In this document: positions 1-64,000 of the stretch, in pieces
How positions within the stretch are numbered: position 1 is the stretch's first letter
How the letters are laid out: the number at the start of each line of letters is the position of its first letter
Origin: Penicillus capitatus
Taxonomy: Eukaryota; Plantae; Chlorophyta
Length of the DNA: 64,000 nucleotides
Assembly: GCA_965649825.1 (NCBI GenBank)
Contig: OZ287708.1
Span: 203,311-267,310 of the forward strand
Direction of reading: 5' to 3'
The notes under the pieces: model-generated
What the model saw: the letters and a program-made list of their open reading frames with translations, nothing else
What the model was told of the DNA's origin: nothing
Databases searched by the model: none
Program-made: the position numbers and the translations under genes

Positions 1-2858
1 CGCAGCGACGGCCGCTCGTTTTCACAAAGAGGCCTCCCGTTACACAGCACGCGTGCGTATGTTGTGAAGGACGTGATGGGTCCAGTCGTATCGAAGATGG
101 CAAATGTCGTTTCTCTTCTGTCGCGAAAAACAATCGGGATCTCGATGTAATATCAAAGGGACATCCAGGACATCTGTTTCCTTACAGCCGCGCCCTCGTT
201 AAACAACCGACAGACAGATACAGTGTCCATTGTTCAGTGGAACTGCCTCATGACAGCAGATCTTTGCGGTGGGCGTAGTTCGATTGGTAGAACTTCTGCA
301 GGAACGGCGAGTCCGTCGACTTCTTGACAACGAGTTTTGGCTTTCCCATGGTATCGACATACTCCGCCATCTGCACCGCGACAGCCATTCAATCCACTCG
401 CTCGCTCGAACCATCCCCGTACCAGGTGGTGTCTCTGCTTGAAGTGATTCATGATCAGCTACAGTCACACGTTCGGTCAGGTAAAGAGTGAGAACTCAAC
501 GCGTGCGGTGTACCGAAAGCTCCTCGTTGCCTTTCACGAGAAGGTTGCTGATGGCCTAATGCAGACGAGCATGACAGTGGCAGTCATGGGCAGGGACATG
601 TACTCGTGTGTCCTTCACGTGAGCATGGTCTCTGATTTTCTGCGCGATCTTCTTGCGCACGACTGGAGGCGTTGCCACTTCATCGAGCTGATACGCCTGC
701 AGAACGTAAGGAACGCAGCGGCAGCACTGAAAGGCAAGAAGCACAGGGTGGTTGGTGTCGGGCGCGTCAGGCAGAGATGCCGACCGCTCGGAAGAAGTCC
801 GTGACGCTGGCGGAGGTCGGAGAAGCGACGGCGATCGGCGTCGCGTTCTTGAGACGAGCGATGATTTTTCCAGTGGCCATTCTCAGCGCCGACCGTAATG
901 CAACGCTTGACGAATCTTCAAAATGCTCTACGGCAAGATGATCATGCATCTCCTGACAAGAGCACGACTGTGGCGGCGGCTGCCGACGCGCGTCGCGCGT
1001 TCAGAGTTCGATCTTTCCCTCGTGCTCCGCCCAGTGATATATCGGTTGCTGAATAAAACGGCACCTGGCCACGTCTGAGAGCGAGCTGTCCTAGGGGTGG
1101 AATGCGCTGCAGCTCAGTCGTCTTTCCTCTCCGACCGTCCGTAGTACAGTGATAGATTAAGATGCTTGCTCTGGGCTACTGCTTTCTGAAGAACAAGCGC
1201 AAAATAAAGGTACCCAGGCACAACTCGGATTAATCTGAAAGGCACAGACGCAAAGCGCAAGATGCTCAGGCGTACAGCGCGCTGCGCGGATGGATGCGTT
1301 GAGAGATCACTGACAGCAGTGAGGAGGACGATGAAACTGACGGCGGGCAGCTGCCACAGTCCAGAACGACGCACGGCAGTGGCAAGGCAGAGTACTTGAC
1401 GCGCATTCGCGCCTCGAATCCACGTCCGTCAGCTCTCTGAGCATCGTGCTCGCGCAGCTGCGTCGGAAGGGTAGGGACAGAATCCAGGACAGGCATCATC
1501 ATCCCCTTCTAGCTCGCTCCGATTTGCCAGCCGAAAAATCGAGGAGCGGACAGTCGCACTCCGTTGGCGCGCCCATTCGTCGCGAGCAAACTCTCTCTCA
1601 TCCGAAATCGTTTACCGTCTGCAGAGCGCAACACTCACTGTGCGTTCTCTCTAGCACCGTTGTTTTGAGGACGCTTTGTTATGCGAATGCATTCCTCGAT
1701 ATCGATCCAACGCGCCGACGTCGACACGCATCTCGTCGCTCCGTGAGGGATGCCGAGTCGCTGGTCCGAACGGCAGAGCCGAGAGCAGGCGTGACTGCAG
1801 AGTCTGTCGTTCATGCGTTCCGCAGTGCATTTGCCGCACGAGAGAACATCGCCGGCGCTGGCGACATCGTCCAGGAACGCCCCGCGCGCAGAACACTCGA
1901 CGGCAGTTGTTCGTCTTTCACTACAGAGATCTTCGACAAGTGGTCTCCGAACAGAAGACGGACGTTCTCCGTCACAGCCCTCATAAAATCAGAACTCGCC
2001 AGACACTAGAAAAAAACGCCATGGTCGATTCCGATAAGGATGCAGCAGCATACCATCGCTTTCTAGTGGCAATCCACCACTTTGGTGCGCTCTGCACTGT
2101 GGAACACGCCGGAAATAAAGAAGGCGATGGCATCGGATCGAGACTGGCCTCGACTGCGATCGACAGCGCCATCAGACAGGTTGTCTGCAAAACTGCCCGA
2201 TCTATGGCTTCGCAGACAGAGCAGCAATCTTGCACAGCAGCCACACAACGCGATAGAACTTCGCTGATCGGAGCGAACGGTGTCCTCTAAGGCACTCCCT
2301 CGAGGCTGTGCGCGAGCATTAGCTAAAACGACGACTCCGCGGCCGTCCGCTTCTCGCAGAAGGCGTCGTCGGTTCCGCCTTCCATGTTCGAGGGAGTTAG
2401 GACCAACGACATCTCCTCAAACCGACTCGCGTTACACCGCGCAGAACGCTCTGTCGACGGCGTTTGCGACGGAGACGCCCGAAACAGAAGGCCCTCTCGA
2501 CGCAGAGTCCGCGCCGATCCTGCGAACGATAGAGACCGCCTCATTCCTCTGCCCAGGCAACGCGGAGCTGGCTCGAGCGGTTGGCCGTTCGCAGAATCGC
2601 GTCGGAACAGCCGCAGAGAACGCATGCGCGTTACACTCAGAGCGGAGCACACGGACAAACTGTAAGAAATTTCTTCTGTAAAACACTTCACAAAGTGTCC
2701 AGAAGCGTTCTCCCGTTCGCGTCGCGGATCCGACGACAGTGCTTAGCGTTTCTGGACGTCTGTCGGCCGATCGTTTGTCCGGCGGCGCTGCATGCGCCGC
2801 CAAACGGCCACGGTTCGCAGCCGCCACCCGCAGGTCGCGCTCGGCAACCGAGGCGGCC

Positions 2859-2864
2859 TATAAA
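2859..2864 (+). promoter_or_regulatory. TATA box upstream of the Pro-rich gene
   Basis: GGCCTATAAAGG lies ~100 nt upstream of ATG 2961 and is followed by a pyrimidine-rich leader. A perfect GGCGGCGC-tgcat-GCGCCGCC inverted repeat sits upstream at 2781-2801. Confidence 0.6.
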
Positions 2865-2960
2865 GGTCTTGTCTCAGATCCTTCCGCACTCGAGTTTCCG
2901 AGTTCTTGCGCTCTGTTTTCTGAGTTCTTGCTGATGTTTTCTGCGACCTCAGCGACCACG

Positions 2961-4084
2961 ATGGCTGATGCTCACATGACCACCGAGGATGATTACGGAT
3001 ATCCGGGAAGACCGTAAGTCCACTGGCCATGTTTCGACGCGCCGCGCGCTACAGGGCTTCTCGACTGCGGCCAGAACGCTTTTCATGCGCACGCATGCGT
3101 CCGGCTGCAGTCGAGGAGCCCCGTAGCGCGCGGCGCGTCTGCTCTTCGAGATCTCTGACCCTTGTGTGTTATGTAGATTCTCCCAAGTGACTTTGCCGGA
3201 GGTCCTAGGCGACCGACCGCCCAGGGCCTTCCAGGGCATGAGTCCGGCCGAGCGTGAGCAGTTGTACTGGGATTTGAAAGCCCAGACAACTGCTCAGAGG
3301 GGTCAGCAGCACCTCGCGGCGCAGACCCCTCCTGTGAGGTTTGGACCCAATAGGGTCCAAACCCCACAGCCTCGGCCGGTACGGCGCGCTAGGGTCCTCT
3401 CCTCGGAGGGGAGGAGAGCGCGGCTGGCCCAAGAGGGCCGGCCTGCAGCCCCTCCGCCCTCCCAGCCTGCCCAGCCTGCAGCGCCGCCGCCAATCCAGCC
3501 TTCTGCCGCCTCCCAGTCGGCCGCGCCGCCGCCAATCCAGCCGCCAGCCTCGCATCCTGCCCCTCCGAGAGCCGCGCCGCCTCAGGCCCAGCCGCCACAG
3601 CCTCCAGTCTCCCAGCCGCCACAGCCTCCAGTCTCCCAGCCAGTTCTTATGGAGTGGTCCCCTGCGGCACCAACCGCACTGCCAACCTCCCAACCTACCC
3701 AGTTCCCTATTTTTCCTCCCCGGCCACAAGTATACTGTATTCCTGCATCCCCCCCTCCTTCAATTCCTTCACGTCCCTTTTTCCTCTCCCTCCATTCGCA
3801 GCCACCTGCCTTTCCAGAACGCACGTCTTTGTATTCCATCACCCGCCCATCTGTCATTCCACCCCGTCCGTTCATCTTTTCGGTCGGCCCTCTAGGTATC
3901 CCTCCCAGGCCCTATTTCCTTTCTGGCCAGTGCATTCAGATCTGCCCACCAGCCATCCCGCAAAGAATGTACTTCATGTCGGGACAATGCGTAAGTTAAA
4001 CTATTCTTTAGTCTCTCTTATGGTTTTTTTGCTATGTAGATTTCTATCCAGAATTGGCCTGTATGGGGAGCTAGATCTGGTTAA
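2961..4084 (+). CDS. Orphan Pro/Gln-rich protein, 3 exons (2961-3013, 3177-3990, 4040-4084)
   Basis: Both donors are strong GTAAGT (3014, 3991) and both acceptors are ATGTAG (3176, 4039). Splicing keeps the frame: MADAHMTTEDDYGYPGRPFSQVTLPEV...PPPIQP repeats...IPPRPYFLSGQC...ISIQNWPVWGARSG*. There is an upstream TATA box and an A-rich run at 4120-4143. No family recognised. Confidence 0.6.
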
Positions 4085-4284
4085 TTTTTTTATAAGCTGT
4101 TTTCCTTGGGGGTAGATGAAAAAAATAAAAAAAAAATAAAAAGGGGCTGTTTTCTTTCTTTTGATGTTTCTCTGCCATTCCACCTTCGCTTTGTTGTGGT
4201 TGGCTCTGTGTTAGCTGTTTTTTTGCTTATAGGCTGTCGAAGCGCGTTCCTTGTTTTTTTACTTGGCGACTGCTGTGTAGTATC

Positions 4285-5060
4285 TGCTGTGATTGATGGC
4301 TGGAGGCTGGATGATCTACCTGCTCTATTGCTGTTGAGGAGGCTGGAGCCCGACATGGATGATCTACCTGCCGTATTGCTGTTGAGGAGGCTGGAGCCCG
4401 ACATGGATGATCTATATGCCGTTATTAGAGGTAGACGGCAGTCTGGGATGATCTGTTATCTGCTCTGTTGCGATTGGAAACATTCGTCGATTGCTTACTT
4501 GACGTAAGGCGGCTAGTGGAGGCCGTATTACATGATCTACTCGCTTCTCTGTTGTGACTGGATGCGGAAAGCCGCTAGGATTGTCTACCTGCTGCTATTG
4601 GAGGCTGGAAACTGTCTCAGATGTCTTAGTGCTGTATTGCTGCGAACGGAGGCTGTCATTGATGTTCTGCTTGCTGTGATTGAAGACTAAAAAACCGTCA
4701 TGGATGATCAGTTTGCTGGCTGCTGATGGAGGCTGGCTGGAAACATCCCTGACGATCTATTTGCTGACTGGCTGCTGATGGAGGCCCTGAGGCCGACACA
4801 TATGTTCTACTTGTTGCCATTGGATGCTGGAGGATGTCTCGCATGATCTACTCGCTGCTCTGTTGCGACTGGAGGCTGAAAGCCGTTAGGATTATCTACC
4901 TGCTGTACTGCTGCTGTCGGAGGCTGGAGGCCGACTTGGATGATCTGTTAGCTGCCTGCTGTCATTGGACCTCCGTCGTCTTCGCCCTACCTGATGTCTA
5001 GCAGCTGCTGGTGACCGTCACAGACAATCTGTTTGCCGTTCTTGTTGCTGCTGAAGACCG
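4285..5060. repeat. Degenerate ~48-bp tandem repeat
   Basis: Two near-exact units GGAGGCTGGAGCCCGACATGGATGATCTACCTGCCGTATTGCTGTTGA around 4338-4420, followed by eroded copies that retain GGAGGCTG...GATGATCT cores. Confidence 0.75.
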
Positions 5061-5087
5061 TCGTCTGGGCCCAACCCATTGTCCGGC

Positions 5088-5700
5088 CGCCGCCCGAGAC
5101 ACAAAGAGGCGTCCACCTGACGTCTCACCGCCGCCAGAGACACAATAAGGCGTCCACCTGACGTCTCACCGCCGCCAGAGACACAAAGAGGCGTCCACCT
5201 GACGTCTCACCGCCGCCAGAGACACAAAGAGGCGTCCACCTGACGTCTCATCGCCGCCAGAGAAGGAGACAGGCGTCCACCTGACGTCTCACCGCCGCCA
5301 GAGAAGGAGACAGGCGTCCACCTGACGTCTCACCGCCGCCAGAGAAGGAGACAGGCGTCCACCTGACGTCTCACCGCCGCCAGAGAAGGAGACAGGCGTC
5401 CACCTGACGTCTCACCGCCGCCAGAGAAGGAGACAGGCGTCCACCTGACGTCTCACCGCCGCCAGAGAAGGAGACAGGCGTCCACCTGACGTCTCACCGC
5501 CGCCAGAGAAGGAGACAGGCGTCCACCTGACGTCTCACCGCCGCCAGAGAAGGAGACAGGCGTCCACCTGACGTCTCACCGCCGCCAGAGACACAAAGAG
5601 GCGTCCACCTGACGTCTCACCGCCGCCAGAGACACAAAGAGGCGTCCACCTGACGTCTCACCGCCGCCAGAGAAAGAGACAGGCGTCACTCTGACGTCTT
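5088..5700. repeat. 41-bp tandem minisatellite (family B), 14 near-perfect copies
   Basis: GCGTCCACCTGACGTCTCA recurs every 41 bp from 5109 to 5642. Two variants are present (GAGACACAAAGAG and GAGAAGGAGACAG). Confidence 0.97.
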
Positions 5701-6185
5701 TCCGCCGCCGGAGAGAGAGAGGCGTCCAACCTGACGCTTGGCCGCTTCCTGAGAGAGAGGCGTCCAACCTGACGCTTGGCCGCTGCCTGAGAGAGAGGCG
5801 TCCAACCTGACGCTTGGCCGCCGCCAGAGAAAGAGACAGACGTCACTCTGACGCCTGGCCGCCGCCGGAGAGAAAGACAGGCGTCCAACCTGACGCTTGG
5901 CCGCTGCCTGAGAGAGAGGCGTCCACCTGACGCCTTTCCGCCGCCGCCGGAGAGAAAGACAGGCGTCCAACCTGACGCCTGGCCGCTGCCAGAGAAAGAG
6001 AGAGGCGTCCAACCTGACGCCTGGCCGCTGCCAGAGAAAGAGAGAGGCGTCCAACCTGACGTCTTTCCGCTGCCGCCGAAGAGAGAGGCGTCCACCTGAC
6101 GTCTTTCCGCCGCCGAAGAGAGAGGCGTCCACCTGACGTCTTTCCGCCGCCGAAGAGAGAGGAGTCCACCTGACGTCTGGCCGCC
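5700..6185. repeat. Diverged family-B monomers (~38-43 bp)
   Basis: Repeated AGGCGTCCA(A)CCTGACG(C/T) cores separated by GAGAGA/GAGAAAGA linkers. Confidence 0.9.
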
Positions 6186-7135
6186 GATGAAGACAGCAAT
6201 GGGCGACCAGCCCACCGCTCTGGAGGTCACCGGAGGCCATCCTTCCGCTCTGGCCGCCAGTGGAGGCGGTAATGGCGGCCAACAATCATCTGGCCGTCGC
6301 TGGAAACCGACCCAACGCTCTGGCCGCCAGTGGAGGCGGCAATGGCGGCCGACAATCATCTGGCCGTCGACGAAGGCCATCCTTCCGCTCTGGCTGCCCC
6401 TGGAGGCAGCCAGAGCACCCTACTTGATCTCTCGGTGCCACTCGAGGCAGCAATGGGCGACCAGCCCAACGCTCTGGCTGCCAGTGGAGGCAGCCAGGGC
6501 ACCCTACCTGATCTCTCGCTGCCACTCGAGGCAGCAATGGGCGACCAGCCCAACGCTCTGGCTGCCAGTGGAGGCAGCCAGGGCACCCTACCTGATCTCT
6601 CGCTGCCACTCGAGGCAGCAATGGGCGACCAGCCCACCGCTCTGGCTGCCAGTGGAGGCAGCCAGGGCACCCTACCTGATCTCTCGCTGCCACTCGAGGC
6701 AGCAATGGGCGACCAGCCCACCGCTCTGGCTGCCAGTGGAGGCAGCCAGAGCACTCTACCTACCTGCTCTGGCCGCCAGTGGAGGCGGCTATGGCGGCTG
6801 ACTGACATCTGGCCGTCGCTGGAGGCCGACCCTCACGCTCTGGCTGCCAGTGGAGGCAGCCAGAGCACTCTACCTACCTGCTCTGGCCGCCAGTGGAGGC
6901 GGCAATAACGGCCGACACTCATATGGCCGTCGCTGGAGGCCAACCCTCACGCTCTGGCTGCCAGTGGAGGCAGCCAGCGCACCCTACCTAATGCTCTTCC
7001 CGCCAAAGGAGGCGGCAATGGCGGCCGACTGACATCTGGCCGTCACTCAAGGCCTACCTTCTGCTCTGGCTGCCAGTGGAGGCGGCTATGGCGGCCGATT
7101 CGACATCTGGCCGCCGCCGGACAATTACTGGCGTC
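6186..7135. repeat. GC-rich satellite: 81-bp units (6445-6745) and 114/71/43-bp-type units
   Basis: An 81-bp unit appears as the 27-aa periodicity PLEAAMGDQPNALAASGGSQGTLPDLSL. GCTCTGGCTGCCAGTGGAGGCAGCCAG(A/G)GC cores recur, and the same monomers appear inverted at 61.5-64 kb. Confidence 0.95.
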
Positions 7136-7138
7136 CAA

Positions 7139-8420
7139 CTGACGCCTGGCAGCCGCTGGAGAAAGAGAGGCGTCCAATCTGATGGCTGTCTGTGATTGGT
7201 GTCAGTGCTCTTTTAGGGTGACCTTCCGCGCCGCACTGTAAGCTCTTATATCGTACAGTTGCATTTTCTTATTTTTTTCTGTAGACTTTGTGACGGGCCG
7301 GGCGACTTTTCTTCCGTGCACCACCGTTATCAGACCTGTCCACTTAACATCTCACTCTTAAGTCGCTTTGCTGAGAGCTATGATTCTATAGCTACAGTTT
7401 TAATATGTTATCAAAGCCTTCTACCTTTTTTACCTCTTATGTTTCGAGCACACAAGAAAGTACGACATCAGATTTCTTAGTTTTGGAAAGAGTAATGTGA
7501 CGAGAGAATAAAGTGCAGTCAAAGACCGTGCGTAATCTTCCCTGTGTCGAATGCACTAGACGATTTTAAGGAACTTCAGCTGCCAGCGCGTTTATCTCAG
7601 ATGGAGATTGCCTCCGCAGAATAGAATGCAGCATGGCGGCGGCGCCTGCCTATCTTGTCCTACAGAGATGACGACGTGTGCTCGCGAATGAGAGAGTATT
7701 ACACCACCACTGTGATCGAGTTCAATTCTTTTTCTTAAATGTTGTTGACGTTTACAATGTGTGTATGGTGTAATGTGTGTGACGTCAACGTTTAATATGT
7801 GCGTTTCTTATTCTATGCAAACAGTCAAGGAACACAGCGTTAAGAATGAACAAGGTATATCAACCTGATGAAGTACAATAAACAACATCAAGAACAACTT
7901 TACAGTCTTAGAGCATGCAGGAGTCAGCTTTCATAGATTGTGCCAGCTGAAGGATGACTCGGACATCCAGACACCAATGAATAGGAACTCAATGCACGCG
8001 ACAACCGAATGCAGTTTTTAATTCCAGTCTATATATGAATCTCGGCGTCAGCAACGTTCGGCAGTCTGATAGGCAGCAACAAAGCATATTAAGGGGCAGT
8101 AATAGGTGCTTCATGGAGAAGCAAGATGAAAACTAATGAGCGAAACCGGCACACATCTCAGCCATTGAGTCAAAGGGGATAGATGGCATGATGACTCAGT
8201 GCGGTGAGCATCACAGATCCGTCATGCGTGTGTTGGAATGGATACCGACCAAGGGTGCCGCGAGAAGCTTACAGGTATGCTTCCCTGGATTTTGTATGCG
8301 GACGCGCATGATGCCACAGACAGATAGACGCCAAACGCGAAACGTCTGCCGGGCAGATAGTGGGATAGATATCACTGATTTGAAAACATGTACTTTCAGA
8401 ACAGTCCTGTCCGTCGACTG
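7139..8420 (+). repeat. Left arm of the long inverted repeat
   Basis: Reverse complement of 59452-61513. 7139-7538 matches 61513-61114 with 2 mismatches (7167, 7438) and no indels. Further homology runs to ~8225, and ~8235-8420 matches ~59452-59641. Confidence 0.97.
8170..8235 (-). pseudogene. 3' remnant of the secreted-protein gene found at 59899-60483
   Basis: The minus strand reads HTHDGSVMLTALSHHAIYPL*, versus TMHNGSVVLTSLSHHVIYPL* in the right arm. Everything upstream (~780 bp, including the promoter and exons 1-2) is missing. Confidence 0.85.
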
Positions 8421-8630
8421 TCCTCTTATCGTGGATAAATAACATCATTGAGCAGTTTGGCCATTTCGGCGGAATTTGGCGATGGAGGCGATCGACGAAA
8501 CGTCCAAAGCAACAGACAAAAACGTCCTGGCGGCGGGAAGCGAAGACATTTACACAACAGATTCGGCGGGGCCCCCTCTCTCAGGTATCTCGTGATAGGG
8601 CGAATGCTCGCTCGTATCGATGACAGTCCG

Positions 8631-9315
8631 TCACACCACGTTGTCATCAACGTCGTTCTCTTGCGTCGATCGGTCGAGTCGATCATGAGCCTTGGCGAAA
8701 CTCTCTTGCACAACTGCTACGAATCGCATCTCCATTTCTCGCGTCCTGCGTTTCTCATGTAGAATCTGATTACGAAAGCAGGCAGGTACGCCATATCATC
8801 ATTCATGATCCCTCAACACGAGAGACACAGAGACGCACATTGTTTTTCAGTTCTCGGACGATCGAAGCATGCTCTCTCGCCACGCGCTCGTTTTCGTTAT
8901 TCTTTTCTTGAAGTGAGGTTCTGAGTTCAGCGAGGTCAGCGTTAGCTCTTTCCAGATGCTCTTGCATCTCTCGTTTCTCTTCCTATTCACCGGGCAATAG
9001 TCATGCTCTCAGCGCAGGAGGCGTCGCGGATGCCTACCTCTGCCTTGGCACGCAGACTGTTCGTTACGGCGACGATATGACCAGATGCTTCGTCCAGATT
9101 CTGTTGTGCTCGTTGTAAACGCGTTCTCCATTCTGCCTCCAACTGACGTGCCCGATTCACCTGCACCAGAGAAGACTGTTATCCCGATCCCGCCGCGAAT
9201 GCATGAGTAAACAAAACGCCTCTCGATTCTTCTCGTGGATCAGACGCTGCAAAAACGCGATCTCGTTTTGCGCTTGTCGCAATGTCTGTTGGTCAGAAGG
9301 TGTTTTTAATTCCAT
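8631..9315 (-). CDS. Small orphan coiled-coil protein, 4 exons
   Basis: MELKTPSDQQTLRQAQNEIAFLQRLIHEKNRE / VNRARQLEAEWRTRLQRAQQNLDE... / EEKREMQEHLERANADLAELRTSLQEK... / ILHEKRRTREMEMRF...DDNVV*. The first intron (9161-9219) is GC-AG. Confidence 0.7.
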
Positions 9316-9526
9316 CGCCTGTTCTCTTCCTGACGAGAGTGTGTAAAATTGACAGGCGAAACAACTACAAATGATTTGACATTTTCGTCAACGCGTTTAG
9401 AAAAAGAATCCCAACCATGCACATCTTGCAAGCTCGCACAGCATCCAAAAAGAACGAAACGTCGTCTTTCTGAAACACTGAGTTGTACATCGTGAATGCA
9501 CAAGGCATATTAAGAGAATAAAGAAT

Positions 9527-10976
9527 CTAATACAGTCGATTCAGAATGTAGTTGGTCATTAACTGAAGCGAATGCTTTGCTGGAGAGTCCAGCAAATCCG
9601 ACAGAGCAGCACGCGCCTAGAGAACGCGATCGTCAGTGAAGAGGCATGACGGCGATGATGTGACAGCAACCTTCAGAGCCTCGTCCGATGCGTACTGCAT
9701 GGCATCTGCAATGCCACCGACGGACTTGGTAAGCTGAATAGCATTTTCCAGAGATCCATCCTCTCTGAACTCTTCTTCGATCAACTCCCGCAATTCCGTA
9801 GACTTACGCAGTGCAAAGATAACGGGAGCTGTCAGATTTCCACTCGCCAGATCTTGACCCTGTAGACGCAACACAGCAAGGGACTCGACAAGCGAATTTT
9901 TGGGGACAGAGAAAGTGCCTGCGGTTTTCCAAGTATCTCTGTCGATTGCGTAAAGTCCAGAATATCATCCACCACTTGAAAGGCAAGACCGAGATGCTTG
10001 CCATAAGCATACATGGCAGCCTTTCCTGCCTCGTCCAGACCTACAGTACTCTCAGTGTAGAGGGCGATGCGCGACAGGGGTAGGTACCGCTGAAGATGGC
10101 AGAGGCTCGGCAGCTGGCAGCGATCAGCGATGCTGTTTTGAAGAAACTTTTGTTCATGTACTTCTCCAATGTGGTCTCCGTGTCGAACAGGACAGATGCT
10201 TGGCTGATCTCCCCATTGGCAAAATCTGCAATGACCTGACTGATCAATTTGATCACTTCCAGATTTTCGAGATTCGCCAGGTTCCATGAAGACTGAGCAA
10301 ACAAGAAATCTCCAACCAGCACAGCCATTCGTGTCCCATACAGGCGATTGACTGTGGCCTTTCCTGGACACACTCAGTCAGCAAAGAAAACGCCTCGCTC
10401 ATTTCTGACCTCTCCGCATGTAACACTCATCAATCACATCGTCATGAACCAGACTCGCCGTGTGGATCATCTCGGTGATCTCTGCCAGTCTTCGGTGCTT
10501 TTCCGTCAGCTCACTTCAGAAAATGCCTGTTAGATAGAGGGCGTGCAGGTATGCAGGTTTCACCCGTTTTCTGCCGTGGCGCGAGCAATCAGTAGAACCA
10601 ACAGAGGGCGAAGGCGTTTCCCTCCTGCCCCAAAAATCTGCTCCGCTGCTGCTAAGAGCAATGGATGTCGCTCCCCGATCGATTCCTTGAGATTCGTGTC
10701 GAGAATTTGCAGATCGTTTTCCACCGGTGTCACAATCTCTCCTAATGTTACTGGCGTTGCCATATTCTGCATCTCGCTCGCGTCACGACGACAGACACTT
10801 CTGTGATCATTGCACCTGTTCGGCGTCGGCGTTGAAAGAAGACGGTGTGGAGCTTTGTGTTTTGGCCGTTTCGTTGTGCAAAGTTGCATGAACGCTCGAC
10901 ACGCCTTGAGTGTACTTGCGAGCGTTGTGGATAGACCCTCGCGTTTTCCGCATACGTCCTTCGTTGCTGAAACCAT
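9527..10976 (-). CDS. SPS: Solanesyl diphosphate synthase (plastid trans-prenyltransferase), ~6 exons
   Basis: [75 protein letters not shown], with a transit-peptide-like N-terminus. The start codon is approximate. Confidence 0.95.
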
Positions 10977-11538
10977 CTGGACGCACACTCGGGCGATACG
11001 CGGTTCCTGCGATCATGGTGAAAACTCGGTTTTCGTTAGTAAGCAGCGCATACGATGACGCATCATGTCAAATTCTACGAGGAAACGACGGTGACTTGGA
11101 AAAGACGGTGACGCAACAGGACTACCACAGAATTGAGCATGAAACATTCACTAAGCTGCTGCACAGACTTGGCACTCAATTTCTCTCCCAGATCACTGCT
11201 ATTGCCACCCGGGCTGCATATTTGCACGTAAGCCGCTCTTCTGGCGAAGCCATGATATCCCTGGCCACCCTACCATCAGAGAAATGGTTTCATATGCACA
11301 CGGCTTTCAGAATCTCCATGCATAAGTGCGGTACCTGCTAATGCCATTGAGACGGAGAGTAAGTGGTGAAGGGTCATCCATACCAACAGAAGGATGAAGG
11401 GTAGACGTCGATGGCACCTTTCTTTCTTGAAATATCTCCCGGGTATATTCCAGTGGCATCATCTCTACGAGCCTCGGACTGTCAACGGAGGACTCTCTCG
11501 GTACTGTTATCGAAATCTAGACAGTGCCATCGACTTAC

Positions 11539-12522
11539 ATGGCCAAGACATTTGCCATCTCTATCCCGCGACCTTCCCAAGTCCAGGGAACAAAGACAAG
11601 GCGAACGGATGTTCGACCCAGTCGACAGCCTATGTATCGACGGCCGGGCCGCCAATCGATGACGGTCGTCGCTCTTCGTCACAATTCGACGTCTTCAGAT
11701 GCAGATCCGCCACGAGAAAAGGCATCCAGTGTCGGCTCTGTGGGCAGAGAGCTGGAGCAGATGGTGCGTGTTCCACCTCTGTCCTTCCCTTCGTTGCGGC
11801 AATGGGCTCAGCGTTTGAACCCAGACATATGGGTCCCCCTCATGACACTTGTCGGATTCTCAGCGACAACTTTTCTCGTATTTGCAGCAGAACCAACAAA
11901 TTTCTTGCTGTTCTTTGATCACAGTGTCCAGAACTGGACGGTCTCGACCATTCCATCCTCCATTCGCTATACCGTTTTCCAAAAGGGTATCTCCAACATC
12001 TTTTTTGTCTTTGACTTTGTCGTCGGCTCTTCATTGATCTTCATCCATGGACTTGGAAAGAGAAAAAAGGAATTGGCATTGACTGGATTCTCAGCTTTGT
12101 TTTTCTACGTTCTCATGGGTTCTCATAACTATGAGGGATGGGTGATCCATTTCCTCAAAGAAACCTTCCATCGATGTCGTCCACAAAGTGGCATGATTTC
12201 TTATTCTTTTCCAAGTGGACATGTCACCTGTGCCGTTTTCTTAACGGGAACACTGCTCTATGTCTGGCTGCCTGCCGCAGAGCGAAGTCTCAACACAGAT
12301 TCCCCTTCATTCGTTCGACGGTATGTGGAAGTGCTAAGGTCGGGCATGGGAAACAAAATGCTGTTTTGGGGACTGAGCTATTTGTGCACTTCGATCGGTC
12401 GGGTGGGAGGAAATGTGCATTGGGTGTCGGATACAGTAGCAGGTGGCTTAGTCGGAATGGCACTCACCTCTCTTCTCGTCTCATCCTATACAGCCCTGTA
12501 CAACCGCATAGACAAAGTTTAA
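11539..12522 (+). CDS. PAP2-family lipid phosphate phosphatase, intronless
   Basis: All three PAP2 motifs are present: KETFHRCRP, SFPSGH, GRVGGNVHWVSD. Hydrophobic helices and a Ser/Arg-rich N-terminal extension. Confidence 0.9.
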   Translation: MAKTFAISIPRPSQVQGTKTRRTDVRPSRQPMYRRPGRQSMTVVALRHNSTSSDADPPREKASSVGSVGRELEQMVRVPPLSFPSLRQWAQRLNPDIWVPLMTLVGFSATTFLVFAAEPTNFLLFFDHSVQNWTVSTIPSSIRYTVFQKGISNIFFVFDFVVGSSLIFIHGLGKRKKELALTGFSALFFYVLMGSHNYEGWVIHFLKETFHRCRPQSGMISYSFPSGHVTCAVFLTGTLLYVWLPAAERSLNTDSPSFVRRYVEVLRSGMGNKMLFWGLSYLCTSIGRVGGNVHWVSDTVAGGLVGMALTSLLVSSYTALYNRIDKV

Positions 12523-12675
12523 CACCCGATTCTACGAACAGCCCCTATTCCTAAACCCGAACGAAATCTCAAGCATATGTCACAAAACGGACAAAATCAT
12601 AAAACAGCGAAAAAACAGAAGCGGTCATGACAGGAAAAGAGAAAGAATGAACACAAGTGTCTGCCGAGTGTTGGA

Positions 12676-15408
12676 CTAGGCTCTGGAAGCGGGGAGGTAC
12701 TCCCTCTTCGTGAATTTTCCGTTTAGACTCTTGAGGGCACTCATTAACTTGTTGGTATCGTTCACCAACTCTTGCATCTCATTCCAGTCGAGCTGAAAAG
12801 CTGGATGTCGATATTTGTCCATTTCATCTCGCTCTTCTTCCCTTTCTCCTTCGATCTCCTCCTGACGATCGGCAACATCGAGATCATGCGCCGCTCTGAG
12901 GGAGAGGATTCTGAGCGGTTTGTCGTAGAGGTGATGAACGAGAATTCTGAAAAAGAGTGTGAGGAAAGGCAGTGGAATGAGCAGTGCAGAATAAGGGAAT
13001 CTCTTGATCGCGAATAGGCCGATCATCATAGACTGCATGACGACCAACCCCCCTATCACATGTTCAAATATATGCTCCCAGAGCTTGCCACCACTTTGAT
13101 ATTCCTCTGAATAGATATACAACATGTTGTAAGTCCATGTCAGCTTCATTGCCAGGAAGTACGCCAACGTGACTGGCAGAACGATGGGATTGACAACGGA
13201 GAAGGCCAGACCCAACAGAATGGTAAGTGTATGATTTGGCACTTCTACGCCGTACTCCATCGTCTGGTGTTTCCAGATTCGGGCCTTGGCGCGTTCCGTT
13301 CCAGCAAACCTGCCCATGAGCCATAGCTGTATCAAATTCACAAGGTTCAGAAAGCTGATGCCTCCTTCGAGTAAACCGGTGTAGAGAATGTAAGAAATGA
13401 AAAACGTGGCAGACTGCGGTGCAGCGACACCCAGGATATCTCGAATGGAGCTTGGATTGTCTCGGATCTCTTGGATCTGGGTCAAAAGGGAACTGGCAAT
13501 GAAGCTAAAGAAAAAGACAGTGATTGTTTGGAAGACAAAGTACTTTCGCACAACCCCGAAATCGATCTCGCTCAAACTGATCATACCCTGCGCACGATTC
13601 ATGTGCTTCAGCAGAGAAGGCAGAAAAGCCAAGAAGAGCTTTAGAGCCAGATTGGGCACAACAGCCTTCAAGATTCCATTGATCAATGGAAAAGTGACGA
13701 TCGAGCCGATGACGGGGTATCGTTCCAGACGATCCATTTGGATGAGGCCCTGGACGAAAGTGACAGGCACGATGAAGAAGAGACAGAGACAGGTAAAACT
13801 GATCCATGCTGCCAGCAACCGCACAGTGCGTTCCCATCCTCTCAGTTTCAGATTCTCCCAGATCAGTTCTTCCGGATGCGGTGCTGCCTGAACATTCCAA
13901 AACGTCGGGAAATGATGATGGAAGGCCGTTGCTGCGATCGTCTGCGCCCATCTACTGCGAAATGTCACGAAGGCAGCCGGGACGTGCCATTGCGTCATGG
14001 CAAACCTCTCTTCCGTCATACGAATCTTCAGCGACTGCAGTTTCAGGACAAAGTACTCAAGTAGATCGACCTCCAGAGGTTTTGATCCAAAAGCTTCGAC
14101 AGCCCAGCTGCCTTCCAGCAATGGCACAATTCTCTTCTTGATGATATCGACGTCAATGATCCCTTCGTTAAGTTTTGAAACATAGTGGTCTATCAAATCC
14201 TCCAGCTTCTCCGTTATCTTGTTGTAGTCGGAGAAGAGTTTCTCCAAAGTGGTCGTGTCATAAATGACGTTGGCACATTTGACGAGTCCATTGGGATAGA
14301 CATCACGAAACTGTTTGAGGACAATCTCTTCCAGACGTGCACCGTTTGCAAGTTGCGATGTGACCCACGTTACTGGATCCATGTCTGTCACATCACAGGG
14401 ATTCACCCACTTCGTTCCAGCTTCTGCAATACATACATTCATTGAGTCCCGACGACAGACATTTCCTAACAACGCCATGTTCTTGGTCTTTCTGAGCGAC
14501 ACTCTCTTTGTCGTTTGCTGCAGCTGATCTCCGACCGTCTGGGCCAATTGTGTCGAAATCTGATTCACTTGTGAGATCCCTTGTGTCGCAACGGAGAAAA
14601 GCAATTCGATGGAAGATTCGACACGGGCACGGAGACGTTTGGGTAGATACTTGAACAGTACAGATCGCATTAACCGATCCAATGGCGATCCAAATCTCAA
14701 TCCTGGCACATCTGTGACCAATACGGTATGCGCCTCGGCACCGTTCTCCGTTGTGGCCAGAAATCGAATTCTGAGATCCATGGCATCGTGATGATACGTC
14801 CACAGAAGCTTCAGCGTGTACAGTGTGATAAACCAGACGGACAGGAGATGAGCCCAGAGGCGATTGGAACCGGGTTTGATATTCGCCATCGACAGTTTAT
14901 CGAAGGATCCAATCTTATAGCTCACCGACTCGGCATCGCCAAAATCGGTTGCCTCGAACTGAGTGTCATTCACGGCCGTTGGATCGTTCTCTCGTATCTC
15001 CATCAATTCCTCTTTCGTCAGTTGTCCAGCCTCGAGGCGTTCCAGAATATCTACGCGTTCATCGGTGAGATTCACAGGCAAAACGATGAGCAGATTGAAG
15101 AGGGACAGGACGACGAAGAGTCGAATGCCGAAGGAAAAGAGGCGGAGATAGACGGCAGCATCGTATCCGGCTGTCTTGATGATGTCCTCTTCGGTAAAGG
15201 AGAAGAGAGGACGCACCCAGCCGAGAAAGTAGGTATCGGGGAGTTGCTTCGGCCGCATGTATTTTGGATGGTCGACATAGCGTTTGGGCGCATAGATCTT
15301 CTTTGTGTACTGCGACCGTCTGAGCACGTTGAAAGCGAAAAGACATCCGACGAATCCCGCCAGGTCCCATGCAACTGTGACACTGAACGAGGCAAATGTC
15401 GTCGCCAT
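12676..15408 (-). CDS. OSCA: OSCA/ERD4 (CSC1-like) calcium-permeable mechanosensitive channel, intronless, ~910 aa
   Basis: IYAPKR, AGYDAAVYLRLF, AAFVTFRSRW, APHPEELIWENL, YGVEVPNHTLTILLGLAFSVVNP, YQSGGKLW, and many transmembrane segments. The ORF track starts at a TTG; the first ATG is 15408. Confidence 0.95.
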   Translation of the reverse strand: MATTFASFSVTVAWDLAGFVGCLFAFNVLRRSQYTKKIYAPKRYVDHPKYMRPKQLPDTYFLGWVRPLFSFTEEDIIKTAGYDAAVYLRLFSFGIRLFVVLSLFNLLIVLPVNLTDERVDILERLEAGQLTKEELMEIRENDPTAVNDTQFEATDFGDAESVSYKIGSFDKLSMANIKPGSNRLWAHLLSVWFITLYTLKLLWTYHHDAMDLRIRFLATTENGAEAHTVLVTDVPGLRFGSPLDRLMRSVLFKYLPKRLRARVESSIELLFSVATQGISQVNQISTQLAQTVGDQLQQTTKRVSLRKTKNMALLGNVCRRDSMNVCIAEAGTKWVNPCDVTDMDPVTWVTSQLANGARLEEIVLKQFRDVYPNGLVKCANVIYDTTTLEKLFSDYNKITEKLEDLIDHYVSKLNEGIIDVDIIKKRIVPLLEGSWAVEAFGSKPLEVDLLEYFVLKLQSLKIRMTEERFAMTQWHVPAAFVTFRSRWAQTIAATAFHHHFPTFWNVQAAPHPEELIWENLKLRGWERTVRLLAAWISFTCLCLFFIVPVTFVQGLIQMDRLERYPVIGSIVTFPLINGILKAVVPNLALKLFLAFLPSLLKHMNRAQGMISLSEIDFGVVRKYFVFQTITVFFFSFIASSLLTQIQEIRDNPSSIRDILGVAAPQSATFFISYILYTGLLEGGISFLNLVNLIQLWLMGRFAGTERAKARIWKHQTMEYGVEVPNHTLTILLGLAFSVVNPIVLPVTLAYFLAMKLTWTYNMLYIYSEEYQSGGKLWEHIFEHVIGGLVVMQSMMIGLFAIKRFPYSALLIPLPFLTLFFRILVHHLYDKPLRILSLRAAHDLDVADRQEEIEGEREEERDEMDKYRHPAFQLDWNEMQELVNDTNKLMSALKSLNGKFTKREYLPASRA

Positions 15409-15977
15409 ATCGCAGGTCGAAGTCAAAGAACAGGCTTCGGGTGCGAGTTGACTCTGCGATTGATGTGATTGCGAGGTCTCTTCGTCGTCACGTCGCAAGG
15501 ATACGTCCCGTCATTTCCAGAGGCGACCTGTCGGAAACGAGATCGGTGCGATGTTGTTAGCCAAGGCAAGGCGAAATGCACATGCGAACGTGGAAGCTCA
15601 AATTCGCAGCCGTTTGTCGAGTGATCATCTGATGTGACGTATATGATGACATGCTATGAGGCGAAAGCTAAGCGCGAAGGATTCCTCTAGCGGCATTCCT
15701 TGCTTCGCCTCGTCGCTCTTTAGAACTGACTGCATCTGCAATGCCATACACGAGCACCCGTGCTTCCTATCCACCTGTCTCGCTCGGAAGACCGAAAAGA
15801 AAGACGATGAAACGGGACATCCATTAATCTGGATGCGTGGACTTGAGGTCTGACCAATTTTGCATTCGGAGATGTGACGTGTCGCCCGTTCGCCTGACGA
15901 AAGAAAGAGCGAAAGGGCGTCGTCGTTCTGATCGTCCTTGATCCGTGTCGATGACGAGGCGACCAAAAAGTGAAAGA

Positions 15978-16049
15978 AGGGGACTAGCGGATTCGAACCA
16001 CTGGCCTATCGATCTGCAGTCGATTGCTCTACCACTGAGCTAAATCCCC
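15978..16049 (-). tRNA. trnC-GCA: tRNA-Cys (GCA)
   Basis: GGGGATT-TA-GCTCAGTGGTAGAGC-A-ATCGA-CTGCAGA-TCGAT-AGGCC-AGTGGTTCGAATCCGCT-AGTCCCC-T folds as a full cloverleaf with a U73 discriminator and a T-run downstream. Confidence 0.97.
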
Positions 16050-16162
16050 AATGACGACAGTTTTGGCATTCCGCTTTACGTACGATCGATCCTATTGGCC
16101 CGACAGCTCTTCTCGTTGTCGGACCATTCCTGTGTCAACGTGTTCCGTTTCTGCTTTCCAAA

Positions 16163-16603
16163 ATGTCGAACGAATGTCTCCGGCAACTCAAAATCAAAAC
16201 AGCGAGCGTGCATCGCATTCGCAAGGAACTGGCTTTCTATGAAGAAGACGCCGTTCGAGAACAAAAGCGCTTCGAAAAACTGAAAGCTGATGGGGTTGAC
16301 CATCACGACCTCCAACAAGCTGTCTGTTCTGCGCCGCCGTGCCACCTACGCTCGCGAAACGGATGCTTATAGGAAAATGTGCTTACGGAGGCAAAGGCCA
16401 TGATTCCAGATTCAAAGCAACGTTTGGATTCCGCCATCCGCGACCTCAAAAACTTCCTGGTCAATCTGTTCTCCAATTTAAAAGCCAAAAACATGAACGC
16501 CGGCGATTGCGTACAGGCTCAGGAGTCAGAAGATCTCGAAGAAACCGAGGCCTTTACAAAAGCGCATGCGTTGTTGACAGAAGTGCAGCCTCTTGTCGTG
16601 TAG
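16163..16603 (+). CDS. TBCA: Tubulin-folding cofactor A, 3 exons
   Basis: LRQLKIKTASVHRIRKELAFYEED...DLQQA / ENVLTEAKAMIPDSKQRLDSA..., joined by two short GT-AG introns. Confidence 0.93.
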
Positions 16604-16682
16604 AGGACGGACAGACAGACAATGTACTGTTATGGCTCACTGTAAAACACGAGAGCATTTGTGTAAGTAGAGAGAAGATTGA

Positions 16683-19600
16683 TCAGGGTCCCAATTCTTT
16701 GTCCTTTCTCTTCACCATTTTGAGCAGTGCCTCATGGGAAAACTCGGATTCCGGTTGGGCAGGATCGTTATGCAACATGCGAAAGACCAGATCCAAAAAG
16801 ATCTCCAGTTTCGCGCCGAGTGGTGTATCTTCCTCCCGATCGGACGATACGTCGAATTCTTCGATCGCTCCATCGCGTCCGCGATACCAATCCATGATAT
16901 CGCGGAAGCCGCTTCGATCGAGTTCGTATCGATTCGGCAGCGCTTTTCGATCGGCTACACGGGCAAGAGCCTCTAGGAAGTCGATAAAGCTCAGGCTCTC
17001 ATATCGGATGTAGTCTTTGATCTCATCTTGCACCCACATCCGACTCCTGAGATAGCACAGCTGCGCATCCTACGGCACAGATGATCATGAAGATCATTTA
17101 TTCATTCTGAGCGATGGGTCTCAATGTATGCACGCACCAGAAGAGTGAACTGCGCGTCAATGAGTCGGCAATCTTCCATCAGGAGCAGCCAGCCGTCCAC
17201 TTTCATGACCTTGTACCGCAATCCACCACTTACAGGTTTTGTCCTGTATCGACGGTAGATGGCTTTCAGTAGACTCGAGTGTTTCTTCAGGAGGAGATCC
17301 ACGTCTTCACAATAAAGGCGGTTGTGTCGGAAATCGTTATGCGCCATGCGCATAGATGGCGCCACGCTCTTTTCGACTCTCTCGACGAAGAAACGATCCA
17401 CAGCTTCGACCACATCCACGACATCGCCATTCTTGATGTACTTCAGAATCGCTGTAAAGGACAGACGTACGAAGTTGATCCGAATCTGAATGTGAATGCG
17501 TGAGATAGATGCCTACCGATGCGGACGATGGCCTCCATGAACTCGAATCGCATCAATGCTTGCTCGTTGTTGTGTACGTTGTCTGCCGATTTCTTGTCTG
17601 CCACAAAATTGGCCACGATGAAGACCGTATCGCAATCGCTTCTCTTAGTCGCCGCATCGACGATCGCACATTCGTCCAGAAATGCAGTGAACGCGTTCAA
17701 AGAGAGGTGAAAGAGATCGCCGCTGCCAGTGGCTGCGAAATAGACAAAGGACGAGCAGAGCGTCCAGTAGTGCTTCTTCAGACAATCGTGCAACGCCGAG
17801 ATGACTGTCTTTTCGTTGGCGGCGCCGTCTTCCAGCGCCTTGATCTCTCGAGAGAGCATCGAAACGAACTTCTCTTTTCCGGTGCATCGCTGCCAATCCT
17901 TCTCAAAACTGTTTTGCAAGACCTATCATCGACACAACGCCCGCTCACATAGGAAGGACCATGTAGAGAGGCGAGCCTTTGGTGTGTCGAAGAAATCGCG
18001 TGCGTCGGCTTCGCGCGTTCTCGGTTTGAAGATGGACGTCGGCAGCGACCATGGTTCTTTGCTGGGTGCTCGATCGAGCCGTTCCACCGTCGTCGTTGTA
18101 CGCGTCTCCTGAACGGCTGTCGCCTCGAGACAGATTCGCACATTATGCTCTCGGAGATCGCTGAAGGTGTCCGCATCGAAACTCTCTGGAGATTTCACAG
18201 GAAGGCTGTGTTTCGTCGGTAACGGAACGAGTCGCGGCACAGGTCTGTGCGGCACGAAAACGACTCCAGTTCCCGGTGGCTTTGCGATAATGTCGAGAAT
18301 ATGTGTGAGGGGCATGCCCTGCTGCAGGGCCGTCGGAATCGACGTCGGTCGAGGCGGCGTCGGTAGTGGATCGAATTCTCGTTCGTTGGCGAGCGATCCA
18401 TCCGTGTAGTGATAGAAAACGGACTTTCCGCTCGGCAGTGCATAGTCTTCGAACAGACCTGCCGACACACGCGCCCCTTCCACGTGCTCAAACATCGTTA
18501 GTTGGGGTCGCTTTGCAGTTCCCTCGACGCCAAGTGTCGGTTGACCGAAACGAATCACCGTTCTTACTCTTTGCGGAGAGAGAACGACCTAGAAGCATCC
18601 ACCTCGCTGTAAGGGAAGGAGTAAAGTGAGCCGTAGGGATGCTTTGAAAGAGACGTCTGTGTTTTTGGTCTCATCTTCACAGCTTCGCAATACCATGACG
18701 GGAATCCTCCCTAGATTCCGGGCTGACGTCGAAGGACGCTTCAGCGAAAGCGTCTCCTCCAGACCAACGCCTCTGAAAGACTTTCCAGTCATGATCCTCA
18801 GAATGCGCGTACGTGTTGATGCGGATGGTTGCTGTCTGAAGGGCTTCGCAGTCACGAGCGGCGTTCGTGGCGAGCAATTTCTTTATGTTCACCGTCATGT
18901 CTGTGTTGTTCGAAGTCTGTCTGTATTCGCTGATACTCGGATTCCAGGTAGGGGATCTCACAAATGGAGAAGCGCCCCATGAATGGCACAGCGGTCGACA
19001 AAGCGTTTTCTGCAGGGCGACGTCTTTCGGGAGAGGCAAAGAGTCGCGTTCCCGTTTCCTACACACAGACACCCGATGCCTTTGCCCATACCGTGCAGAT
19101 GTGCACCTACACTGCGTCCGATCTCACAGGTGGAGGCATCGGCATCTCGGGTCGCTGTTTCTCTCGGGAAACTTCTCTTAAATCGGTAATCCATTGGCGA
19201 AACGCATCGCCGAGTCCATCTCCTTTGTGATGCAATTCCTTGTCTACATACAAACATGGGGCGTCCACTGCCCTCTACAGATGTAGAGAATAATAGCACC
19301 TTTTGAATCCGTCGATCTCTGCGTCTTCGGATCTTCGTTGTCGGAAGAGATCGCGTGAAGCGGAGGCGGCGGCGGCGGAAAATAGAACTTTGGTCTGGGC
19401 GCTCTGCACTCTTCTCTCTCTTTCGCGTCCTCGGATCGATCTTCTTGATTGAAAGAGGCCTTGGATCCGTAGAGCTCGGCCTTGTACAGTCTGCAAAGAA
19501 ACAGTCCATCCGATTGCTTAATCGAAACGCATTAAACGATACCGCGTCCTGTTCGCTTGATTCCGGGATACATTATGCAACACCGCGCTGCACAAGTGCA

Positions 19601-22600
19601 TAAGCATCTGCGTGTCGACCGCATCCGATTTTGGCGTCCGGCTGAACAGAGAATTGGCGATCAGGATTGTTTTCAATCCATGACGTCCGATTGTCTCCTG
19701 AACACCGCCGCGTTGTTGCAAGCCATCTCTTTGCTTTCGAGATTACTTGATTGCGTTCCAGAACGGATAGATTGAGCAAAGCGACGAGCACGGCTTCGTA
19801 TGTCTCCACGACTGCAGAGACAGTACGCATATCACGTTCATACTCTGCTGGGGGAGGCATCCCATCATCCTTCGTTGAAGGTTGTGCCCCTTCCTGCACA
19901 TCCCAACAGCTTAGGCGGCAAAACCTAAAAAAGTGCTCAAGCAACGATCTCCAAGAGCAGAACGTATTTTAGTTTGTGCCTTCGGTTCAGTCGTCGTAGC
20001 AAAGAGCAGAGCGCCTCTGTGCCTCCACGTTCGGCGACGATTGCCTTGCACTGGAAGGCGTAGTGTTTGGCGTGAAAACAGTCGAACGGTATCAAGAAAG
20101 AGAATCGTGCCAGACCAACAGCGCCGTTCAGTTCCAACAATGGCGCCTCCGTTCGAATGGCTTTGATCAGGGTCTCGACAATGTCACCGAATTCGATAAA
20201 CGCCGAGCAAGAACAACACTCAAGGAAGCTTTGAAGCAACCCTGTGGCGCAGTTTCTTACCGAAACTGGCCACTCTTCACTAAACACAAGACAGCCGTGG
20301 TTGATCGATGGCTTTGCTGTATGGTCTGACCAGCGAGCAATGTTCAGCAGATATGTGCTGATTCCGGACTCGAGCAGAAAGCGTTCGGCTTTTCGGGAAC
20401 GGCTCGTTGCGTTCCACAACGTCACGCATGCCAGTTGAATCACTTTCCATGCCAGACTGCTTTGGATGCGCAGTAGTTGCGACAACACGTGCAAGGCGCG
20501 TTGCATCAAGGGCGAAATGTCTGTATCCTCTGATGTATGCTCTGGATCGGGTGCCATTGTCCACCAACAGTTCCTGTGACGGCATCGCCGCTTGGAATTC
20601 GTCGGAGGCGAATCTACCTGTCGGTATTGTATTCAAATATCTGTGACGGTTTCGGATCTGGACCGCCGTCGTCTGGTGTCATGAAGAGACAGAGACTCGC
20701 CGTCAGGAATTCAAAGAGCTTAAGAATAGAAGCATCGGGATCTTCGGGAGTCGATGCAGTCAGATCTTGCAGCCACGATTCTCCGACGGTCACCAAAGAC
20801 ATCAACCCCCACTGCCCATCGCCCTCTGCCTCAGATGCATCTGGTCGATCGCCACACATCTCTCTATCGACGTCGGCTGATCCGTCCTCTTGCTGCATGC
20901 GCTCCTCTGTGAGTTCGTGCACTTCGATGGCCGCCGCAATTCGCGTTTCGGTGTCCGTTGGCGTCACCGAATTGTCTCTTCTATCAAAAGCTTTGGCAAG
21001 AATGTTGCGATTCCCGTGACTGCGTAACAGAATCCACATTCCAGCCATGAGATACTCCAGCATTTTCAAATTCTTCGTTCGCTTCAGCAACGTCGAGAGT
21101 AGTCTGAGAGTGGATTCCTCGACCTCCTCTGCCTGCGAAGAAACAACCCTTGTGCTCTTTCTGCAGGGACTGTAAATTGTCACCATCGTCGACAAGTACA
21201 TAAAACCGATGGCTGCGGATTCTTCGACGATTGGTTTGCAAGAGGGATCTTCTGGCGGATCGGAGAGAGCAGACAGCAAGGCGTGAAACGCACCGGCATC
21301 CAACAGCTTCTTTCTGTGTGGTCCTGTCATGCACGCATCACCTTGTGCGCCAATGGGGTGACATGCAAGAAACGCAAGTCCAGCACAAGCAGCGGCAACG
21401 ACATGACCGCTCTTGGAATGCGCAGCGTCGTTTGGCGTCCCTAACAAATGGAGCAGAGCACGAATGACGCTGGATCTCTCGTCATCGACCATCTTCTGCG
21501 CACGACTCGGATGTGAACAGAATGTCGTAAGACTCGCCGTCAAGGAATGCGTCATACGCTCGAGCGAGATCTGTCAAACACGACGACTCAATGGATCGAT
21601 CTGCTCTCCGATGGATGTCAGATTCCGACGCACTTCTGCCGTTTGGCTGCCGATCACAGCGAGGTCGGCCAAGTCTTGAATCTCGTCCAAGCCAATGGCG
21701 TCCGAATCGTCTTGGGCGCAGTAGTAAGACGATCCCCATATCGCTTGTGCACATCCTTCGCACACATCAACGAGTAGCTTTGCATCGGTCTCCAAGGCAT
21801 TGCCGGATGAAGCCTTAGAGATGCCTTCGTGTTGACGCACGTCTCGCATCAACTCCTTGAGTAACGCCAAACAACATTTGAACACCAGACACGTCTCGTT
21901 TCTCTCTTGCGCCAGTTGCATAAGACAGTCATCCAGGACAAGAGTGGAAAGGATCATCGCCATGTAGAACGAGAGCACGCGTTCTTCTGAATTGTGGCTT
22001 TTCAGGATCTCGAGTACCGACAGGAGGCCGCCCGACTGGACGAGATGCATTCGGATCTCGTGATCGCGTTGGACAAGACTCGCCAACATCTTGGCACTTA
22101 TCACGCGTCTCTCGGACACCGTCACCGAATCTTCCCCTTCTTCTTGTCGACATAATCGCAGCAATGTTGTCAAATCTGGCTCGCAATCGAGTAATTGGAT
22201 ACGGCAACATCGATCAACCATCATCATCGACAGAGCGCCCAGTGCAAATTCCTTGAAGATTTTTTTTTTTCATTCATCGGAGAAACGGAATGGGGTGCTT
22301 GCTTGAAGGAGGTCCTTTTCCGGATCTGCGGAATCTTTTGCCGCAGTACGAGCCAGTTTCAGAAGCGATTGGACAGCTCCTAGAGAGGCGAGGTCTTGTC
22401 GATGTTGCCCAAATCTTGCCATGCCCCAGACAACGGCTGCAGCACATCTCGCCACCTGAGATGAAACATGGCGTTTCTTGCAAACGAAAACGACAGTCGA
22501 TCAAACCTCCTGTTTCTCAGATTCCAGTCCGTGTGCGACATGCTCCAACGTGTCCTTGCCGATCTCCTCTAAGTCGTCTCTGTCGACGACGTATTCCCAA

Positions 22601-24411
22601 AGAGCATGCATGGCTTCCGCTTCAAGCATATCATTCTTCTGGTCACACTTCGCATGTATCCATGCTAGTAGCGTCTGTCTTTGATCCGATCGTGTATATG
22701 GTATGTGGCAAACAACTTGTTGCCACTTTTCCGAATCGTCTATCTCGTAGTGCTCTCGACCGAAGGCCAGAATGAAGTTATCTGTTTCATTTTGGAGACG
22801 TTCGTCGAAGAGAGGCTGTTCGAAATGCACGTGAAGCTGCGTTCCAGCACAGACGGCTGTTCTCTTGATCGTGCGCGTCTCGTCGTCTTCGATCACGTCA
22901 ACACGATCGTTACCTGCCAACCACAGATACGTAGAGAGAACAGACAACAAACGGGATTGCGTTACCGAGCGGTGTCCACTCGTCGGCATCTTTACCAAAA
23001 AGCAGCGCCACTCCCTTGGCAAAATCGGCAGGATGGTCCGTGGCAATGACACACGAGGCTGTCGACGACGCAAAATCGTCCAGCTCCTTCTGCGCGGCTT
23101 GCCACACGTGTTGAAGATGGGCGGGTCTCAGCAAAGGGATCTGGAGAATCTAACAACGCAGAGAGCGCGAGTGATGCTCGGTACTCGACGGCAGGGCGCG
23201 ACGAACTTCATCGGAGTCCCGTAGCTGCACATCGACGACACCGTTCCACGTCATGATGGCGGCGGTGGGTGCTCTTTTCAGACACGAGACAGTTCAGACG
23301 GCACAAGGCCTCAGCATCGAAGCGCACGAAGATGTTCGAGAGTATCGCCATCATCGCTAACAAACCGACGTCATCGTATTCTGTCAGCGAACCGATCGAT
23401 AGCGAGATCGACAGAGGATGTCCCTTAGACGTAGATTGTAGTTCGTGAACATGTGCGAGACGGGGGAGTGACAGCGACAGGCACGTCGACATCTGACGCA
23501 GGAAGGACATGGTGATGACCGATGGTCGTTAAAGCGACATCTTATCTATCACCTGTGTTCTGTAGTCAGATCTGGAGAATGTCTTTGCAGATAGAGCACG
23601 TCTTGTTTAAGACAGCAAACAAGAAGAGAGTGCAACGGGATGCCATCCGACAATCGAAAGTGTATCTCTGGAGATACGTCGTCCGATGAGAGGATCGAGG
23701 ACACAACGCCTTGATCGGCATACTCAAGAAACGGCGATGGGTGCCTCTAAACCATCGCCTTCGTTTTTACGGTAGAAGGACGGTCCACTAAACCTCCGAT
23801 CTGTATCCCCTTTTTCGACAATCGTCGATCGCACGGCGAATGGCGTCAGATGGGATGACGGACCGGCAATTTAAACAGAATGGCCATTTGTCCTGCGACG
23901 ATTGTATTCTTGGACATCTGTTGTTGTTTGGATCCGTGTCCTTCTGGAAATAACGTCGTCGATGAGACGAGAGTCGATGATGGTCAGGATCTCTCTGTTT
24001 GTTGTCACCGCCCGCCATGACTTCGAACGATCCATTGGACACAGACTCCGCGTCTCCTATCGCTTTCGATATTCCTCTTCCTATAGTGTGCCCTCTCTGC
24101 TGCGATTGGACTTATGAGGTCACTGCATCGTGTATACCACCGATGCGCACGAAACAGGCCAATCGAGACGCGTTAGGTGTGTCCGAAAAAATGCTGTCCA
24201 TCCATAGAAGCTACAGTTCGCGATCGGAACGCGCCGAATCGCGAACACGACCAATCCCTTCCCGTTGCGAATTCGACAAAGGAGGAGCTTCTCTTGGTGT
24301 CTGTGGCAACACAGGAATGGTGACGTTTTCGCGGATCGTACCGCAAATGCCGTCGATCATCGAACTCAAGGTCTCCGAGACGTCAGTGCGAGATCGCTCA
24401 GCAATCTTCAT
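16683..24411 (-). CDS. Very large multi-exon ARM-repeat protein with a conserved algal C-terminal region (possibly flagellum-associated)
   Basis: Exons can be joined in frame from ~23.2 kb down to 16683: ARM-like helices (AAVVWGMAR, VAAACAGLAFLA, VLVALLNLSVLERNQ, NQANRTRLYKAEL), then LTMFEHVEGARV..., LMRFEFMEAIVRI and LSFIDFLEALARVA. The 5' end (23.2-24.4 kb) is not resolved, and the region could be two genes. Confidence 0.6.
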
Positions 24412-24482
24412 TTCGTAACGTATTCTTCATTTCTGCTTTTTCTCTGTTTCGTCGACGAGTCGTCGTTTCGACATTGGCTCCA

Positions 24483-27400
24483 ATGGAACGCGGACGGTAT
24501 GGACGTGAACGGCGCGGCGGAGGGTATGGTCGTTTCGGTGGACGTGGCGAGATGGAACGCGGAAGAGGAGGAGGCCGAGGTCGACGCACCCAATACTCCC
24601 ACGCACCTATCCGAGCCGATCTCTCTCTTTTATCTAACAGGAGCGGGAAGACCCGTTTCAAAGGAAGAAGGAATACGCGCTGTCGAAGAGGCTTTGCGCG
24701 ATCTGACGCTATCGAGCACCGCACCGGCCACAACGCCACCTGGACAACAGGCAAGGCACCCTTGGCGTAACAGATCTGAGACGCAGGCTCCGTGTGACAG
24801 CTGCGTCTCGCCAGTCGACCAGATCGCGGCGGTCGAGCTGGACGTACTTTTCGCGTCTTCGCTAATTTCTTCGCCATGCATGTCGGCACCGGGCACGTCT
24901 ATCACTACGACGTCGAAATCAAACAGCAGGAGCGCCGACGTCAAGGTCCCTAACACAATGCCGCTGTGTCGGTCGATGAGACGATCGCATCTAGGCGAAG
25001 GCGACGTCGTCGCGATGGGACCGCAATTGCTGCCGATCAGTCTCAGTCGAGCAATCGTCGAGACCTGTGCGCGGGAACACGGATGGAGTCCATGTTGGGC
25101 ATACGATGGTAAAAAGAACATCTTCGCATCCGAGATGTTCGAAAGGGAGAGGAATGTCTTCGAAGTGAACATAGGCGCGCAGGATCGGCCTCGCAGCTTC
25201 GAAGTTCATGTCCGTCTGGCCTCAACCATCAACATGTCCAGCATAGAAGACTACTTAAGAAGTGATACGCACGTTCCTCCTCCCAGGGAAGCTATACAGA
25301 GTCTTGAGGTCATTCTCACACAAATGATACCTTCTTTAGAAGTGTGATGTTAGGTGTGTTTACGATCGGCGGCTGCACGTACTGGCAGGGGACACCTGAC
25401 AGGTCGATCCATATTCTTTGACGACGAGCGATTCAACAGAGAGCTGACGCGAACTGCTGTTCTGTTTACTGGGTATCACCAGAGCGTGAAGATTTGTGAG
25501 AAAGGGCTGGCCATAAACATCGAATCCAGCTGGGCGGCGTTTCATAGAAAACAACGCGTTCTCGACTTCTTGGAGCAAATCATTAACAGCCCTGTCCGTA
25601 ACTGGCCACAGATGCCCAAAGATCAATTGATTTCGATCATGAATGCCACGATGACGAACATGATCGTCGAAACGCTGCATCGAAGAGAGAACTCCAAAAA
25701 ATACAGGTGTGTCATGGGCAGCCCTTCCTTCCCATCCAAATCCTTCTTGGCAGATGCCGTGGACTGACACGGAACTCTGCGTCTCATGAAATATTTGCAT
25801 TAAAAGACGGCACGAATCTTTCGATAGCCGACTATTGGGAAGAGAGATATGGTCGACTGCAGTATCCCTGGTTGCCGTGTCTCGATGTCAGCAAAGGGCG
25901 AAAGATAAACTATCTGCCAATGGAAGTGTGCGAGATTGCTGCCGGACAGAGAATTCTGAAAATGGCAGAAGATCAGACGCGAAACATGATTCGTTTTACA
26001 GCAATACCACCCGAAGAACGTAAGAATCAGATTCATAGGACATTGAAAGATGCAGAACTCGAAAGGGATTCTGCCATACAGGCATTTCAGATGCGTATCG
26101 AGAAAGAGATGATTCAGGTGAACGGACTCTCCACATGTATGGTCTCCATGAATGACGGGTTATCTTTAGACGACGGCTAGAATTCTTCCCCAGCCCCATC
26201 TCGAGTATCAAGAACCAGAATGTATGGACACCGGCAATCGGGGGTCCTGGAATCTCGAGAACGTTCGGTTTTACAGACCTGGCTCAATTCAGTCCTGGTC
26301 TATTGTTTCTTCGATTGAGAGGGAAGTGGCTTTGAGACAAGGAGAGAGTGGCCTTCCAGCTTTTACGGATGCCTTGATGGACATGCTGGAGAGTATGGGC
26401 ATGCAGCTTCCCTCAGACTATCCACCTCTCCTACATCAAGGCTCCGCCACAACAGATGATGTTCTCAAAGAAGCGATCCGTGAAGCACAAGAAACCTACA
26501 AAGAGCCTCCAAACCTCATTCTTTTTCTGCTCCCAAACAAGAGTACGACGCCGCACCGTATCGTACACTTGTGTCCATCGATAGATGTTTGTCTGTTGCA
26601 GATTCTCGACCTTATATTGAGGTCAAGCGTATTGCTGAGGGCAAACTGGGTGTCGTCACACAGTGCTTCGTAGCGACATCTGCAGGGATAGGTGCATTTC
26701 TCTGTTTTCCATTGGTCTTGCCAAATGGCGATGGGCTGGTGTAGGGAGTCAACCTAAGAATCGTCTGCAATACTTGGCGAATCTTGCGATGAAGATCAAT
26801 CACAAAGTCGGTGGGGTGAATACACAAATCATGACATCCATTGCCAGCGCATTTCCAGTTCTTGGTCTCAACAAGAAACGCCCATTTATCGTTTTCGGAG
26901 CAGATGTGACGCATCCTTCTACTTTTGACCCGACAGAACCATCTGTGGGCGCCGTTGTGGCCAGCATGGATCCGTAAGCTGTCGGTCATTGCTGTTATAT
27001 CTCCATAGCCTGGCATCTCAGGTACCTGGGTCAGTTTTCGGCCAGAGTCATTGCTATGGGCCACAGAGAAGAAAAAATGTCGATGCATGAAGCCATGATC
27101 GATTTATTTCGGCAATTCTACGCTCGTAACAAAGTCACACCGGAGGCCGTTTTCTTCTACAGAGATGGAGTCTCTGAAGGCCAGTTTCAGGAAGTACTCG
27201 AACATGAGTACAGCGAGATCAAAAAAGTCCGCTCATCAAATCTGATAGACATCGCGTTCATAGGGTATTCTGTCTCTAGGCATGCCACGCTCTCTCTCCA
27301 GAATACAATCCGCCAATCACTCTGGTGGTTGTACAAAAATCACATCATACTCGATTATTTCCGGCACATCCACAAGACGGAGACCACAAAGGAAACGTTC

Positions 27401-27795
27401 GTCCAGGTACCGTTGTGGATAAGGACGTCACGTCAAAACACGAATTTGATTTCTATCTCAATTCTCACGGTGGAATTCAAGGTAAGCATTTCGATCATGG
27501 CCCTTCTTAACGATGGATGACAGGCACAAACAAACCCGCCCATTATTACGTGTTGGTGGATGAGAATGGGTTTGGTTCCGACGGAATCCAATTGCTGAGT
27601 TATTGGATGTGTTATCTGTATTGTCGATGCACACGTTCGGTATCTTATGCACCACCAGCTTACTATGCACATCTGGCAGCATTGCATGGACGTTATGTAG
27701 TAGGTCATCATACAGATTCCTCTTCAGAAGGATCGAATGGCAAGAATGGTGCCATGTTTCACGAAGGTTTGAACGAGAGGATGTTTTTCGTTTAG
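24483..27795 (+). CDS. AGO: Argonaute, ~10 exons
   Basis: RGG-rich N-terminus; ArgoN (FANFF, HYDVEI, AYDGKKNIF); PAZ (YLPMEVC); MID (VTQC, NLAMKINHKVGGVN); PIWI GADVTHP, YRDGVSEGQF, HHTRLF, GTNKPAHY, YYAHLAA; ends MFFV*. Confidence 0.98.
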
Positions 27796-28196
27796 TCTTT
27801 GATTGCTTTGCATATCCAATTGGACATTTACCATTTTTCTTTTTCGATTTATGTCGATGGGAATCGGACGGGGGACCGACTACAGACACTGGATTGTGTA
27901 GACGGCCGGATCGAATCGATCCGCCGTCGTCGAACGGTAAACGATAGTAGCGCCATTGAACGAACGAAAGGTTCGATACGCCATCGACGACGCCACGCGA
28001 CACATCGATCGCGACGATCGGCGTCGAAACGATCGTAACGCACAAAAGGCGTCGTTTGTTTACGGCACGCGACGAAACAGGTTCGCCGCGTTTACTCCTT
28101 CATGAAAATAAGGTCGACGGGAACGTCATTTCGCGAATCGACCACACAACGATCATTTCTGCCTTTCTGCTTTTGCCCAGCCGCTGCTGCCTCGAT

Positions 28197-29318
28197 GCAT
28201 GCCGTGAAACGCAGGGTTGTCTCTCGTGGCGTCAAACGTGGTCCTTCACTACGTCGACTTACCCTCTCGTCAAAATGGCTGCCCCATCGAAATCGACCAC
28301 AGCATAAACCCTCCTTCTTCCATGATCGTCTACGATCGCTCCACTGCTTCGCACACTCGGATAAAGATGAAGACGACGCAGAAAAATCTGCTTTCACCGG
28401 TCCTGAACGAGAAGTCCACCAGACAGCTCGCCATTCGGAATGGTTCAGATTGGGTTTGGCAAGGGTATCGAGAGTGCGGTCGAGAAAATGTTGCTCGAGA
28501 GTCCGGCCGTTAAATCTGCCATCGACCGAGTGACTGCTGCGTCGGAGAGATACGAAGAGATCGTTCGACGGAAGCAGGAACAGCAACAACAGGCCGAGAT
28601 CGATCGACTCGAGGTATGAGAACATCACACTTTCGAAACCGATCGATCGATCGATCGACGAATGTACAGGAGCATCGAGCACTGGCGCATGCAGAAGCGG
28701 AAGCTGCCAAGAAGAGAGTACGTGCTGCCGAATTGCGTTTGCTTGCAGCGACCGAGGAGCAGAATCTGCTAGAAGAGCTTGCCAAACGGGTACTGTTTTC
28801 ATACATTGTCTCCATCCTTGCTGCAGGCACAATCGTGTCTCAGAATGCCGAACGGCTGCAATCGGTAAAGGCATTCACTGTTTCCTCTCTGGGAGGTCTA
28901 GCGAGTTTAGTGCCAATTCTCTTGGCAGAGGCTGGCAACCTGGAACGCGATATACTAAGCCTTCTGGCAACCACCATTTCTTCTGGACTCTACGGCATCA
29001 CCTACCGGTCTGTCCTTTCTCACACTTCTCACACATAAAGAGTGAGATGTCTATAGATATGCCGTTGGTAATGGCAAGGATATTCAGTTGAAGCTTGGCG
29101 TGATCGGTGCGTTTTGGATCGTATCGACGCTGAGTTATGCTCAGTCCGTTTGGAGTTCCGCAACCGACCCCCTCAGTCATTTCGATATCCATCTTTGCGA
29201 TAGAATTGGATTTCAAAGCGTTCAAACGCTTCTTATACTTCTTGCATCCACATTCGCTATGGAAGTGTCCATCCGTTCGGGATTCATGCGTTATGCAACA
29301 GACACATCTCAAGGCTGA
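28197..29318 (+). CDS. Putative plastid membrane protein of an uncharacterised plant/cyanobacterial type
   Basis: Transit-peptide-like start, a coiled coil (AEAEAAKKRVRAAELRLL), then SGLYGITYR / YAVGNGKDIQLKLGVIGAFW. From memory this resembles the At4g24090-like family. The 5' exon structure is not resolved. Confidence 0.55.
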
Positions 29319-29507
29319 AAACAGTGTCAAATCAGTTTTCATGTAATGCTTTGTGTGCCATTAAGGCATCTTCCTGATCATTAGTACAGTCCAACGACAT
29401 TGACAACAACAAAATGGAGTCCGGATTAACACGAGTCGTGTTGGTGAAAAGTCATTGGTAAAAGAGTTGTAAACCGGTGGTGGTGGTTGTTGGTTCATCT
29501 TCCAGGA

Positions 29508-29986
29508 CTAGATATGCGCCGTGCGTGTACGACGGACATTCGAGTTCTGGCGACAGTTCCTATTGAGCTCAGGCGTCTTCCCGTACTTGATGACAACAAA
29601 TGCCAGGGCCCGACAGACCTCGGTCAGGGATTTCACCTTCACATGTGACACAGTCAAGGCGGGTCGCTGAATACGAGCGAGGTCATATCTCACACCTGGC
29701 TGTCCATATATTCTTGCAAGTTAATCATCTTGTTGCGAAAGCGCCTTGCCGTTTCGCGATTCTTCTCCTGCGACATCATAAGAAGCACGATGCAACGAAA
29801 CAATGCGCCTTGCGAACAAGACTCACGGCTTGACGCGCTTTGCGACCTGCAGCTCCGGCGACTCCCTACAATAGAAGGTCGACGGAGGGTGCGATTTCGA
29901 TGCGATATTCGCACTCTCTTGCGCTTATCGTGGCGGTCATGGGACGATGTCTCCTCCACCTTAATAGTAGATACAGAGGCTGCCAT
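29508..29986 (-). CDS. Minimal bZIP transcription factor (~103 aa), 4 exons
   Basis: Spliced product MAASVSTIKVEETSSHDRHDKRKR/GVAGAAGRKARQA/EKNRETARRFRNKMINLQEYMDSQ/VKSLTEVCRAL... It fits N-x7-R-x9-M-x6-L-x6-L, and all three introns are GT-AG and phase 0. Confidence 0.8.
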
Positions 29987-30093
29987 GATAAATACAGAGC
30001 TTTTGAGTATTTTTCGCAAATAAAAGTCGTATTAATAATAGGGTACGAACTGTTTCGCCATTGTACATTGTCTGCTGATGCGACTGCTGCCTA

Positions 30094-32282
30094 TCAGCGT
30101 GCGGATCTAGCGACGACTGGAAGGTCCATTCCATTCCGCGCCAAATATAGACTCTGTAATGCTTGATGCGACCGATGGACGTCCAGAACACCTTCTCTAT
30201 GCTCTACAGCATCACTCGTCTCCATTTCTCTGAATTCCTGAGGCAGAGGCCGTCGGCTGGACGAGCTGGCTCTCACAGACATTTCGATGCTCATATGCTG
30301 TTGCCTTTGTCTCCATGACTGTGAGAAATTCTGTTCTTGATGATTGGAAGTTTGTGCCTGATCGGGTGAGGAATGGAGATCGGAATCTGAGGCAACCGTG
30401 AGATAGGGTTTTAGGTTGTCCAGAAAGAGTTGGCCACAGGGATGCGGTCGCCACGAGGGATAGCACGCCACAAAACTCAGGAAGGACTTTTCCATTTTTC
30501 CCTGTTTACTGCGATCTGCCTTTTCTGTCCCGTAGCACGATCCGTAGTTTTTGTTTCCGTGGCGTTCAAAATCGAACGTCGCAAGGCTGCAGATATCGCC
30601 AATGCCCTCGATTCGCTTCGTGTAGTTCTGCAGGAACTGGACGATCAACTCTGCCAACAGAGCCTCACACATTGATCCGTCGTGTGATATCTTTACCTGA
30701 ACTCTGCGGCAATGCATGGTAGAGAATGTAAGGTGTGAGGAAGACAGAGAGCACTTCGTCACACAAGTTCAGTGCTCTGTAGCGAAACATCTTCTGAAAA
30801 CTCTCCTTCACCTAATCAACCAGATCTCAGCAAGTCCATCGATGCCAATGCGCATAATATGGGCGCGCCTCTTTGAGTCTGGCATGACCTCTCCACAGTC
30901 TCGGACAGTAATGTGTGTGCCGTACGACTTCTTCCAGACAGCGATCTGGATCGAGGACGGGGTTTTGAGGAACGAGGCCACGGGCCATTTGCAGTCCGAT
31001 CATGAGGACAGCTGCCCACCAAACCAAATTGTGCCCCATGAGCTCTCCATGCTCCAGCAAAAAATCGTCCATCAATGCGATGCCGAGAAGCAATGCAACA
31101 AAACTCTCCAGAACGAAGGAGATCAGCTTTCCGATGTGCATCAGAGAGAAATTGGGAAACTGATTGAGATACTCTCGAGCGGGTTTTTGGCTCTGTGTCA
31201 ATCTCTCTTCAAATTGATGCTCCATTTCATTGAACTCCCTTAAACTCCATCGAGCATAAGGACTCCACGATCGGTCTCCCAGAGTGCCAGGGGAATGATA
31301 AAAACGCTCAGCATTCATCATCAGAAAGTAGATAACCAGGAATACAAGCAGGAAGGGTGCTAGCAATACATTCACAGCAGCCAGGAGACGAAACCGTCGC
31401 GTCAGAAACGCTGGATCGGTGCGGAAAGGTCTCCGGACTTCGAAATTGTGATCGAACATTGGATTGAGAAGTCCCCATCGCAGACTCCATTCAATCATCT
31501 TCGTCATCAGATAACGTCGCCTGAAACCGATGATCGGGATGTTCAGCTGCAGTACTCCCTTATTCACCATTCCAATCAAAAAATTCTCCTTTCTCAGTAT
31601 CCTGTTGACGATATCTGGTTCCGTCAATTCTCTCTGTAGACAGAGGCGTGTCGTTCGTTGAATCAACACCAGTCGATGGACCATTTCTCCCCATGAGATC
31701 CATTTGATCTGATCTTCTGAAATGCCGAGCTTCATTCTGCAGAACTGCATGATATACCAGGAGCTCCGCAGCTCAAAGATGGCAGCAACGAGTGTCCCCA
31801 GCCAGTACACAGCAAACAAAAGGAGGAAAGCGAATCGTAGGACTGTCCAGAATGACAGAGATGTCGAGCGTAACGGATTCTGTAGATAGAGGTCGGCGAG
31901 GTCACACATTTCATCACACTCCGAAGATGATGCTCTCCACCGAACGAAGAAGAGGAGAAAGGTGGAGAAGAGGAGAAAGAATAGCAATGCCATCAGATTC
32001 ACGATCTCATTCAATAAATTGGCAAAAAACCCTTTCCCATGCCAATGTCTACATATCACACACTCCCTCTCTCTATTCAGTGATGTGACAGGACAGACTT
32101 GTAGATACGTATGAAGAAGATATCCAAATCTGGTGGCAACGCCCATTCTATCTGGTCGAATCGCGAGAAGTCCGGGGATGTGGCACTACAGAACACGGTC
32201 CTTCGAGGATAGAAAGGCTTTAGACATGCACCTACGGCAGTGGCTCGTAAGGTACGGCTTGGTCCGATGCGGTGTCCATCAT
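30094..32282 (-). CDS. ATG9: Autophagy protein 9
   Basis: DLDIFFIRIYK/HWHGKGF, IVNRILRKENFLIGMVNK, RSWSPYARWSLREFNEMEH, AREYLNQFP, HTHYCPRLW, GIGDICSLATFDFERHG, QGKMEKSFLSF. The start is approximate. Confidence 0.96.
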
Positions 32283-33016
32283 TGTTTTCTTAGAGTGATG
32301 GGACATGCCATCGGAGGTACGGTCGATGAGGGTCACGATAGCATGGACGCCAAACGTCCCATCGACCTCATTAGCCGCGGCTGCCCATGCTTCACGAGGC
32401 GGCGCGATCGTCTCAGCTTCATAGAGGACGCGGCAATACTCCGACGAAGTTCCCACCCCGCGTCGCCGCATGTTTTTTGGCGTCGAGGCGGACGGGAGGG
32501 TCGCGACAGCCAAAGGTGGTTGTCCGCCTTGAACGTGCGGCCGAGATGAGTTTCTTCTCGATTAGTCTATCTGAGCCGAGTGCTCTGATGAATTGCCTTT
32601 CGCTCCTATCTGAGCCGCACATTCCTCATGATGATCCTCTAGCTACGTCCTGATCTGATACCCACTCGAGATGTCACACACACGATCACTCTGAACAGTA
32701 TACATAGCTTGTCCATGACCAGATGCCCTTCCGTCCCCGTCCTCCGTCAAACAGCAGCTTCTGGCAGTTGTGTCTTTATCCCATGGGTGATGATGATACG
32801 TGATGGCATAGTTCAAATGAGGAGTATCTATGTGCTCCATTGATGCAATTTTTCACAGACTCGAGCTGAACTGCCCTTTGTGAAACAATGATGAATCCGA
32901 AAGTCTGATCATACAGATGATCTGATGTGTTTTCGGTTACCTCGGAGATCTGAGTTTCGCCTCTTATGTCCTCCTGCCTGTGCTGTCACATCACAACACA
33001 TCGACTGTTCTCAGTC

Positions 33017-36000
33017 ATGCGCAACCTGATACTGCTAAGAGAGTCCATCCACAGCTATGAACGCGATGAAACGGACGTCCGACCTTCGCCATTCCCTTGT
33101 CATTTCGCACTGGACTCGACAACGAACCGACTCTACGTCGCCGACCGTCAGAATCTCGTCTGTTACCAAGTCGATCATCAGGTGGAGAGAGATAATCAAC
33201 GATTCTGTCGGAGAAGGTTCGACGTGCCCTCTGCTAGTTATGGTCTTCAAAGCAACCGGAACATCTTGGCCATGTCTGCGGAATCCATTTCTCCGCGGAG
33301 CATGAGGCCATCATCGTTGCTTACGAAAGCGGAGAACTGATTCTGTTTAGCGAGAAAGGCGACCGAGAGAATATCGGATCTATTGAAGAAGGCCTCACAG
33401 GTGTTGAATGGAGCCCCGATGAACAATTCCTTCTCCTGATCACTCAAAATCATCATCTTACACTCATGAATACAGTAGAAGGAAACCTGTCGAAGTTCAT
33501 TTATTGAATGAGATTGTCTCCAGAGTGAATGGACGATTGTGACAAGTGTGAGCTATGCTGATGCACTGTCTTATCAAATGCTGTCCGCGGAGCAAGTCAT
33601 TGTCGATGTTTCATGGCGCGGAGATGGACAGTTAGTGGCTGTAAGTGTCCGAGAGGGAACGGAACAGGGGTCCCTTCTCATTTTTGAGTGCCCATCGCTG
33701 AAGCTGAGCACTACAGCAGAAAAGAAAGATGATACTGTCGGTTGTGTAGCTTGGCAGCCCAATGGTCGACACCTGTACGCCGCAACTGTCCCATCACCAC
33801 AAGATCTATCACGTCTATATCTGTTTGAGAACAATGGACTGGTATGCGGATCTTTTCTTCTCCGTCATCCAGGCATTGATCAAATCATCATTGATGATTT
33901 TTCATAACTGCATCTATAGACGTGGTCACATCAATGAAGTGGAGCATGGACTCACAGTTACTGGCTCTCGTTTCACACAATCCCCCTGTGTGGAGACTCC
34001 AGGCATGCACGCTTCCACTGCAGGTCTCTCGATCTAGACCTGTGTGTGGATTAGATATGGCACAGAAGCAATTGGCATTGGTATCTAAAATACGAGCGAT
34101 GCTGGAATCTGAAGAATGGCTTCGTGCATCTCCTCTGGGACTCGGAACGTACACTGGACCTGCATCTCTATATAGAGACAAACAAATCCGTTGAGCACCT
34201 GGAACTGCAGTTTTTGATGGATACAATCGTCAGTTCCTATGGAACAGCTGCAGTTATCGATGGCAACTCTCTTCGTCTGACTCCCTTTCGGTGAGATAAG
34301 TCATTTCATAATGGTAGAGAGAGACTTGTGATCTAGACATCTTACGATACCTCCTCCTCTTTCGGCGGTGCGCATCTATTTTCAAAGTGCCATACAAACA
34401 GCAGTATTCTACACCGATGCGTCTACGGAAAGGATCGCTGTGGTCTTGGCAGACAACACCATCGGAGTGGCGATTTGCTCTCAGCAAGACAATTGGGAAT
34501 TGGACATAGTTCCTGAAGTACCCTCTTTTGCACAAATGCCTTTACTGAGATATTGGTCCTATCAGATCGAAAAAAGAGACATAGCCACGGTACAGCCAAT
34601 CATACTGGAGAATGCCACTGTCAAGGGTCTCTACGGAATCTCGCATCTCTTGTGGTTCAATGAAGTCACTCTTGTTGCTTTTGGAAGGGGAACAGTCAAC
34701 AGGGATCAACAAATGTCGAGAGTCACATTGAAGATATCCAAGAAAGGAGAAAGCTGGTTTTGTTGCTGGCATGACCCCATTCCCTTGACCGTCCCTCTTC
34801 TGCGGCCCGTCGGAGTTAACGGTATTGAACGCATTATGTCTTTTGCCCTGTATCTTATCTTCTGAAGACTACAGGTGGCATGGTTCTTTTGCAATCCACA
34901 GATGGTCGTGTGTGGAGTCTTGACTCCCTAGATATCGAGAAAGCGCGCCACTGTCCACTTCTTTCATTTCCAGTTCCATGTCCATCCACCATTGCGAGCA
35001 TGGAGAACGAAAGCGTTGTACTGGTCGGTCTTTCAATGGATGGAAAGATTTTTCAGGGTGCCGCTAAGCTGACAGAGAAAGTGACGTCCATGGCGAAGCA
35101 TGTGGACAGAAACGGACAAGAATCTCTTCTGCTGACCACACGTGACAACCACCTCCTCATCAAACCATTCGCAAAACTTCTCGATCAAGCTGCTCCACCG
35201 TGCAATGGACAGAGGTGTCGGTTTCTTAGCTATTCTCTAGCAACAGTGTTCGATTCACACAGAGACGAACTGGCCCGTCCCATGAAGAGATCTGGCGCAA
35301 CTGCTGGAATGCACGCAGCGATGACACCACTGACAACTCCATCACCATCAAATTCCTTCTTCACAAGACCCATAGAACAAGGGGCTTGTCTCATTGCCTC
35401 GCCACCAGGTAGCAGACTCTCTTTTTCTCAATCCGTTTGTCGAACCCTTGTGAATAGGAAAGATCGACATCGTTTTTCAGATGCCTCGAGGGAATCTGGA
35501 GGTTATAAGTCCTCGTGTCTTCGTCGTACAAGAAGTTCTGATGCACTTGGAGAAGAGAGATTTTGCATCGGCTTGGAAATTGGCAAAGATCAACAGTGTG
35601 GATCTGAATGTGCTGGTGGACTATCGCTGGCCACAATTCCTCGCGGACGCCCGAGACTTTGTCACAGCTGTGTCCTCCGAAGACGTTTGCCTTCTTTCCA
35701 TTCTCCTCTGCCCTTCAATCGTTTGTTTTCTTTTCAGGGTCTGTGTTATCTGATGATCGCTTTGACAAAGGGAAGCTTTTTTGGACCTGAATCGCCTTAC
35801 TGGATGTATCTCCCCGAAGGAGAAGATGCATCTCTTGCCACAAACCCGGCGCCGGACAAAGTCTCCAGCGCTTGTGAAGCTCTCAGAAATGCCATGATCG
35901 AGCTAAATGAAAGACAGTACTTCAAAGCCATTGTCTTGTCCTATGCGAGGTCTGTTCGTTATGCCGCTTTGTCCTCTGCGATGTTTTTTCGCGCAGATGT

Positions 36001-37581
36001 GATCCTCCAGATCTGAAGAATGCTTTGCTTTCTGTCAAATACGCAAGAATAAAAGAACTTGATCAAGGGAATGAATTCGATGGAGAGAGCAATGCAGGAG
36101 AAGCTTTGCAGCATCTTATGCGATATGTTGAAACGGCTGAACTCTATCGTATAGCCTTAGGACTCTACGATCTTGAATTGGCCTACATGGTAGTCACACA
36201 TGCACAAGCAAGGCTCTTATTGTTACATGGACAGCGCTTTGAAGACGAGATTTGCAGAGGGATCCAGGAGAGTACTTGATTGAACTCGAACGGTTTGCTG
36301 CGGTGGAGCCATCGAGATACAGACATGCGACTATTGATCGACATCTGCACAGATTCAGTCGTGCCATATCTCATCTCGTGGTGGCTGGACCGAAGTATAT
36401 CGACGAAGCCATCGATCTCGCCTCAGAGCATCAACTCTTTCATGAGTTACTTTCGTACATGGGAGATGGACATGTAAGCAGAAAGAAAGTTCTTGTGGAG
36501 TACGGCCATTGGTTAAAAGACAGAGGCATGCAAGAAGATGCCGGAGCAGCGTTTTTAGCAGCAGAGGAACTGTCATTGGCATTGGACGCTTATCAGTAAG
36601 ACACACATCCTTCGTGCGTATGGCAGGGAGATATTGTTCAGGAGCTGTGGAGAATGGCAGATGGCTTTTGCCTTGGCTGGAAGACTGCAGTTTTCTGACG
36701 AGGAGATACAGAATCTCGCCACAGAGATCGTGGAAGAATTACGATGTCTTCAACGCTTCGGCGAAGCTGCAACTGTTACCCTTGAATACCTGCAGGATCC
36801 CGAGGCCGCTGTACGACTTATGGTCGATGCCAGGTTTCTCCGACATTTATTTATGAAGAGGGGTGCCTAATGGATGTCGTTTTTTTGAGGCAATGGAAGG
36901 AAGCACTACGTCTAAGTCATCGATTCGACAGAGACGATCTCATCGATGCCATCATCGCTCCAGCCGCTGCTACAGCCACAACTGCCTTCGTTGAAGAGTT
37001 CATTCACAAAACAGAGAGCATTCAGCAGTACACCACCAGATTACAAGAGATTCGGAAGAAGCGACAGGCCATGGAAACGACTGTAGGCGAGACAGGTTCT
37101 CCCCCGCTTCCTCTCTCGGCCTTTCATCTTCTTACTAGGCACGCGAGCGGAAGAGGAAGGCACCAGCACTGTGGCCGGTCTCAGTATCTACACCGATCGA
37201 ACACAACATCCTTCATCGCACAGCACAAGTTCCATGGCATTGACCGTTGGCGGAAAGAAGCCCAAGCAGAAACGCAAGACGAAGAAGAAGCACAAGATCA
37301 AACAGGGATCCCCTGAAGAAGAGGCGGCACTTGTGGAACACCTTCGGCAGTTGAGACCCGATGACGATATCCTTGAAGAGATCTCTCATCTGATGACATT
37401 CCTCATATATGCTGGATTTGTGTCCGACGCTCAAAAACTCCAGAAGCTGTTGGACGAGCTTCTGAAGAAACATGTCTCGGCAATGGAGACTATCCAGATC
37501 AGTGCCACGCCAAGCAACCTAACGCGCAAGAGTTGGAAGATTGATATTTTGCGAGTCGTTCAGACGTCAGTCACATCATGA
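33017..37581 (+). CDS. ELP1: Elongator complex protein 1 (IKI3), multi-exon
   Basis: MRNL start, WSPDEQ, SWRGDGQ, AWQPNG, QMPRGNLEVISPR, VDLNVLVDY, ALGLYDLELA, AQ/RDPGEYL, and a basic C-terminal KKPKQKRKTKKKHKIKQGSPEEE. Confidence 0.96.
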
Positions 37582-37657
37582 TGACAGCGTCTAGCCGAAA
37601 ACGGTCTTTGACTGCACATTTCATTGTTTTTCGCTGGTCGTTCGTACCGTTCTCGAA

Positions 37658-38985
37658 ATGAAGTCCTACGCATGCGTCCTACTGCTGGGCGTTCTCCTAG
37701 CACATACTGTGCTGGGAGCCGAACAAAAACGCCCGCCGATGTCTACAAACTATGCCGCCTATTATAACGTTGCCGTCGCCGTCAATGGATTCGGTTCGCG
37801 TTTGCTGCTTGAATACCGTAAAGAGCACTTGAACACTTCGGTCGTTTTCTCGCCTGTGAGTTTGACGCTGGCATTCTTCTTGTTATACAAAGGCTCCGCC
37901 GGCGAAACGCAAAGAGAACTCGAGAAGGTGTTCGACTTCGACGTATGACTACGCTTTAAGACTCTCATACTTTCTGAATGAGCGATATAATATGCTGTCA
38001 GGATCCAGAAGTCACAGATGCGTTGACGGGGCTGCCGGACACCTTAAACAATGATAACGATACCCGCGTTGCAAGCCGCATCTACGTCGATGACTCCATC
38101 GAGTTGAAACCGAAATTTAAACGGAACGTAAAGCGAAAGAATATCCGAGAGGTTGATTTTGCCGAGGAATACGAAAAAACACGGCTGAATATCAACGATT
38201 GGGTGAAAAGACGCACAGATGGATTGATTCCGGATTTGATTGCCGATGGCCTTCTGACGCCAGAAACCCTTTTTGTCTTGGTCAATGCCTTGTACTTCAG
38301 AGGATCGTGGGAGAAGCCCTTCAAGAAAGAAAACACAGAAATAGGCACCTTCCACGGCATTCATGGAAAAGAGAAGGTCGAGTTCATGATACGCAAAGAT
38401 TTCATCATGTCCTACAAAGAGGTTCCGGCTATGGGCGGATCCATGATGTCGTTGCCTTACAAAGACAGCGATTTCTGGTTCTACATCTTTCTCCCAGACA
38501 CAAAGGACGGATGGAAAGAAGCCGAAAAGAATTATGAACGCATTGCCGGGAGCGTTTTCGATTCCGAATACGTTCGTCAGGAGGTCGGCCGTCTCAAGAT
38601 GCCAAAGTGGGAATCCGAGTCGTCCCTGGAGAAACTGAGCGATATGTTATCGAGTCTTGGCATTCCTTCTGTCTTCTCCGGCGGCGCAAATTTCACGGAC
38701 ATTACAGAGAGTGCATCTATCCCAGTCTCTGATGTCATTCATAAAGCAAAGATCGCTGTGGATGAGGAAGTGCGTATCTCTCGATGTCATGCAGGGGACC
38801 TTATCGAGATGTGGATGTTGTAGGGAACGGTGGCAGCTGCCGCGACAGCGACAATCTCCGTCAGAAGTGCCGTCCGTTATCCCCCTATTAATATCGTTGT
38901 TAACCATCCTTTCCTTTATTTCATCGTCCACAACAAGGATCGTACTGTGCTCTTCCAGGGAACACAGCTTTCCATTAAAAAATGA
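37658..38985 (+). CDS. Serpin with an N-terminal signal peptide, 3 exons
   Basis: MKSYACVLLLGVLLAHTVLG signal-like sequence; VVFSPVSL, INDWVKRRTDGLIPDL, LVNALYFRGSWEKPF; hinge DEE/GTVAAAAT; NHPFLYFI. Confidence 0.95.
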
Positions 38986-41900
38986 GAGGGATAGCCGCTA
39001 TTCCATCTCTCACATCTTTCCCTTGAAGACACTATGCCTGTTTAGGAAAAGGGTGTTTTCTTTACTGGTCATTTCTTTCTGTGTTGGATGGGATTTGGAT
39101 ATGGCTTCTCTCAACATTAACAGTAACACCATTTTACATTTAGAAAAGGCTGCTACATAATCTAAGCAAAAGTCACAGAGGATTTACTGGGTACAGCGCC
39201 GTTATCAGAAACGAGACTGCGTCAACCGTCACACACGACATGACCAAAAGTGCCAAGAACAGAAAAACGCGCGGATACGCATAAGATGCTCATCGAAAGC
39301 GCATGATCTGTCAAGGGCATACTTACCAAATCTTAGGTCTGCTGAACGACACTCGTTGTTTGCATCTGTTGTATTTTCAGATCATCGAAGCAAGCATATT
39401 TCTGCGTCGTTTGCGCCTTTGGCAATTCAACCTTCACTCCACGTCGATTCGGGTCTCTTGAAAAAAGGCGACAAGACTCTGACGATAGCTAAACCGCGTG
39501 CGCTCTGTTGACTTGCCTGTGCATCCATGACAAGAAGGGCGTTTTTGTGCATGTCTGTAAGCTTACCTGCAGCAGTTGTTCGATGTCCGATGTTGGTCTA
39601 TGCGCATAAAGGCGCCTGTGTCAGTGCTTTTGAACTCTTTTCTCTGTCGCATAGTATCTGCCTCGTACAGCTGCATTCAACGCCTTTGGAAAATGCAGTC
39701 GACGGTGAGGATTTTAAATTCTCGTTGTGCTACATTCGTAGTGATCATCAACATAAGCGGGTCGAGATATGTAAGCAAACAAAGATGTTTTAAGAAGTAA
39801 AAAACAAGTATCCATAATAGCTTCTTTGTCAATTGGCAAAAGCGCGACCACGTGGCACTATCGTCCAAATTAATTCAAGAGTTCCCACTATTAACACGCT
39901 ACGTAAACCGTCCTGTTTTCGACATCTCCCTTTATTCGACCACAGCCATTTAGACTGTACAGCTAAGCGTCATCCAATATACTTAACATGCTTTGTTCGA
40001 TTCATCGTCCTTAATCCTTGAAGTAAGAAGTCATCTTTCTCCATGTGAACCAACTCTATCGGCTCATTTACTCCGACATGGAGAGTCGGTATTTTAAGAA
40101 AGTTATTCAGAGGGCGAGGGCCGTCGAAGACTCTCTTCGACTATTCTACTTTGATGAGACAGGCACCGCGTTTCGGAGGTGGATTCGATGAACCGATGCG
40201 TTCTTAACGGGAACTCCTATTCATTGTTATTGAACAGTAAACGTCACAACCCATCTACTTCGACTGACGTCTCAATGGGCAACAAACACAGCGTGGGTCG
40301 GTCTTGTATAGTGTGACATGACATGTGGGACCAAATCAATAGCTTTCTCTCACACATAGGAGTCCACGCTAATACCTTTTCAATACTGAAAAGTCACCAT
40401 TCCCTACGCCTATGACTAAAGGACGAATGTCGATGGTCGACGCACATAGAAGATGCGAAAAACGCATTCTCTCCACAAGCGTTGGAACAAATCTTCTTCC
40501 TTTGAGGCTCACACGCCGTCTTAATCTAGTCGTGTAAGTTATCGAGCAGATGCCGTTGTTACATGCTTTGGCTTCCACTTCCTACTCAATGTCGTGCATT
40601 CGTTGTGGTCCTCACTTCGCTTCGTGTGTCCGTTTCGGCTTTCGATGTCCTCTTTTACCTGACGTCATTTCATTGAAGTGTGAGTGCTACGCCGAACTCA
40701 ACAAAGGTTCCCCGTATCGTAATGTCAACGACGGCCAAGCATTCCTCTCGTTCACATTGTCTGGCTTTGAACCAATTTCAGGATTGGTCAATGCCTCTAG
40801 ATTTCTGTTTACAAACTATGGTAAATGCTCTTATCAGTCACACTGATCTTGTGGGATCTAAAAGTATGTAAATCGACTTTTCCGACAATCGAAATGTAAA
40901 ACATGTCCTAAACTTCACCAATAGCGAATTCCGACCGTAAACAATTGTTGCGTCATGTTCTCTTGAATGTCTATGTTTGGGTATTTTCGCCAGATGGCGC
41001 TCTTCTTCACCGTCTCTGACTCTGGACAGATGTTAAACGAAAATGACAAGAATCAATTTGTTTTTGTCGTCTATCGCACTAATATCCACTGATCTTTTGA
41101 CTAGATCTTATGTGTCTAAACGACCTCTGGCTGGAGGATTAATAGTCATCTTGTAACTCCAACATCCTCAGCCATCCTTGTATAACTGTTATTATCTGTT
41201 TCTCGGTATTTAGGATAGCGTCGACGATCTTTCTTTGGCTTCCTCTGTTTCTGTTCCCACGTTTACATTCTTGTCGCAAAAATGACATAGAGCCATTTCA
41301 ATTTGGGTAAAAATCGTTTTTGACAAGTCTGTTCGTGCTTCGTTTTTTTTCCAATCGCACGACAGATACTTGTAACAGTAAGGATGTCCAGTGGCAATAC
41401 TAAGATTGTACCGTACACTAGACAAGTGCGAGACAACAGGTCCATTCCGTTAAACAAAGATAAGCTTGTCCAAGATCCTCGACAAGTTCAGTACCTATCA
41501 GCAAATCTGCAATTTACTGTTGTTGCCTCACCACAACCCATGTCAAAGTCTCTCCCCCTTGGGATCGAGTCCAATGAACCACGCACAGCCTTTACAAGAA
41601 GGCCTGTCCCGAATCTGACGCAAGTCTAACGTTTTTCATGCCGTTTTCCGGAATGATCGTTGTAAGGGATTGTTATAACGTTTGTTCGTGCACAAGGTCG
41701 AATCTTGCAGCTGGCCGGACGGCGTCGCGGTATGAAAATCGCGTGACGAGTCGTCGCGTCACCGTGACGGTTTTATTCTTTGCGCTTGTGAACGGAGAGC
41801 AGTGTAGGTAGACCTCTGGTTTGCGCCCAACATCTGCTGAATATTCTAAGGAGTCTGTGAGGAAAACGTTGCTTTTCTGCAGTTCCATCCAACGTAGAGG

Positions 41901-42028
41901 TGTGAAAAGAGTAACACACTAAGTTCTTCAGTCCGAACGAACGCACAAGACAGCGCTTTCCTGGAAAGAGGAAAGCAAAGCTGAAAACGAGACCGGAAAG
42001 CGACCAGCGCAAACTTAGTTGTCGAGAC

Positions 42029-44306
42029 ATGAAGTTCTATCGACGCCGATGTGCGGCATTTTCCACAAACCCAGCTGAGAAGCGGCTGTTTTTTAGATGA
42101 GTTCTCAGCGCACGGCGCTAATGTGAACTGTCTTCGTCTGGGACGCGGTTCGGGATTGGGATTGGTGACGGGAGGAGATGACAGTAAAGTAAATATTTGG
42201 AAGCTGGGACACTCTCGTCCTTTAGTGGTGCGTTTCCCCCCAGACCTGTCTGTTCATTTGCACAGATACATGGTGATGTTAGTCGCTCTCTGCTGAAACC
42301 AGTCCAGTCTATTCCGTCAGTTTTGATAGCTCGGATGAGTACGCTGTTTCAGGAAATGGCAACGGATGTGTCACTGTTTGGGACATTCCAAAAGAAAGAG
42401 GCAATTCGCCGTGCTGCTTGTTCTGTGATATGACAATGAGATGATGTGTCATTTAGTGGGAAGGCAATTCTCTGGCCATCAAGATCGCGTGACTGCCGTC
42501 CAATATCATCCATCCAAGGGATACTATCTCGTATCGGGCTCGGCGGATTCTGTCGTAAAGATCTGGGATGTTCGGCGAAAATCCTGTCTGCTTTCATTCA
42601 AAGGGCACAATAAACAAGTGACGCAATGCAATTTCAGTCCAGACGGAAAATGGATCTGCGCCGGATTTGGAGACGGGGAGGTGAAGTTGTGGGATATCGG
42701 TTCGCGGTCGCTTCTGAAGACATTCCGAGAGCACCGCGGCCGAATCACTGGAATTGAATTTCATCCAGAGGAGTGCCTGATGGCCACGAGTTCCTCGGAT
42801 GGTTCCGTTCGTCTGTGGGACTTGGAAAACTCTGAAACCATCGAAAAAATCGGACCTGAGAAAACCGAAGTCCGATGCATTCAGTTCTCGGCACGTGGAG
42901 ATTGTCTCTTGAGTGCCATACCAGATGGCTTACGCTCGCACGGATGGGAGCCCTATCAGCTGCATGACTCCGTATCTATACCTTGGTCTCATATACGTGA
43001 CATGTCCATTTGGCATATGCATAAGAAACTGGTGGCCTGTACCATGAACCAAACAAGAGTCTCTGTCTGGCTAGTAGACCTAAAAAAAATTCGACCATTT
43101 GCACCACAAGACCCGCCGCCTCATAAGGAAGAGGAACCAAAGAAGCGTGGCAAGGGAGAGACCATTCCAGCACTGAAAATCGATCCCATTTTCGAAATGC
43201 GTGATTCTGACAGCTCTGCTCGGACCACGACAAGTGGAAGATACTCCGAGAAGTACTCTGCAATCGGTACTGAACGAAGTGGAATGGGTACTTTCTCAAG
43301 AGAACCCTCAGTGGATTCTGAACGAGTGAGAGGAAAACCTTCAACAGACAGAGCCTCTTCCAAAGCATCTTCCAGAACTTCTTTGGCTCTGGACTTGTCC
43401 GATGTGCAACGGCCGTGTCATGGGTCATCATCTACGGCTGATCAGCCCTCTGCCCCACCCACTGTCCCACAAAGTCCTTTTCATGAGAGGTGATGTCTGT
43501 TTGCATCCCTTCCACTTCTGTCTCACTTTTCTCTCCAGGACTTCGATGACAAGTCGTGCGTTTGCAGAGAAGAAGCACTTCAAATCCAAAGAATGCGATC
43601 GCTACAGTCTGAAAACGGAACGGCATGCAAGCAAGAAAGACGGTAGTTACACATCCAGAGATCTGCAAATCGAATCTTTCTTACCGAAGAAGCAGCAACC
43701 CATTCAGTTTGAGAAGCCAGGGATAGAACCGGACGACGCAGAGTGCATCGATGATATGATGCAGAAGAAGGATATGGTTCGGCATATCTTGTCATCAAGA
43801 GTCTGCAATTTACAAATTGTTCGGCGGTTTTGGGAACAAGGGAGTATGCAAGAGACACTCAAAGCTGTGCAGCGGTCTGTTGTATCAGTTTTTCTGATTT
43901 GTGTGACCGGATGAGATGTAGGTGTGAAAATACATCCGTCGCTGTTGATTTCCTGGGAGCAGTTTGTCCATTGCAGAAAATTCTGACACTGGAACTTATT
44001 CCCTGTGTCGTACCTTTACTGTTAGATATGTTACAGAGTAGCCATGAGAGGTACTGGGAGACGGCGCTGAGGATTTTGTTGATCGTACTGAAAGGTTTTG
44101 GGGGATTGATTCGTGAGACGACTAATGGAGCTCATATGAGCATGGGTGTGAACATAAGCTTAGAACAACGACTTGAAAAGTGCAAACACGCTCAGGAAAG
44201 CCTGCTAGAGATCGCGCCTCTGGTGGAGCGCATTACAAAACAAGGAGGCAGTGTGGCCGGTCAAGCAAATGATGTCCAATGTCGGCTGTCGGACCTCACC
44301 ACGTGA
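42029..44306 (+). CDS. KATNB1: Katanin p80 WD40 subunit
   Basis: EFSAHGANVNCLRLG...VTGGDDSKVNIW, WD40 repeats, DGLRSHGWEP, and the C-terminal con80 region (ILSSRVCNLQIVRRFW, LEQRLEKC). Confidence 0.95.
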
Positions 44307-44956
44307 GTATGCATGCTGGCATGCATATATCACGGCTCTTCGACGGCATAACGGGAATCCCTTAAGGAAGACACTTCATGGATCGTGGACATTTCGCCTT
44401 GTGAAATAATCTCTTTCAAAGTGATCGAAGATGTCACTTCATGACGTGTTGTTAGGCCCTGCTGTGACTTCGCGGGTCATTGTTGCTGTTGTATCTTCAA
44501 GATGGGCTTAATGAGTCTAATCTATCTCATTAAAGCTTAAAGAATCATCATGATGGTGTGTGGTCGTGGTGGTGGTGCCAATGGCAATGGCAGCGGTTAT
44601 GTATCGTTGGGTTATTGGCTTATTTGTTATTTCCAGCAATGCGCGCGTGCATCATAATTTAGGATCTGACGGGTTCGATCTGTAATCATGATGCATAACG
44701 ACAACAGTGAGGAGGGTACAAGTCTATCTTTGACTCAATCGGGTATGAGAGACCACAGCAGCATGATATATAGAAGGCAATAATAAGATCAAGTTTATTG
44801 GACCAGACAGAGACAGACACCTTTCAACATTGTACGTGCAAATGTGTGTGTGGGAGTCCACTCATAAAGTTTTTTCCTTTTTTGTTGCCGTTGTTGTTAT
44901 CACAATGAAGAAAGATGCCACGTTACTTCTGATCATCTTGATCTCCCACCTCAGAT

Positions 44957-45223
44957 TTAATGAGCATCTCCTCTGAGTCTGGCCTCCTCCTTGTGCTTGA
45001 AATGCCTGTATTCGGTAGGCCAGATGTAGAGGTATGAAAACAGCGTGCCTCCGTAGATAACGTGCCACAAAGGCATAATACTGCCCGTCTGAATATACTT
45101 CTTGCCATAGGCATCCATCGTCGAGTCAAAGACCGTCCTCAAATGATCGAACGAGAAGATCTGACGCATAACGCCAGGAGCTTCGCGCAGCTTCGCGTCT
45201 GCCAGTTGTTTCCATACGGACAT
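44957..45223 (-). CDS. ATP17: Mitochondrial ATP synthase subunit f (plant type), 88 aa
   Basis: MSVWKQLADAKLREAP...YGKKYIQTGSIMPLWHVIYGGTLFSYLYIWPTEYRHFKH matches the pattern of plant subunit f (KYIQT..P..H...G..FSY...P.E.RH). Confidence 0.88.
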   Translation of the reverse strand: MSVWKQLADAKLREAPGVMRQIFSFDHLRTVFDSTMDAYGKKYIQTGSIMPLWHVIYGGTLFSYLYIWPTEYRHFKHKEEARLRGDAH

Positions 45224-45311
45224 CTCGAAGAGGACTGAGTAATCGTGATGGACAAAGCCAATGAATGAAAAAGAACCTAACCGTATACAACGACCGTAGA
45301 CGTGCGTCCAG

Positions 45312-46671
45312 TCACCATCCAAGACTGTAGACCGCACGGATCATGAGAGGATGGGCTAGGTAAGTACCCACAGAGAAGAGCACAATGGCAAGATAGGGGA
45401 TTCTGAGCCATTCCTGATAGTAATCCTCAGGCAACACTTGTCGCCCGTCGAGGATCGCCTGAAAAGGAAGGATACTGGTGCGAGCCTTGATCTCTTCGAA
45501 CGCCTAAGAAAGCCCGGTGCATAGTTTTTGAATTCTTATGTGGTCTTCACACTTTGCCATGCCGTTCTGCCAGTCTTCGATCTCCGTGCCAACATCCAAA
45601 TGCATGGTGCAGAATGAGTCCCAGAGACGTCACTACCATAAAGGAATTGCCGATCCACAGAGTATGTGCAAAGCACCACAAAGCCTTCCACACATCCATC
45701 CAATATGGCACATTCGCATCACTCAATTCCTAGTTGTCGCCTCACTTGTCCAAAGGCTTGAGGATGACGTGTGATACGTGTGATGCCTGTCTCCCACAAA
45801 TGCAGCTGAGGCTCATCGACGGCAGCAACCTGAGTGAGCAGAGTGTGGATTGCATGGCGTTGTGAGAGAGAAAAGGAACAACTTCGAGGAGATTAAAGGT
45901 GGAGGGATACAGAAAGAAGAATGAGATCAGGCTGAGAATCCACACCAGTGGACGGATGCCAGGAATATCTTGGACCATCCAGAGCTGAGCCCCTTGATAT
46001 CGATGATTGATGAAGTACCCAACTGTCACTGCCGCCAAAGGAAGACTCACAAGGGCAAAGACAACGCGATAAGCACGCTTCCCAACCAGCACCTCTCCTG
46101 TGTATGACCGTTGGCAATCGAGAGGGCAAAAGTGACCGAAGACATACCACGGGTGCGTAGAGCAGCAAGACCGCTGTGACTCACGGCAAAAATCAGAAGC
46201 AGGAGCAACATTACTGTTGCAGGAGAGTCGGAGATCGACGTCAATAGTGACAGAAATTCGTCACTGTAGCCTGTTTCCGGTTGAATCCAAAACTGCGACC
46301 AGACAATCACACGTCAGAGGAGTGCGCCTATTTTGCGGAAGAGAGATGACCACATAGAGGGCACCCAATACAGAAGAGAGCAGAAGAGCGAAAAGGGACC
46401 ATGAGTCCAGGCGCTGTTCAGCAAGACGAAATTTGGCGGCGTCTTCACCGAAAGACGTCGTCGAATGCGATCGATCATCTTCAAAGGACTCCCCACGTGC
46501 AGCAATCCGCGACGACGACAACGGCGGAACGATCGCGCCGCGCCACAATACTCCTCTTACAGAATCCGTTTTCGGTTTCGACACCTGTCCCGATCGGATC
46601 GATCGAGCGATCGCTGCCGAGCGCGGTCTCCACAGCGCTCCTTCGACCGACACGACTGAACGCGTTTGCAT
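45312..46671 (-). CDS. Z-ISO: 15-cis-zeta-carotene isomerase (NnrU family), ~6 exons
   Basis: [95 protein letters not shown]. Confidence 0.95.
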
Positions 46672-46731
46672 GGTGCGATCTAAAATGTCGGTGCGCGCAC
46701 CGTTCTGCCCATAACATGGAAGGCAGGTGGC

Positions 46732-47136
46732 CTACACAGGCTTAAGTCCCTCATAGAATTTCCTTGCAAAAGGCTTCGCCAGTTTCTTTGCCTGTTCGAG
46801 GTTTGGAGCGTCTTCTGGTTTCATCTGATCAAACTGATACCCCTCTTCGCGCAACATGGCCAGTGTTTTGATGTCTTGCTGTTTTTCATCGATCATGGCC
46901 TCCAGATCTCGAACAGTCTTGTCATGCGTCGAGACCGTGAGCTTCTCTCCATTGACAAACTCCACATCCATCGACGGGGAACCGTGATTCAGAAGCTTCA
47001 ACTCGACGTTGCATTCGGGATTCGATAGCAGAGCTTTCTGTGTCGTGCACTCGTTGAACAGTTGCGCCGCCGAGGTGGATCCAGGCAAGAGAGGTGCGTA
47101 TTGCAGCGTGAGACGCTTGAGTCCTTGTAGACGCAT
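46732..47136 (-). CDS. MRPL53: Mitochondrial ribosomal protein mL53
   Basis: MRLQGLKRLTLQYAP...KALLSNPECNV...MDVEFVNGEK resembles the plant L53 motifs (SNP.C, V.FVNG). Confidence 0.8.
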   Translation of the reverse strand: MRLQGLKRLTLQYAPLLPGSTSAAQLFNECTTQKALLSNPECNVELKLLNHGSPSMDVEFVNGEKLTVSTHDKTVRDLEAMIDEKQQDIKTLAMLREEGYQFDQMKPEDAPNLEQAKKLAKPFARKFYEGLKPV

Positions 47137-47839
47137 GATGTGGGTAAAGAATCTTAAATCCTGACCGAAATGCACAAACTAACAGGCCTTGTATCGGGCG
47201 GTTGAACTTGTTTCGTGCACAAAGGCAACAACAACAACAACAGATCACTTCGAAAAGGGACATATCATCATCAGTAAGTACGGTCTCCCAGCTAAACATC
47301 GTTAGAGAACTCCCACGGCTGAACGAATCCTGGATGCCCATCGAAATGTTAAATCTCGAACTTGACTAAACAAAGCGTCTCCCATGTTCAGGATGAGAGA
47401 ACAGTGTCATCACTTGTCAGTAATAGGTAAACAGAGTATAGACGGACGGATGGACAGTAACAAGGTCTTTCAGAATAAAAAAAATAATCCAGTGTGTCTG
47501 TCTGTTTGTCTGTCACAAACATCTGAAAATGTGTTCACCTGCCAGAAAAGAAAGCCTAGTAGATGCCGCACGATGCATCCAAAACTTGCTGAATATATAG
47601 AAAAGCGAGGGTTAAATTCTGAACAGGGTTCTTCTTGTACACCATATGACCTGTAACTTGGCTGAACAGGCTCCTTGCCTCGGAAGTAGAGATTCTTCAT
47701 CGATCGTAACAATGTCATCAGCTAAGACACGCATATCAGACTGTGAATCGAGAAACTTGTGTTTTAACGACAACGATAATGACAATATCCATTAGTAATG
47801 ATGAGAAAAGTGCTTGTTGCTTTTGTGCTTTATCATCTG

Positions 47840-48901
47840 TCAGTCTTCGCAGTCGCTGGTACTGCACATACGTACAGGCGATTTGCTCGGCGAGACACGA
47901 ATTGGCAATGTGCCCAGCACGGCTCCCGTGCAATTCAATGCAGCTAATGCACTGTCTGCATGTGTGAACTCGATAAATGCGATTCTGGTGGAGTGAGCAT
48001 AATCGCCCAACAGCCTCAGCTTGGTCACTTTCCCACAAAGGCTCTCAAAGAAACGGCGGACATCATGTTTATCCACTTTCTTATCGATATTTGCGATGTA
48101 GACTGTACGACTACACAATTCCATCTCTTCCATGTTTCTGGGCATGAAATCCTTGTTCACTGGAACGATGGCTGTCTTCGATGGCAACACTCGGATAGTG
48201 GAGCCACCCAGTGTCATCCCAGTCTTCTCCAATGCTTTGACGGCTCCCGGCTCTTCAGAGAACTCGATGAATGCAAACCTCTTGGCAGAGTTGGGATCTC
48301 CACAGACACGACAGTCCACAACGGACCCCGAGTCCGCAAAGAGATTCGCCAACTCCTCTTCTGTCACGTTTTGGTCAATGTCTGAGATGTAGACGGTGCG
48401 ACGAACATTTTCTTTCAGTTCTTTTTGTACACCACGATTCCGACGCGATCCTCCGCGTCCCGATGCATTGTATTTCTGTCGTTGCTTGTTTCCTCCTCCA
48501 CTGCGATTACGCCCTTCCATTTCCATACCACCACCGCGTCCATTGCTCTCGTAGGAGGGAAGGCCATCATGAGGATGATGGGGACCTCCATAGTAAGAAG
48601 ACCCAGGATGTAGCATCTGTCCATGTGGGTGCAACATCGGATTCGGCGGAGGAACTTCAACTGGCGCTTCCATTTCGTAAGGCACATATTCACCATTCGG
48701 CAAATGGAGTGCGCCTATCGGTGGCGCATAGTAACGCATTCGACTGAGATTCTGTGTTATGGGCTGCTGATGATGGGGATGGCTATACGGGTTGCCCAAC
48801 AGAGAGAAATCAATTGACCCACCGCCGCCAGTGTTCGGTTCGTAAAGCTCCGCCGCAGGATTGGCCGGCAAGGATGCCGAGTGCCTATGGGTTGGCGACA
48901 T
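47840..48901 (-). CDS. Two-RRM poly(A)-binding-protein-interacting protein (CID8-13/RBP37 type), intronless
   Basis: RRTVYISDIDQNVTEE...VVDCRVCGDPNS...RFAFIEF; IRVLPSKTAIVPVN; RTVYIANIDKKV...RLLGDYAHSTRIAFIEF; PIRVSPSKSPVR. Confidence 0.93.
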   Translation of the reverse strand: MSPTHRHSASLPANPAAELYEPNTGGGGSIDFSLLGNPYSHPHHQQPITQNLSRMRYYAPPIGALHLPNGEYVPYEMEAPVEVPPPNPMLHPHGQMLHPGSSYYGGPHHPHDGLPSYESNGRGGGMEMEGRNRSGGGNKQRQKYNASGRGGSRRNRGVQKELKENVRRTVYISDIDQNVTEEELANLFADSGSVVDCRVCGDPNSAKRFAFIEFSEEPGAVKALEKTGMTLGGSTIRVLPSKTAIVPVNKDFMPRNMEEMELCSRTVYIANIDKKVDKHDVRRFFESLCGKVTKLRLLGDYAHSTRIAFIEFTHADSALAALNCTGAVLGTLPIRVSPSKSPVRMCSTSDCED

Positions 48902-49100
48902 TTCGCCGCGTGAAGGACGATCCAGCTTTGAGAAAACGAACGAAAAACTCAAAACACCAAAGAAACGGAAAGAGTCGATGGAAGAACCGACTTTATTCCA
49001 ACGGACGCGTGTCTTTATTTCTTCGCCACCAGCGAGCGATTGCCGTGTCAATTAAATCGCTCGTTGTGTGTACGTAATGCATGAACGTACATACATACGG

Positions 49101-50994
49101 ATGGACATAAGTTTAAGATCTGGACAGCCGAACACAACCGCACGACTTCGCTTCGGCGCGGCTCGTGTAACGCAGACTGCCCGGACAGATGATAGGAATC
49201 GACGACGACGCGCTGTGAAGCGAGTGCGTAGTGATGTTGCCTAGACGTCGTGTGAAGACGACTGTTCGCGTTAGCTCATGCGTATCGAACGCGGAGGCCA
49301 CCTTTCGAGCGTGATCCATGAGATACCTGATAGCTTTGCATCTGCCGAAGTAGCAAGGTGGCGGCATTATTCCTGATGGAGTGCTCGAGACGCGGTGTGG
49401 TACAGAGAAGCGCGCGAAATGACGTTTCTGGTTTCAGGCGTCACCCGTCTGCGATTGAAACTTGACGACATTCTTGCACAGTACTGCAAAGAACCACTGA
49501 AAAAATTGGACAAGACTGCTGTACTGCAGGTAAAGATGAGTGCATCTGTGGCTGGCATTGTGGATGCCATTGGTGCCCAGATCTTGAGGCTGGGCGTGTT
49601 TGAACTCCTCGAAATGAAGAAGCCTCCACACGTTATCAACGAGTATGTCCAATTGGCGAAGCAGTACGGATTGTCGCCACTCGTTAACGGCATCCTGCGA
49701 AGCTTTCAGAGGGATCTGTTTTCTGGCACAATGCCACCAGCCACCAATGTACCTCCTTCTATAGCATCGTCATGCAAATGCGTCATGTGCGAGATGGTTT
49801 AGTTCGATCTGGCATCGGATGACAAAGAGAAAATCGTTGCCGGTATGAGTGTTGCCTATTCGCATCCGGAATGGATGATTCGACGATGGCTTCGCGTGTG
49901 GACGGCAGCAGAAACCATTTCGTTCATGGAGCACAACAACAGGTGTTTGCGATACCATTGCTCTGGAATCCTCAACGATCGTGTTTGTAAATCCCTAGCT
50001 ACCCATCGCAGGGGATACGATTCTTGACAGAGGATTTCGTGCACGCAGAGGAACAAGTGAATGAGAGGTTGCAGATTCTTAGAGAGAAGGGTGTGGATGC
50101 CGAAGTCTCTCCTTATCTGCCATCCCACTTTCTCCGAGTGCACAGAGGCCTTCAATCCGTTCTGCTTCCGCCCTATCACAAACAGATTCTTATCCAGGTG
50201 CTGTGCATTCAGAGTTTTTGAATAAGGCCAGTGTCCACTGATGAATTTGTGTTTCAGGATGAAGCTGCTGGATTGGTGGTCGCCCTCATGCTAACTCCAC
50301 TACCACATGAGAGAATCCTCGATTGCTGTGCAGCCCCTGGAGGAAAACTCTTCTTCATTGCACAGCTCATGGCCAACTCCGTGAAAACACATCCCCTTGA
50401 ACATGCCTCTCTCACTTTATATGATGCAGGGGGAACTTGTCGCCGTTGAGCCGCAGAGTGTCAGATTTTCTACGATGACAAAAATAGCTGACCGTCACGG
50501 TTTCGATTGCATCGAGTTTCACCAAAAGACCCTTCAGGACTTTGCTGTTCATCACTCAGAAAACAGAGAGTCATTGTTCGATCGAGTCCTGTTAGATGTG
50601 CCCTGTTCTGGAACGGGTGTCATGGCAAAGAGGGCGGATCTGAGATGGAAGCGTCGACCAGAAGATCTGATGGATCTCATTCATCTACAGGTCACACCTC
50701 CAACAGTCCTTTTCTGCTATCGCACCCTTCTTGCAGGACGAACTGTTGAACATTGCTGCCACACTAGTGAAACCTGGCGGTCTTCTGGTCTACAGTACGT
50801 GCAGTGTGGAGCAAGATGAGAACGCCCAACGCATTGTCGCCTTTCTCGCCGCCCATCCGCACTTCCGTATGGAGCCGCCTCCTGTTCAGAATGCGCATCA
50901 GGCGAGTGTGGTCCATGGAATGGCCCTGCAGACATTGCCGCATCGAGATGGCATTGATGGCGCATTTGCCGTGCGTCTTCGATCCACCTATTGA
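49101..50994 (+). CDS. RsmB: Plastid RsmB/Sun 16S rRNA m5C methyltransferase (NusB + MTase), multi-exon
   Basis: LMRIERGG, LVNGILR, AYSHPEWMIRRW, QDEAAGLV, ILDCCAAPGGK, FDRVLLDVPCSGTGV, LVYSTCSVE, DGIDGAFAVRL. The start is approximate. Confidence 0.93.
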
Positions 50995-50997
50995 ATC

Positions 50998-53709
50998 ATG
51001 TGTTGTTGGCGCTGGTTGCGTCTATTGACATTGCTCGTGTTTTTTGGCAACTGCTGTGTGGGAGATGCTCTTAAGGAATCGGATTTCAAAAAATGCCAAG
51101 ACCTTTCGTTCTGTCGACGGAACCGGCAAAGTACCGACGACCGCCGCTACCGTGTCCTCTCAGAAACGCTCACTATCAGCGAGACAGTCGTCACCGGTCG
51201 TTTGTATAACGACGCAGCCGAAAAGGAGTTCCCTTTTACTGTGTCATCGGTCTCGGGCCCTTCCGTCCGTCTCGAAGTGACAGAGGGGTCTCCCGTCGAA
51301 CGTTACCGTACTCATGACGTCCTGACGCATGACCCACTACGCACCGGTCCTTCGTGGTGGTCCGACCAAAACGACGACCGCCTCAGACTCACATTCAATG
51401 ACGGGACAAGCATCGTCCTACATTTCAATCCCTTTCTCTTAGAAGCTGATCGCAGCGGAGAGACATTGCTCCAGATCAATGCCCACGGAATGTTTCATGT
51501 GGAACACACTCGGGATAAGGATGAGAATGCGGCAGATGGGGACTGGAAAGAATCGTTCAAGAATTTTCAGGATTCGAAGCCCAAAGGGCCGCAGGCATTG
51601 AGTCTGGATGTCAGTTATGTTGGAATCTCACATGTCTTTGGCATACCGGAGCATTCCAGTCATTTCTCACTCCCTGTGACGATCGAGAACGGTGAGCCTG
51701 TGTCGGAGCCGTACCGTCTCTACAACTTGGACGTGTTTGAGTATCATCTGAATTCTCCTTTTAGCCTCTACGGCTCAATTCCTTTTCTCCTTGGACAGAA
51801 TGTGAAACAGAGTGTTGGTGTGTTCTGGCTCAATACCGCAGAGATGTATATCGACATTTGGAAAGATGCCAAAGGGACACAGAGTCAATGGATGGCAGAG
51901 AGTGGCATCTTGGATGTGTTTCTGATGCTGGGGCCCTCTACCAAAGATGTCGTGCAGCAGTATGCTGCCCTGACTGGCACCACCGCTATGCCACAGTACT
52001 TTGCATTGGGTTACCATCAGTGTCGATGGAATTACAAGAATGAAGAAGACGTCAGAAATGTCGACGCGACCTTCGATCAGCACGGCATTCCGTACGATGT
52101 CATCTGGCTCGATATTGAACACACAGATCAGAAGAAATACATGACGTGGGACAAAGGGGCATTTCCGAATCCAGTCAAGATGCAAGAAGATATCGCTGCT
52201 AAGGGACGCAAAATGGTGACCATTGTCGATCCACATATCAAGACCGATGACCGCTACCAGATTCACTCGGAGGCCAAGAAGAAAGGATACTATGTCAAGA
52301 ACACAGACGGGACGGATTTCGTCGGGCATTGCTGGGCTGGATCAAGTTCTTACTTGGATGTGACGCGGCCAGAAGTCCGGGCCTGGTGGGCTGAGCAGTT
52401 CCAGGTGGGCGTCTATCAAGGCATGACACGCCATCTCTATATTTGGAATGATATGAATGAGCCCAGTGTCTTTAACGGGCCCGAAATCACGATGCAGAAG
52501 GATCTCTTGCATTCAGGGAACGTGGAGCATCGAGATGTTCACAATCTCTATGGCTATCTCTATCACCTGTCCACCTATGATGGCCTTCTTCAGAGAGGAA
52601 AGCACATCTATGGATCGGATGGAGATCGTCCTTTTGTGCTCTCTAGAGCTTATTTTGCTGGATCGCAGAGGCTGGGTCCTATATGGACGGGCGACAACGC
52701 AGCAGAATGGAGCCATCTAAAGACTTCCATTCCAATGATGCTCAGCAACAATCTAGCAGGAATGTCGTTCTGTGGAGCCGATCTGGGTGGATTCTTTGGC
52801 AACCCAGACAGCGAGCTCTTTACCAGATGGTACCAAACAGGCATTTTCTATCCCTTCGTCCGTGGACATGCTCATATCGAGACCGAGAGACGTGAGCCTT
52901 GGGTGTATGGCGAAGAAACGACGGTTCGTGTGCGAAGAGCTTTGAGAGAACGCTATGCTCTTTTGCCTTATATCTATACGCTTTTCAGGGAGAGCAATCT
53001 TACGGGTGCACCGATCATGCGTCCACTCTGGTACGAGTTCCTTCAGGACAATACCTTCGATATGGAAGAGCAGTTTATGCTCGGTCCATCGATCATGATC
53101 CGTCCCGTTCTGGAGGCAGGCGTAACAGAGATCGAGACGTACTTCCCACCATCTGAGCGATGGTACGATAGCTGGACGGGAGAAGAAATACGATCAACGG
53201 CTGAAAAATCGACGATCGCGATCGGCGTCGATCTCGAGAGAATTCCTGTCTACTACCGCGGCGGCTCGATCATTGTCCGCAAGGAACGGCCGAGACGCAG
53301 CACGATGGCGATGATAAATGATCCGGTGACGATCGTGGTGGCTGTTGACGCAGAAGGTCATGCTGAAGGGGAGCTTTACATGGATGACGGCCACAGTTTT
53401 GCCTTCCATCGGTCACAATATCTACATCGACGATTCACCTTTGCCAACAATGAGTTGACCAGCACCACCGCTAACAAAAGCACAAGAGAAGTGGCTTACA
53501 AAGCCAACATCACCATTGAGAAAATCATCCTCCTTGGCATCCCTGAGAATTTCGATGTGTATGATAAAGCGTCACAGAAGCACATCGAAACCAGTTGGGG
53601 TCCATTGCGTCTCGAGACCAGACTACCGAGAAAAGCACTTGTCCTCAAGAAACCAGATATGTCGATCGATGAAGATTGGGCGCTTCGGTTTTCCCTTCCA
53701 AAACAGTAA
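50998..53709 (+). CDS. GANAB: ER glucosidase II alpha subunit (GH31), intronless, 903 aa
   Basis: Signal peptide followed by DFKKCQDLSFCRRNR, PYRLYNLDVFEY, YHQCRWNY, DVIWLDIEH, catalytic WNDMNEPSVF, WTGDNAAEW, RGHAH. Confidence 0.98.
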   Translation: MCCWRWLRLLTLLVFFGNCCVGDALKESDFKKCQDLSFCRRNRQSTDDRRYRVLSETLTISETVVTGRLYNDAAEKEFPFTVSSVSGPSVRLEVTEGSPVERYRTHDVLTHDPLRTGPSWWSDQNDDRLRLTFNDGTSIVLHFNPFLLEADRSGETLLQINAHGMFHVEHTRDKDENAADGDWKESFKNFQDSKPKGPQALSLDVSYVGISHVFGIPEHSSHFSLPVTIENGEPVSEPYRLYNLDVFEYHLNSPFSLYGSIPFLLGQNVKQSVGVFWLNTAEMYIDIWKDAKGTQSQWMAESGILDVFLMLGPSTKDVVQQYAALTGTTAMPQYFALGYHQCRWNYKNEEDVRNVDATFDQHGIPYDVIWLDIEHTDQKKYMTWDKGAFPNPVKMQEDIAAKGRKMVTIVDPHIKTDDRYQIHSEAKKKGYYVKNTDGTDFVGHCWAGSSSYLDVTRPEVRAWWAEQFQVGVYQGMTRHLYIWNDMNEPSVFNGPEITMQKDLLHSGNVEHRDVHNLYGYLYHLSTYDGLLQRGKHIYGSDGDRPFVLSRAYFAGSQRLGPIWTGDNAAEWSHLKTSIPMMLSNNLAGMSFCGADLGGFFGNPDSELFTRWYQTGIFYPFVRGHAHIETERREPWVYGEETTVRVRRALRERYALLPYIYTLFRESNLTGAPIMRPLWYEFLQDNTFDMEEQFMLGPSIMIRPVLEAGVTEIETYFPPSERWYDSWTGEEIRSTAEKSTIAIGVDLERIPVYYRGGSIIVRKERPRRSTMAMINDPVTIVVAVDAEGHAEGELYMDDGHSFAFHRSQYLHRRFTFANNELTSTTANKSTREVAYKANITIEKIILLGIPENFDVYDKASQKHIETSWGPLRLETRLPRKALVLKKPDMSIDEDWALRFSLPKQ

Positions 53710-53729
53710 AGTCGTCATTTTACAGAGCT

Positions 53730-53734
53730 TGTAA
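53730..53734 (+). terminator. Chlorophyte-type TGTAA polyadenylation signal
   Basis: TGTAA lies 20 nt after the GANAB stop codon. Similar motifs follow TBCA (around 16646 and 16663). Confidence 0.4.
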
Positions 53735-53935
53735 GTTGTTGTTGTTGTTGTTCCGTGTACACCCCAGATTAGTAAGTGAGTGCTCAATGTCACAACACAG
53801 CTCATGTGTACGCGTCAATCGTACCAGTCGGCTCACGAAGATTTGTCTGCGTTACCCACATTATTCCGCAGATCAGCTTGAGGGCGATAGAATTCGATGA
53901 TAGCTGCGGGGAGAAGATCACCCCATGAAAATTAA

Positions 53936-54448
53936 TTACTGCATCAGCAATTCAGGACGCTGCTGCAGCATTGAACAGCGTTCATAAAACCGTGTTGTGC
54001 GGTGCATGAGTTGCTCAAATCGCGCTTGGCTAGAATCACGAACCACTTCGAGTGGTGGTGGTATTGGTGTTGTTGCACAATCTCCTTGCATTTCTACAAC
54101 ATTATCAGATGTCCTAGTATTGGCTCCCCGATGGACACCTATCGTCTTACCTGAGTCACTGTCTGTCTCGTCGTTTGACATCCGCGACGCGGCCAGCAAT
54201 TCTTGACGCCGTTCTGGTTGACTCCACTTGTGCGCGAAAGTCCATGCGCGATTCATGACGGTCTGATACCCAGCTTCGAGGGAATCTACCCGACGTGGCG
54301 GTTGCGGTTGGTCGGATACCGACTCAACGTCTACAGAACCGACGTCGATTTCGATGGCCACGTCCTCGTCGCAACTATCCTCCTCGACCATCGGAGCGCC
54401 GCATGCGACGATTCGCAACATCCCGTGGAACAAACGCGAAAACGTCAT
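53936..54448 (-). CDS. Orphan protein (~170 aa), acidic/low-complexity
   Basis: MTFSRLFHGMLRIVACGAPMVEED...ARFEQLMHRTTRFYERCSMLQQRPELLMQ*. It fills the gap between two genes, and no motif was recognised. Confidence 0.5.
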   Translation of the reverse strand: MTFSRLFHGMLRIVACGAPMVEEDSCDEDVAIEIDVGSVDVESVSDQPQPPRRVDSLEAGYQTVMNRAWTFAHKWSQPERRQELLAASRMSNDETDSDSGKTIGVHRGANTRTSDNVVEMQGDCATTPIPPPLEVVRDSSQARFEQLMHRTTRFYERCSMLQQRPELLMQ

Positions 54449-54666
54449 GTTTGCGTCGGGGGACGTGTCTGTTGGGTACGGACGAGAGAGGGTTGCTAGA
54501 ATGACGACAGTGCGACTCAATGCCACTAAAACGATGCAAGAAGTATAAACAGAGGGGTATACTACGAACAACGAGGGATAAACGATGCGAATGACTGGAT
54601 GTTGTGAAAAACGATGCTCTGACCAGAGAGGAGGTGGCAGTACGCCGTGATGTGACGTGCGATGAC

Positions 54667-56804
54667 ATGCGGGCAACGCGGCTGCTGATCCGAACACCGC
54701 GGGTCTGGGGTTTGGAATGGCGAAGTGCTCTGCTTCCGCGAAGCGCTGTCTGGAAAAAAGGCATTCGCCAGCGAGGATCCTACCAGACACAGGCATCGGT
54801 TGCTTCGGTCGTCGAAGACACAGTGGACCCTCGTGAAGATGAGGGCACTTCTTTGCGCAAACTGCAGCTGCGTGCATCGTTGGTGGATGGATTGATGGAA
54901 GCCGGCATCACATCCTTTACTGAAATCCAGGTCTATCTGTAGCGAACACTTGTTGTCAGCAGCAATCTGTTTGTGATCTCTAGGAGAAAGCGATTCCTGT
55001 CATTCGAGAATGGAAAGACGTGTTGATTGCTTCGCATACAGGATCCGGCAAAACCTATGCTTACTTGCTGCCCATCGTCATCTCATAGATATCGTCGATC
55101 TGTTGTGCGAGTTGGGATTTTTTGTCTGGCAGATTGAACGGTTGAAGAATGAGGAAGAGGCCGAAGATGTTACCGCTCCGCTGAGAGAAAAACGACCGAG
55201 AGCTATTGTCTTGGGTCCCGCTCGCGAACTGACCGATCAAGTGAGATGCGATGCCAGATAGATGGAGATGCGATTTACGGTTTGCAGATTCTGAAAGTGG
55301 CCAAGTCTTTGAGTCATCATGCCAAATTCTGTTCCACTGTCCTCAATGCAGGCAGCAAGTGAGATAGATGCCTTGCTCACGGAACTCCAAACAGACAGAC
55401 ACTTCACAAACAGGTCACAGGTGCAGAAACAGAGTTTAGCCTTACACCAGGACATCGTCGTGGCAACACCTGCGAAACTGTTGGAACACCATTCTGCCAA
55501 AAATGTCTTCCTACGCGATGTCCAAGTCCTGGTCCGTGGTGCCTCTGTACATACCCCTTGCTGACATCTTTACGTCGGAGGTGTTGGATGAGGCAGATAC
55601 TTTGTTGGACGAGACATTTTTGAGGGATACGAGGTTCATTGTCAACATGCTTAAGTATAAAGAAGGTCGCTGTCAATTCATTTTGGTGGCGGCGACGGTC
55701 ACCAAGGTCAGCTATCGGTTCTCTGTCACTCCTGTTCGAGATGGAAACGTGCAGAAAGTGCAGTCACTTATGAAATTGATGTTTCCCGATTTGGTGGTTG
55801 TTCAAACATCGACGTTGCACAAAGGCGTCTCGGGATCTCTCCACAACTTCCCCATTCTCAAACCTGGAGAGGACAAACTGCATCTGTTAAGAGATGTCTG
55901 TCATCGGAAGTGTGAGAACGATCGGTCACTCTTTGTGTGGATTTGAGTAGGTACTGGCAAGAGGAAAGAACAGATCTGCCAAGACCATGGTGTTCTGCAA
56001 TACTCTGAACAGTTGTCGTTGTGTTGAACATGTTCTTCAAGAACAGGGCTTTGCTACACTCTGCTATCACGGTGAAGTGCCCAAGAGCGAACGCAAAGGC
56101 ATCATCGATCGGTTTGCGGGTGCAACACATCCTCTTGCGGTTTTCTTATCTAAAATTTCTGCCATAGATTATGAGCACGAAAATCATATCCTCGTCTCCA
56201 CAGATCTTGCGTCGAGAGGGTTGGATATCCCGGGACACGTAGATCACATCATCAACTTTGATTTCCCTCGTACTGCTGTAAGTATATTGTCGCAGAAGGA
56301 ATGGTATATGTGTGACGGAATGTGTGATCCAGATTGATTATCTCCATCGAAGTGGCCGAACGGCTCGGGCCGGTTCGACGGGGAAGATCACATCACTGGT
56401 TTCTGGAAAAGATCGAATCCTGGCAGATCGCATCAAATGGGCCATCAACAATGACAATCCACTCGACGAATTGAGTGCGGACAAAAGAATCCTTCCACCG
56501 TCGTCCAGGTCCTTGTCAGAAATGGTTGATGTCTACTGCTCTAAACGCTGTGTCCAACAGACCGGCGAACAACGACAGAAAGAAGGCGGATTCTCGTCTA
56601 ACCTCTTTGTCGAACAGATCGGCAGACAAGGACAAAAAGAAAGCAGGTTCTCCGACGAAGCCCACGATGAAAGGTCTCAGAGGAACCAAACGCATTGAGG
56701 CGTTGGAAATACGAGCCAAAGAGATGGCCAAAAAGAAGAGACTGACGAAGAGAACATCACACAAAAAGCGACGCGACTCGATTTTCCAGAAGAAGAAGAA
56801 ATGA
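54667..56804 (+). CDS. Organellar DEAD-box RNA helicase (RH39/RH50-like), multi-exon
   Basis: SFTEIQ, SHTGSGKTYAYLLP, PARELTDQ, IVVATP, LDEAD, MVFCNT, LVSTDLASRGLD, DYLHRSGRTARAG, and a basic C-terminal tail. Confidence 0.93.
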
Positions 56805-56833
56805 TTATGGGTGTTTTGTTACAGTATTTAACA

Positions 56834-57907
56834 TCAGCCATCGTCAAACGCTCCCAACTGTTCGACTTCGCTCAGAAATGCAGACATCTTCTGTTCCATC
56901 GATGTCTGTGCATGGTCCTGTATCTCACTCTTCGTAGCGACAGAAAAACCCGGCGTCAGATCTGGCTTCCTTACAGATCCCCTTTTCTTCTGCTGTTGTT
57001 CACGCTTGATCTTCACAGAAGCAGGTACCTACAGCTCAGGATGCTGGCACTTGTTGAGTTATCTGCTTGGTATGGTGACCATGGATGTGATGGCCTTATC
57101 ATTCTGAGCCAGAGGCTTCTTGATAACCGTAGGAGCTGCTGTGATTGTGGGTTTGTGATTCTTGACGACATCGGCGGTCGATCGCTGAGGACTCTGTACG
57201 GGAAGTCCTATTTTTTGAACAGGAGCATCTGTTATGAAACCTTGCACTGTGCGACTCTCCTGATGGTTATCTTACACATTGTCGAGTGCACGGAGTACAT
57301 TGGCTGTGGCAACGGACTCGAGAAAAGTCCGGGAGGTGGACCAGGCGGTGGAGGAATTGCCATGTATCCTGGTGGTGCCCCTAACGGAGGCGGAAGAATA
57401 TGTGATGTGACGTTCTCTGCATGCGCCGGCGGTTTTCCTGGTGGTAATGGAGGGGGAGAGGGCACTGGGAAGAGACTCTGTAATGACTGGGAAGCCACAG
57501 GGGCAGTTGTATAGCCGGATATGCTTTCCACTGTCTCTAGCTCAGGTTCATCTCCTCCCTCTGCCGTTTCCTGAGCCTTCATCTCGGTTTCCTGAGCAAT
57601 ATGTCCAGACAGGAGAAAGGATGGACCTGGCTGTTCGATCGTTTACCTTCTGTTTACGTAGGGCATGGTCGTAAGCGTCCTGCAGAACTTTCTTCTTGAG
57701 GCGTAAGTTTTTGTTCAGCGAGCCATTCTCTTCGGCGACGATAATCGAACTCAATTCGGCCTTCAGCGAACTGGCATTGTTGATTTTTCGGTGTGCTTCC
57801 CGCTGAAACTTCCGCTCGAGTTTGTTGCGGTTGACTTGTTTCCGACGCTCTTCTTTGCGGTAAGCATCGGTTGGATTCATCGAGCGTCCACCCTTCGTCT
57901 TCACCAT
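56834..57907 (-). CDS. WBP11: WW-domain-binding protein 11 (splicing factor)
   Basis: MVKTKGGRSMNPTDAYRKEERRKQVNRNKLER (Wbp11 N-terminal domain), a Pro-rich middle, and C-terminal MSAFLSEVEQLGAF. Confidence 0.9.
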
Positions 57908-58179
57908 CGCGACAGTGACGTACGTATCGAAGGATGGAAAGTGTGGAGATGATTTCTGCTGTCTTTTGCTCTAATTGTCAACTATTGTACCACATCAAAC
58001 GCTGCTCCAACACTCAACCTCGCGATATGATGGTGATGATGTAAACGAAACTCTCTTAACTGTTCGGACGATATGCGAAAGCGGAAGCGAAGAGCTGTCC
58101 ATTGAAAAACAGTCACTGCAACCATAAAGCACTTATAGTCAGAGAAAGCTTAAACAAGACGTTCATCGACAGACACTCT

Positions 58180-59009
58180 TTAATGTGACCGAAAACATCT
58201 TCGAAACGTTCATGGAGAACTTCTTATGTGCACTCGGATCAGCGTTCTCGCTGATATCCATCGGTTTTCTTTTGATCGGGTATTCTCCTTGCTTCTCGGT
58301 TTTACGATTGATGAGTTGGTTATGTTGCACGATACAGTCAGGTTGTGTGAGAGCTTGGCAAAGCATTTCCTGTACCTCACGTGTGCTAAAGAAGTACAGT
58401 AAAGTCAAGTTGTGAACGTGGAAACCAAAGTTGACAGAATTCATCCACGATGTTATGCGGACGCAAGAGGCAGTCCGTACTCATTGAAAACTGATCGGCG
58501 TTGGCAGAATACAGACATTTAAGAAAGTAAGCCTATATGTATGTGGCTGGCTGCCTGTTTCAGAAAGCAAACAATAGAAACAATACTAAAGAGGTCATTC
58601 TTACATGCAGGCGACATTCCCTTGATTGTGCTCTCTGTCATGGACTTGACGGAAATGACTTGATCGTTGCAGAGCCGTCGGAGGAAAGATATATATATCC
58701 GAAGAAGTCGACCCGTGTCAAGAGCGTGGAGCAGCTGTCCAAGCATGTCGACTGAACGAGGTTACCGATTGCAGACGGAGATCTCTTCTGTGGGATCTTC
58801 TTCTATCGTCAGAGATGAAGAGTGATATGACAGATAATGAAATTGAATCGATGCTGGATCGCTGGAGAGTCTCGAGAAAGTGGCCGAAGCCGAATCTCGC
58901 CAAGGTACAACTACAAAGACGGGCAGATGCTTTAACAGAGGAGTTCGTGTCTTCGACAGATAACGCTGAAACCAAGAAGGGATTGAAAAAAGGATTCCTG
59001 TCGGCATAA
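58180..59009 (+). CDS. Uncharacterised multi-exon gene (model unresolved)
   Basis: Protein-like open segments SVLADIHRFSFDRVFSLLLGFTIDELVMLHDTVRLCESLAKHFLYLTCAKE and LLWDLLLSSEMKSDMTDNEIESMLDRWRVSRKWPKP are flanked by candidate splice sites. The start was not found. Confidence 0.35.
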
Positions 59010-59721
59010 CAACAACCAAACGCTCAGCCATCTGCAAAACCGAAGGCTGTTCACTGCTCTCTTCCCGTTTCTCATAAATCTGGCAGAGCATCGGCGATGA
59101 CGACTGAGCAAAAAGATGAACAGTCCGTTTGTGTCTCGGAAACGGTGCGAGAGAGGAACATCCAGATGGAGGAGAGCGCAGAGGACACTGGCACCGAGAA
59201 GGTCGGCATCTCTGAATCGGCCAATGTATGGCGGCTCTGGAATTCTGTAGTCGGATAAGAGTATGTCACTCTTGAAGAAAAGATTGCTCGTAGGGCGCCG
59301 TATTATATAGTTTCCTCATCTGTCATGGCTTCTCACGGTGAAGAGAGAAATGCTCACGGGGAAATGCGCACTCAGCTGCTCGGGTCTTGATAATGAAGGC
59401 TGACGGCTAAAATGTCGTCGGACACAAGTTGACTGGCAGAGTGCACGAAGCACAGCGACGTATAGGACTGTTCTGAAAGTACTTGTTTTCGAGTCAGTGA
59501 TATCTATCCTACGGTCGGTCCGTCAGACGTTCGGCGCGTTAGGCGTCTATCTTTTTGCAGCGTCTTGCACGTCCGCATACGAAATCCAGGGAAGCATACC
59601 TGTAAGCTTCTCGCGGCGCCCTTGCTGGGTATCCATTCCAATAATCAAAGATGCCGTACTGACAGCGAAAAATGAGAAGCTTCTGAAGTGCGAAACTGCA
59701 AGGTATCGCATACGAGGCTCT

Positions 59722-59727
59722 TATAAA
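59722..59727 (+). promoter_or_regulatory. Candidate TATA box for the secreted-protein gene
   Basis: CTTATAAACG lies ~175 nt upstream of ATG 59899, inside the segment deleted from the left arm. Confidence 0.4.
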
Positions 59728-59898
59728 CGAACGGGTTCTATTCGTTGTAACAGTGTCCGCGGCCGTTTCTCTGTGTCCTCCACCAGAACTCTCGTGTCTC
59801 GTGATTATTACTGTGACACTTGTCTGTGCGATTCCTAACATCCTGTGCCCTTTCACCGACCCCTGACTACGCGCCGCCACCTGTGTCCGTGTTCAGAG

Positions 59899-60483
59899 AT
59901 GTCTCTTGGGCAAGGTCTGACGCAAAAGTAGCGTGTTCTTGTCTGAGACTGCGTTCTGTCGCTGCACAGCGATTCAACTGCTGTGCGCTGTCCTTCTCGC
60001 ATCGGTTGCCGCCGAAGATTCGGCGGCACCTGTCTTTTGCGTTGCGCCTCCGGAGGGTGACTGGGTCGTCGAGCACCACTTTCCGTCCGGGCCTGGCAAT
60101 GATACCATCGTGCTGCAGGCACACAGCATTCTGAAGCTCCAAAAGGAAGCTACTCCATACGTGTACACAGGTAAGGGGAGCATCTCTCGCAGACGTGGAA
60201 ACCGCCGAATCCGTTTTGCATTCTAGGCTACGGTGCGGGTATTTGGACCAATCCCCAGAGTCCCCTGTTCCCTGCAAACACCCCACTGACATACAAACTG
60301 ATAGGACTTTTCAACACGGACAAATGCGTCTTGTCGGGAACAATGTTCAATCTTGAAACGACGGCTGTGGATGCAGCTCTCTGGATATACGACGGCGAGA
60401 AATTGAGCGGTTCATTCGCCACGATGCATAACGGATCTGTGGTGCTCACCTCACTGAGTCATCATGTTATCTATCCCCTTTGA
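59899..60483 (+). CDS. Small secreted protein (157 aa), 3 exons (59899-59914, 59970-60170, 60227-60483)
   Basis: Two GT-AG phase-1 introns give an open frame: MSLGQAIQLLCAVLLASVAA signal-like sequence, then EDSAAPVFCVAPPEGDWVVEHHF...YTGYGAGIWTNP...DKCVLSGTMF...HHVIYPL*. No family recognised. Confidence 0.8.
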
Positions 60484-61515
60484 CTCGATTGCTGAGATGT
60501 GTGCCGGTTCGCTCATCAGTTTTCATCTTGCTTCTCCATGCAGCACCCATTACTGCCCCCTTGATATGCTTTGTTGCCGTCTGTCAGATTGCCGAAAGTT
60601 GCTGACGCCGAGATTCATGTCTAGACTAAAATTAAGAACTGCATTCGGTTGTCGCGTGCATTGAGTTTCTATTCATCGATGTCTGGATGTGCGAGCGTTC
60701 CTTCAGCTGGCACAATCTATGACAGCCATCTCCTGCATGCTCTAAGACTGTAAAGTTGTTCTTGATGTTGTTTATTGTACTTCATCAGGTTGATATACCT
60801 TGTTCATTCTTAACGCTGTGTTCCTGACTGTTTGTATCGAATCCGACACGCACATATTGAACGTTGACGTCACACACATTAGACCATACACACATTGTAA
60901 ACGTCAACAACATTTAAGAAGAAGAATTGAACTCGATCACAGTGGTGGTGTAATACTCTCTCATTCGCGAGCACACGTCGTTATCTCTGTACGGCAAGAT
61001 GAACAGAAGGCGTCGCCATACTGTATTCTATTCTGTGAAGGCAATCAGCGTCGGAGAAAAATAGGCTTATGGCTAAATTCCTTACAAAACGTCTGGTGCA
61101 TTCGACACAGGATAGATTACGCACGGTCTTTGACTGCACTTTATTCTCTCGTCACATTACTCTTTCCAAAACTAAGAAATCTGATGTCGTACTTTCTTGT
61201 GTGCTCGAAACATGAGAGGTAAAAAAGGTAGAAGGCTTTGATAACATATTAAAACTGTAGCTATAGAATCATAGCTCTCAGCAAAGCGACTTAAGAGTGA
61301 GATGTTAAGTGGACAGGTCTGATAACGGTGGTGCACGGAAGAAAAGTCGCCCGGCCCGTCACAAAGTCTACAGAAAAAAATAAGAAAATGCAACTGTACG
61401 ATATAAGAGCTTACAGTGCGGCGCGGAAGGTCACCCTAAAAGAGCACTGACACCAATCACAGACAGCCATCAGATTGGACGCCTGTCTTTCTCCAGCGGC
61501 TGCCAGGCGTCAGAT

Positions 61516-62015
61516 TGGATGCCTCTCTCTTTCTCTGGCGGCGGCCAGATGTCAGTCGGCCGCCCATTGCCGCCTCCATTGGCGGCCAAAACATCAGGTA
61601 GGGCGGCGCCCTGGCTGCCTCCACTGGCAGCCAGAGCAGAAGGATGCCTTCCGGTGACGGCCAGACGTCAGGTGGACGCCTGTCTTTGTCTCCAGCGGCG
61701 GTGAGACGTCAGGTGGACGCCTGTCTTTGTCTCCAGCGGCGGTGAGACGTCAGGTGGACGCCTCTTTGTCTCCAGTGACGGCTAGGTGTGAGTCGGCCGC
61801 CATTGCCGCCTCCACTGGCGGCCAGAGCGGTGTGCTGGTCGCCCATTGCCGACTCGAGTGGCAGCGAGAGATCAGGTAAGGTGCCCTGGCTGCCTCCACT
61901 GGCAGCCAGAGCAGTGAGCTGGTCGCCCATTGCTGCCTCGAGTGGCAGCGAGAGATCAGGTAGGGTGCCCTGGCTGCCTCCACTGGCAGCCAGAGCGGAA
62001 GGTAGTAGGCCTTGA
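61516..62015. repeat. Inverted satellite block: mixed monomers, three 41-bp family-B units (~61660-61780) and 81-bp units
   Basis: GACGTCAGGTGGACGCCT recurs at 41-bp spacing, and the 81-bp units are reverse complements of those at 6445-6745. Confidence 0.93.
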
Positions 62016-62178
62016 GCGACGGCCAGATGAGTGTCGGCCTCCAGCGACGGCCAGATGAGTGTCGGCCTCCAGCGACGGCCAGATGAGTGTCGGCCTCCAG
62101 CGACGGCCAGATGAGTGTCGGCCTCCAGCGACGGCCAGATGAGTGTCGGCCTCCAGCGACGGCCAGATAAGTGTCGGC
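62016..62178. repeat. 28-bp tandem repeat, ~5.5 copies
   Basis: GAGTGTCGGCCTCCAGCGACGGCCAGAT; GGCCAGAT recurs at 62021, 62049, 62077, 62105, 62133 and 62161. Confidence 0.97.
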
Positions 62179-62179
62179 C

Positions 62180-64000
62180 GCCATTGCCGCCGCTATTGGC
62201 GGCCAGAGCCGGTAGGTAGAGTGCTCTGGCTGCCTCCACTGGCAGCCAGAGCGGAAGGCAGTAGGCCTTGAGTGACGGCCAGATGTCAAACAGCCGCCAT
62301 AGCCGCCTCCATTGGCGGGCAGAGCGGAAGGTAGGGTGCCCTTGGCTGCCTCCACTGGCAGCCAGAGCGTGAGGGTTGGCCTCCAGCGACGGCCAGATGT
62401 CAGTCGGCCGCCATTGCCGCCTCCATTGGCGGCCAGAGCCGGTAGGCAGGGTGCCCTTGGCTGCCTCCACTGGCAGCCAGAGCGTGAGGGTTGGCCTCCA
62501 GCGACGGCCAGATGTCAGTCGGCCGCCATTGCCGCCTCCACTGGCGGCCAGAGCCGGTAGGCAGAGTGCTCTGGCTGCCTCCACTGGCAGCCAGAGCGTG
62601 AGGGTTGGCCTCCAGCGACGGCCATATGAGTGTCGGCCGCCATTGCCGCCTCCACTGGCAGCCAGAGCGTGAGGGTTGGCCTCCAGCGACGGCCATATGA
62701 GTGTCGGCCGCCATTGCCGCCTCCATTGGCAGCCAGAGCCGGTAGGTAGAGTGCTCTGGCTGCCTCCACTGGCAGCCAGAGCGTGAGGGTTGGCCTCCAG
62801 CGACGGCCATATGAGTGTCGGCCGCCATTGCCGCCTCCATTGGCAGCCAGAGCCGGTAGGTAGAGTGCTCTGGCTGCCTCCACTGGCAGCCAGAGCGTGA
62901 GGGTTGGCCTCCAGCGACGGCCATATGAGTGTCGGCCGCCATTGCCGCCTCCACTGGCAGCCAGAGCGTGAGGGTTGGCCTCCAGCGACGGCCATATGAG
63001 TGTCGGCCGCCATTGCCGCCTCCATTGGCAGCCAGAGCCGGTAGGTAGAGTGCTCTGGCTGCCTCCACTGGCAGCCAGAGCGTGAGGGTTGGCCTCCAGC
63101 GACGGCCATATGAGTGTCGGCCGCCATTGCCGCCTCCATTGGCGGCCAGAGCAGGTAGGTAGAGTGCTCTGGCTGCCTCCACTGGCAGCCAGAGCGTGAG
63201 GGTTGGCCTCCAGCGACGGCCAGATGTCAGTCGGCCGCCATTGCCGCCTCCACTGGCGGCCAGAGCCGGTAGGCAGAGTGCTCTGGCTGCCTCCACTGGC
63301 AGCCAGAGCGTGAGGGTTGGCCTCCAGCGACGGCCATATGAGTGTCGGCCGCCATTGCCGCCTCCACTGGCAGCCAGAGCGTGAGGGTTGGCCTCCAGCG
63401 ACGGCCATATGAGTGTCGGCCGCCATTGCCGCCTCCATTGGCAGCCAGAGCCGGTAGGTAGAGTGCTCTGGCTGCCTCCACTGGCAGCCAGAGCGTGAGG
63501 GTTGGCCTCCAGCGACGGCCAGATGTCAGTCGGCCGCCATTGCCGCCTCCACTGGCAGCCAGAGCGTGAGGGTTGGCCTCCAGCGACGGCCATATGAGTG
63601 TCGGCCGCCATTGCCGCCTCCATTGGCAGCCAGAGCCGGTAGGTAGAGTGCTCTGGCTGCCTCCACTGGCAGCCAGAGCGTGAGGGTTGGCCTCCAGCGA
63701 CGGCCATATGAGTGTCGGCCGCCATTGCCGCCTCCATTGGCAGCCAGAGCCGGTAGGTAGAGTGCTCTGGCTGCCTCCACTGGCAGCCAGAGCGTGAGGG
63801 TTGGCCTCCAGCGACGGCCATATGAGTGTCGGCCGCCATTGCCGCCTCCACTGGCGGCCAGAGCCGGTAGGCAGAGTGCTCTGGCTGCCTCCACTGGCAG
63901 CCAGAGCGTGAGGGTTGGCCTCCAGCGACGGCCAGATGTCAGTCGGCCGCCATTGCCGCCTCCATTGGCGGCCAGAGCCGGTAGGCAGAGTGCTCTGGCT
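62180..64000. repeat. Higher-order satellite of 71-bp and 43-bp monomers (114-bp dimer), running off the window end
   Basis: For example, 63061 to 63175 is 114 bp. Both monomers begin GCCTCCA(C/T)TGGC(A/G)GCCAGAGC, and lone 71-bp monomers are interspersed. Confidence 0.97.

Follow-up and report, generated by a model that had tools for sequence, protein, structure and literature searches.

In centromeres of the fission-yeast type, a central core is flanked by inverted imr and otr repeats. Mirror-symmetric repeats can be compared with centromeres, with subtelomeric repeat domains and with inverted repeats around genes. In human Xq28, the inversion at FLNA-EMD (HsInv0389) is driven by 11.3-kb inverted repeats, which gene conversion homogenises and between which non-allelic homologous recombination can take place (bioRxiv 10.1101/2020.04.20.051185; PMC3961182). 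In Drosophila, inverted duplications at inversion breakpoints result from staggered breaks (Ranz et al. 2007, PMC1885836).

The window, a stretch of 64,000 nucleotides from the chlorophyte Penicillus capitatus, holds a block of genes bracketed by two cassettes, each made up of a non-satellite arm (sequence X) and satellite arrays. The locus is best read as a rearrangement hot spot with inverted low-copy repeats, a known kind of structure; no new biological category is opened. The cassettes are, with a probability of about 0.8, the innermost members of two opposed clusters of low-copy composite repeats within a normal large nuclear chromosome.

Two other genomes were compared with the window. 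Strain A, a metagenome assembly in ENA (ERZ25074695, contig ctg340397, 572,224 bp), is a proxy for the surroundings. It is colinear with window 2691-25408 and 40998-61638 at 99.2% identity and matches 1-13986 at 98.7%. All sequence beyond window positions 1 and 64000 was read from strain A, the repeat-rich parts of which may hold assembly errors. Relative B, a diverged relative with contigs of 2.24 Mb and 959 kb, served as outgroup. The dS of the window is 0.02 against strain A and 0.37-0.41 against relative B. The features of the window are as follows.

1-939, segment F, part of a low-copy repeat, homologous to the relative B sequence just past X
940-5086, low-copy-repeat segment including P (1425-3491) and a 48-bp minisatellite (4308-4422)
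3166-3999, plus strand, proline-rich orphan ORF within the repeat unit, true start codon uncertain
5087-7182, plus strand, left satellite arrays (TRF): 41-mer x27 at 5087-6186, 70-mer at 6234-6407, 84-mer at 6386-6761, 114-mer at 6722-7083 and 39-mer at 7107-7182
7053-8424, minus strand (taking X in the right arm as plus), left arm, a truncated copy of X, in place
7545-7690, gene-conversion tract in the left arm, donor of the A4/A5 type of arm copy
8405-8417, deletion junction, X joined directly to the left end of the block
8407-57986, plus strand, single-copy syntenic gene block of ~49.6 kb, colinear with relative B
57987-58590, interval of 0.6 kb from Wbp11 to the right copy of X, no detectable match in relative B
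58591-61602, plus strand, right arm, the fullest copy of X, relocated and inverted
59642-60425, plus strand, 784-bp segment shared by the right arm and X of relative B, deleted from the left arm
61470-64000, minus strand, right satellite arrays, cut by the window end (TRF): 42/41-mers at 61470-61775, 84-mer at 61808-61996, 28-mer at 62008-62183 and 114-mer x16 at 62140-64000

The first-pass annotation had described the same cassette on both sides of the block in opposite orientation, and self-BLAST and a repeat finder agree on this. Left arm 7053-8227 matches the reverse complement of 60426-61602 with 91.7% identity over 1181 columns, and by self-BLAST 8233-8424 matches the reverse complement of 59449-59641 with 85.6%. 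The right arm therefore has the 784-bp segment in addition, which is missing from the left arm; this is the large indel by which, together with substitutions, the copies had been said to differ. Identity is highest at the outer edge and drops inward, as had also been noted, from 99-100% at 7150-7549 through 88-96% at 7650-8148 to about 86% in the innermost match. The cassettes are not an assembly duplication, because the independent strain A assembly carries both of them with 99.2% identity. The mirrored region is far larger than first described: the whole of 1-5087 recurs in inverted form past the right satellite, in strain A sequence.

The satellite arrays are GC-rich and extend outward from each arm. 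The two sides share monomers (41, 84 and 114 bp) but differ in their order and copy number, in agreement with the earlier description. A 26-nt monomer core occurs 28 times, with no occurrence expected by chance, and is confined to the arrays, exclusively on the plus strand in the left ones and on the minus strand in the right ones. The 84-mer and the 114-mer each have a hairpin with a 12-bp stem (z = -4.7 and -3.6). In strain A the right array region spans about 3 kb (L008 8288-11303) and is followed by more repeat units. Homologues of a satellite ORF lie on contigs of 572, 147, 50, 18 and 792 kb, the last with a weaker match. Two scans of JGI metagenome contigs gave no match, one for the satellite core and one for 43 nt taken from the part of the arm where left and right are 100% identical.

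The mirror layout with satellites on the outside, the inward-decaying homology and the nearby orphan gene had led to the proposal that the cassettes are the two subtelomeres of a chromosome of only about 65-80 kb. This is almost certainly wrong, unless the karyotype of the window's organism departs from that of strain A. Non-satellite sequence and genes continue beyond both cassettes, for example in window 1-5087, and in strain A called genes and more repeats continue left of the window. Both cassettes lie at 146-210 kb, and the whole structure at about 118-217 kb, of the 572-kb contig; past the structure this contig runs on for more than 118 kb in one direction and for more than 350 kb in the other, and LIAS (lipoyl synthase) lies distal to the right cluster. 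The first-pass annotation had proposed to look for telomeric arrays or contig ends just outside the window; no telomere-type array (at least three units of any of eight motifs) was found in the window or in 83 kb of the strain A contig. In relative B the block is likewise internal, at 1.16-1.21 Mb in the middle of the 2.24-Mb contig. This does away with the appealing but mistaken idea of a karyotype fragmented into tiny chromosomes.

The cargo of the block had been described as ordinary essential genes, and ELP1, ATG9, GH31 glucosidase II and a protein with WD40 and Katanin_con80 domains were indeed identified. RSN1, PAP2, polyprenyl synthase, a protein with an Argonaute N domain, an RRM protein, RsmB and Wbp11 are also present, and a tRNA-Cys is the sole match of the Rfam and tRNA scans. 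Relative B is colinear over exactly 8407-57986, with 84-88% identity (L005 1-16981 and L001 441-17157). The block points the same way in the window and in strain A, and relative B agrees when LIAS is taken as reference. In strain A, LIAS is found about 31 kb right of Wbp11, and its orientation matches that in relative B; the right arm is part of a repeat mosaic of about 31 kb.

Relative B has the block without brackets. Within the loci fetched it has one copy of X, which follows COG4 at the left edge of the block, and no tandem repeats were found in 20.5 kb spanning the left boundary. These observations speak against the suggestion that the cassettes mark where DNA is excised, eliminated or amplified in a programmed way, a suggestion favoured by the bracketed geometry alone. 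The structure is moreover one of several nested copies with ragged ends, and both repeat-bearing contigs of strain A are labelled 41x in their record names. Programmed processing of the block is thus highly improbable, and nothing was found in its support.

The left arm matches the single X of relative B in position and orientation. The right arm is colinear with it over three parts (L007 8780-9889, 10056-10696 and 10716-11007) at 74-78% identity, and tBLASTx gives weak hints of a coding frame at 60214-60513, for which no gene is claimed. Position 8407 is the left end-point of synteny. In a four-way alignment, homology to X switches at the junction to homology to the sequence preceding COG4, across an imperfect microhomology (TCCT..CGTCG). 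About 3.7 kb that relative B has kept, COG4 with its flanks, are lost here. A 3' fragment of COG4 adjoins LIAS, and HSP70 occupies, in the outer repeat copies, the position held by COG4 in relative B. PEX1, the left neighbour in relative B, was not found in the 6.7 kb left of the window. No empty site could be defined at the right junction, where the intergenic DNA has diverged too far from relative B.

The arms are part of a larger repeat family. The arm core has at least seven copies on at least two contigs of strain A: two on ctg339690 and five on ctg340397, with three to one side of the block, all in one orientation, and two to the other side in the opposite orientation. Wherever the flanks share a repeat match of at least 500 bp, it is inverted; two of these matches span 5.5 kb (95.4%) and 2.4 kb (90%). 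The flanks therefore form mirror clusters of at least 15 kb. Segment F is 81% identical to relative B (L007 12801-11868) and has an inverted copy in strain A (L009 4409-5530, 96.7%). The segment 940-5086 has copies in strain A at L009 5584-7929 (90%), L008 5216-7262 (81%) and L011 15634-17235 (82%) and a further one at L012 5005-7414 (83.5%); it has no match at the orthologous site in relative B (L007). The copies vary in their end-points and carry F, the flanks of COG4 and HSP70 to unequal extents.

Such multi-copy sequence on several contigs, with a repeat unit that bears a member of a dispersed orphan gene family, could be taken for copies of a mobile element, either as two independent insertions or as the termini of one giant composite transposon with the block inside it. 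The block is, however, not cargo, since relative B has it in the same context and order, and X is single-copy and native to this locus there. The ragged end-points with varied neighbouring unique DNA are like those of segmental duplications. Pfam gave no domain of a transposase, reverse transcriptase or integrase in the called genes of the loci holding the repeats or in the ORFs of the arms and P, in agreement with the first-pass annotation, which had found no transposase; ten ORFs of the outer flanks and arms gave just one sub-threshold match, to DUF3433. The repeats are paralogues of at least 1 kb, without transposon protein domains, near or above 90% identity (1.18 kb at the arms and the 5.5-kb match), with variable end-points, a single-copy X in the fetched loci of relative B and concerted evolution between arm copies. 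A mobile element is accordingly very unlikely. Among the proposals of the first-pass annotation, which had put the minichromosome first, the composite dispersed repeat, placed last, came closest to the truth as regards dispersal and copy number, but the copies look like segmental duplications of sequence native to this locus and not like transposon insertions.

The arm copies evolve in concert. Left and right arms are 96.0% identical in strain A compared with 91.7% in the window, and orthologous arms of the two genomes are 97.5% (left) and 96.8% (right) identical compared with 99.2% genome-wide. Of the 36 sites specific to the left arm of the window, 33 fall in alignment columns 508-621. The tract 7545-7690 is only 79% identical to the right arm and to the left arm of strain A; its identity to other strain A copies is 94.6% (A4), 92.5% (A5) and 91.8% (A3). 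The inner half of the arm has about 9% fixed left/right differences, with 40 of 42 such sites in columns 682-1154. The clustering of these site patterns, together with the identified donor type, shows gene conversion between copies.

One conserved proline-rich ORF supports the earlier statement that orphan genes lie near the arms. It is open in four copies with indels in frame, with a dN/dS of 0.25-0.39 and a dS of 0.28-0.30 between copies on opposite sides of the block, and it has no Pfam domain. Among 1.84 billion representative proteins it has 22 diverged homologues, and the ten that were looked up lie on contigs of eight different sizes. The spread of this family over many contigs leaves some room for an unrecognised mobile element.

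A block between inverted repeats might flip, or be polymorphic in orientation, if the arms or the mirror clusters recombine with each other by non-allelic homologous recombination. The geometry permits this: the repeats reach 99-100% identity in a stretch of about 400 bp and have about 92% across 1.2 kb, the mirror segments reach 5.5 kb at 95%, gene conversion demonstrates that the copies interact, and the human Xq28 inversion is an analogue. Both repeat-bearing genomes nevertheless have a single orientation, which equals that of relative B relative to LIAS, and an invertible segment is considered unlikely. It is similarly doubtful that hairpin satellites seed fold-back duplications and that the mirror clusters make the 50-kb block invert recurrently in natural populations.

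Inversion was also considered as the origin of the structure. A derivation from relative B by one or two inversions gave no simple path that fits all constraints, namely the pre-COG4 and post-COG4 flanks surrounding HSP70, the 3' fragment of COG4 next to LIAS and the truncation of all F copies at one point (L007 13737).

The reading as opposed clusters of low-copy repeats comes with the following history. Relative B has the same gene order and a single X beside COG4. In the lineage of the window, a unit of X, hairpin-forming satellites and neighbouring segments, among them P and F, was copied several times. The left arm is the original X in place, shortened by the microhomology-associated deletion that took COG4, and the right arm is an inverted, fuller copy between Wbp11 and lipoyl synthase. 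Further copies are found outside both arms and on another contig, and sequence passes between copies by gene conversion. The duplications probably arose not by transposition but when a fragile site rich in hairpins was duplicated in inverted form during replication or repair. The structure presumably has no programmed function, and its main consequence may be that it offers ectopic recombination a substrate, with inversion of the block as one possible outcome.

The locus provides a documented case history: intergenic sequence that is single-copy in one green-algal lineage has turned, in a sister lineage, into a satellite-laden, multi-copy and gene-converting inverted repeat complex within a dS of ~0.4. 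Annotators should flag it as structurally unstable, as a possible hot spot for inversion and mis-assembly, and should note that COG4 is gone from its ancestral position and that a lineage-specific proline-rich gene family is present.

Each of the known systems shares part of this architecture. Like a centromere of the fission-yeast type, the locus has mirror-symmetric repeat clusters around a central domain, but that domain is 50 kb long with well over a dozen conserved housekeeping genes, and its left edge is free of tandem repeats over the 20.5 kb studied in relative B. A centromere was judged unlikely. With subtelomeric repeat domains the locus has in common satellites, gene-converting paralogous blocks and a fast-evolving multi-copy orphan family; it differs in lying at least 118 kb from the contig ends, without telomere repeats and with conserved unique genes on both outer sides. 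As in the Drosophila duplications, sequence that is single-copy in the outgroup is found inverted at both ends of a segment. The staggered-break model, however, needs an inverted segment, and a single inversion of this kind was rejected because the block keeps its orientation relative to LIAS; the locus also has many more than two copies. The human Xq28 repeats resemble it in being kilobase-scale inverted paralogues around tens of kilobases of ordinary genes. They are more than 99% identical over 11.3 kb, whereas the repeats of the window are about 92% identical and patchy, reaching 99-100% over only ~400 bp, and are nested, multi-copy and satellite-containing, with no inverted allele observed. 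If recurrent inversion were true, the locus would parallel, in a compact genome, the recurrent inversions known from human genomes.

Inverted low-copy repeats, accompanied by satellites, form a nested set at this locus, a lineage-specific rearrangement hot spot. The body of the window is uniform at about 50% GC, with GC-rich stretches of 64-67% at 5-7 kb and 62-64 kb, and a gene block (about 8407-57986) is bracketed by two arms, each followed outward by satellite.

Features of the window
5087-7182 and 61470-64000: satellite arrays of related 41-, 84- and 114-bp monomers (TRF)
7053-8424: left arm
58591-61602: right arm
3166-3999, + strand: proline-rich orphan ORF
15978-16049, - strand: tRNA-Cys (GCA), the sole Rfam or ARAGORN match in the window
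24265-25347, + strand: ORF with an Argonaute N-terminal domain

The first-pass annotation described inverted arm and satellite cassettes on both sides of the block, with identity highest at the outer edge and falling toward the genes and a large indel between the copies, and TRF, a repeat finder and BLAST confirm this description. The longest inverted repeat in the repeat finder pairs 7139-7827 with 60825-61513; the BLAST alignment is longer (7053-8227 against 61602-60426) and is joined by a second arm piece at 8233-8424 against 59641-59449. The indel is a 784-bp segment present only in the right arm, between the two matching pieces. The arms are 99-100% identical at 7150-7549, 88-96% identical further inward and 85.6% identical at the inner end, in the second piece. 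There are 28 occurrences of a 26-nt monomer core where 0 would be expected; all are confined to the arrays, on the + strand in the left and the - strand in the right. Each 84- or 114-mer holds a hairpin with a 12-bp stem. Two short tandem repeats lie outside the main arrays: a 48-bp unit repeated 2.4 times in the outer flank (4308-4422) and a 57-bp unit repeated twice downstream of a DEAD-box helicase C-terminal region (56540-56652).

The genes of the block are ordinary eukaryotic ones (RSN1, GH31 glucosidase II, ATG9, ELP1, Argonaute, a WD40/katanin p80 protein, an RRM protein and PAP2), in agreement with the earlier description of its cargo. The best named matches of the GH31 protein are from the green algae Bryopsis, Ostreobium and Auxenochlorella (about 54% identity), and metagenomic proteins reach 91%. 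The ORF with the Argonaute N-terminal domain places an RNAi component within a block bracketed by hairpin-forming satellites, which is probably a coincidence.

Two relatives were reached by exact-protein look-ups in ENA metagenome assemblies. Strain A (ERZ25074695 ctg340397; 572,224 bp, 41x coverage) has both cassettes and is colinear with window 2691-25408 and 40998-61638 at 99.2% identity; identity to window 1-13986 is 98.7%, and dS is 0.02. All statements on sequence outside the window rest on this strain. Relative B (ERZ26696514) is more distant, with 84-88% identity and dS of 0.37-0.41 to the window, and is represented by ctg303824 (2.24 Mb) and ctg303768 (959 kb). These two contigs have similar coverage (178x and 185x) and about 99% identity in the regions compared (L001 with L006, L004 with L005; dS 0.013-0.022), and probably represent either two haplotypes or a pair of strains that occur together. 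A short tandem repeat of about 66 bp near L001 15520-15860 has a different number of copies in the two.

The leading interpretation of the first-pass annotation, a chromosome of about 65-80 kb with two subtelomeres, is refuted, while its description of the locus stands. In strain A the counterpart of the window is at about 146.5-210.5 kb of the 572-kb contig, and in relative B the block occupies about 1.16-1.21 Mb of the 2.24-Mb contig; both positions are internal. Rightward, strain A continues through additional repeat units to lipoyl synthase (LIAS); leftward, repeats and called genes go on for a further 6.7 kb. LIAS has the same orientation in strain A and relative B, and its distance from Wbp11 is about 31 kb in the former and 1.7 kb in the latter. 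Telomere-type repeats were found neither in the window nor in an 83-kb stretch of strain A, assembled from overlapping loci with zero conflicts at the joins. The cassettes lie in a normal chromosome.

Comparison with relative B shows where the arms came from. Its colinearity with the window runs exactly from 8407 to 57986. To the right of the block it has LIAS and Tos1, and to the left COG4, a single arm-homologous sequence (X, L007 about 8546-11007), a further segment (F) and PEX1; no tandem repeats were found in the 20.5 kb spanning this left boundary. X is homologous to window 58591-60845, the right arm with its inner extension, at 74-78% identity, and window 1-939 matches F. Because the left arm has the orientation and position of X, and the right arm is homologous to X, the left arm is X in place, truncated. 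The right arm is an inverted, more complete copy of X at a new site. In the junction alignment, X sequence passes into the left-end sequence of the block at about 8405-8417 across imperfect microhomology, where a deletion has removed about 3.7 kb of the relative B sequence, including all of COG4 (L007 5942-~9637). In strain A an inverted 3' fragment of COG4 adjoins LIAS (L011 17234-18152). In the outer copies HSP70 lies between sequences that flank COG4 in relative B, and every copy of F breaks off at one common position shortly before PEX1. HSP70 is a fragment at L008 3280-4765 in strain A and full-length in the same place on a second contig (ctg339690, L012 13296-15153).

The arm core (window 7458-8227) has five copies on the strain A contig. 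Three of these, A4, A3 and the right arm, share one orientation on one side of the block; the left arm and A5, across the block, are oriented the other way. Of the five, only the two block-adjacent arms have the outer 320 bp (7139-7457) in common. A3 has its own 41/114-mer satellite directly alongside, and satellite tracts of this monomer type are also close to the outer copies A4 and A5. Beyond the right satellite, strain A repeats the whole of window 1-5087 in inverted orientation, with 96.7% identity for 1-1123 and 90% for 1117-3463. All matches of at least 500 bp between the flanks are inverted, including one of 5.5 kb at 95.4%. The left mirror cluster measures at least 15 kb and the right one about 28 kb. 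Contig ctg339690 (147 kb, 41x), from the same sample as strain A, carries a 17-kb paralogue with 90-94% identity, two arm cores and the full-length HSP70. Homologues of satellite ORFs come from contigs of five distinct lengths. Outside the 114-mer array, strain A has further satellite families with 38-, 50- and 94-bp units (L008 8288-9584); they are absent from the visible part of the window and appear again elsewhere among the repeat units (L012 7547-9847).

Between copies of the proline-rich gene of the repeat that lie on opposite sides of the block, dS is 0.28-0.30, which is younger than the split from relative B (about 0.4); for the copy on the other contig it is about 1.0. The identities between arms show exchange between copies.

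Nucleotide identity of arms and flanks
Left and right arm, window: 91.7%
Left and right arm, strain A: 96.0%
Left arms, window and strain A: 97.5%
Right arms, window and strain A: 96.8%
Flanking DNA, window and strain A: 99.2%

In a four-way alignment of these arms the site patterns are clustered: of 42 fixed differences between left and right, 40 fall in the inner arm. The left arm of the window has 36 private sites, of which 33 lie within 115 bp, and its right arm has 31, of which 27 lie in the outermost 110 bp. The 115-bp tract in the left arm is 92-95% identical to the A4/A5/A3 type and only 79% to the other three arms; it therefore stems from gene conversion by a third copy, after the window and strain A separated.

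Conversion tract
7545-7690: gene-conversion tract of about 115-146 bp, with an A4/A5-like arm subtype as source

Conservation of the proline-rich ORF extends to all repeat units examined. It is open in four copies (the window and L009 7491-8549, L010 10001-10762 and L012 7044-8027), with in-frame indels, conserved N- and C-terminal parts and a dN/dS of 0.25-0.39. No Pfam domain was found in it. A search of 1.84 billion representative proteins gave 22 diverged homologues; ten of these were looked up and are on ENA contigs of eight different lengths. The ORF represents a lineage-restricted, dispersed orphan family.

Locally native sequence has been duplicated, and the ragged end-points carry neighbouring unique DNA. 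The copies are inverted across the block and attached to hairpin-forming satellites, a deletion is associated with microhomology, and gene conversion between copies is ongoing. The duplications probably arose by repair- or replication-based events, for example template switching or fold-back, at a satellite-rich and presumably fragile site, and the repeat complex presumably has no programmed role. No transposon enzymes were found among Pfam hits for called genes of the repeat loci in strain A and ctg339690 and for ORFs of the arms and outer flanks, and within this scope the earlier statement that no transposase was found holds. A single staggered-break inversion (PMC1885836) was rejected because the orientation of the block relative to LIAS is unchanged.

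Only one orientation of the block has been seen, although the arrangement could mediate its inversion. In human Xq28, 11.3-kb inverted repeats mediate inversion (bioRxiv 10.1101/2020.04.20.051185; PMC3961182), and the inverted repeats described here could likewise mediate inversion of the segment they span. The structure is a fresh example of an already known kind.

Follow-up and report, generated by a model that had tools for sequence, protein, structure and literature searches.

Patchwork identity between inverted, satellite-flanked arms in a green alga and its probable origin by gene conversion

Why are two inverted copies of a short sequence, lying some 51 kb apart on one molecule, almost indistinguishable over some stretches and strongly diverged over others? 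The question is raised by the locus analysed here, a 64-kb stretch of DNA (hereafter, the window) that contains two inverted copies of a unit made of tandem repeats and an adjoining arm, separated by ordinary single-copy genes. The left arm measures 1.3 kb and the right arm 2.1 kb. The segment they bracket, 8425-59448, carries housekeeping genes, including those for RSN1, ATG9, Argonaute, an ELP1-like protein and GH31. The coordinates of the features considered below are collected in Table 1.

Table 1. Features of the window, with positions counted from its first nucleotide
Feature	Position	Strand	Remarks
Ordinary genes	1-4100		
Left tandem-repeat block	4300-7109		TRF; inverted relative to the right block
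Degenerate repeats of about 48 bp	4300-5087		TRF
41-bp satellite	5087-6186		TRF
70/84/114-bp higher-order repeats of a unit of about 42 bp	6234-7083		TRF
Two degenerate 41-bp satellite units at the satellite-arm joint	7110-7190		81% match to 5940-6023
Outer edge of the near-identical core	7139		Sharp: arms differ 17 times in 7100-7138 and twice in 7139-7538
Patch A, probable haplotype-specific replacement tract	7557-7670 (at least), 7541-7730 (at most)		Left arm of the window
Innermost left-arm piece	8233-8424		Partner 59449-59641
RSN1/ERD4 channel	12676-15498	minus	
Glucosidase II alpha, family GH31	50998-53709		
Innermost right-arm piece	59449-59641		Partner 8233-8424
Right-arm-only segment	59642-60425		About 785 bp; insertion on the right or deletion on the left
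Right arm	60426-61513		Partner of 7139-8227; patch version B at about 60976-61108
Right tandem-repeat block	61514-64000		Periods of 41 bp, 84 bp and 28 bp, then 114/185/299 bp; runs off the window

Judging from its sequence, the window is nuclear DNA of a green alga, apparently close to the siphonous Bryopsidales, and it contains nothing viral or related to toxins. Its long ORFs specify ordinary eukaryotic proteins: in addition to the RSN1/ERD4 channel and glucosidase II alpha, the window encodes ATG9, an Argonaute N-terminal domain, an RRM protein and WD40 proteins, and it carries a single tRNA-Cys gene. The best named relatives of the GH31 and RSN1 proteins are from green algae, Caulerpa lentillifera being the closest (approximately 60% amino-acid identity), with Bryopsis and Ostreobium next. 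Near the left end of the window, a 104-bp imperfect palindrome (3036-3139, 83% self-complementary) lies inside an apparent intron delimited by GTAAGT near 3016 and TGTAG near 3177. Shortly after the palindrome comes a proline-rich ORF (3166-3999).

The segment 7100-8460 was aligned with the reverse complement of 59400-61552. The preliminary description of the left arm had counted two substitutions and no indels between 7139-7538 and 61513-61114; the alignment returned precisely this figure (398/400), with the substitutions at 7167 and 7438. We refer to this stretch as the core. Adjacent to it, the region that had been described as diverged from about 7540 to 7670 is indeed so: only 100 of the 136 alignment columns spanning 7539-7670 match (73.5%), and indels are present. 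Identity then recovers to 94% over 7671-7828, an interval comprising a section in which the arms are identical (7671-7730) and one with nine differences (7731-7828; 89/98, or 91%). The next 95 bp, 7829-7923, are identical at every position, and a decay sets in further on (89% for 7924-8227 against 60729-60426), both as originally noted. The arm does not stop at the limit that had been placed near 8225, however: past the segment present only on the right, 8233-8424 still matches 59641-59449 at 85.6%. Inward of 8424 and 59449, neither blastn nor tblastx found any homology, and a relationship at the protein level was rejected on the tblastx result. An independent repeat search recovered the same arms, as 7139-7827/60825-61513 at 93% and 7828-8096/60557-60825 at 92%. 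The right-only segment contains no terminal inverted repeats, target-site duplication or Pfam match.

The mosaic can be read directly from the alignment, and its unevenness is statistically significant. The arms differ at 76 sites in 1089 columns. When these differences were permuted 200,000 times, no permutation reached any of the three extremes actually observed, namely 270 consecutive identical base pairs, only two differences in 400 bp and as many as 29 in 114 bp; the most extreme values obtained by permutation were a run of 201 bp, eight differences per 400 bp and 25 per 114 bp. Evenly spread mutation would therefore not suffice to produce blocks, identical or diverged, that are so sharply delimited.

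The locus is also available from another sample of the same species (L002/L004; ENA ERZ25074695, contig ctg340397, 572 kb). Over 2691-25408 of the window this second strain is colinear and 99.1% identical, left satellite and arm included, and its GH31 protein (P0130), encoded on the same contig, differs from that of the window by four amino acids. The left junction is common to both strains, no inverted form was seen, and the right-only segment is missing from the left arm in both. Divergence between the strains is uneven in the single-copy DNA: there are no differences over the 6.4 kb of 19000-25408, as compared to about 0.6% in 9000-19000, which looks like patchy sharing of haplotypes in the population.

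Three arm sequences were compared, the left and right arms of the window and the left arm of the second strain. Within 7557-7670 the two arms of the window agree at 80 of 114 positions, whereas the left arm of the second strain matches the right arm of the window at 112 of them. At 33 of the 35 variable sites of this interval, the right arm of the window and the left arm of the second strain share one state, from which the left arm of the window departs. Outside the patch, the two left arms agree with each other at 42 of the 45 sites at which the arms differ. Since the left arm of the second strain lacks the divergent version (patch A; the right-arm form is version B), the patch must be regarded as a replacement tract that varies within the species, not as an old difference between the arms. 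The tract is sharply bounded and between 114 and 190 bp in size. The core of the window is identical to the left arm of the second strain at 399 of 400 positions, and in that strain near-identity to the window's right arm runs on to 7730 (585/592 over 7139-7730, or 98.8%); the inner edge of the core, at 7539, is therefore a feature of one haplotype only and does not mark a fixed boundary.

Besides the patch, the strains differ at seven positions in the arm. Three of these (7827, 7957 and 8024) fall on sites that distinguish the arms and show the right-arm state. The remaining arm differences are largely constant: all but one of those in 7731-7828 are arm-specific in both strains, and those in 7924-8227 are fixed in both with the exception of 7957 and 8024. 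The comparison thus shows directly that the arms vary within the species and that states are shared between them, polymorphism common to the paralogs being found in the patch and at the three additional sites. In sequences such as these, shared states are the expected signature of continuing exchange, or of polymorphism common to duplicate copies. The preliminary description had left two answers standing, gene-conversion tracts or a constrained cis-element. Conversion is favoured by the presence of the right-arm patch in the second strain; the cis-element drew no support.

With a probability that we put at about 70%, the arms represent an inverted segmental duplication rendered mosaic by gene conversion, patch A being a tract replaced from a template some 27% different. 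The duplicated unit would consist of the tandem repeats together with approximately 1.3 kb of flank, its copies standing 51 kb apart in a gene-rich region. Since the duplication, short stretches would have been exchanged by ectopic gene conversion (arm-to-arm and non-allelic), each event resetting roughly 100-600 bp to identity while unconverted blocks stayed diverged. Such a process would account for the patchwork observed, with about 99% identity over 7139-7730 in the haplotype that escaped replacement, 91% over 7731-7828 and 100% over 7829-7923, followed by 89% and 86%; presumably, identity falls inward as conversion grows rarer toward the edge of homology. Patch A would be a single tract, overwritten in the left arm of the window only. 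The second perfect block at 7829-7923 and the further shared states imply that the whole arm is exchanging sequence, and not the core alone. As to the mechanism, we infer gene conversion rather than double crossover.

The source of patch A was sought in the window and in the related loci L001-L005, and no donor was found there. Versions A and B diverge by about 27-30%, a figure unmatched elsewhere in the arm and similar to or greater than the divergence between species. With a divergence of this order, patch A is unlikely to have survived from the duplication; the simplest donor would be a third copy, older and more diverged. Derivation of the patch from the satellite was rejected, as only chance matches of 10-12 nt were found. 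Also rejected was a strand-coordinated mutation shower: the A/B differences comprise 20 transitions and 13 transversions, with G>A equal to C>T.

Comparison with other species provided a time frame. The contig of a sister species (L001; ERZ26696514, 2.24 Mb) shows approximately 88% DNA identity to the window, with a divergence of 0.227 at four-fold degenerate sites of the GH31 gene. It is colinear with 41406-58024 of the window and, faintly, up to about 58581, so that synteny breaks within approximately 0.9-1.4 kb of the right arm. The end of synteny can be placed between 58581 and the inner end of the right arm at 59449 (window 58024-59448 compared with L001 17196-18795). Past this end, the sister species carries lipoyl-synthase and Tos1-like genes, both missing from the window; neither arm nor satellite was found in the 5.5 kb compared past the decay of synteny. 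Within the colinear region lies a Wbp11-like gene that forms a single 223-aa ORF in the sister species (L001 16408-17079) and two overlapping ORFs in different frames on the minus strand of the window (57232-57582 and 57548-57907, the gene spanning 57232-57907); a frameshift, a small intron or a sequence error could account for the split.

Two more species inform on the left side. In a third species (L003), which was located through translations of satellite ORFs (a homology search that returned one protein) and whose flank is about 78% identical, the same left flank is followed by the same satellite, and the contig ends inside the array. In a distant species (L005; RSN1 62% identical), the left flank gene (window 254-884) and the polyprenyl-synthase gene occur in the same order and orientation as in the window; COG4 lies between them, and there is no satellite and no arm. 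The RSN1 and PAP2 block of this species (L005 8661-12626, window 9669-15408) is inverted relative to the polyprenyl-synthase gene.

The inner arm has diverged by 11-14% and the core by 0.5%. That the inner-arm value lies below the neutral divergence between the sister species, and that no right arm occurs in the L001 DNA compared, would fit a duplication postdating the species split. The left locus looks ancestral, because the third species shares the locus and the distant species shares the gene order and orientation at the junction; the left copy is thus likely to be the parent. One way to generate inverted copies at the two ends of a segment is through staggered breaks. Given that the left junction is ancestral, such an origin requires a later re-inversion. 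An inverted duplicative insertion leads to the same final structure.

The satellite arrays are less orderly than the arms. The right array is composed of the same repeat families as the left one and is inverted relative to it, but the arrangement of its sub-blocks is different and does not mirror that of the left array. The position of the left array is common to the window, the second strain and the third species. Where the left array meets the arm, the two degenerate satellite units listed in Table 1 reach into the core, so that approximately the first 50 bp of the core, with its CCAAT motif, are satellite sequence. Exchange spreading inward from the satellite draws no direct support from this junction, because left and right are strongly dissimilar in the units closest to it (17 differences within 7100-7138).

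The arrays were themselves found to vary. The strains differ at 65 positions in 500 bp of the 84/114-bp satellite (window 6500-7000 compared with L002), as against about 0.6% elsewhere, and parts of the left array of the second strain are closer to the right array of the window (up to 90.7%) than to its left array. The pattern is suggestive of fast turnover of the arrays or of exchange between them. Many units contain a 24-nt motif, CTGGCTGCC-AGTGGA-GGCAGCCAG, that forms a 9-bp inverted repeat with a 6-nt loop. Exact copies occur in 20 satellite units of the window (at 6474-6977 and 61611-63904), in five of the second strain (L002 18430-18877) and in 11 of the third species (L003 10298-12472). 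In the latter, the flanks are only about 78% and the satellite units about 70% identical overall to those of the window, whereas the motif is exact. Being kept far better than its surroundings, the motif may form a hairpin or serve to bind a protein. An exact scan of JGI metagenomes for it gave no match.

The arrangement invites comparison with known inverted repeats. In human Xq28, the FLNA and EMD genes lie on an invertible segment flanked by inverted low-copy repeats. The likeness consists in a gene-bearing segment of about 50 kb placed between inverted repeats able to convert each other or to mediate inversion by non-allelic homologous recombination; the difference is that no inversion is seen here, as the strains do not differ in their left junction, whose order and orientation are those of the outgroup. 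Large mammalian palindromes, a textbook case of conversion between arms, have arms that are more than 99% identical and are kept so by gene conversion (PMC8981503). The palindromes of mammalian sex chromosomes resemble the present locus in comprising two inverted copies on one chromosome that undergo intrachromosomal gene conversion, and in an identity far above that predicted from the age of the duplication. They differ in the length of their arms (tens to hundreds of kb, as opposed to about 1.3-2 kb), in the spacer, which here amounts to 51 kb of housekeeping genes present in single copy, in the satellite arrays that lie next to the arms of the present locus, and in their uniformity: here identity is patchy, from 100% down to 86%, and averages 93%. 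An identity above 99% over the whole arm, as in palindromes of that type, is not found, the values being 93% over 7139-7827 and 89% and 86% in the inner arm.

[quoted passage not shown] Here, too, inverted duplicates bracket a segment, and one of them lies close to a break of synteny with the sister species. The model, however, has the interior inverted relative to the ancestor, whereas the left junction is ancestral in the present case; no inversion of the interior was found, the distant species keeping the order and orientation of the left flank gene and the polyprenyl-synthase gene.

Selection offers a different account of the core. Strong purifying selection would also result in its near-identity, which would be equally expected on that basis given that the comparison covers three nearly identical copies. 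On this account, the core would be a constrained cis-element or a small transcript, such as a promoter reading into the satellite, a boundary, or a site of recombination or replication. The core has sharp limits, one at 7139 and the other at about 7539; the sequence 7261-7538 is AT-rich (40% GC amid 50-56% GC), and the motifs named in the preliminary description do exist: CCAAT at 7174, ATTGG at 7195, CTTATA at 7245 (an outward-facing TATAAG when read on the minus strand) and a T-rich stretch that resembles a splice acceptor, its terminal AG lying at about 7284. Moreover, the strains differ only once in 7139-7556; this single polymorphism in 418 bp is a lower rate than the roughly 0.7% of the flanks, though not significantly so (Poisson P of about 0.2). 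Each of these motifs, however, is a single short match, and CCAAT lies inside a degenerate satellite unit. The inner edge exists in one haplotype only, high identity extending to 7730 in the other, and exchange involves the whole arm. No Rfam match was found in 6900-8600 at E values up to 1, and identity with a known RNA was rejected; on both strands, shuffled sequences are predicted to fold more stably than the core does (z = +2.26 and +1.00). None of the arm ORFs, including one of 73 aa in the core, scored at or above the curated Pfam cut-off, and the arm as coding sequence was rejected as well. Finally, the polyprenyl-synthase gene reads toward the arm, which apparently lies downstream, at its 3' side, and is therefore poorly placed to be a promoter. 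Taken with the state sharing described above, these results make a constrained element unlikely.

The arms might instead belong to a dispersed repeat or transposable-element family, possibly of a foldback-like kind, the mosaic reflecting lineages of that family and not exchange. Drosophila foldback elements have inverted ends made of tandem repeats, and inverted tandem-repeat ends around unrelated DNA are what is seen here; in addition, patch A requires a donor, diverged by about 27%, from outside the window, a hint at further copies. Yet the 64-kb window and the related loci L001-L005, about 80 kb together, yielded no third copy, and an exact scan of JGI metagenomes and viral contigs with a 28-mer of the core gave no match. 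Neither the edges of the arms nor the indel of about 785 bp show terminal inverted repeats or target-site duplications, for which reason a bounded transposon was rejected. A Pfam scan covering the arm ORFs and the proline-rich ORF in the left flank recognized no transposase or other family. The presence of the satellite at the same locus in the species with flanks only about 78% identical is unlike a recent insertion, and the sub-blocks of the two arrays are not mirror-ordered. We regard membership of such a family as improbable.

More doubtful still is the notion that the two units of satellite and arm are the ends of a 51-kb cassette that can be inverted or mobilised in a foldback-like manner, with the core as a putative recombination site and the 24-nt satellite motif as a recognition or hairpin element. 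Were it true, the 51-kb segment would flip or move in the population. Least credible of all is that patch A arose through consensus error or collapse in assembly and that the real left arm matches the right one there: version A is indeed confined to the window and the independent assembly of the second strain has version B, but A can be aligned to B position by position (about 73%), its edges are clean and sharp, it has no low-complexity or homopolymer character, the sequence around it is identical to that of the second strain, and such an artefact accounts for the patch alone and not for the rest of the mosaic.

Gene conversion between the arms is thus the reading we retain. The process is ordinary and well understood; the organism is new. 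The locus would provide an instance of small-scale ectopic gene conversion that still varies within a species, in a wild, uncultured member of a poorly sampled green-algal lineage, with one strain displaying the arms as they were before the replacement of a 114-bp tract and the other as they are after it. It would also illustrate how sharp edges of conservation inside repeats can be mistaken for those of regulatory elements, one edge of the core being peculiar to a haplotype. In the end, the wider architecture may outweigh the core in importance: inverted satellite arrays around a 51-kb block of genes would constitute a ready substrate for inversion.
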